Source of the DNA: Chiloscyllium plagiosum
Lineage: Eukaryota
Length of the DNA: 50,000 nucleotides
Assembly (NCBI RefSeq): GCF_004010195.1
Contig: NW_025214744.1
Location: 1 to 50,000, forward strand
Reading direction: 5' to 3'
Part shown: in pieces, positions 1 to 50,000 of the stretch
Layout: each line of letters starts with the position of its first letter
Numbering within the stretch: the first letter of the stretch is position 1
The notes under the pieces: generated by a model
The model's input: only the letters and a program-made list of their open reading frames with translations
Databases searched by the model: none
What the model was told of the DNA's origin: nothing
Translations under genes and position numbers: made by a program

Positions 1-580
1 ACCTCACATCTGTAGTCTGTTTTGTCACCATCTGAAATTCAACTGACTATAGTGGTGTCTTCAGCGAACCTGTAAATGCATTAGTCTGGTATTTGGCGAT
101 GCAGTCATGGGCATACAGTGAGTACAGCAGGGGGCTGAGTACGCACCCCTGGGGGGGTAACTTCAGTGTTCAGTGTTAGTGATGATGAAATATTTTCCCC
201 AATCTTCACTGATTGTGGCCTGTGGGTCTGGAAACTGAGGATCCAGTTGCAGAGAGTGGGGCTTAGTCCGAGATCACTAAGTTTAGTAAAAGTCTCGAAG
301 GGATAATGGTGTTGAAGGCAGAACTGTGGTCAGTGGGTCGGATTCTTATGTAGCTGTTCTTGGTGTCAAGATGTTCTAGGGAGGAGTGAAGGGCAAGTGA
401 CATTGCATCCGATCTGTTGGTCCGATAGGCAAGTTAGAGTGGGCCAAGAGTAATGGGGAGACTGGAGTTAATAATGACCAGCCTTTCAAAGCACTTCATG
501 ACCACCGAAGTTAGGACCACTGGGCAGTAGTCATTGAGACATGCTGCAAGAGCCATCTTAGGCACAGGCTATTGTACTGA
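1..580 (-). mobile_element. Rex1/Babar-clade LINE reverse transcriptase fragment (degenerate, runs off window edge)
   Basis: Minus strand translates to [22 protein letters not shown] (~478-543) and PQGCVLSPLLYSLYAHDC...FAEDTTIV (~48-155), the characteristic Rex1/Babar RT motifs; frameshifted. Confidence 0.8.
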
Positions 581-830
581 AGGTGAGAAGACTCCCTAGT
601 CTTGGCTTTGTTGCCTGCTTAATTGCTTAAATTCAATTGCCTGATGAAGACACATTGATCTCAAACATATGGTACAGGTGTAAGTGCAAAACGTGAGGTC
701 GTTACCCCCGTTTAGGCATTGAGGTACTGGTGTCAATTCAGAAAGTTAAAAAAAAGGTCAGTGAAGAATCTGAGATACCGATCTGAGCAGGTGTGATTAT
801 CCCCTTCCTGGTGGGAGAAGGGAGGAGGAG

Positions 831-921
831 GAATCACCTGATGAAGGGCTTTTTCCTGAAACATTGATTTTCCTGCTCCTCACATGCTGCCTGACCTCCT
901 GTGCTTTTCCAGCACCACTCT
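831..921 (+). mobile_element. Penelope-derived short repeat (terminal region) with degenerate hammerhead motif
   Basis: CTGATGAAGGGC...GAAAC...ATGCTGCCTGACCT...CTTTTCCAGCACCAC; same family as 4177-4350, 15720-16095 and 47298-47533. Confidence 0.7.
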
Positions 922-1148
922 AATCTGTGGAATTCCCTGCCCAGTGAAGCAGTTGAGGCTACCTTGTTAAATGTTTTCAAGTCAAAGATAGATAGATTCT
1001 TGAACAGCAAAGGAAGTAAGGGTTATGGAGAATGGGCAGGTAGGTGGATCTGAGACCACATAAAGATCAGCCATGATCTTGCTTAATGGCAGAAAAGGCT
1101 CAACAGGCCAGATAGTTTACTCCTGCTCCTAGTTCTTATGTTCTTATG
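922..1148 (+). mobile_element. CR1 LINE 3' end fragment
   Basis: CTGTGGAATTCCCTGCCC...GAGGCT 3' ORF2 remnant followed by 3' UTR ending in the tandem tail TTCTTATG-TTCTTATG. Confidence 0.75.
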
Positions 1149-2129
1149 TGATTCCCAAAAGGAAACTCTTACCATCACGTCATTTAAGCCTGGGCCTCCA
1201 GTGATGATTCTTCAGGACAGCAGGCTGTAGTGGGACAGGACTTCAGTATAACTCTGATAAGGCTAATGGGAGGTTCACCTGGCAACCTTTTTCACTGATG
1301 GTGGCGGGGGAGTCCGTCACCCCTAAGACAACCCCTCCTACTCGGCACTCTGAATCCCAGCTTGTGGTACTATCTATGTACAGAGACTGACTGCAGAGTC
1401 TAATTGCTGGCCTCATTGCAAAATTGTATTCAAGTCTCAAAGCAGAGACTAAAGTCCTTGCCTTGAGTCTGATACTGGGATATTAGTCTCATCTCAGATA
1501 AACGGCTGGTCTCAACATTGAAATGAGGAACTAGTCTTCATGCAAAAACTGTGATGTTAATCTCAGTGCATATACTGAGGTGCAAGTGCCACTACAAAAA
1601 TTAAACAGAGTCATTCTTATCAAATGTTAACAAATGACAAGTTTAAAACTTATCTTAATTCCTTGGAAATATGCAACATATAAATAGCACTTTCACCTAC
1701 GTATGCTTTGGTGTCTCAAACTAAATATTTTATGTAAATTTATGCAAAGAAACTTCTATGGAAATTGCATACTTATATTTGTTGGCTGCTCTGCAAAATC
1801 AACCAGCCACTGTTTAGTGTGAAGAGTCTTTTATTTCCTTTGCACAGCAGTGCTATAGCATTTTGCATAAATGTGGTAACAGAGTGTGCATGAGTTCACT
1901 ATTATGTTCTAATAGGTGATCTATAATAACCTCAAAAGTCTCACTATTACAGTCTAATCCCATAAGGTTACTTGCCATAGGTCTTTTGACAAACATTTTG
2001 TATTAATTAAGTGAAAAACTGTAGTTTTTGGTACATTAAAAAACTTGTTATAAAAATAGGAAATTGGAAAGTAATGAATATGGAGCAGAAGATTAGGTTA
2101 ATGTTTCATGTGGGTCATTTTCAAGGAGC

Positions 2130-2440
2130 TTTCTTTTGGAATTGACATTAAACCAAGATCTGTTCTGCTCGTTCAGGTGGATGCAACATATTTGAAGAAG
2201 AGCAAGGGAGTTATCACCAGTGTCCTGACCAATATTTATCCCTCAATCTATATCATGGTAGCAGATCACCTGATCATTACCACGCTACTGTTTGTGGGGA
2301 TTTCCTGCGCACAAATTGATTGTTTCGTTTCCCTACTTTGCCACGGCGAGTACACTTCACCAGTAATTCAACATTGTTATAAATTAATTTGGGAAGCATT
2401 AGTGTCATACAGAAAACTCTACACAATTAAAATACTTTTT
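2130..2440 (+). mobile_element. Deu-domain SINE (SacSINE1/AmnSINE1-like), degenerate
   Basis: GAAGAAGAGCAAGGGAGTTATCACCAGTGTCCTGACCAATATTTATCCCTCAA and CTGTTTGTGGGA...GCACAAATTG resemble the Deu domain and 3' part of DeuSINEs; related copy at 16470-16690. Confidence 0.65.
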
Positions 2441-2629
2441 CCTTTATTTTACATATCTAGCTAAGATGTAGTCTTGAAAGAGCCATTACTCACTGCAATG
2501 CTGAATAGAAAGACCCAAAGTCAAGATTGCTCAGTCATCCAGTATAACTTGTTGTATAGCTTTTATTTCTATTTATATGTTTATATAGACACCTATTCTT
2601 TATATACTTCACTAAAATTTACATAAAGC

Positions 2630-2765
2630 CTCTAATGTAGTAAAATATCCCAAGGTGATTATAAAGCAAAATTTAACACACAAGTTGATATCAGGTCCAA
2701 GAGGTGGATTTTAAGGAGCATCTTAAAGGAAGAATGAATAATTAGAGGGGTGGAGAGGATTTTGA
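2630..2765 (-). mobile_element. L2 LINE 3' end remnant
   Basis: AATGTAGTAAAATATCCCAAGG...TTTTAAGGAGCATCTTAAAGGAAG; reverse complement resembles the L2 3' end at 48304-48510. Confidence 0.5.
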
Positions 2766-3339
2766 AATAGCTATTAATCAAAATGGTGCTGGGTCATGGT
2801 TTCTCTGTGTTCAATTTTGTGAAACCCATAATCAACAGTAAAGATAACAGAGCAACAATCAGTCACCATACACAAGTAATAATGTTCTCTTTATATTTCT
2901 GAATCATCTCAGCTAGTAATTTTGTTTTATTCTCTGGCCCTCCAAACAGAAATCATGATTTGTCCATCTGCACATGGGAAATAGATAAAGTATGTTTGAA
3001 AAGTTAAATTTGTGTGAGTTATAAACAGTACTTCTAGCTTGGGTTTCAAGATCACCAAGACGAGTTCACATGTCCAAGGCAACTGGTACATCTCCATAGG
3101 CAGATTACCCCATTGGAGAAGGCTATTTTGGGTGGTCTTACCAGTTATGGCCCTGAGGGAAATGCCAGCTTGGGATATGAGATCACCCATTTCAAGCTGT
3201 GAACAATTCTCAGATTAGTAGCAAAAAAGAAAGAAAGATCCATTGTCATTTTCTACATTCCTGTTTCATGGTTTACCAATATTTAATTGTTTGCTCACAG
3301 TAGTTCCAAAGGAAAGTAAAACCCATGGAACTTAACTGT

Positions 3340-3630
3340 TTTTATTCATTCATGTGTTGTGTGCTTCACTGACTGGGTCATCCCAGCTGCCCTCGAGAAG
3401 GTATTGGTGAGCTGCCTTCTTGAACTGCTATGATCTATTTAAGGCAAGTAGGGCTGCAATGTTATCAGGATGAGGTTCTGTAATTTTGACCCAGCTACAC
3501 TGAAGAAACTGTGATACATTTTCAAGTCAGGATGGTGAGTGGCTTAGAGGGTAACTTGCAAGTAGTGCTGTTCCAATGTATCTCTGCTCTTGTCTTTTCA
3601 GTTGCTCATGGTCTTGGAAGGGGTTGTCCA
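3340..3630 (-). mobile_element. CR1-group LINE 3' fragment (second family)
   Basis: TTTATTCATTCATG...GAGAAGGTATTGGTGAGCTGCCTTCTTGAAC; related pieces at ~6600-6710 and ~9530-9815, and on the + strand at 40570-41330. Confidence 0.55.
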
Positions 3631-4176
3631 CTTGAACTTTTGTTCTGGTATTCTACTTGCATTACAATAATATTGGGCAGGAGATAAGGCAAATGCTGTA
3701 GCATTATAAATGGATGCAAAGTTTATGATAGTCTACATAATGTACACATGCTATATGCACTTGCATCACTGAAATTCCAGTTTCCTGTCACAGCTTATTT
3801 GGGCCATACTGTTTCTATGTATGCTGTCTGGAAAACTCTGACATTGGAATTGGGCACAAAACATTTTTTAAAGAGTTAGTTTCCCCACTTGAGTCTTACG
3901 ACTTTGAGGAAATATCATTAAAACTTTTAATGTTAAGAAAACGGAGACAGAAACTGGAAGACTGACAACTTACTGTATTCACAGAAACCTCTGCAGTCTT
4001 GGACTTTGTCAAAAGTAACTGTCTTTCATCAATGGCCTGCACTTCTTACACATTTCAGTTTGAAATCCAAAATATCCAGGTCAATATCACAAGGGATTAA
4101 ATGATAATTATATCAAACGTTATTAAATGGAGATATCTACTGCACATTTGCTACTATTTTTAAATCAAAAAATACG

Positions 4177-4350
4177 TCTCCTCCCTACCTTTTATCTTAG
4201 CCTGCTTGGCACACTTTCCTCATTCCTGAAGAAGGGCTCATGCCCGAAATGTCGATTCTCCTGCTCCTTGGATGCTGCCTGACCTGCTGCGCTTTTCCAG
4301 CAACACATTTTCAGCTCTGATCTCCAGCATCTGCAGTCCTCACTTTCTCC
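4177..4350 (+). mobile_element. Penelope-derived repeat carrying a hammerhead ribozyme motif
   Basis: CATTCCTGAAGAAGGGCTCATGCCCGAAATGTCGATTCTCCTGCTCC...CTCCAGCATCTGCAGTCCTCACTTTCTCC; homologous to the copy at 15720-16095, which is contiguous with a GIY-YIG C-terminal remnant. Confidence 0.75.
4222..4257 (+). ncRNA. Minimal type-I hammerhead ribozyme motif
   Basis: CTGAAGA core (4226-4232), extra A, helix II GGGC/GCCC with TCAT loop, GAAA (4246-4249), GTC triplet (4251-4253), short helix I ATTC/GATT. Activity untested. Confidence 0.6.
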
Positions 4351-4436
4351 TATATGTCAAAGTATACTAACATAAGGTACCATCAAGATAATAAATCCTA
4401 ATATGGTGATTAGGCGATGGTGAGTAAATTTCTGTT

Positions 4437-4751
4437 TTGATTAGATTCCCTACAGTATGGAAACAGGCCCTTTGGCCCAACTAGTCCACACCAATCCTCC
4501 AAAGAGTAATCCACCCAGACCCATTTCCCTCTGACTAATGCACCTAACACTATGGGCAATTTAGCATCACTAATCCACCTGACCTACACATTTTTGGATT
4601 GTAAGAGGAAACCAGAGCACCCAGAGGAAACCCATGCAGAAACAGGAAGTATGTGCAAACTCCACACAGACAGTCACTTAAGCCTAGAATCAAACCTGGG
4701 TCCCTGGTACTATGAGACTGCAGTGCTAACCACTGAGCCACCGTGCTGCCC
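4437..4751 (-). mobile_element. HE1-type tRNA-derived V-SINE, full length
   Basis: Minus strand: A box TGGCTCAGTGG, B box GGTTTGATTC, V domain (TGTGTGGAGTTTGCAC...GGGTTTCCTCTGGGTGCTCTGGTTTCCTC), CR1-like 3' end with short AATCT tail. Confidence 0.85.
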
Positions 4752-6089
4752 TGTAAAGGCATTAAAGGTCTTATGGTATATAGAGAGAGTAGGCCTTAGT
4801 GACTTAAGGAGCTAGGTTGGAGTATTGGTGATATCTCAAATGCTTAAAACACCATAGACTGTCAAGCAGCCAGTCAGAAACAAAAACTGTCAATCCTGGA
4901 ATTTGTACAGGAATCCATTTTCAGGAAATCAAATACACTGGGCAAGTAATGTGCTTTGGGTCAAAGGTATTATGTACAGGAAGAGACTCATCTCGAGTCA
5001 CTGACCATTAGCCCCCCCTACAGGTACAGTTCAAAACTACAGCTTATATTCCATTAAGTATGGTACAGTAATTACCACAGTCTGTCTAAAAGCATTTGCT
5101 GACAACCTAGCTCTAAATACTAAACTTCTGGGCTCCAATTCCACGGTTAAATCTTGGCAACCTTTTCAAAATACATAAAATGCACTGAACTATAAATGTT
5201 TTATTGCTTTTATAGTTTGCATTTCCTTGCAGAAAAGTTGCTATTAATCAAACAGTAGGTCATGGTGCTGAGTATTATTCCATCAATATCATTCCTAACT
5301 GGCTGTTTATACTTGGGCTGCTTAAAACTGATCATGAATGTTGAAAAATTTTCATTTAAATGTTTAGTGGGAATGAACTGATGCAGTCAGCCAGATTTCT
5401 GTTTTAACCACAATCCAGTCAAAGCCCCTCCATCTAGTTTATTCCTTATTTTGTTCATGCTATCCTGCAGAAGGTGAGGACAATCCAACTTATGGATATC
5501 TCCACATACATGATCACAGCGACATCTTTTTAGACAATTGACACTTTGTAAAATTGGTGCTAAAGATTGGGCCTAAACATGGGGTTGGTAGCCTCCATGG
5601 CTCTGTAAATCCAGCCTTACAAGAGAGCAGTCAAATCAGTCTACCCACAAAAGGTACTTTCCCACAGAGGTCAGGATCCTACTGACATATATAGGATCAT
5701 GACTTCAATTTTGAGTGCAAACTGTTACGATGGAAGCAAAGGAACAAGAGGTGATCCCCATTACTCCATCAGAACATGATTTGGAGGAGCCGGTGTTAGA
5801 AGAGATTGAACTCCATCAAATACTATGGGCTCTTTGTCTTGCTTCAGGGTCGCCTCACACTCCCTCAGATGTATCCAAGGGCTATGACTTCAACAGAAAG
5901 GGATATAGGACATGAAGCAATAGAATGCCTGAGGACAATTTTGCATCCTCAACCAATGCTGAATTTTGTCACAACAATTCTATGTCCAGGCCACTCACCC
6001 CAGTATCATTTCTGTCTTTCTACATTCTACTTGCTGTAATGTGTCAGCTTGGCATTGTTTAATCCCCTCTCCAGGGCCTGGATGCTTAA

Positions 6090-6240
6090 ACCAGGCTGCC
6101 ATCCAATGCTGATAGATTGCTATATAGTCAGAGCTGTTGGGTGAGAATTGAGGCCTCATTGCCTGCTTGGTTGATGTTAAAGATCACATCGAAGAGCAAA
6201 AAGCAGCTTTGGCCAGCATCCTTCTCTCAACCAGAAATAG
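6090..6240 (+). mobile_element. Deu-domain SINE fragment
   Basis: GATGTTAAAGATCACATCGAAGAGCA...TGGCCAGCATCCTTCTCTCAACCA resembles the Deu core; strongly decayed. Confidence 0.4.
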
Positions 6241-6727
6241 TGCTTGAGGGCCAAGCTCATAATTCTTAAATACTTATCTCAAATAAATTTAAAAATAGCT
6301 CTCCCAGACAGTGATACTTAATGGTTAAGGGCTGCCATTAACATCGCAGGCAGCAAATTCCATGCACATGGACTGAGCATTCATACCCAATATCATACAG
6401 TGTCATTATACCTCAAGTGTTGGTTTGCTTTTAATTAGAAATTCTAAATGTTCCCAGGCTTCAGGCAGATGTCTTATGGCAAAAAGGTTAGAGGCGAATG
6501 AGGCACATAAACCTTGGGAAATGCAAAATACAAGATCAAATACCATCTAGATCATGAATTACCATAAAGATAGTCACATGATTTTCTGTTTCTTCTTTCA
6601 TGAGAATTGCACATAACTGCCAAGACTAGAATTTATCGGCCATTTTTAACTTTCCTTCAGATAATGGTGGTGAGCTGCCTTCTTGAAACACTGCAGTCCA
6701 TAACATCTAAGTGGACTCACAATTATA

Positions 6728-7042
6728 TTAGATTAGATTACCTACAGTGTGGAAACAGGCCATTTGGCCCAACAAGTCCAGACCAACCCTCCAAACAGTA
6801 ACCCACCCAGACTCAATTCCCTCTGACTAATACACCTAACACTTTGAGCAATTTAGTGTGGCCAATCCACCCTAACCTACACATCTTTGGATTGTGGGAG
6901 GAAACTGGAGTACCCAGAGGAAACCCATGCAGACATGGGGTGAATATGTAAACTGCACACAAACAGTCACCCGAGGCTGGAATCGAAGCAGAGTCCCTGG
7001 CGGTGTGAGGCTGTAGTGCTAGCCAATGAGCCACCATGCTGC
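6728..7042 (-). mobile_element. HE1-type V-SINE, full length
   Basis: Colinear with 4437-4751; (TTAGA)n tail on + strand; A box TGGCTCATTGG. Confidence 0.85.
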
Positions 7043-7357
7043 ACAATATTGTTAACAAAAGACTTTGAGGACTTTGACTCAATGACAGTGAAGGAACAGC
7101 AAGGTAATGGAATTGTTGACAACTTGTGGAAATGAATCTCTGTCTGTTAAATTATAAGACGCAACAAGGGGAAAAAAACAGAGATTTGTGATTATTAATA
7201 AAGAGATTTGTGAACCATAACTCTCTGACCAAGTTTCCCTAAGATAAGAAGGGACTGGGGAGAGTGAGTTGAGATGTTTAAAATTCTGATTCTTTTTTAA
7301 TAGGTAGGATAGGAAGCAGGTCTTGTCACAGGAAGAAGACTCAATAAACATTGAACA

Positions 7358-7852
7358 GGGAGACTTTTATGGCACACTGTTTGCCAGAAGGCCTGAGTTC
7401 AAGTCCCACCTGTTTCAGAGATGTATCAATGATCAAGTTGATTTGAAAAATAGGTTAATAAAGACAAAATGTCAGGGCTAGGGCTATTGAGGCAATGTCC
7501 CTATCTCTGGGCCAGGAGGCCTGGATTCAAGTCCCAGCTGCTCTAGGGGTCTGTCATAACATCTCGGTTTGGGAAGTACTGAAAGCGTGAATGAAGCGTC
7601 ACATGTGGCATAGGAAGGTAATTACAGGGCTCTTGTGATGCAGTGGTAATGTTCATATCTCGGAGTCTGAAGATCAGGCTCCGGAGATGTGTAATAACAT
7701 CTGTGAACATGTTGATTTGGAAATTATCTAAGCATAGAACATAGGGCTTTTGTAATAATGTCTTCCCTTGGGACCAGGAAGCCCCAGTTCAAGAATCACC
7801 TGCTCTAGAGATGTATGATGACATCATGAAGTTGGTTGATTTAAAAAATCTG
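7358..7852 (+). repeat. Array of four degenerate ~110-130 bp tRNA-like SINE units
   Basis: Units start near 7358, 7480, 7626 and 7743, each AGGGCT-like...B-box-like GTTCAAGTCCC...GCTCTAGAG/GCTCCGGAG...ATAACATC...GTTGATTT. Confidence 0.6.
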
Positions 7853-8988
7853 AACATAGTATGTACATTTCCAATTATTAGCAAATGAAAAGGCAGGAGC
7901 TGAGATGAATTTTTTTTAATACATTGTAATTACCTGAAATGCATTGTCTGAAAGTTCCAAGAAGAAACGGAATGCTTTGTAGTACTACCCATGTTGCTGT
8001 TTGTGGAACAGGCTGTGTAATATGGTACACAACCTTAGGAAGGGCAACTTTGTGGGCACCCCTTATGTAAGTCAGGAACATACTGTCATTCCTTGATGTT
8101 AGCTACATCAGATTCCCAAGACTCCATTGTAGCCAGCTTCCATGGTATAGAGAGACTTGTCCTCGACAGGGCTTAGAAGACACAACTCTCCCTGTCTCCA
8201 TGTGATCCAGACTGCTCCCTTCTATTGTGTACCACATTGTCTGCAAAGGGCAGGGCAGAATATTAGTGAGTATGTCCGTGTTTCACAGGGTTTGGATAGT
8301 GTGCTGGCCAGAGCAGAATAGTTTCAGTTATGTGGAGGCGGCAAGATAAAGATGTGAAGTGAGTTGCATTGATGAGGATGAGGTGGAGTATTTGGATGTA
8401 GGCATGAGTCCTGATACAGATCCAGACAGGCAAGGGGATGCTGCAGGACGAGTGATGAATGTAGAGCAAATTGGGCAGCATGTGGTGGCTAGCAAATGTT
8501 ATGCAAAGGTGCATTCACTAACCCCGACCTGACATTACGTATTTGATTTCTTGTGGCAATTCTTTGAGATTCTCCAGTTTGGAAGCTGACCACCTGCACT
8601 CAATTCGTTCTGAAGGCTGATGTTGACGGTCTCCTGCACCAATCCCCACCCCCTCCCCAGACCCCAACCCCTGGGAACCATGGCATATCCTCTGTCTGAC
8701 CACCACTAAGGCCTTCAGTATGATAACTAGGATCTTTCACTCCAATCTGACATCTCATTTTACTTAGTTGAGGTTGCAGCAATGATATTCAGCAGCAGCT
8801 TCTTGTCATTCAGATACAGCTTCCTTTTAAGAAGGGAAGACTGCCTTTAAGAAGAGAACACTGGCTACACCAAATGCACCAGCACAACATTGGTAAGCCA
8901 CATGCTGAATGCAAAGCCTGCAGCAGCACTGAAGCTGCACAGCTCAAAACTACAGGGTGGTTGAATCATGAATTGGGATCATTCCGCC

Positions 8989-9045
8989 CCACACACACAC
9001 CTCCCCTCGGCTCCCACACGCACACACACGCACACACATACACAC
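8989..9045. repeat. Interrupted (CA)n microsatellite
   Basis: CACACACACAC...CACGCACACACACGCACACACATACACAC. Confidence 0.8.
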
Positions 9046-9820
9046 TCTTAGATATACTTGCAACATATCATGTCCCAGAAAAAAGGAGGGAGCTCCATGT
9101 ATTTCATCTGAGTGTGACATAGAACAGGCAGTAAAACTTGAGTCTATGAGCCCCACATCACTCTGTGCACATCCCATTTTTTTCCTTTCACCTAATTCTA
9201 CCCAAAGAAAATTAGGGATTGAGAGTTACAGTGGGAAAATGGTTTGAATTCGCAGGGAATTAATTGAGAGCCATTCTCTAATTCAGTGTAAGGTCGTATA
9301 ATAAAGGAGCTGCTTTTTCTGTAATATTCTTTTAATTGTACAGTTGAAAGTTTGACACAAAATAGAGACAGGTGAAAGATCTAAAGGAATTACTGTTTGT
9401 AACAGTCAATGAAGTCATTGGAGATGCAAGCTTCCAAAAACGATGGAGTATTGTGACAAGAACAGGCCCATAAATGATGAGCCGTGCATCGGCCACACTA
9501 TGCTTCCTGAATGCCACTGTTGGCTTTTTTTAAGATTCATTCTCAGGACCTGATTTATTGCCTAGTTTCCTGGTGAAAATTGTGTCAGGCCTTCTCCTTA
9601 AGCTGCTGGTAGCTCAGCCGCTTCAGCGGCACAACAGAGTCCTTTATGTTGGAATGGGATTGGAGTCACATATGGATTAGAGCAGGTTTTGAGAGTTTCC
9701 TTCCCTAAAGGACATTTGTGAACTAACTGAGTTTTTACAACAACCTTTTCCTGATACTGGATTTCTATTTCCTGATTTTCCTGGATCTAAACTCTCAACC
9801 TGCCATGGTTAGATTGATAG

Positions 9821-10053
9821 TGTAATGATTATAATGAGGGCAGCCACACGGATCTCATAGAATATAAGTTTTCTGATTGCAGCTGTTAATCTGGTCCAAT
9901 CGAGAAGCCCTGGCTCACAGATAAGAACAGGAGTATCAGGGGTTCTGTTCAATCTGAGGGCAGCTCTGAGAGAGCCGGATTAATGTCAGGTACGAAACAC
10001 GTAAATAAACGATGACTTGGTGACAGGATACCAGCCTCTGTGCAGTTATTTCA
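9821..10053 (+). mobile_element. Solo LTR (~233 bp)
   Basis: Begins TGTAAT, ends ATTTCA, internal AATAAA at ~10004, flanked by near-identical 5-mers GATAG/GACAG (probable TSD with one change). Confidence 0.6.
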
Positions 10054-10524
10054 GACAGTCCAATAAAACAATCTTGTTGTAACTGTACCCAAGAGTAATT
10101 CACTGCACCATACTTTACACAGGACCTAGATTTATTGCATTTATCTTAAATTGGTAAGAGAAGTCAAATAGTTGATGGACAACATGGTCTCTGCCAAAGA
10201 AGAAAGAAACTTAAAATTGTTAATCACAATTTCTTAACAATACAGTACATCAGATGTATGTGGAATAGGTAACCTCCAGTTCATAACAAATAACTCCAGG
10301 GCCAGATTTTCCTCCTGAATGAAGAAAAAGCCTTTCAAGAATTTTAACCAGATATGGGGTCTGTACTTCAGTGACCTTTAGTGGTCCCATTTGGAGATTA
10401 ACACTCTTCATCTTAGTGGGAATGCTGGCTTCCTGGTCTATGCTGGGACCCAAATGATATCAGTGAGAGTTCCTGACATAGGAAGCTCTTGTTTACAACT
10501 CCTTCATTTTGTGGATTTTTCCTT

Positions 10525-10750
10525 ATAAGAACATAAAAACATGAACCAGAATGAGCTGACTGGGATTTTGAGCCTTCTCCACCATCCAATAAAGTTACAG
10601 CTTATCTTCTGTCTAACCTGCACTTGCCCATTCTATTCCCATATCTCTTGATTCCGTTCGAGTCCAAAACTCTGTGGATCTTGGACTTGAGCATACTTGG
10701 TTATCCACAACTGCCTGGAATACAGCATTCCAAAAATTCCCAATCAGATT
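10525..10750 (-). mobile_element. CR1 LINE 3' end fragment
   Basis: ATAAGAACATAA tail on + strand followed by GAGCCTTCTCCACCATCCAATAA; reverse complement resembles 922-1148. Confidence 0.55.
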
Positions 10751-10756
10751 CTTCCT

Positions 10757-10940
10757 CCCATTCCCTGAGAAAAAGAACAGGAATTAACATCACCAGAGGA
10801 AATTATATCACCACAGGAAATGGCATCACCAACCTAAGGAAACCCAAACATATAAATAGAAAGCAGAAAACACGAGCAGTGCTTTGTCCTGAGGCTCACT
10901 GAAGATGTTACCTGGTATGGTGATGAAATGTCTGAAAAGG
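10757..10940 (+). mobile_element. Penelope-like terminal fragment (second family) ending in a hammerhead motif
   Basis: Three short ATCACCA...GGAAA repeats, then TCACTGAAGATGTTACCTGGTATGGTGATGAAATGTCTGA. Family assignment rests mainly on the hammerhead architecture. Confidence 0.55.
10896..10935 (+). ncRNA. Minimal type-I hammerhead ribozyme motif
   Basis: Helix I TCA/TGA, core CTGAAGA (10899-10905), extra T, helix II GTTACC/GGTGAT with TGGTAT loop, GAAA (10925-10928), GTC (10930-10932). Confidence 0.55.
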
Positions 10941-11194
10941 GAGCAGATATATCAGTACCAGCTGCCTAAGGCCCTAGTAATTATGCCTGACTAAATGTAG
11001 TTGTACTTATTTGCTATCATGCTATAACCTTCTTGTTATCTATAATATTTCCGCTAACGATACTTTATGGTGCAATGTCATCTGGTCAGCCGATAGGAAA
11101 GCAAAGACAAAGGAGAATTGGTGACAGATAACTACCCTAAATAATCCTTACCCAGTACCACATACAGGAAGAGATGACAAATACAAGATGCCAG

Positions 11195-13095
11195 CTGTGG
11201 TCTTCTGGGAAAATACCATGGAAGGATTTAAAGAGAGGTTTAAGAAAAGCAAGGAGAGGACATGAGCAATCTTTAGCAGGTAGAGTAAAGAAGAAGCCTA
11301 ACGTTTTATATAGGTATGTGAGGAATAAAAGGATGACTAGGGTAGGAATAGGGCCAATCCAAAGTCGGAAGTGGGAAGTTGTGTGTAGACCCTGCAGAGA
11401 TCGGAGAGGTGCTAAACGAATATTTCTCATCTGTTTTCACTCAGGAAAAGGAGAATATGTAGAAGAGAAGAATGAGAAATGGGATATTAGACTAGAAAGG
11501 ATCGAGGTTAGTAAGGAGGAGGTGTTATCAATTCTAGGAGGAGGTGTTGTCAATTCTAGCAGGAGTGAAAGTAGACAAGTCCCATAGGCCAGATGGGATT
11601 TAAGCAAGAATTCTCTGGAAAGCTAGGGAGGAGGTGTTGGAGCCTTTGGCTTTGATCTTTGAATCATCATTGTCTACAGGTTTAGTACCAAAGGACTGGA
11701 GGATTGCAAATGTTGTGCCCTTGTTCAAGAAGGGTAGTAGAGATGACCAGGTAATTATAGACCAGCGAGCCTTACATTTGTTGTAAGAAAGGTTTTGGAA
11801 AGGATTATAAGAGATAGGATTTATAATCATCTCGCAAGCAACAATATCATTGCAGATAGTCAACATGGTTTCATCAAGGCAGGTCATGTCTACAAACCTC
11901 ATTGAGTTTTTTGAGAAGGTGACAAAGCAGGTGGATGAGGGTAGGGCAGTTGATGTGGTATACACAAACTTCAGTAAAGCCTTTGATAAGATTCCACATG
12001 GTACGCTGTTGGAGAAAATGCAGATGCATGGGATTGAGGGTGATTTAGCAGTTTGGATTAGAAACTGGCTTTCTGAAAGATGGCAGTGAGTGGTGGTTGA
12101 TGGAAAATATTCAGCTTGGAGTCCGGTTACTAGTGGTGTGCCGCAAGGATCTGTTTTGGGACCACTGCCTTTTGTCATTTTTATAAATGACTTGGACACA
12201 GGCATAGTTGGATGGGTTAGTAAGTTTGCAGATGACACTAAAGTCAGTGGAGTAGTGGATAGTGTAGAAGAATGTTACAGCTTGCGGGTGACTTGGATAA
12301 ACTGCAGAATTGGGCTGAGAGGTGACAAATTGAGTTCAATGCAGATAAATGTGAGGTGATTCACTTTGGGAAGAATAACTGAAGACAGAATACTGGGTCA
12401 ATGGAAAGATTCTTGGTAGTGTGGACATGCAGAGGGATCTTGGAGTCCATGTACATAGATCCCTGAAAGTTACCACCCATGTTGATAGTGCTGTAAAGAA
12501 GGCATACAGTGTGTTAGGTTTTATTGAGAGAGGGATTGAGTCCTGGAGCCGTAATGTCATGCTGCAACTATACAAAACGCTAGTGTGGCCTCACTTGGAA
12601 TATTGTGTACAGTTCTGGTCACCCCATTACAGGAAGGATGTGGAAGCATTGGAAAAGGTGCAGAGGAGATTTACCAGGATGTTGCCTGGTCTGGAGGGAA
12701 GGTGTAATGAGCAAAGGCTGAGAGACTAAGGCTAAGAGGGGATTTGATAGAGACATACAAGATGATTAGAGGAGAAGATAGGTTAGACAGTGAAAGTATT
12801 TTTCCTACGAGAATGATGTCAGCTTGTATGAGGGGGCATAGCTACAAATTGAGGGGTGATAAATTTAAGACAGATGTCAGAAGCAGGTTTTTACTCAGAG
12901 AGTGGTAAGGGCGTGGAATGCCCTACCTGCCAATGTAGTTAACTCAGCCACATTAGGGAAATTTAATCAACCCTTGGATAAGCACATGGATGATGATGGG
13001 ATAGTGTAGGGGGATGAGCTGAGAATAGTTCACAGGTCGGCGCAACATTGAGGGCTGAAGGACCTGTTCTGCGCTGTATTGTTCTATGTTCTATG
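11195..13095 (+). mobile_element. CR1 LINE, 5'-truncated, pseudogenised ORF2 (RT)
   Basis: ORF fragments with WRIANVVPLFKKG, VDVVYTNFSKAFDKIPH, GVPQGSVLGP, KFADDTK, PHLEYCVQFWSPHY; frameshifts and stops; ends in (TTCTATG)n tail. Confidence 0.95.
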
Positions 13096-13308
13096 AAAGG
13101 GGCATTCAGTTTATGAATCATTTGCATAACGTCACTAAGAATGCATTCCCCACTGGTATAGCAATTTTGGTAATTACGAAACACATGGTCTGTTAGTCTG
13201 GTGTAGTGAATATAATAAAGTATAAGAGAAAGAAAGACCCAAACGAGGATTACAACTTGAACCAAAGATCAATTGAAAATAACACTTGGACAATTCTTCC
13301 ATTTACTA

Positions 13309-13612
13309 ACAGTGCCAGAGACCCGGGTTCAATTCCCGCCTCAGTCAACTGTCTATGTGGAGTTTGCACATTCTCCCTGAGTCTGCGTGGGTTTCCTCTG
13401 GATGCTCTGGTTTCCTCCCAAAGTCCAAAAATGTGCAGGTTAGGTGAATTGGCCAGACTAAATTGCCCATAGTGTTAGGTGACGGGGTAAATGTAGGGGA
13501 ATGGGTTTGGGTGGGTTGCGCTTTGGCGGGTCAGTGTGGACCTGTTGGGTCGAAGGGCCTGTTTCCACACTGTAAGTAATCTAATGTAATGTAAGTAAGT
13601 AATCTAATCTAA
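13309..13612 (+). mobile_element. HE1-type V-SINE lacking A box
   Basis: B box GGTTCAATTCC at ~13326, V domain, CR1-like end with GTAA/TAATC repeat tail. Confidence 0.85.
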
Positions 13613-14339
13613 TTTAACAGATTAGTACTGACTTTTTGAACCATTTATACTGAATTGTTTCCTCTACATTGTCTTAATTTTGCTTCTCATATCATCTCGA
13701 TATTTCTGCCTCAAACCTCCCATTATTGTTGGTGAAACTATAGTGAAGTGGTTTTATAGGCACATAGCACAGCAACCTTTCCCTTTATTTCAGCTGTGAG
13801 GTTTGATTTAAATTGCATCAATCATAGGATTTTACAATTAAAGATTACACTTAGAGTGATACTATTTAGTCCTTCATGAATGCGCCAGCTCTTTAATACA
13901 ACGGTCCAAAACTAATTAATTGAGTCAATGTGCTGTATCTTTCTCTGCTTCGAATATTTATCCTCTTCGAAAATGTAATGTTCTTTTCCTCAACCAGTCC
14001 CACTTACAGTTTCGAGGTTCTGATATCCTACTGCATACAATGACAAACTCTCCTCAGCTCTCTTCTCAGTCACTTAGTGACAGTCTTAATCTGGTGATAC
14101 ACTCTTGACCAACACCTTGACTGTGCAAAGTAGTTTCTCCCTGTTTACCCCATCAAAATGTTACATAATTTTAAAAGCATGCAGAAATGAATCTTAAGAC
14201 AAGGTTTTAGTTAATCACTTGAATTTAGTTAATGCTTGGTCATTTGCAATATCTTCCAGGATCATTTTTATATTAAGCTGCTCAAATGATACATTGGCCC
14301 TCATGCAGCATATTGACAAAACAGCAATTTTGTTAACAT

Positions 14340-15000
14340 TTTACATGGAGCATCCTAAAACAGCATCTGGTCTTGAGTCATATTGAGATATATCAGGACA
14401 GTATGCCAAAAGTTTGGTTATGACTTGATAGATAAGAACGGAATCAGGCAAGTGCAGACCCACACTGTTGGATACCAATGAAAGGCATTGGAGGAGGATG
14501 TTGTGGTTAGCTACATCAAAAGCTGCCAATGGGTTAAGGAGAATGAGAAGGAGCCGTTTACCTTTGTCTCAGACACATAGGAGGTCATGTGTGACCTTGA
14601 TAAGAGCACTTTCAGTACTGTGGTGGACAGAAACCAGATTGAAAGATTCAAACTTGGATTTCAGCAAAGATAGGCACAGACTTAGGAAGTATTCAAGGAC
14701 ATCAGGGAGGAAGCAAGATTGGAGACAACACAGCAATTTACAAAGATGGAAGAGTCAGGGGTTAATTTTTTTCGAGGTCAGATTTGAAGATTCAGCAGAT
14801 CAGAATGGGAATGGAGAGTGTCTAAGGAGATAGAACCTCAACAATATCAGCTATCGTGGGAAACAAGTAGATTAGGGGTTCAGAGTTTAGTGAGAAAGAG
14901 GCTAAAACAGTGGACGATAGATCTGGTGGACAAGGTGAATTCTACAAAAGCATGAGGAATAATAAACAGAAATCAAAGGAAGGTACAACTCAGGATTAGA
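14340..15000 (-). mobile_element. L2 LINE fragment (RT region joined to 3' end)
   Basis: Minus strand gives SALIKVTHDLL and LLILLNPLAAFDVANHNILLQCL, matching the L2 motifs TETALIKVTNDIL and LDLSAAFDTVDH. Confidence 0.75.
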
Positions 15001-15719
15001 GCAGGACGAAGTTGAAATATTCCTTCTGTAGCATTCAAAACACATAGAAATTTACATTTTTGTGAAAGAAAATATATCTTACAAATCATAAATGTTGCTA
15101 TCAAATGGAATTAGGGAAATGTCTGGAACTTATTCATTCATAGTATTCAATATTGAACTGTCATAAATGCCACCACAATCTACACTGCAATCTCATTTAG
15201 AACAGAGGAGATCAATAAGCAAATATTATGTACTGTGGCTTCTTAAACTGTCCCAAATTCATAATTCAAAACATTCATCTAAACTGATACAAAACTGTTG
15301 CCTGAACAAAGCCCGCACTGTTTTATCGTTCACAATAGTTCTCAAGGCGTTTTTTGTCTCCCTATACTGAGAGATCAGAAAACTGAAGATAAAATCCTTT
15401 CAAGAATAAGATGGCTCAAATTTCCAATTTCTTGCTACAAGCAACTGCTTTGCAACTTCAGCTGTTGTGTCAGAAAATCAATCAATTACTTCAGCAAAAT
15501 TGTGATACTTTCCCTGGCTGTACCAGCTTGTAAATTATTAACCACAGGTTCACCCAACACCCCTTCCTCTGCCACCGGTGATGCTCTATTCTTAATATTC
15601 TTAAATATTATGCAGTGTGTGAACTGACAAACACAAATCCAGGAAAACCTGGATCTAATTAATTAAACAGTCTTGATCATCTAAAGAAAATTAATGGAAA
15701 TTATGGAGTTGAGATTTCT

Positions 15720-16095
15720 CGATTTTAGTTGAGAGTGGAGTGCTGGAAAAGCGCAGCAGGTCAGGCAGCATCTGAGGAACAGGAGAATCGATGTTTCGGG
15801 CAAGAGCCCTTCATCAGGAATGAGGCTTGTGAGCCAAGGGGGTGGAGAGATAAAAGAGAAGGGGTGAGGCTGGGGGAAATTAGCTGTGAGTATGATAGGT
15901 AGATAGAGGAGGGGGTAATGGTGATAGGTTGGAGAGGAGGGTGCAGCGGATAGGTGGGAAGGAAGATGGACAGGTCATGAGAGTGGTGCCGAGTTGTAAG
16001 ATTAGAACCGGGAATAGGTGAGGGGAAGGGAAATTAGGAAACTGGTGAAATCCACATTGATGCCATGTGGTTGGAAGGTCTCAAGGTGGAAGACT
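15720..16095 (-). mobile_element. Penelope-like element 3' fragment (GIY-YIG C-terminus, pyrimidine-rich tract, hammerhead)
   Basis: Minus strand FHLETFQPHGINVDF (~16045-16092), then CT-rich tract, then CTGATGAAGGGCTCTTGCCCGAAACATCG (15789-15817). Confidence 0.8.
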
Positions 16096-16469
16096 TTCTA
16101 GACTTTAGTCTGCTGAATTTCCTTCTCATAAACAAATCTTTAGCACTGTGCAGTGCAGAATTAGCTGAATAGATATTGTTTATGTTTTCAATTGTAGTAG
16201 TATGGGAGACCTCTTCAGCACATCAGAACTTTAACCCATCACCAAAATGTGATGTTTACTCTAGCTGATTATCCAGCCTTTAGATCACTTGTAGATTTCT
16301 AGCTTCCATTCAAGTATGAGTCTGGGATGGGTACTGAGAAATTGTCTCTGGTAGACCTAAGAGTTCAGAAATAAACAGACAGCCATTGCATTCAGAGCTT
16401 TTAGGGTGAAATCCATTTCTCTTATTAGCATAATATTACAGTAAACAAACAAAGCAAAAATTCATATTT

Positions 16470-16690
16470 TTATAATATCTTTCAAGATTTTGGGACTCGC
16501 AAGAATTTTACAGTCCATGAAATATTTTTTCAAATGTTGTCATTGTTACAACCCAGGAAACACACAGCCAATTCGCACACTGCAATGTGATATATGACTG
16601 GGTAATCCTTTTCTTTAGTGATCTTGGTTTAGCAATAAATATTGGCTAGCACACCGAGGACAACTCCAAAACTCTTCTTCAAAACAAACT
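16470..16690 (-). mobile_element. Deu-domain SINE, degenerate
   Basis: ATAAATATTGGCTAGCACACCGAGGACAACTCC...CTCTTCTTCAAA is the reverse complement of the core at 2190-2245. Confidence 0.65.
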
Positions 16691-17059
16691 ACCTGCCTAC
16701 ATATGGTGTAATGTATTGGGTTGTTCTTATCACTTTCAGCAAGAAATCTCAGGAAGCTGATGCATATTAAGTGGGAAATCCGGTCTTGGCCCTTGAAGAG
16801 GAGTGTTGGGAACAGCTTTTGGTGTGCTAGGATTTTTAAAGGTCCTGCAAAATGACAGTGATTAGTTCTTAATATTAATCAGTTGCCCTTGATAAATCAA
16901 GTTCTTAAGTCAATGACAGTTAAATCTTGTCTCCTTATCCACATTCTTTGGTATTATCTGAGGATACCGGGAGGCCAACGTTTATTTTCATCTACTGTAT
17001 GCAAGCCTAGTTTCTTCTTTACCCCTAGCTGCTATTCTGAGACTGCACTTATCATAAAA

Positions 17060-17571
17060 TCATAGGACCCCTACAGTGTGGAAACAGGCCCTTTGGCCCA
17101 ACAAGCTCCCACCGACCCTCTGAAGAGTAACGCATCCTGACCCATTCCCCTACCCTATAATTACCCCTGACTAAGGCACCTAACCTCCACATTCCTAAAA
17201 ACAGTGGGTAATTTAGCATGGCCAACTCACCTAATCTGCACACCTTTGATTTGGAGATGCCGGTGTTGGACGGGGGTGTACAAAGTTAAAAATCACACAA
17301 CACCAGCTTTATTAGGAAGCACTAGCTTTCGGAGCACTGCTCCAAAAGCTACTGCATCCAAATAAACCTATTGGACTATAACCTAGTGTTATGTGATTTT
17401 TAATTTTGCACATCTTTGGATTGTGGGAGGAAACCGAAGCCCCCAGAGAAAAACTCATGCAGACACAGGGAGAATGTGCAAACTCCACACAGACAGTCGC
17501 CGGAGGCTGGAATCAAACCTGGCTCCCTGGCACTGTGAGGCAGCAGTGCTAACCACTGAGCCACCATGCCG
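17060..17571 (-). mobile_element. HE1-type V-SINE interrupted by an insertion
   Basis: Colinear with the other copies over 17060-17248 and 17409-17571; intact A box TGGCTCAGTGG and B box GGTTTGATTCC. Confidence 0.85.
17249..17408. mobile_element. Fold-back (inverted-repeat) insertion, probably Penelope-derived
   Basis: Arms CAAAGTTAAAAATCACACAACACCAG / CTAGTGTTATGTGATTTTTAATTTTG around a central GGAGC-ACT-GCTCC; flanked by CACACCTTTG/CACATCTTTG (probable TSD). Confidence 0.7.
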
Positions 17572-18009
17572 AGCCACCTGCCTCAAATCAGTCAGGGAAA
17601 ATAACCAAAGATGTTCACTCACCACCAGTCATAGCAGCTCTGTGGATCGCCTTGGAAAGTTCCTCAGTGCCAATCTTGGCAGAACTTCCAGCTTCAAAAT
17701 CAATACAGAACCTACTTGACTTATTAAACCCATCATGTGAAAATTGTTTATATTTTTAAAATGATTTTATTCCATTTTCCTTGCTTTTCCATAATTTCAA
17801 ATAAAGTAAGCAGGTTCTAGCATACAGGAGAGAATGTTCTTATTCTAACTGAGAAGATGACATTTCAGAAAAGGCCATTCGATCCATCGAATGAATCTAT
17901 AATTCGGGTCTATGTCTGCCATTTTCAGTTGCTTCCCACAGTTAGTAAGTTGCGTAAGAAAGCTTCCAGAATGTGCAAGAAGAAATAGAGGCTTGATTTA
18001 TGCAGTACT

Positions 18010-18200
18010 GTTTTCACATCAATGAAAGCACTTCACACAATGGACCACTTTCAAAGTACAGTGAGTGTTTTCTTGTTGGGCAATTGTGGCATCTATTGTG
18101 TGCCAGTGAAATCCCTCAAAACGCACTGAGCTCAATGACTAGTCGATCTGTTTACTTTTGGTCAACTGCACACCAGAAGATTATTTTACTGCAAATAGAA
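18010..18200 (-). mobile_element. Deu-domain SINE 3' part, highly decayed
   Basis: AAAGCACTTCACACAATG...CTTTCAAAGTACAGTG...ATCCCTCAAA; weak colinearity with 16470-16690. Confidence 0.4.
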
Positions 18201-18534
18201 TTAAGAACAACCATTGCGCATCACAAGAAAGGGACAATTCCTCTTGAGGTTTGTGAAATAAATTTGGAAATGTATTCTTCACAAACAAGTTTATGATTTT
18301 GTCACACAGAATACATTAGAAATGCAAATTGGATAATTGAAGGATAAACACAACAAATGATTTATCAGAATTATACATTTTTTTCTGTCTTTTTTGTTGG
18401 TTAAATATAAAGTCTGCTGCTGGGTAACAGAACTATCTACATTTTACCTAGTGTTAGCATTAATCAGGATCATCTAAATTCAACAAAGGTAGATTAAATT
18501 AATAAAATCCTGTCCCAAAAATAGCCCCAACAGC

Positions 18535-18715
18535 AGAACATAAGAATGTAAGAATAGGAGCAGGAGTGGGTCAGCTGGCCTATTGAGCCTGCTCTGCCAT
18601 TCAAGAGGATCATAGCTGATCTTTTTGTGGATTCAGCTCCACAAACCTTAATTCCTTTGCTGTTCAAAAATCTATCTTTGCCATAAAAACATTCAACAAG
18701 GTTGCCTCAACTGCA
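18535..18715 (-). mobile_element. CR1 LINE 3' end fragment
   Basis: AGAACATAAGAATGTAAGAATAGGAGCAGGAGT...GAGCCTGCTCTGCCATTCAAGAGGATCATAGCTGATC; reverse complement of the family at 922-1148. Confidence 0.75.
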
Positions 18716-20314
18716 AAAGAGTATCTCCTCCCATACCTGATATTTTCCCTGCTCCTCATACCACCACATTCTGTGATATCTACAACTGACATGACAATAA
18801 TTACTAATGTAGGGTATTTTTCGCTGCAGGTACATTTTTTTTAGGAACTGGATAGAGTTTGTTCAAAGTAACCTCCCATAAGAGCTTTAAAGAAAATGTA
18901 TAAGAAGCTTAAAGTTAAAAGGCAATAGAGACTGTGTTCCATTAGTTTATAACAGGATAGGAACTCAATGTCCCATTGGTGAAAGACCAGCATATAACCC
19001 ATTGCACTACTCTGGTTCATTACAGAAATGCTTTTAATCCTAATCTTGTCTAATGCCAAAAGCCACTGAAGTTCTTAAAGGCTGAATCATCACCAATTTT
19101 TATAGCCCTTGATCAAAACGCAACTCAAACAGTTTCTTATCAAACTCACTAATGCTAGGTGAGTTACTTATTTTTGTTCTCCAAGACCAAATAGTTATCA
19201 ATTGTTGATTAAAACAAGTCCACATTAAACTTTGGTATATATCAATATAGAAATTTAGGAAAGTACAGGACTAGAAGAGATTCTATCCATCCAGTCACTT
19301 GCAGAAAGAAATTCATCTCAATCGTAGCAACATGAGAAGTTCAGACTCCTCAAAGAACGTTCTCTGCTTCAAAAACAAGTAAGAAGAGGATACAGCCTCC
19401 AAGTGCTGTACATTTCTTCCAGCCGCAATGAAGTAAGTTTTCTTGACTTTCTATGCTAAATTAATGCCTGGGCAACCATCAAATCATCCATTCCAATCAA
19501 CAGTGGATTCCAACTTCATGTCAGTGCAATATATTGTTAAGTGATATGTCAGAAAATCAATTAATTACTTTTAAGTAGCAGTTAAAAGTATCCACACAAT
19601 ACTTCCATTTGAATTATTAAACAGAACAAAGGCTGAGTTTTTCAATCTGAAATTCTGCCTTAAAATAAAGTGCAGAAAGCTTCATGTGCCCTCCAGTCTC
19701 ATCAGAATTATTGGACAGGCTAAATACTGGCAAGAATAGTGCATATACTGTACTGGGGAATAAGTGGGGGGAGGGGTTGCAGTGCTGTTAGTTGGTGTCA
19801 AGCTACTCCAGTGATAACCTTATCCTACTTCTCAGTGGTGACTATATGCGTTGATTGTGTCTGGTTGAAGCCTTTTATCTCATTTCAACACAACCAAAGA
19901 CAGCTCTGACTGACCACTGTGCTTCTCTAGCCATCAGGAAACACCTTGTTTATAAGTTGCTGAAACATTGCATTAACATTCAGTAGCAGAACTGTCACAA
20001 TAATGCACATTACCAAATAACATTGCCTCACCAATTTGCGAAACAGGGCTAAAACATTGCTAACTGCTGTCATTTATTGTATTATGTTAGCATAATAATA
20101 GGAACATTGCAGGCAAAGACATTTGGTTAATATAACTAACTAGTATACAAATATTCCCTTGATATTTGTCTAATAACTCAATTTATGTATGATTAGTTTC
20201 TTCAAAAATTAACGTGTGAGGTTCCATTTATTCTTTAATATTGGGCAAGGAACTGGTCTGAGTTAATAACGTGACTCCATGTATTTACCACTCACGTGCA
20301 CATTTTGGTAATTA

Positions 20315-20462
20315 AAAGCAAAGTACTGTAGATGCTCTAAATCTGGAACAAACAAAAAGAGTTGGAGAAACTCATTAGGTGTGGCAGCATCCCACAATGG
20401 TCTCTCTTCCTTTCCTGAACTTGCAGGATTTTTCCGCTTGTGTGCTTTTCCAGCAGTGTTCA
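20315..20462. mobile_element. Decayed Penelope-derived repeat with partial inverted structure
   Basis: AAAGCAAAGTACTGTAGATGCT...GGAGAAACTCATTAGGTGTGGCAGCATC followed by TGCTTTTCCAGCA in the opposite orientation. Confidence 0.45.
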
Positions 20463-21672
20463 CTGGATAACAATCATGAGTAGAAAGCCTGACTAACATT
20501 GATACTCCTAACTCCTCTGTTCAAGGATGTGGTCTATTGGTAGGAGTCAAATGATCTTTGCACTTCATTTTTAATAAAATCACTGAATCTAGATGTATAG
20601 ATACCTACATGTAACATCAATGTCTCATATACTTATCTATTAGGCAGCAAGGAGTCTCTAGGATTCAGAAAAAACTACAGTGCAACTCCTTCAGGCAAAT
20701 TGAGCATCCCTTGCAATGTTCAGTTCACCTGACTTGTATCAGCAGCCATAAAATTCTAAAGTTCAAAAAACGCTTAAGCAATATATACTATAGAAATTGG
20801 AGACTGATTATGATGATTCATAAAGGACAACTAAAACTAAATCAAAACCAATTGAATACAGCGGTATACCCATTAACATGTAACCTGACCCCTCTGTAAA
20901 TATTACTCTTTGCCATGCTCTGCCATCTTCACTATACCACTTGCAATATATACAGTACTAAACCACAATAATCAATAACTGCAAGTAAAACGTAGGCTGA
21001 TATAGTGTTCATTCATTAAAATTGTTTGCCCCTATAATGCCCTCCAAAAAATAACTGTTGTCTTGTTATAATATAACCAATGCACTATCCTTTAATAGAT
21101 TCTGATTCTTATGTGAATGATGTTCTAACTTATAATAATAAAACTGGTCAACAGTATTTATTAATATTTAAACATTAGAAGCATTGACAAAAGCACTGGA
21201 TATACTACATATTCATAGAAAACAGAAGAATAGGATTTTGCCAGAAATGGTCTGTTTACTTCTAGAACACTACCTAAAGTAAGTGGGCGAGCTTAAGTCT
21301 CTTTTCTTAATCTCGTTTCTAATCTTTTATTTTTGCATCTAAATTGTACTCTAAATAGAAGACTCAAATAGTTAGCACATTCAGTACTTGAAGCAAACCA
21401 AAGGCAAAAGATGAAGTTCATAAACACGGAAGGGCTTTGTTGTATTTACAAACCAGCTTATGTCCCTCACCCTCATATTGAAACTTCACTGAACATGCTA
21501 CCAGGATTTGCTGCTTCAGAGCTGGTGAGCATGGAAATGCTGATGAGTTTACCCTTGAGATTGTCAAATCAATAAGAAAAGCAGCTGCAGGAAAGCAGCA
21601 ACGATCTGAAGAGGCAAAGGCAAAGACACATGAGGCCTGAAATAGGACTTCATACCAGAATTTCACATAGCT

Positions 21673-21866
21673 GTGGTGTTTAAGGTAGTAGTGGTTAAAG
21701 CTGCTGTGTTTCAAGTGGCAGTGTTTAAAGTGACAAGGCTTAAAGTGGCAATGTTTAAAGTGGCAGTATTTAAAGCAGCAAAGTTTAAGGCAATAGTGTT
21801 TAAAGTGACAGTATTTAAAGTTGCAGTGTTTAAGGTGGCAGTGTTTCAGGTTTCAGTGCTTAAGCA
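21673..21866. repeat. 15-bp minisatellite, consensus TTTAAAGTGGCAGTG, ~13 copies
   Basis: Directly visible periodicity; explains the (VAVFK)n ORF 21673-21903. Confidence 0.9.
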
Positions 21867-24800
21867 GGGAAACTGCTATTTACTTTTCTATGTAGCCTAC
21901 TAGAATAAGGACTAAATCAAAAAATGAAGATGTGCACTACACTACCCACAAAAGTGAAAGGTACCAGGTCTCTAAGCTTTTATGCCTTCACTTCTTTGAA
22001 AACTGCTTCTGTTGACATCAAAAATATCAGTCAGCTTTTTATGCAGTCAGTTCTCTGGCTGATCATTGTTGCACTATTTACCAAGTCACAAATGTTCATT
22101 AGCTTCCTTGTGGAGGCTGACAAGCAGGAGATAAAAGTATTGGGTTGTTCCCACATTGTTGTAATCCCACAGTCCCAGAGCATCATGGACTACTTCTCTT
22201 CCCTCCCAAACTGGTCTTGCTCTTCTGGGTCTGCAATGGAAAAGGACAGAAGAGATACCATTTAATAGCATGTAAAAACAGGTGGATGAGTGGGTATTTG
22301 TCATCTTGGCGTGTGGAGTTGAGCTTAAGAGAGAGAGGAATGGAGAAAAGGTTGATTTAAAAGCCCTGTGGAGCATGTCCTTCAATTTCATCAGATTTCA
22401 CACTTCTGATAAGATCCCTGCTTATGACATTCAGCACTTGTTTGTCAAGTAAAAACAGCACATGGTTGAGCGATGTTCCATCTACTGCTTCCTTTGTGGT
22501 GGCTTCCTACTTGTTTTACATACAAACTTATCTGCAATAAAGAATGGATTGTATTAGTGATAGAAGAATGAGAAGATTTGACACTGATCGAATCAGACTA
22601 AAAAGGTGCTGCTGGTATGTGAAAGAAAATAGGGGTGCACAGAAGGGAAGAATATAACTTTAAGGAGCGTAGCAGGTGTCAAGTGCTGCAGTAGGATCAA
22701 AGTAGGTGGAATAAAGTATGGTGATTGGAGCACACTGCAGATAATCAGAGAAGGGAAATATTGTAAATATTGGAGCAACAGGTTGTGCAAATATACAAAT
22801 TGACCAATTGGAAAAATGAGTCAGAAGACTTACCTTAGGTAGCTTTTTTTTTCTTTTGAAAAACAATCATATTTTGCATTGAAGCCTCTGGCTACTCATC
22901 CAATCTGCTTAGTCACATTTGTTTCAGTAGCTTTCCCCCATCTAATGAAAAGGAGATTGACTTCCACCTGTAAATCTCCATTGCTGATACCTTCAGTGAT
23001 GTATCAGACAATGTTGTACCCCTACAAGTCCAAATAAAATCAATAGTGTTGGTAGATCTTCAAATCATTCAGGCAGGCCAACTTCAGATGTATCCAGAAA
23101 CTTCAGAAAGGATTTTTTTTCTCTCTGCTTTCTTCCTTTACTTTCTTTTGTTTTGTCTTATTGCAATAATGGAATGCAGAATTCTGTTTGTTACTCCAAA
23201 GGAGATGAGCAATCTCAACACAGACCAGCAACTGATATCAATATTACTTAGCATTAATTGTACTATTATCAGTCTGTGGAGTCTCATATAGTTGGAATAG
23301 TCACAAAACAATATTAATAATTCCACCAGTTATTTATTAAACTATGAGAGTCATGTTCTGATTGTGAAATCAGGTCATCATGCTTCATCTCTTATAGAAA
23401 TAGAATATTTGGAGCATGGGCAATAAAAGCCTTTCTGATCGCTTCTTTCTCCAGTCTGACTGTTTTTGCTTCTGTCAATTTCATACTCTGTTTCTGCTTT
23501 GAACTTTTTTTTCTCTTTTGTTCTTCCTAAATTACAAACATGCTGCTCTTGATGCTCTTTCTGAATCCTGTCTGCTCTTTGTTGAAATTAAACTGTTTCC
23601 CTGCATTTCAAGAGCAATTACTCCTGAGAGGTACATCAATGGTTGTAAACCACCCTGCTGTTCTGAGAGGCACTAGATAAATGCAAGTTCTCCTTTCTTT
23701 CAAGACTCATGGCATTGTTAATTTCCTCAACAGTATTATTGGAGAGACACTACCCCTTTCAAATTGTCAGTAATTGGTTACTTTTACTGGCAAATTCTAA
23801 TATCATTTACTCTTTTTAGTTAATTTACTAATGGCAGCAATAGAAGTGATTGAATGCTTACTATTTGAAAAAAAATCCTCTATTTTTATTTTAACAGAGA
23901 TTTTATTGCATTTATTCTCAGTAGGCTAACACCAGGGGCACCAGCTTTGGTCCCCCAATTCCACTAGCAGTAATTCCTCTGGAATGTTATACTGCATTCC
24001 AAAGATGTCTTTCTCTGGTGTACCCATTTCAACACGATGCAGTCAAGTGTATTTTTGAAAGTTTGTTTTTAGTAAGAAGATTTGATGTTCAACTTGCAAC
24101 TCAACTTTAGCTAACTTGATGGGAAATGTGAGCATCATTCTCATGCTTAAATGAAATTACCAGGTTTTAGATGCCTCAGGCAAAAATGAATCAAACTCTC
24201 TGGTGAATTTGGTAAGTGAAAAACATTATTAAGCCTGACTGCATGCCATTTCCCAATTTGCCAGTTTAATCACCTCTTGGGGAGGAAAGAGTCCAAGTAA
24301 AAGCCAGCACCTTACTCCAGCAGTGGTCTTTCAGAGTTGGTGTTTCACTTTCATAGACCATCTCTGCTCTTGCTGTTCTCCGCCATGAATGAGGGGAATT
24401 TTTGTTTGCCCTCTGACTTATCCTGGGCAATGTACCTGATCCGAAAAAGCCAAGCTTCCACCAGTATAATCGGTAGAGTAAAATCTATTAATTTTCTCAT
24501 TACCTTCTTAAGAAATTGTTACATTTCTAACTATGCAAATTCATATTAAATTGTTTAGTCCAATATAAACAGATAAGGACTTGGTGGCAATATATGGACT
24601 ATGTAATGAGCAATTTAGGAATTATGTTTAGGAATTATTTAGGAATATTCTCCTGACTGAACATATTCACAAGTTTTCATAATTAGTATATTAGTTTTCA
24701 TAATTAGTATATGGCTTTATTTGTTGGGCGAGGCACATGGCTAACTTTCACCAAATCTGCTTCAAAAACATTTTCAGTGTGTTTTAGATGTTTTTATACA

Positions 24801-24934
24801 ATATTGTTGTATTTGGAGAGCGAATGGGCAATACATTGCCCCAGCAAACAATGAGCAACTATAGTCACGGATGTCATGCCGCTCCAACACGTTTGCTCTG
24901 TTTGTCTCCCCTCTCCAGGCGCTATATAGTCGCA

Positions 24935-25346
24935 ATTACGTTTGGGAGATGGATTATTCTTTAAACAAAAACATTATCCGAGCCCAGCCAAAATGTTATG
25001 GCGTATCAAAACCTATATTTCAACCATAACCTTCCGGTGGCCGAGTTACAGAGTGAATTCTCTTGAAATGTCTTTGCAATGAGTCTGTTCAGTGGAAGAA
25101 ACGGTTAGAGAGCAAAACTTGTGGCTTTTAACTGTGGCATTACGTTTGGGAGATGGATTATTCTTTAAACAAAAACATTTTCCGAGCCCAGCCAAAATGT
25201 TATGGCGTATCAAAACCTATATTTCAACCATAACCTTCCGGTGGCTGAGTTACACTCAGAGTGAATTCTCTTGAAATGTCTTTGCAATGAGTCTGTTCAG
25301 TGGAAGAAACGGTTAGAGAGCAAAACTTGTGGCTTTTAACTGTGGC
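24935..25346. repeat. Direct tandem duplication (204 bp + 208 bp)
   Basis: Copy 1 24935-25138, copy 2 25139-25346; by eye they differ by two substitutions and a 4-bp indel. Confidence 0.95.
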
Positions 25347-28300
25347 TGGGATGAGACGTTAGCGGTGTCGATCGTGGTTGCTAGCTTCCCGGTATGTTTA
25401 ATTCAATCAGATGTGATTGTAGTGTTTCACAAATGTTAGTTCTCCGACACCTGAATAACCCCTTGTAGATGCCAAGGTGGGTTTTTTAAAACATAATGGA
25501 CAATAATGTTTTGGTTCCCATGACAACGTAGCAGGTACTAACTGAAATAATCATGCTACATGACTCGTACTTTTGTTGTAATGGGAGGTACGTAATTGTA
25601 ATGTAAAGAGACAGGGTGAGGGGGTGGTCGGGAATAAAATACAGATAAGTGTGCCGTTCCTGTTCGTGTGCAAGATAAGATTTGTAGCTCAAGTTCACGC
25701 CGGAAGAAACTGTGGGAGCAACTTCCTTGCAATAGCATGAAATATTTGCCTGTTTGGGTTGCAGCATAAGCCCAGAGTGTGCGATCCCAGCCACAAACCC
25801 CAGCTTTGGCAAAGGCTGTGACTATTCATCTCTGTAAGGTTTAGGGACTGTTTGAATAGCCGTGCTCTCGATGCTGACACAGAGAAACTCTCTCAGTAGC
25901 TGAGAGAACTAAATTAAAAGGGGAAACCCACGCGGATGAAAAGAGTTTAAACGCCACTATTTGTTGAACCAGACTGGGCTGCTGATTTTGCTTCTATAAA
26001 TCACAATGTTGGGTCCTTCCTCTCCCTCGTCAGTAAACAGTGCGTGGAAGTGAATACTGATTGTACAGAGCGCCTATAAACTCGGGGGGGGGGGGGGGGG
26101 GAAGAGAGAATTCAAATCTAAATTCATTTTAAAGAGAGCTACAAAAAAAACTACTGTTTTAAGCCGACCCACACACGGTACAGAGTGGGTGGTATCAAAT
26201 GGAAAGAATTCAGGTATGTAACCAGCAAATGGTACAATATTAAATAGCCTGGGAAATCCAAATACGGAATTCGCGGTTTCAAGTATAGTTAGTAACTACA
26301 ATAATATTGCAGAGGATGAAACCTATTCCGACACTTAGGACAAGAAATGTTTCCGAGGGAACAGGACCGTTTGAAAACATCTCTTGTACAATATTTGATC
26401 TGTTTGTGATTCTGAGGCATGTATTCATATAATCAGGGACCAAATCCCCAGCCCAGGCTGACTGATCGGGTTGAGTTAGCTTGGATTTCACCTGCCCCAG
26501 TATCTCAAAGACTGAATAAGATCGATTCTCAGCATAGACAACGAAAGTGGTGTGTACAAGTTGTAAGGTTGAGGTGTGATGTGCAACATTGGGACTGGCA
26601 TTCCCTGTGGATGAACGTCCTCAATGTCACAGCACCGTTAGCACCACAAGGAAACGACTCAGCATTTCCAACATCTCCTGGGAACAAGCCTGTAGCTACG
26701 AGGCCTCTTTCTGCTACCGAAAGAGTTGAATGTCCTCGTCCTCAGTAAGATTATTAAAGCAAGTACCATGGTCAGCGGAAAGCTGGCTGTAGGAAGCATA
26801 ACGTGGTGAAAGAATAGTTCATATAAACGGGCACGTTATAAAATCCTACTGTAGGAGGGATCTTGGAAACTTTACTTCATGACAAATCCCTCAAGTCAAG
26901 AAGGCGTCCGTAATCTAATTCTAATTTCTTTATTATTTTAAAAATATGACACACAGTGAGATTTCTCAGGCCATTCCTTGGTGCTGTTTGGGATGCGACG
27001 GTTGTGCTCAGCCTGGTTTTGGAAGTGGCGTTTTCTGCGCAGCGAATACTGAATCCTATAGTGATCCGGAGCAGCCTCGCGAGTCACTTTGCTCCGAATG
27101 AAATCCATTTGGAAAATGCCACTGAACATCCTGTTGATTCAAAAGAAATATTTACACCCAGGAGTATCCGTCCTGCTTTCAAAACAAAAACAAAGGACAG
27201 AAAAATACAACTGAGTTACCTGCCAGCGCTGAATTATGAATTATCTTTCCATCTGGGTGAACGGTGCTGAATGTAAGCGGAGTAACGTGATGAGAATGAC
27301 GCTGGGATTATACAATATCGAATTGCTCAGCCTTTTAACAGAAGTGTGCACTCTCGATTAGAAATGCATTAATGTGTGGCTATTTCAAAAGTTAGATTTA
27401 ATTGAAAGCTGGCAATTGTATGATTCCGGTGTTAAAAATCTGACATGACCAGTGTGGAAGGAGTTGTTGGAGACATGGTCTATTCACAGTCTCCTGGGAA
27501 CGGGCAAGTGAGCTGCAAATTAAACGGACCTGGACGAGAGGAGGATGGATATCTTAAGATTTATTTACTTTTCTCTTACTGCAAATTATATGGAAAAGCG
27601 GGCGGTCGCTCAGCAATGTGTAATAGGGCTCCAGAAATTGAACGCAGGAATTTGAACGCAGGAGCGCCAAGAAATGCTGGCATCAATAGTAATCAATGGG
27701 ATTGGTAACTGAAGTTGTTACCCGTGGAGTCATGTGCAATTAGTCTGTCACGTTATTTTAAGGGCTACTTACAACATGGTCCTGTCCTGTCCTGCTATAC
27801 ATCACGTTAAAACTCTTCGAAAACCCCAGTGCAAATTTTACGGGATTTTTTATTTTGTTTTGTTACCAACGGCTGGGAAATGGGAATTATAGATTTTTAT
27901 TGAAAAACAACAAGAAAACATTTACATTGTACATTTAACACAACATTTACAAATTCATCTAACAATTTCTCACTCTGTGTACTGCGCCCATTGGTTCAGA
28001 GAGAAATAAAGTTCAGTTTAACTTGATTCGATTGATCACTGATTCGGAACAAGTGCTATTCAAAATTAATTTGCTTTTAAGTGGTTAGACCCGATCTGAT
28101 CTAACTGGGACTGGTCACATATGAAAGAATCAGCAACTGCATTTTAACGTATCTTTTGGGGGGGGGGAGGTTCTTTGTTTTATCCCTGCGGACGTTAAAT
28201 TCCTGCAGGCAGCTGGATCACTAAAAGGTGCTCAATTTCAACTCGTAACAAAACTGGGCGGTGTGGTCGTTTACGCACATTCCCTGCGCACGGAAGACAA

Positions 28301-29140
28301 GAGAAAGTGTCACAGGCAGAAGTGCCAGCTTTTTGTAGATATTGTGAAATGTTTAATGATCCCCAGACTGAAACGAGCCCTCATTAACAAGAACCGGGGC
28401 CCTCGTCAAATACATAAATTTAAAGACAATGTTAGCTTCACCCCAGGCAAAACAAATGTTCTGATCTTTAATTTCTACTTTTTGCCAGCCTGCTCGGTCG
28501 AATCAATGGTGGCTTGTTGAAATAGTTTCAAAAGGTGTGTTTGGTCCGTTTGAATATTTTATCTTTAAACGGTGTTCGTCCGCGCGAGTGTGCAGTTATT
28601 GCAAACAAGCACATTCAATTTTTCACCCATCAGTGATATCAATAAAACTGTAATATTGATAAGGAGACACGATATTTCAATTTATTGGTTTCTCACATTT
28701 CTTAAACTGGGCTCACAGTTCCTCCTTCCAAAGTCACCTGTCCAATTACGAAAATATCTCAAATCTAATAACGCAAACATTCCGCTGATTAAAAAAAACG
28801 CTAATTAGCGTGCAGCTGTCATAAGACATAGTTTTGAATTTCTGGTTCACGTTTATTATCAAAGTCGCGTGAATCACTTGGACATTGTCAATAAACCGTT
28901 AAATCTTGAGGAATACTTTGGGCGAGGCAGCGGTTTGAGATGTTGACAGCCTCTTGCTATCGGAGACAGAGTTTCAAGGTGCCAAACTCCTTACTGAACA
29001 TAGTCCTCGCTGTTAAATGTATCCCTCGTTATTTCTGATAACACTGTTTAGGTTTCTCTTTGCTAATCCTACTCCTATCACTGAACTATATTTTCTGAGA
29101 CTGTCTCAGCTAACTCAATTTCTGGCTTCGCACAAGGCTC

Positions 29141-29423
29141 CTACTGTATATTAACATTGACTCTAACTCTAACCTGGTTGCGACTGTGTGCTAGCATTCA
29201 GTCAAACTCTAACCAAGCTGCTACTGTATATTAACATTGACTCAAACTCTAACAACCAAGCTGCTACTGTATATTAACATTGACTCAAACTCTAACCTGG
29301 CTGCTACTGTGTGCTAGTATTCAGTCAAACTCTAACCAAGCTGCTACTGTATATTAACATTGACTCAAACTCTAACCAGACTACTACTGTGTGTTAACAT
29401 TGATTCTAACCTTAACAAGGCTG
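29141..29423. repeat. 40-bp minisatellite, 7 units, two variants
   Basis: Units CTACTGTATATTAACATTGACTCAAACTCTAACC(A/T)(A/G)GCTG (A) and CTACTGTGTGCTAG(C/T)ATTCAGTCAAACTCTAACCAAGCTG (B). Confidence 0.92.
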
Positions 29424-30675
29424 CTGTTTCTGACAATTCCTGAGTTTGATTGTTTCTGTTCCAGACAGTGAAGTTACAATAATCAAGTGTTGTTTCCACT
29501 AATCCTGAATATGACTGAATCTGTTTTTGTCTTGTCTTATCCCGGAGGGCAAGATAGATACACTGTGGAGTGCCCAGGGTCCTCTTCATTTTAATAGCGG
29601 GCTGGAAACGCGTTTGAGAATCTGCAGTTCTTTACTTGCAAATTCAGGATTGATATTTAACATATCTGGGTGACTCAAACCCTCTGGGATCTTGGGTATT
29701 CGAACAAGTCATTTAATTTGGAAGTCCATTTTCAATTATGAATCAAGTATAATTAAGAACCCGATGTTAGTATCAGTTGTATGTGATATTATTGAACGAC
29801 ATTTTCGAATCGATTAAAGATTGATGAAAAGTTAGCATATTTTTGCCACTACATACAGCACACAGAAATGTATCGCAGTTTAGCTTTTCAAGACATTGTA
29901 AACTAAAAGTATGTGATGAACAATTAAACTGTAAATATCATTTATTACCGAGACTTTTTAAATGAAAATAGCTTTTAAAATCCTTACATAGAATAGTTTT
30001 AGATTATGCCTAATAATAAAGCAACGGGTTTGGGGGAATAAGAGAAGATGGGCAGTCACAATTTAAAATCATTCAATTTAATAAAGCTGGATTTGGTATT
30101 TCAAAAAATCTATTACAATTTTGTCAGTAGACATTTATCCTGCAGCCCTGTGCATTTCGCCAAATAATAATTCAATCTTATGAACATAATTTAATTCATG
30201 TGAATCTCCGAAGTTAAATAAAATCAATAATTCTAACTGTCTTGTTATTTTTGGACGTACTGTTATGTAGCCCTCAAAGAGTTATATTCTGTTAAATCGA
30301 CTGGAATTTTTTTCTTAAAAAAGGCTGTCGCTGCATTTTTCATAATACTGATATCTTTACTGAGACTCTTCCTGTTTAGCTATAGAAACTAAAATGTACT
30401 GCCAAGACATGCAGACATCGCGCAGGGGGTGGCGAGCTCATGATATGTATGACACAAGGATTAAAATAAATATTCGCAGTTAGTTATAGTCTGTCAGGAG
30501 ATGAAGTCGCCCATGACGTGGAGGGGGTTAATGCACATCTTTTTTTTTGTTGTTTCTCTTTTCGAAAATGTAATGCTTGTCCTATTTTTTTAATAAAGTA
30601 ATTCAACAGTCAAACTCAGAACTCCAGTAATAGCAGAGCAGTCAGGCCTCACTACAACTCCACTTGAAGGTCCAT

Positions 30676-30694
30676 TGCTGCCCCCTGGAGTTCA
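30676..30694 (-). promoter_or_regulatory. Candidate CTCF site
   Basis: Minus strand TGAACTCCAGGGGGCAGCA is close to the CTCF core consensus CCASYAGRKGGCRS. Confidence 0.45.
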
Positions 30695-31809
30695 TCCGTC
30701 CGCTCCGCAGCTCCAGCGCAGCAGCTTTTCCATGACTTGCACGCCCGACTGGAGAAAACTGGATATTGCGTGCTTTCTTTTTATGTCATCGGGTTCATCA
30801 ATTAAGCCCTCCTCCACGTCAGGAAACGAGTGAAATTGCAGCCCATTTCACCCCCCACCCTCCCATGAATCGGTTGTGAGGAGAGTCTCACGCTGTCTTA
30901 ACCTTCCACTCTCGCTACATTTGTCGCTGATCTTGTTGCAGACAGTAGCTGGATTCCTGCGGTTTTCAAAGGGTCACAAAGCACCGTCGATGTGGGATTG
31001 AAATCATACCTGTTGGATTATCTATCAGCGCCCAGACCCATGAACATCACCATCAGACCAGGAAGTGTCGGCAACCTTAAGGGGAAATCGACGGGACAAA
31101 ATACAGCACTTTAGAGTGCAATTTCTCAATTGTTTGAAACTTCATTTATGTTTTAAACGGACCATGTGCAAAAATCGATCATTGTTAATCTTTTAAATCA
31201 CATCTGATCCGTTTGAGGGCGTGTATACTAATATCAAATAGGGCTGAAAAATATTTTGCAATATATACATAAGGAATGGTCAAGTTGCAGTCATTGGGCG
31301 TAGATTTGTTTTATAAATGACGATTTCCACAGCTTTGCAAATCAAAATGATATTTATCCCAGGGTTTTTTTGCAAACTAATGTTTGCAGACAACAGTCCC
31401 GCAAACTAGCCCACCTTCTTGTCAATCCGAAAATTGCTTGTTTACCAGTGTTTAATGTTGAGCAGTTAAAAACCTGAAATCCAAAAAAGGCATAGCATTC
31501 CGAATTCCAAAAGAAATGACTGATATATATTCCAAATCGAATTTATGGTGAAAATATTTAGCTGTCAGCAGAGTATATAAACCACAGTCGGCAGATTGCG
31601 GGGGGAGAGATTACCAATACGGATGGAGTTAACTGGACATTTTCTCTGCTTTTTCTTGACGGCCAAAGCATAATTTAAACATTTTTACCCCATTCCCATC
31701 CAAAAAAAAAAGAAAGGATTTCTAAAATGACGGTTCTTGTTTTGATCGATAATAGAAGAGGAATAAGTGAGAAGTAAGATATTCCCTATTGAAAAGCAGC
31801 TCTTTCAAA

Positions 31810-32209
31810 CTGCTCCGCGCTACAAAGTGAAGCGCGGGGGCGGGAGGTTAAGTGCTGCTGCTGTTGCTGCTGCTGCTCGAGTGGGGGAGAGCGCCGAGGA
31901 ATCCCATTGACGGAAGCGAAGCTCGCTACCGCCTGCCTAGTGCGCGCCCCCGCTCCGATCCGCGTGGCCCAGCCGCACGCTCGCGCGCGTACCGGTTGGC
32001 GGAGGGGCGGTGTCTGAAGAGCGCACTTCTAACTTCGCCGGCCGCCTTTGATTGGCTGGAGAGTGGACCAATGGGTTCCTTCCTACCCGGGCCCGAGCTC
32101 CTGGAGGCGGCGTCGATTGGTTGGTAACGGGCGATATGCAAATGAAAGGGGGTTGATGCGCGCCGCCGAGACTGTGCGGAGCTCTCAGTGTGGAGCAATC
32201 CCGAGATAT

Positions 32210-32210
<1 letters not shown>
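31810..32210 (+). promoter_or_regulatory. RUNX1: RUNX1 proximal (P2) promoter, CpG island core
   Basis: Highest GC/CpG density in the window; GC boxes (31837-31844, 32004-32010), ETS CGGAAG (31911), three CCAAT boxes (32051, 32068, 32116), octamer ATGCAAAT (32136-32143); ~1.1 kb upstream of the MRIPV start. Confidence 0.8.
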
Positions 32211-33731
<1,521 letters not shown>

Positions 33732-33968
33732 TAGCTTTTTTTTCTCTGTGTGTGTACATTTATAAATCCTGTTTTGTGGCTGATTAAGGATCAGAAACAA
33801 TTCAACAGTGCATTGCATCCCTTCCCACTGTCATTCCTACACTGGCTGACTTTAAGGACAGGCTGTTATATATTTATGTTCAGGCTAGCAGACTGAACTC
33901 TGTCAGCCTGGAGAGGCAGTAGTTTGTTTTTATAGAAATGATATACACCCCTCAATGTCCGGGTTTAG

Positions 33969-34604
<636 letters not shown>

Positions 34605-34754
34605 TGATAACTGCATACAGAAATATCCTGACTGGTTGATTGCCTATGCAAGAGAGTAGGGGTAACTCCCTACTCGGGAAGCTAGTGATGGTTACTGATG
34701 TCTCATTTGTTTGGGTGAGCAGGAGGGACGGTTAGATCAACAAGCCAGTGCTGC

Positions 34755-34940
34755 TCCCTCACCACCCAGACGCCTGGAGGAAGAACGCCTCATCTTCCGC
34801 CTCGGAACACTTCAACCCCAGGGCATCAATGTGGACTTCAACAGTTCCCTCATTTCCCCTTCCCCCACCTCACCCCAGGTGCTCTTCCAGCACCACTGAT
34901 CCAGAATCTGGTTTCCAGCATCTGCAGTCATTGTTTTTAC
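34755..34940 (+). mobile_element. Penelope-like GIY-YIG endonuclease C-terminal fragment plus terminus
   Basis: RRLEEERLIFRLGTLQPQGINVDF in ORF 34711-34899, followed by TTCCAGCACCAC...TCCAGCATCTGCAGTC as in the other copies. Confidence 0.75.
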
Positions 34941-35254
34941 GCCACTGTTAAACAGTGGCGCTTTATTTAGTCTTCTATATGTATAACCGTCATAGCAGAT
35001 CCGCTCGCTTTCTCACTCCAATCCAACCATGTCCACATTGGCAGCAATCAAACCGTGACCCTCCCGCCCCTGGCTGGCCACTGTCTGCCAACTGTATCCA
35101 CGGGACAGTTCACGCTATTGGTGTGAAATCAAACCCCAGAGTTAACCATGACACATTGCATTCTCTTGCAAGGTGAACTCAAAAGTTGACCAGACATCCC
35201 GCCCAGTATTTTACTCCAGCATTTAAACGGCGCTTAAAATAAAACATGATGAGC

Positions 35255-35388
35255 AGGTATCGGTGTTGGACTGGGGTAGACAAAGTCAGAAGTCACACGA
35301 TATCTGGTTATAGTCCAACAGGTTTATTTAAAACCATAAGCTTTGAAATCACAAACTACAACCTGGTGTCCTGTGTGACTTCTGACTA
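35255..35388. mobile_element. Fold-back repeat of the same family as 17249-17408
   Basis: CGGTGTTGGACTGGGG..ACAAAGTCAGAAGTCACAC... with inverted arm GTGTGACTTCTGACT. Confidence 0.65.
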
Positions 35389-35740
35389 AAATTACATACG
35401 CCTCACATTGAAAATCAGAAAAATACAAACGCTCTTCTGTAATATTCAAGTCACCTTTGAAATATGCTTCAGTATAGCATTGAGTATAAATTCAGGGCCA
35501 ATCTTGTTATTGCACAGTTTGTTAAAATTCAACCTAATATCACAGGAAATTGTTTGGCCTAATAGGAAAAGTTGTAATATTCAGTAAATAAGAAACAGTA
35601 ATGACCCACGGCAACAGTTAGTGTTGGCCAGAAATCTTTCAGATATGAGAGGTCGGTGTTTAACAATAAGTGGTGACCGCCTGAAGGAAATTGGGTCCAG
35701 TTTAATGGGAGCTTTTCAGGCTCGCGTGTTAAGATTGTAA

Positions 35741-36010
<270 letters not shown>

Positions 36011-38589
36011 TAGTAACCTCTGCTCCTTTAAAACCACGATCTGTAAAAGCTCACTGGCTGAACGCCACGCTTCCTACATTTTCAAATGTAGCAGCCCCCA
36101 GTGTTGCAACAGCACACACTGGGAAGCAACCGCTACTGCGCTGCGGATCGTCAACTTCAGAAGCAGGAGGATTTTTTTTAGTGTGTGTGTTCCTTTATTG
36201 TGGACAGGTAAACGGAGTACTTTGATAAAGAAAAAATAGCTCCTTAATATACACTTGAAGATTATCAATGGACCGCATATGATAGAGGGAGCGTAGAATC
36301 AAATCCATACCTTATTCCAATAGTGTTCTAGTGAATTATTGCAGCAGCCAATTAAAAAAAAGCAAATACTTTAGATCCCTTCGACATCTCGAAATTTAAA
36401 CCCCTTCTGCTGCCCGACCTGCAACATACTGCCCATTGACGCGGCTTTTTTTGTGAATCGCTGGAACTGGTTCTAAGTTCAATACATTGATGGAACATTG
36501 TTACCTGTTAGTTATTGAAAAGGAATGGTATCGCGTGTGAACCGTACAGCGAAATTAAAACAAATAATATAAAAGCCTAACAATTTACTAAATCAACTTT
36601 ATAGGCTATGTCACTTAAAAAAAAGTCTACACACTCACATCCGTGCCTAAAAAACAAATAAAATGGCAAGAAGATTCTGAATATTTAAATAATGAAATAT
36701 TAATCAGAAATTATTTGTAGGGATTTAGTTACTTTAAGCAAGCATATCAGCATCAGACTAACCTCTAAATGTGTATTTAATTATAAAAGGATGTTGCATC
36801 ATTTTATAAATTATCCCATGCATAAGTTGTTATTCGACTGTTTTGAGTATGTTAGATACAATTCAATAATACAAAGGAACAAATACCAACAAACATTCTA
36901 ATGTATAATTCAGTTTAAACACCTCTCGAGTTAGTTACAGTCATTTACAAGATATACCATAGGTCAGTCACAAATAGATAATAACGTTGTCTCAATTGTT
37001 AATCCTGGCCAGGATATAATAGCCGAAGCTGTTATTTCATGTAAATTAATCGTAATGCAAACAATTATATTTGTCAATTGTACTCATTGTTGAGCAAAGA
37101 TTAATAAAAAGTATTAAAACTAATTGTTAATGTTGATAAATAATGTAATCTGTTTAGTTGCAACTTTTTATTACTATTATCACAAAATAATAGTTACATC
37201 TAATAACCATAATGGATTGTTCTGAGTCAATAGTTATATTCAAAAACAGTAAAGCAAAAATAGTTTGTTTCTTTTCCTGGAACTATCTAATAATGACTTA
37301 AGATCTATCCAAAGCATTACACTGTTTTCCTGGAGCAGTTGCTACGCTGCAATGTGAATACAAAAACAGACTGACTCTACACACGTAGTAAACACTTAAG
37401 CAAGATTAAGTATGGGCTAGTAATTAAACTAATCACATTCTTTCTAATTTAAACAATAACCATGGAATTAGAATTATTGATGGTTGAGCATTAGTTATTT
37501 TTTACTGAGAGATGTAAAACTGCAAATTTTAATGTAGAATTAATTGCAAGTGATTTACAAAGATGTTCCATTGAAAATTTGGCACGTGACCATTTTGACT
37601 GCATTAGTAGTAAATTAGTAAGGAAAATACAGATATAAGGGACAGATGAGTAACAAGCATCAATGTAGCTTCATTGTTTTTAGAAGATTTGCTTATTTAA
37701 AATCCGGGATTTGTTATTTATTAGCAATTTAACTCAGACTTTGTGTGTTCGGCTTTTAAAATGTATACCTGGCATAAATGTAATTATACATTTGGTTGTT
37801 TTGGCTCCTGTAAATATTTGTATTTTAAAAGTTATCTGTTCTGTCCTGACTTTTAAACTAACGCTAGGCTGCACCTATTATAATCTAACAAAATTAATAA
37901 TTCTTCAACTGATTTGAGTTGTATTACTCAGACTATTGTTTTGGCTAAAAAAAGTGCTGTTCTGTTAATTCATAGTAGATCCTCATTTTCTCCTGCAATT
38001 CTTTCTTCTTTCATTTCTCTCTTCACCAGCCCATTATATTTACACATAGTATTTTTTTTAAAATATAAAAAATAAGCCCAACATTTCCTAAACTGACTTG
38101 ATAAGCCCTCAGCATTTAAAACATCTACAGGCACATTGAATATCTGGATGGCTTGTGTAAATTTGTGAGATTTGGGTGGTTGCAATTGGTGGCATTGCTG
38201 TCTTCACAAGTAAAGTGATGTACTAAAAATGATTATACATGTCATTAAGGTTATAACATTTAAAATTTGAAACAAACTAATTGTCAGTCAATGATCAGTT
38301 ATCATTGTGTTTCTTAAAATGTTTCATTGAAGTTCTGCTTACTTCTGTTAGTGGAATTGTTTAGCAGAGGATTGATAATCTAATTTAAACTATTCAACCA
38401 GCTTGAGCTTATAAATTCTGATGCACAACATTTAAATTAGTCTCTAATCTGAAAGTAATATATTTAACAACAAAAAGCACTCCAATAATATCTGACTTTA
38501 AAGTTGTTGTACTAACACGGAATTACAATAAATTAAAAAGCAGTTGAGGGAAGTTGGGTGGAATTAGTCTTTTTATTTGTGAATAGCAG

Positions 38590-38805
38590 AAGATTATCTT
38601 TTCACCCATTCATCCAAACCACAAAATTACCTTTGATCTCGTGTTGGGGAACATCAGAGAAACCATCAGATTTCAGATAAAGATTCAGCTCACCTCCCAG
38701 CCAAACCACAGAACTGAGTCAAAGTAATCGCTATGTTGTGGCAGATTCATGACCACAGTGTCTCCAGTTGATCAACTAGGCGGGTGTGTATTAAACAAGG
38801 AAATA
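38590..38805. promoter_or_regulatory. Candidate intronic enhancer (RUNX x3, GATA x2, AP-1, TCF/LEF, ETS)
   Basis: ACCACA at 38618, 38705, 38752; TTATCT 38594; AGATAA 38675; CTTTGAT 38631; TGAGTCA 38715; CAGTTG 38765; AGGAAA 38798. Confidence 0.5.
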
Positions 38806-40569
38806 ATGATTTGGTAGTCAACATTATAACCTTTTGTTTTTCTGCACTTCTCTTCAAAAATGCTATTATTTTCTGGATATTTTAATGCTAGAGCATACAC
38901 ATTTATTTATAAATACAGGTTTTAGAAGGATAGAAGGAAATCAACAATTTCACTGACTGAATAATTGTTTTTATTTCAAAAATAGCTTCAATACATTGTA
39001 AACAGACCAGAATGAGTAAATAGGGCAAGTGATTTAAAGCAAGTTTCATTCAGAACTGTTCAATAGCAACAATTTTCACTGCCTCTGAATGTTTGTGAAA
39101 AACTGGATTATTTGTGTACCAATGTCCAGTTTGCAGGTAAGCTTAGAAATTTGCAGACTGTCGTATCACATCAGATCACTAGCTCTAACAACAGGATATG
39201 CAATATTTACTTGAAGATTTGCTATGCCTTGCGTATTTCATAGGGGAATTTCATAATACGGCAAAAAGGAATAATATTTGGAGCAAGAAATTTTCAATAT
39301 AAACTGTATTCTAATGTGAAACAACTATATATTTGAGCAGAAGTAATTTTTAAAACTCAGCCGAGGTAATTAATGAAAATTTCTAGTTCAATATTTGAAA
39401 ATTATAGGAGTAACATTTTGCTTGTGTAAATTTGTTTTCCCTCAAATTATTCAAGTTCATCACAAAAGCCCATTTCCAACACAATATGCACATTAACTCT
39501 GGTCTCATGAAGGTGGAGTGTGATACTAGAGTTACTGGACTGGAATATGAGAATCACTAAAATAATTTAGTTCAGTTTAAATACAATTCAATAATTTTTT
39601 AAAAAATTTGTGTTTAGATCACAATTTTTGCCATGCTCAAAGTTAATATTAATCCATGCAGCTGCCAGAAGATAGCTAACAGTTGACTGCTGTTTATATT
39701 TGTCAGCACAAGTGCATATTGGGACTGATTTATGGATTAGGTCAGTCTTCGACCCTTTATAGCAGGCAAAATCTGCAAAACTGATTAGTGCCTATTGACA
39801 TTGTTTATTTATAGGACTTATGAAGTCAGACTCTGAGTTACTTAATGTCTTAATTGAAGATTTTCATAATTTCCCACTCATACAACATTGTACTGAGGTA
39901 GTTTCTCAAAGGAAAATATACTGTATATGGAATACAAAATTGTATTCATAGTATTATTTTATTCCTTTCTTAATCTCACCTGAAGATATTAACCTACAAC
40001 TGAGTTATGATTCTGCGGGTGCTATTTACTCTCAGGCAACTCACCCAAGTGGTCATTTTTCAAATCGATTCGGCAGTATGTTACTGCTCAAATGTGAAGC
40101 AATACCAAAGTGCTAAAGACATTTAAACTCATGACCAATACACCTCATGCAGATATTCCTGCAATATTCTTAATACTATATGAGGGGGCAGAAGGAACTC
40201 TTTCTCACCAGCGATGATGACTGTCTTAGAGGATAAGTCAGTCCCATTCAATATAATGCATTTTGAAAGATCCATATTAAGAGCATTTGCACTAGCCTGG
40301 ATGAGGCTATCAGTGACAAAATACTCCACGTTCTAAAATAATCTGAGGAAAGGGATGATAGAAAATAAATTAGCATTAAAAATGAATCTGAAAAATGGGT
40401 GAAAACACAAATGTGAAAACAATTTTCAAGAATGGAATTCAGACTTTGACACTTAAAACTTATTGATTTTATACTCTGAAAATCAGTAATATGTACTGTC
40501 TTAGATTACTATTGTTGGCAAAGATTCTCTTGGCCATGAAAGTAGCAAGATATGAAGTTAGCAAGAATC

Positions 40570-41330
40570 AAGGGGCAGCTTACAATGTATTCAGTGGTGG
40601 AAGTCAATCATCTCAGTCCTTGGATATTATTGCAGGAATTTCTCACCACGGTAACCTCCACCTAAGTCTCCATGGCATTTAATGGCACAATTATTGTCAA
40701 GATCTTGCCATCATCACCCTGGGCTTTACCATTGACTGACAACTCAACTGCACCAGCAACACAAAAGCTCAGTTATTAGAACAAGTCAGAATGTGAATGT
40801 TCTATAAGGCGTGCTTCACCTCCCTACTCCTCAAAGTCTTGCCACCATGTACAGGACACAAGACAGGATTTGGGTGAAGTGCTCTAAAATCTTACAGGAT
40901 CTGTGCAGCTACAGTGACCCTTAAAGTGATAGTAACAATCCCCTTGAAAAACATTTTCATACACAGGCCTAAGCATTCACCTTTTTACTGGTGTCATGCC
41001 ATTGCGCAGTGTGCACTACCAAAGGTTTCTTTGGCAGCATTGATCACATTTTCAAACTCCACCAGCTGAATTGAGTCAGCTGATGCATTGGACTGCCATC
41101 ATGACTTACTTTCCCTGTATGTCACATAACAGCTTGACCTGGAAACATATTTCTGCACATTCATTATTGTTAGGTCAGAATTCTGAAACTACTTTTCCAG
41201 CAGTATTGTAGGTGTATCTTCACCAACATACTGCAATGACTCATTTCAATAGCCATTTCTGAGTTACAAGATAATAGGCAATAAATGCTTACTTTGCTAG
41301 TTAAATCTATACTTCAAAGAATAAATGTAA
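40570..41330 (+). mobile_element. Old CR1-group LINE 3' portion
   Basis: GGSQSSQSLDIIAGISHHGNL is a decayed GQSS..QDI.AGVPQGSVL motif; ends GGCAATAAATGC...GAATAAATG. Confidence 0.6.
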
Positions 41331-43769
41331 AATGTTTTGATCGAGGCAGAATGCTGGCCATATCGGACTGACGCCTCTCATCATCTCCCATGCTGTTCCA
41401 TCACACTCTTTCCCACCAGAACCTTCTCACTCCAAGCTTCCTGTCTGTTGAAATTGAAGCATGTATTTTGGCAATTTAGAGAACAGAAAGAAATATGAAT
41501 TAATAATCTTTCATATTGAACTTACATGTACATAAGGATATTTTCAAATCTTGTATTTGTAGCGAATGGTTCCTTTTAATACAATGTATTGTTATTGTTC
41601 TTTTGTATTTAGTTTTGTTTTGAGCAGTTTCTGGAATTGTATGCAGTGTTCTGCTGTAGATCTGTGTCCAACGGCAAGTGAATTAAACAGTCTGAAATTA
41701 TATCAATATACCGAAATGAAATGTTGATGATATTTACATAAGTACCCATTATTACTAGAAAAGTGAAGTTCTTTAATAAAACCACTCATTTGATAAAAGC
41801 AATAATTTCCTAATACCAAGCAATCTGGAAAATGTAATATTACTCTCAGATTTGTAAGTAAGTTATTCTGTAAATGGTTGGAATCTTGAAAAAAAATCAG
41901 CATTTTGCATCTTGTAACGGTATCTTAAACAAAACGCTTCTCATCATGGTGAAACCAGTATTTTAAAATAGTTTTGCTTTGTGATCACAGCAAAGGGCAT
42001 TGCATTGTCATACAGTTGCCCAACCATTTCAGTTTGGTTGTTATGAAGACTGGGTACTTTTATCCTGTATCATTAGCAAAGCCTCTGAATTCCAAGTAAA
42101 CTCAGCAAGGGACAGGACATCTTCCTAATCCACATCCCTCCCCCCATCCCGTGTCATCCCTCTTTATTTCCTCATTTATTGGCTAATCCTTGGCATAAAA
42201 CATTTATGATAATTCAATTTCCTTATGAAGTAACTGCCATTTGAATCCCTGAAAGGATTCTTCTCTCACCACATAGCTCACTGTAATGGATCGCAAAGCA
42301 GCATACTAACAGATAAACATTTATTAATATTTTGTGGCCCTTCTTATCTTTCTTGGCTGTTATAATTTTGCATGAATGCATAATTGTGAGCTATCTAACT
42401 TTTGAAACAGCCACTGTTAGTTATACAGCACATTCCTATCCTGTTCCCATATTTATAGCATTGAACCATACCTTTGGAACTTTATTGCTAAGTTTTCCTA
42501 CCCAATAATCTTTTATTCTGCATCTGATTTTATTTTCTAGCAATTCTTTTAGAAATGACAAATAACCTGGGAACAAATTGGATTTGTATTTAAAATCTAT
42601 TCGTGTTTGTAACCACAATGAAATTGACATATTAGAACTGGGTCCAGTGAATTTTGCCTGGATAGCAATACAGTATGTGTGTATCAATTGAAGGATCCAG
42701 TCAACATTAGTTAAATGCCTGAACATACTCATAGTGCTAGGGGTATTATTCATTCTGTAGAAGCTGTCAGACAAAACATTGCCAAAAAAGCATCAATGAA
42801 TTAGATAAGTTTAGGCAGCTTGTCTCAATACGTTTTGTGAGAACAATACCATTGTTCATCATAAGTGAAAGAAATAGCTTTCCCATTTAACTAAAATTTG
42901 ATAGTTCCGAATACTTTCTCAAACCATCTACAAAAAGGTTTTACCTTAACATCTATTGATTTGAAAATTCTAGAAGAATTTCCACACAGTATCAATCATT
43001 AATGCATTTTCTTAAACACAGATAGATAACAGAAGGTTAAAACTACTGTTTGTGATATTGCAGCAAGGATACTTCACACAATAACATGACATTTCTCTGA
43101 CTGTAATAAAACTTTAAAATAAACTAGATCACCAAATAAATATTGGACAATGGAGTGGCATACACTAAACATAATGGAAATACTACTTAACCAAGAACTT
43201 CCTGTTCTAAATATTGGCTAATAAAACATTGATTGATATTCTGGATGGAAGTAGTCATCCATTTAAAATAGGTAGATAAATGCTTTTATGAATCTAGCAT
43301 CTTACAGACCTTATTCCTTTGTAACAGCTTGACGATTAGCAGGAAAATGTCAGTAACAGTAATTTATAGGTTTGCAAGGAAATTGTATATCTCATTGCAA
43401 ATATTCTATGGACAAGAGGCTCATATTTTAATTTTGTTCTTTGCTTATATAGTTCAGAATGCAATAATTTGAAAAAATTCATGAGGTGAGAAAATATGTA
43501 GAGCAACTTGTAACAATTGATAGCAAGAACAGACTACTGTATTATTTCTTAGCCATGTGGCATTAATAGAAAGAACAGTCTTTATGAAAGATGTTTATAT
43601 TCAGGGTTTGTGTCTGGAGGGTTTATACCCACATGGATCTTTTAAAAGTAAGCATATTATTTAAATCTTCATTATTATTTAGTTTGTCTCTTTTGCTTCT
43701 ATAGTGTTGTTCCCGTGTTCGCCAAATGTATATAAAATGGTAGAGGGAATTCTGATTACACTCTAAACT

Positions 43770-43945
43770 ATTTGTGTATGTGTATGTATGTGTGGCTGGT
43801 CAGGTGTCCACATGAATCCTTCTGTGTGTGGGGTGGAGATGTATTTCTGACTGTGTGTGTGGCAGGTAGCTGGCTGTGTTTGCATGTAGTGTGTGTGGTG
43901 TGGCTGTATGTGTGGAGAGATTTGACTGTGTGTGGCGTGTGGGCG
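43770..43945. repeat. TG-rich low-complexity tract
   Basis: Imperfect (TG)n / TGTGGCTG repeats. Confidence 0.7.
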
Positions 43946-44829
43946 ATTATGAAAGCAAAAAGCATAAACAAACAGATGACATGTAATGTTTGGTTCTCAC
44001 AAACTTTAATAAAAACTTGTTTGGTTCTCACAAGGTTAATGTTGAGATTTATACAGCAAGACAGCTTCATTTGGATCAAGTTGCAAAGCCAAATGGAGAC
44101 AATCCAAGCAATAGGATACCAAATTGATGAGCATCATTATCCTGTAGTAATTTATATTTTCTATTCTATCTTGTAAAAGATCACTGGTACAAAGATGGCA
44201 AACATTTTTTTTCTCAAAAATACTCTCTTTATTTTGGCCATATCCACTCAAATGCCTTGAACTGTGATTATGTGCGCAGCTTATGTTACATAGTGCATTT
44301 GTATTTAAATTGATTGTTGTGTTCCAAAGACCTGTTAAATAAGCAGCATTCTATATATGTCCGGGACAGTGAACTACATTATCCCTACTTTGGAGTTGTC
44401 TGAACATCTGCTTCTCGTCTGTTCTGCCACAGGTTTGAGATTAGACAGTATTGAGGTACACTGCCAACTTTGCACTGCTTCCATTCAGAGGAAAGCAGAG
44501 CTGTTTGCCTGCATTTATCAACAGTGGAGAACACTGGGAACAGGATAAGAGCACTATAAAAAATGTTAATATTGGAGAAGTACTGGCAAGACAGTTTCTT
44601 TTGCTCTCGCATTGGCAATGTAATGGTGACCTTTTAATTGTTTTAAAAATTTGTTCTTTCCTTGAAAAGTTGGCTTTGCTTAATTTTCAGCCATACTAAC
44701 ACTGATGCAAAGCCTATGTTGTGCGAGATGGCTTCCTCAGTGCGATCACAGAACTGAAGTTATTAATGAACTGGTAAACTTTTGATTAATGCTGCTCACT
44801 GGCACAAAGTCAACATAATTTCACAATAA

Positions 44830-45101
44830 TGCAGAATGTTCAGCAAGATTCTGCTATCCATATCCTCACTTACACTATAACTATCCCCATCATCCCTGCG
44901 CTCACTGAACCATGTGGGTCTTTTTCTAGTAACACATTCATTTCAAATTTTCATCTTTGTTTTCAAATCAAATGGTCATACTCATCAAAATCTTTGGCAT
45001 CTTCTCCAGTCCATTGTATCTCTTTTTCTCCAATTCTGGCCTCTTGCACATTCCCAGTTTTAGACATTCCACCAATGGTGGCTGTGCCTTCTGCTGCCAG
45101 T
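44830..45101 (+). mobile_element. L2 LINE 3' region, left part
   Basis: CCCCATCATCCCTGCGCTCACTGA...TCTGGCCTCTTGCACATTCC...GGTGGCTGTGCCTTC, typical of L2 ORF2 C-terminus; continues at 48304. Confidence 0.65.
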
Positions 45102-45132
45102 TGAGGCAATGCTGCTCCTTTAACAAGGTTAT

Positions 45133-47645
45133 GAGAAGTAAGAAAGGGATCTGAGAAATAAGAAAGGGATGATCATCTTATTTGGATTGTATTAAAGACT
45201 GCCCCCTATAGTCAGCAAGAAATTGAGAAGCAAATTTGTAAGGAGACTTCAGTTATCTGTAAGAATAACAGGGTGGTTATGGTAGGGGATTTTAACTTGC
45301 CAAACATAGACTGGCACTGCCATAGTGTGAAGGGTTTAGATGGAGAGGAATTTGTTAAGAGTGTACAAGAAAATTTTCTGAGTCAGTATGTGGATGTACC
45401 TACTAGAGAAGATGCAAAACTTGACCTACTCTTGGGAAATAAGGTAGGGCAGGTGCCAGTGGGGGAGCACTTAGGGGCCAGCGACCATAATTCTATTAGT
45501 TTTAAAATAGTGATGGAAAAGGATAGACAAGATCTAACAGCTGTATTTCTAAATTGGAGAAAGGCCAATTTTGACGGCAAGAACTTTCAAAAGCTGATTG
45601 AGGGCAGATGTTCGCAGGTAAAGGGATAGCTGGAAAATGGGAAGTCTTCAGAAATTCGATAACGAGAATCCAGAGAAAGTATATTCCTGTCAGGGTGATA
45701 TGGAAGGCTGGTAGGTATAGGGAATGCTGGATGACTAAAGAAATTGAGGGTTTGGTTAAGAAAAAGAAGGAAGCATATGTAAGGTATAGACAGCATAGAT
45801 CGAGTGAATCTTCAGAAGAGTATAATGGCAATAGGAGTCTACTTAAGAGGAAAATCAGGAGGGCAAAAAGGGGACATGAGATAGCTTTGGCAAAAAGGAT
45901 TAAGGAAAATCCAAAGGGTTTTTACAAATACATTAAGGACAAAATGGCAACTAGGGAGCGAATTGGGTCCCTCAAAGATCAGCAAGGTGGCCTTTGTGTG
46001 GAACCACAGGAGCTGGGGGAGATACTAAACAAGTATTTTGTTTAAGGAAGTGCTGGATGTCTTGAAATGCATAAAGGTGGATAAATCCCCAGGACCTGAT
46101 CAGGTGTACCCTAGAACTCTGTGGGAAGCTAGGGAAATGATTGCTAGGCCCTTTGTCGCGATATTTGTATCATCGATAGTTACAGGTGAGGTGCTGGAAG
46201 GATGGAGGTTGGCTAACGTGGTACCACTGTTTAAGAAAGGTGGTAAGAACAAGCCAGAACTATAGATCGGTGAGTGTGATGTCGGTGGTGGGCAAATTGT
46301 TGGAGAGAATCCTGAGGGACAGGATTTACACATGTTTGGAAAGGCAAGGACAGATTAGGGATAGTCAACATGGCTATGTACGTGGGAAATCATGTCTCAC
46401 AAAAACTTGATTGAGTTTTTTGAAGAAGTAGCAAAGAGGATCGATGAGGGGAGAGTAGTGGACATGATATATATATGGACTTCAGTAAGGCATTCGACAA
46501 GGTTCCCCATGGGAGATTGGTTAGCAAGATTACATCTCATGAAATATAAAGAGAACTAGTCATTTGGATATAGAACTGTTTCTAACATATAAGACAAAGG
46601 GTGGTGGCGGTGGAGGGTTGTTTTTAAACTGGAGGCCTGTGACCAGTGGTGTGCCATAAGGATCAGTGCTGGGTCCACCACTTATTGTCATTTATATTAA
46701 TGATTTGGATATGAACATAGGTATAGTTAGTAAGTTTGCAGATGACACCAAAATTGGAGGTTAGTAGACTGCGAAGAAGGTTACCTCAGATTACAAAGGG
46801 ATCTTGATCAGATGGGCCAATGGGCTGAGGAGTGGCAGATGGAGTTTAATTTAGATAAATACAAGGTGCTGCCTTTTGGGAAAGCAAATCTTAGCATTTA
46901 ATGGTAAGGTCCTAGGGAGTGCTGCTAAACAAATAGACCTTGGAATGCAGGTTCATAGCTCCTTGAAAGTAGAGTCGCAGGATTTGAGCTATAGGGTAAG
47001 GCTAAATAGGCTGAGGCTGTTTTCCCTGGAATGTCAAAGGCTGAGGGATGACCTCATAGAGGTGTATAAAATCATGAGGGGTATAGATAGGATAAATAGA
47101 CAAAGTCTTTTCACTGGGGTGGAGGAGTTGAAAACTAGAGGGCAATTTAGGGTGAGAGGGGAAAGATACAAAAGGGAGGGTGGTGCGTGCATGGAATGAG
47201 CTGCCAGAGGAAGTGGTGGAAGCTGGTTCAATTGCAACATTTATAAGGCATCTGGATGAGTAAATGAATAGGAAGGTATAGAGGGGCCTGGGCCAAGAAT
47301 CGAGAGTGTGGTGCTGGAAAAGCAGAGCAGGTCAGGCAGCATCCGAGGAGCTGCAAAATCGATGTTTTGGGCAAAAGCCCTTCATCAGGGAAAGGCCAAT
47401 TCCTGATGAAGGGCTTTTGCTCAAAATGTCAATTTTCTGGCCCCTCAGATGCTGCCTGACCTGCTCTGCTTTTCCAGCACCACACTTTCGACTCTAATCT
47501 CCAGAATCTTCAGTCCTCACTTCCACCTAGATATGGGCCAAGTGCTGGCAAATGGGACCAATTTACTTTAGAACATCTGGTCGACATGGACTAGTTGAAC
47601 CGAAGGGTCTGTTTCTGTGCTGTATGTCTCTATGACTCTATGATT
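45133..47645 (+). mobile_element. CR1 LINE, 5'-truncated, pseudogenised ORF2 (endonuclease C-terminus + RT) with internal deletions
   Basis: VMVGDFN, LDLLLG, SDHN (APE endonuclease); KSPGPD, WRLANVVPLFKKG, DFSKAFDKVPH, KFADDTK; ends in (TCTATGA)n tail. Confidence 0.95.
47298..47533. mobile_element. Inverted pair of Penelope-derived termini inserted in the CR1 3' UTR
   Basis: ~90-bp inverted arms (~47300-47389 and ~47402-47491); flanked by TGGGCCAAG at 47289-47297 and 47534-47542 (TSD). Confidence 0.8.
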
Positions 47646-48299
47646 CAATGTTACCTTTGTTTTTTTCTGCAAGGGGAGTTGTAAATGACAGAGGTTCCGA
47701 TTTGTCTGGGTTTAGGAAATTTGCTAGTAGCTAACAGATACTGCCTAAGGCAACAATCAGGGAAAAGGCATTTTCAAATTTTTTTTTAACACTTATGCAA
47801 TGAAAGGGGAGTGGCCAGATCTCCCAGTTCAGGGTTTTCATTTTGGTTTGGTTTGGTTTGGTTTTTGCCAGCAGCCTGTTCGAAGCTGCCAATCAAAGAA
47901 AACTGCCGGGAAGAATGGTTCCTTGATTCAACAGATGTTTCTGGCTGTCTCTCTCTCTCTCTCTGTCTCTCTCTACAACATCTCTGAAAAACCTGAACTT
48001 ATCTTTTTGTTTTGGCAAGGGGTGTGTTAATGGGAATGTTGCAGGAAATTGGAGCAGTTCTTTTGTTAAGTTTTGGGGATATTGTGTTGGTTGGATTTTC
48101 AAATAGATGTTATTCTACGTTCTGTTTTCTTTTGTTTGTGTTTCCATCAGTGGTGTGTCAATAAATTCTGTTTTACTTGACACAAGTGGTTTGACCAGCT
48201 GCATCACACCTTCCATCTGCCTAAAATAACTCGAAAAGTTAGTGTTAGATAAGTTACCTTCTCAAAATGCTTTGAGGGGTTCTGGCCTGATTCATAACA
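47646..48299 (+). mobile_element. Solo LTR, main part (its first ~10-30 bp lie at 45102-45132)
   Basis: Ends CATAACA; AATAAA at ~48160; with TG at 45102 the whole unit is flanked by CAGT (45098-45101 and 48300-48303). Confidence 0.65.
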
Positions 48300-48303
48300 C
48301 AGT

Positions 48304-48510
48304 GACCCAGTGTGTGGAATTCTATCTCTGAGCCTCTCTATCTCTGAGCCTCTCTCTTCTTTGGAGACACTCCTTAAACCTACCACTTCTATCTATCTGA
48401 AATCTTCTTAAGCGGTTTAGTGTCAAGTCTTGTTTGATGGTGTTCCTATGAAGTACTTTGAGAAAATTTACATTAAAGGCAGTATATAAATCCAAGTTGT
48501 AATTGTTGAT
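48304..48510 (+). mobile_element. L2 LINE 3' end, right part
   Basis: TGTGGAATTC...CTCCTTAAACCTACC...CATTAAAGGCAGTATATAAATCCAAGTTG, the usual L2 terminus. Confidence 0.65.
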
Positions 48511-50000
48511 TTCATAGTCAATGTCAATGTGTGTGTCACTGCTAACCCAAAGTTATTTAGATAATGGTCAAATTTTGAAAGTGTGTGCCTAAAGTTTCAG
48601 ATTTCAGACAGTTCTCAATCTTTTCAACAAATGAATCACAATCTGCAGTTACACATATAACATCTCAGGGTCTTTGGATTTTGTTGCGTTCCTTGTTTTA
48701 GGAATTTTCAGGGATTGTTTGTTTCTTTTCTCTCCTAAAGATACAGAATCATTATAGAGTACAGTTTAGAGGATGAACAGTCATCAGTCACATCACCAAA
48801 TAGCCATCTCTCTTTTGAGTGTAAGCATGCTGTTCCGCTGTCGGAGATAAACCCAGTACCTTCATCCACTTCAGCAAACACTTTCAACAGGGGGTCTGAA
48901 TGGTTAAGGTTCCTTTTTCCTCTCAAGTGTATTTGTCTCTTATACTCAATCTAGATTGAACTGAAGGAATATTGTTCAGAGGATGTTGTCTGCGGTGAAC
49001 TGTTGCGAATGTAAACTTAAACCAGGGTTTCATTTTCCTCCTCTATAGGGTCAAAAAACTCCTGCATTAATACGAAAAGAATACTGAGAAGTTATTTCAC
49101 TGAATTGGTCAACACTTATACCAGAACCAATACCAACAAACACGTATTGACTGGTCATTCCTGCTATTTATTGTTGAGAATTCAATGGGTTAAATGATCT
49201 CCAGGAGAAGCAGGAAGCTGTCAAATGATTTCAAATCCCATCTCAGTAATGCAGTGGAGGACTTTAGAAAAACAAGATTGCACAAGTCATTAAGATGATG
49301 TAAAATGCAGGAAAGGTTCCAGGTCTGAGATGAAAACAGGATGTGGTGAAATCACACTGTATATTTTAAAGGGTGAAAAGTATAGTGTAATACCTCAGTC
49401 ACTGAATTCCTTTCTAGAGTTAAGTTTGGACATTGAGTGTGGTGGAATCAATGTATCAACCTAATTTTGCTCCACCCGAGACACCAATGGACCCATTCCA
49501 CATTCTCGCTGGCTTACCCAATACTCACAAAGTATAGCCCAAGCCTCCCTGTATCTCACAGTTTCTCTGCTCTTCCATTCCTTCTTCCCATTCTGATTTT
49601 TCTATTTTGACCAACCAAATTCCGTTCAAACTTTCAGAATTGTATTTAATCAGTATTCCTGGCCCTTTACAAATATCTTGCTGCATAATCAAAAAAAATC
49701 AAAAGCTGTTGGCTTTTTTATTGTCACCACTCTTGTAAGGTAGTTTGACTCGAGCAAAAAAATCTTTAAAGCAGAGAATTGAATTTCCAACGTGCAACAT
49801 CTGCAACACATTGGTTAAATGTGTGCATGTTATATGAAGACCAATAAAGATGTTTGTTGAAATATTGAACAGAGGAACCTCACACCCAAAGCTAGACATA
49901 AGCTGAGTGAAGCAAGTTATCATGTTTAATCATTGTTGCAGCAATGTGAATAACCTGTTGTAATAGTATCTCCTTTAGGGGCTGCATCACAGTCAACCTG

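What the first reader, a model, noticed from the sequence alone, without database searches (positions are those of the whole stretch)
838..47435. Multiple minimal hammerhead ribozyme motifs dispersed through the RUNX1 locus by Penelope-derived repeats
Seen: the pattern CTGANGA + 1 extra nt + hairpin + GAAA + (C/T) + NTH recurs at 838-865(+), 4226-4253(+), 10899-10932(+), 15789-15817(-), 34083-34112(-), 47360-47388(-) and 47403-47430(+). There are three unrelated helix II sequences (GGGC/GCCC, GTTACC/GGTGAT, GGGTC/GATCC), so structure is conserved without sequence conservation. The 15.8 kb copy is contiguous with a GIY-YIG C-terminal remnant. Known: Penelope-like elements carry minimal type-I hammerheads whose loopless palindromic helix III is thought to pair in dimers. 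Inference: sharks host several high-copy hammerhead-bearing Penelope derivatives (seven motifs in 50 kb) that standard annotation would miss; most copies here are damaged at CpG positions.
Basis: partly seen in the sequence, partly recalled or inferred. Interest (0 to 1): 0.72.

Follow-up and report, generated by a model that had tools for sequence, protein, structure and literature searches.

The report
Decayed Penelope hammerheads near shark RUNX1
The seven motifs are damaged copies of the already described minimal hammerhead self-cutting RNA carried at the ends of Penelope-like jumping genes; they are ordinary repeat debris with no link to RUNX1, though the genome holds about 150,000 copies with the core letters intact, whose ends likely mark where the element's RNA starts rather than where it cuts.

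Summary
The motifs are real and far above chance, but only 4 of 7 fit the stated pattern and none is intact. They are six insertions (the 47.3-kb pair is one fold-back with a 9-bp target duplication) of 3' end pieces (pLTRs) of Penelope-like retrotransposons: families A and C (Neptune-type) and B (Poseidon-type). The motif is the minimal hammerhead of Cervera and de la Pena 2014. The genome has 153,592 intact core patterns (control 36), with compensatory changes in helices I and II across seven subfamilies. Density at RUNX1 is no higher than elsewhere. Side result: 5' ends of A/C copies pile up 28-36 nt before the cleavage site (101 events, 4.6 expected), about 30 nt after a TATA-like box, often after an extra G; they show no excess at the cleavage site (4 seen, 5.9 expected). 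These copies were likely run-off cDNAs of uncut, capped RNA that starts at the ribozyme. This scan reported that reading before on other DNA, including this genome. Cleavage itself is untested. New member of a known kind; modest interest.

The parts
837..926 (+). Family A (Neptune-type) pLTR stub; hammerhead remnant 838-865 with helix I 5' strand missing, one helix II pair broken, helix III and H17 changed
4178..4352 (+). Family A2 pLTR fragment with tail; hammerhead 4226-4253, best preserved (one CpG change, C15.2 to U)
10763..10938 (+). Family B2 (Poseidon-type) pLTR fragment; hammerhead 10899-10932, 3-bp helix I, 6-bp helix II, C15.2 to U
15741..16139 (-). Family A 3' fragment: GIY-YIG C-terminal remnant (about 16139-16029), 3' UTR, hammerhead 15817-15790 with G16.2 to A
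34024..34112 (-). Family C (Neptune-type) pLTR stub, antisense in the intron between the first two Runt exons; hammerhead 34112-34083 with U4 to C and helix I 5' strand lost
34750..34940 (+).
   Evidence: (97% over 36 aa)
47298..47533 (.). One head-to-head fold-back insertion of family A: arms carry hammerheads 47388-47361 (-) and 47403-47430 (+), both G12 to A; only the + arm has the tail
47289..47297 (+). 9-bp target-site duplication, left copy (right copy 47534-47542)
33297..35929 (+). Host gene context: three Runt-domain exons (33297-33557, 34284-34440, about 35825-35929), best match RUNX1

Best explanation
The seven motifs are damaged hammerhead remnants inside 3' end fragments of three Penelope-like retrotransposon families, and are likely inert passengers at this locus. 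In the parent elements (shown: RT plus C-terminal GIY-YIG upstream of the motif) the motif is the known minimal type-I hammerhead whose ACGU palindrome is predicted to form helix III only in a dimer. Reverse transcription likely starts at two sites about 60-66 and 97-99 nt past the cleavage site (shown: two 3' end classes). For the Neptune-type families, transcription likely starts at the first base of helix I (inferred from a TATA-like box about 30 nt upstream and an initiator-like motif); priming near this 5' end and running off the uncut, capped RNA would give the very many short copies, and priming from both cut DNA strands would give the fold-backs. After insertion the cores decay, mostly at CpG (shown).
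For: Family copies join to RT (PF00078, E 1e-9) and GIY-YIG (PF01541, E 8e-5) pieces; L147 has two direct motifs 3,135 nt apart around an RT; endonuclease remnants lie upstream of C (L240, E 9e-20) and B copies. 153,592 core patterns vs 36 control; 44 strict cores with helix II in 1.10 Mb of blind sample. Named structure: 83% of cells paired vs 66% shuffled, 0 of 500 shuffles as high, slid controls 21-48%. 5' ends at -36..-28: 101 events in 286 copies, 4.6 expected; at the cleavage site +/-1: 4 seen, 5.9 expected; seen separately in both subsets (50 of 164, 51 of 122). G precedes the start A in 61 of the first 100 listed non-templated cases (by eye). G12 is changed in 29 of 140 copies. Frangieh 2024 found uncut RNA is the insertion template in vitro.
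Against: No cleavage or start site was measured: RNA reads show no place where many molecules begin or end. The extra G was not enriched in my own small sample (12 of 47 at -1, vs 11 and 15 at -2 and -3), and about 21 of the 61 G cases can come from the adjoining inverted arm. The family A box at -31 to -33 (TTTATCT-like) is a poor TATA. Family B shows no such pile-up by eye. Clades rest on a linker motif, not on a tree. No gap-free full-length element was seen: long copies hold runs of N.
Confidence: 0.85

Rival explanations
1. The short copies are separate non-autonomous elements (retrozyme- or SINE-like) that replicate through self-cleaved or circular RNA.
For: Very many copies are short and begin at one point; animal retrozymes derive from pLTRs, and one chondrichthyan has them; 3 RNA reads join the tail back to the motif start.
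Against: Short copies are colinear with the ends of ORF-bearing elements; they are dispersed or inverted, not tandem; ends are not at the cleavage site (4 seen, 5.9 expected); the 3 reads have 2 starts and may be a genomic tandem.
Confidence: 0.07
2. The 5' pile-up comes from reverse transcriptase stalling at the folded motif, or from endonuclease cutting or microhomology at the ATT just upstream, not from a transcription start.
For: The peak coincides with helix I and with an ATT, the preferred cut motif of the anole element; 128 of 286 copies are in inverted pairs where junctions are ambiguous.
Against: The peak remains in non-inverted copies (46 events, hazard 0.058 vs 0.002-0.004); family C has AGTT rather than ATT, with TATAAA 27-29 nt upstream; the extra G; a stall would be expected at the 3' side of a stem.
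Confidence: 0.2
3. One or more copies were co-opted to regulate RUNX1 pre-mRNA by self-cleavage.
For: Several copies lie on the RUNX1 strand (838, 4226, 10899, 47403).
Against: 0 of 7 intact; the one sense copy downstream of the Runt exons has G12 to A; the intronic C copy is antisense; density is not above average (3 anchors in the window vs 164 in 1.10 Mb); monomers did not cleave in Cervera 2014.
Confidence: 0.02

Closest known systems
Minimal hammerheads (min-HHR) in pLTRs of metazoan PLEs (Cervera and de la Pena 2014, PMC4209133; parts 1-2 of 4 read)
   Same: Type I, no loop 3, palindromic 15.2-16.2, extra nucleotide between 9 and 10.1, G10.1-C11.1, short helix I, mostly single copies in truncated PLEs, pairs on opposite strands.
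   Different: About 150,000 cores here against about 4,000 (coelacanth) and 9,000 (Xenopus) there, with different descriptors; no shark named in the parts read; the main family has a U-U mismatch in helix I.
Poseidon element PAc of Anolis (Frangieh 2024, PMC11167929; parts 1-2 of 4 read)
   Same: Two 3' end classes giving a tail; uncut RNA as template; both strands extended; family B has an ATG at the start of stem II (by eye).
   Different: Families A and C carry the Cys linker of Neptune/Nematis and start their long frame about 140 nt past the cleavage site; no activity was tested here.
Canonical EN+ PLE insertion structure (Craig 2021, PMC8557442; passages read)
   Same: 5' truncation, partial tandems, inverted copies, 30-40 bp tail, CX2-5CxxC linker.
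   Different: The passages read do not describe a 5' end pile-up at the ribozyme or an extra G.
Animal non-LTR retrozymes (Li 2026, 10.64898/2026.07.22.740005; parts 1-2 of 5 and passages read)
   Same: Type-I hammerhead, pLTR origin, present in a chondrichthyan.
   Different: Retrozymes are tandem arrays; the window copies are dispersed or inverted fragments.

Membership tests
Minimal type-I hammerhead of PLEs | Core boxes CUGANGA and GAAA..UH | tested here: met
   Family level. Window copies: boxes as stated in 4 of 7.
Minimal type-I hammerhead of PLEs | Helices I and II with compensatory changes | tested here: met
   helix I reads C-G/U-A/A-U at the first pair across families; A1 and A2 have only 3 of 4 pairs. 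Sequences are related, so the shuffle count is not a probability.
Minimal type-I hammerhead of PLEs | Extra nucleotide before helix II, G10.1, palindromic loopless helix III | tested here: met
   G at 10.1 in 210 of 211 (G-C 169, G-U 41); the extra nucleotide and ACGU were required by the scan; ACGU intact in 1 of 7 window copies.
Minimal type-I hammerhead of PLEs | Self-cleavage as dimer or with protein help | not testable with these tools
   No assay; RNA reads show no end pile-up.
Intact ribozyme (the seven window copies) | Complete core and helices | tested here: not met
   0 of 7.
EN+ Penelope-like element | RT followed by C-terminal GIY-YIG, motif in the flanking repeat | tested here: met
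   seen in pieces separated by runs of N.
EN+ Penelope-like element | Direct or inverted pLTRs and 30-40 bp tail | tested here: met
   L147 direct, L115/L116/L262 inverted; 3' ends at about 43-49 and 80-82 nt past the anchor.
Neptune clade (A, C) and Poseidon clade (B) | CX2-5CxxC linker present or absent | tested here: met
   Present in L130, absent in L262/L263. For C inferred from endonuclease similarity to A.
Neptune clade (A, C) and Poseidon clade (B) | Placement in an RT phylogeny | not tested
   No reference sequences were held; Nematis is not excluded for A and C.
Non-LTR retrozyme | Tandem units each with a complete hammerhead | tested here: not met
   Window copies are dispersed or head-to-head.

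The most novel reading that the evidence does not exclude
In shark-type Neptune elements the hammerhead is the capped first 32-34 bases of the mRNA; hundreds of thousands of genomic stubs are run-off copies of that uncut RNA, so the genome records that the ribozyme does not cut the transposition template and instead could act as a self-decapping switch or 3' end trimmer.
Probability: 0.55. Interest if true: 0.6.

Novelty: new member of a known kind. Interest (0 to 1): 0.3.

Why it matters
The motif class and its link to Penelope-like elements are published, and the window copies are decayed, so the finding as given is ordinary. Two things add value. The copy number is over ten times the published vertebrate counts. 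The copy ends bear on an open question, what the PLE hammerhead is for: they point to an uncut, capped template starting at the ribozyme, which agrees with the in vitro anole data and is directly testable.

Tried and rejected
Rfam scan of the window: no hammerhead family among 5 matches. Fossil of cleavage at copy 5' ends: 3 at the exact site of 244 at risk, 2.0 expected; rejected, though a class of 1-2% is not excluded. A U4C family as source of the 34083 copy: 2,055 vs 153,592 (1.3%), spread over all subfamilies; rejected. Two tandem candidates misled: L262 is inverted, and L261 shows no PLE frame between its motifs. The first breakpoint run used a reference that was itself a palindrome; it was dropped and the run redone; one further reference (L107) was also left out. 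18 of 164 copies were censored by N or sequence ends. Sequencing runs: no RNA holder listed; run X20 laid 0 reads. X19 reads lie on both strands and 89-95% run on into unlike sequence, which fits read-through of dispersed copies and says nothing on cleavage. A CTGATGA at about 640 had no family match. No dimer energy, RT tree or covariance model was made. Lunse 2017 (PMC5785218) was not held and is known only from its citation in PMC6765202. Literature searches for shark PLE hammerheads or a start site at the ribozyme found none; the library lacks most subscription papers and Repbase, and supplement file 1 of PMC4209133 could not be searched, so it may list sharks.
Full report
Observation. The copy at 34083 has C in place of U4, and both 47-kb copies have A in place of G12. 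A relaxed descriptor gives 4 window hits against a mean of 0.02 in 100 dinucleotide shuffles; a strict one gives 0. Compared with intact family members, none of the seven is whole: six carry CpG-type changes and three lack the 5' strand of helix I. The two 47-kb motifs are the arms of one fold-back insertion with a 9-bp target duplication. The host exons best match RUNX1 (Runt E 2e-13; PDB 4l0y E 9e-41; RUNX1 97 bits vs RUNX2 94 on the second exon; RUNX3 was not among the hits). Rfam finds no hammerhead here.

What the repeats are. Exact patterns give 16,951 copies for one form of family A, 4,270 for B and 232 for C, each with 0 control matches. A generic core pattern, which does not test pairing, gives 153,592 against 36. 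A blind 1.10-Mb sample has 44 strict cores with helix II, which extrapolates to a similar number, and 164 A/C anchors, about half a million copies. The window has 3 such anchors, so RUNX1 is not enriched. Upstream of family A motifs lie RT and GIY-YIG coding pieces with a Cys linker typical of Neptune/Nematis (Craig 2021, passages). L147 has two direct motifs 3,135 nt apart around an RT, and several loci continue from the motif into the frame's N-terminus. Family C has a related endonuclease remnant (L240). Family B has an RT-endonuclease frame without the linker, so it is Poseidon-type. Long copies contain runs of N, so no gap-free element was seen.

Structure. Across seven subfamily representatives helix I reads ATTC/GATT (A1, A2), ATTC/GAAT (A3), AGTT/AACT (C), CCA/TGG, TCA/TGA and GCA/TGC (B1-B3), and helix II runs from 4 to 7 bp. 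On 14 aligned rows, window copies included, 83% of cells pair against 66% in shuffles and 21-48% in slid controls; the rows are related and were picked for having the motif, so this is support, not a probability. Against strong activity: the commonest families have a U-U mismatch in helix I, and the predicted monomer fold of A1 pairs the core boxes with each other. After insertion the core decays: CpG positions differ in 14-26% of about 140 copies, G12 in 29 of 140. U4C is sporadic, 1.3%.

Mechanism. The 3' ends fall in two groups about 35 nt apart, matching the two internal RT start sites and tail of the anole element (Frangieh 2024). I mapped 5' ends for 164 blind copies and 122 non-focal copies from targeted loci. 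101 ends fall 28-36 nt before the cleavage site, with the mode at -32, against 4.6 expected from the upstream rate; only 4 fall within 1 nt of the cleavage site, against 5.9 expected. The peak is the first base of helix I. It sits in an initiator-like motif (consensus recalled), 27-29 nt after TATAAA in family C and 31-33 nt after a TTTATCT-like box in family A. An earlier scan note suggested an extra G there. My own sample was inconclusive (12 of 47). In the first 100 of 6,242 genome matches lacking the templated C, the letter was G in 61, A in 22 and T in 17; about 38 of 60 after setting aside cases explained by an inverted arm or a point change (counted by eye). I infer run-off copies of uncut, capped RNA, with fold-backs (128 of 286 copies) from priming on both strands. 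Family B shows no such pile-up by eye, in a set where 47 of 64 hits came from targeted loci. RNA reads from run X19, chosen by species label, show a depth step at the same position but run on into flanks, so they repeat the genomic pattern; they show no start or end site.

Comparison. Cervera and de la Pena 2014 describe this motif, its dispersal in truncated PLEs, no monomer cleavage and low dimer cleavage. Frangieh 2024 shows protein-assisted cleavage that insertion does not need. Li 2026 reports retrozymes in one chondrichthyan. Schostak 2008 (passages) places the Drosophila start in the pLTR with a TATA-less promoter and an intron, unlike the layout inferred here. Weinberg 2019 and de la Pena 2017 were read as passages. 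My searches found no paper on shark PLE hammerheads or on a start at the ribozyme, within the limits of the library. The scan itself holds 1,247 notes with these words, and several reach the same reading; I had the pile-up before reading them, and they are not independent evidence.

Verdict. Known motif in known element classes, in a host group apparently not yet written up, at very high copy number; window copies decayed and unrelated to RUNX1 function. Interest 0.3; the start-site reading would deserve about 0.6 if confirmed.

Noticed in passing
window 21648-21878: 15-bp tandem array of about 15 units with open frames on both strands; not identified.
   Followed up: no
window 4436-4772, 6728-7065, 13306-13594, 17069-17595: Several copies of one SINE-like repeat, resembling the elasmobranch HE1 SINE (name recalled, not tested).
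   Followed up: no
window 11140-12730 and 45160-47200: Decayed CR1-type LINE RT fragments (label recalled); the 47.3-kb fold-back is inserted at the 3' end of the second.
   Followed up: partly
window 24935-25346 and 29132-29456: Near-perfect local duplications (204-208 bp and 123/40 bp periods); may be assembly artefacts.
   Followed up: no
window about 640-670 (+): CTGATGA followed by a degenerate hairpin and AAAC; no match to the sampled families.
   Followed up: partly
window 20320-20391 (-): Family C tail remnant without the motif.
   Followed up: no
L110:1780-2000, L168:660-900: In family A1 the reading frame is open through the hammerhead; the core's AUG opens a 16-codon upstream frame, and the likely main AUG lies about 140 nt past the cleavage site.
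   Followed up: partly
L112 (about 5000-5200): A fold-back stub inserted into the 5' coding part of another copy of its own family.
   Followed up: no
window 4227-4352 (run X19): Three RNA reads (two starts) join the tail end back to the motif start: a genomic tandem or a circle.
   Followed up: no
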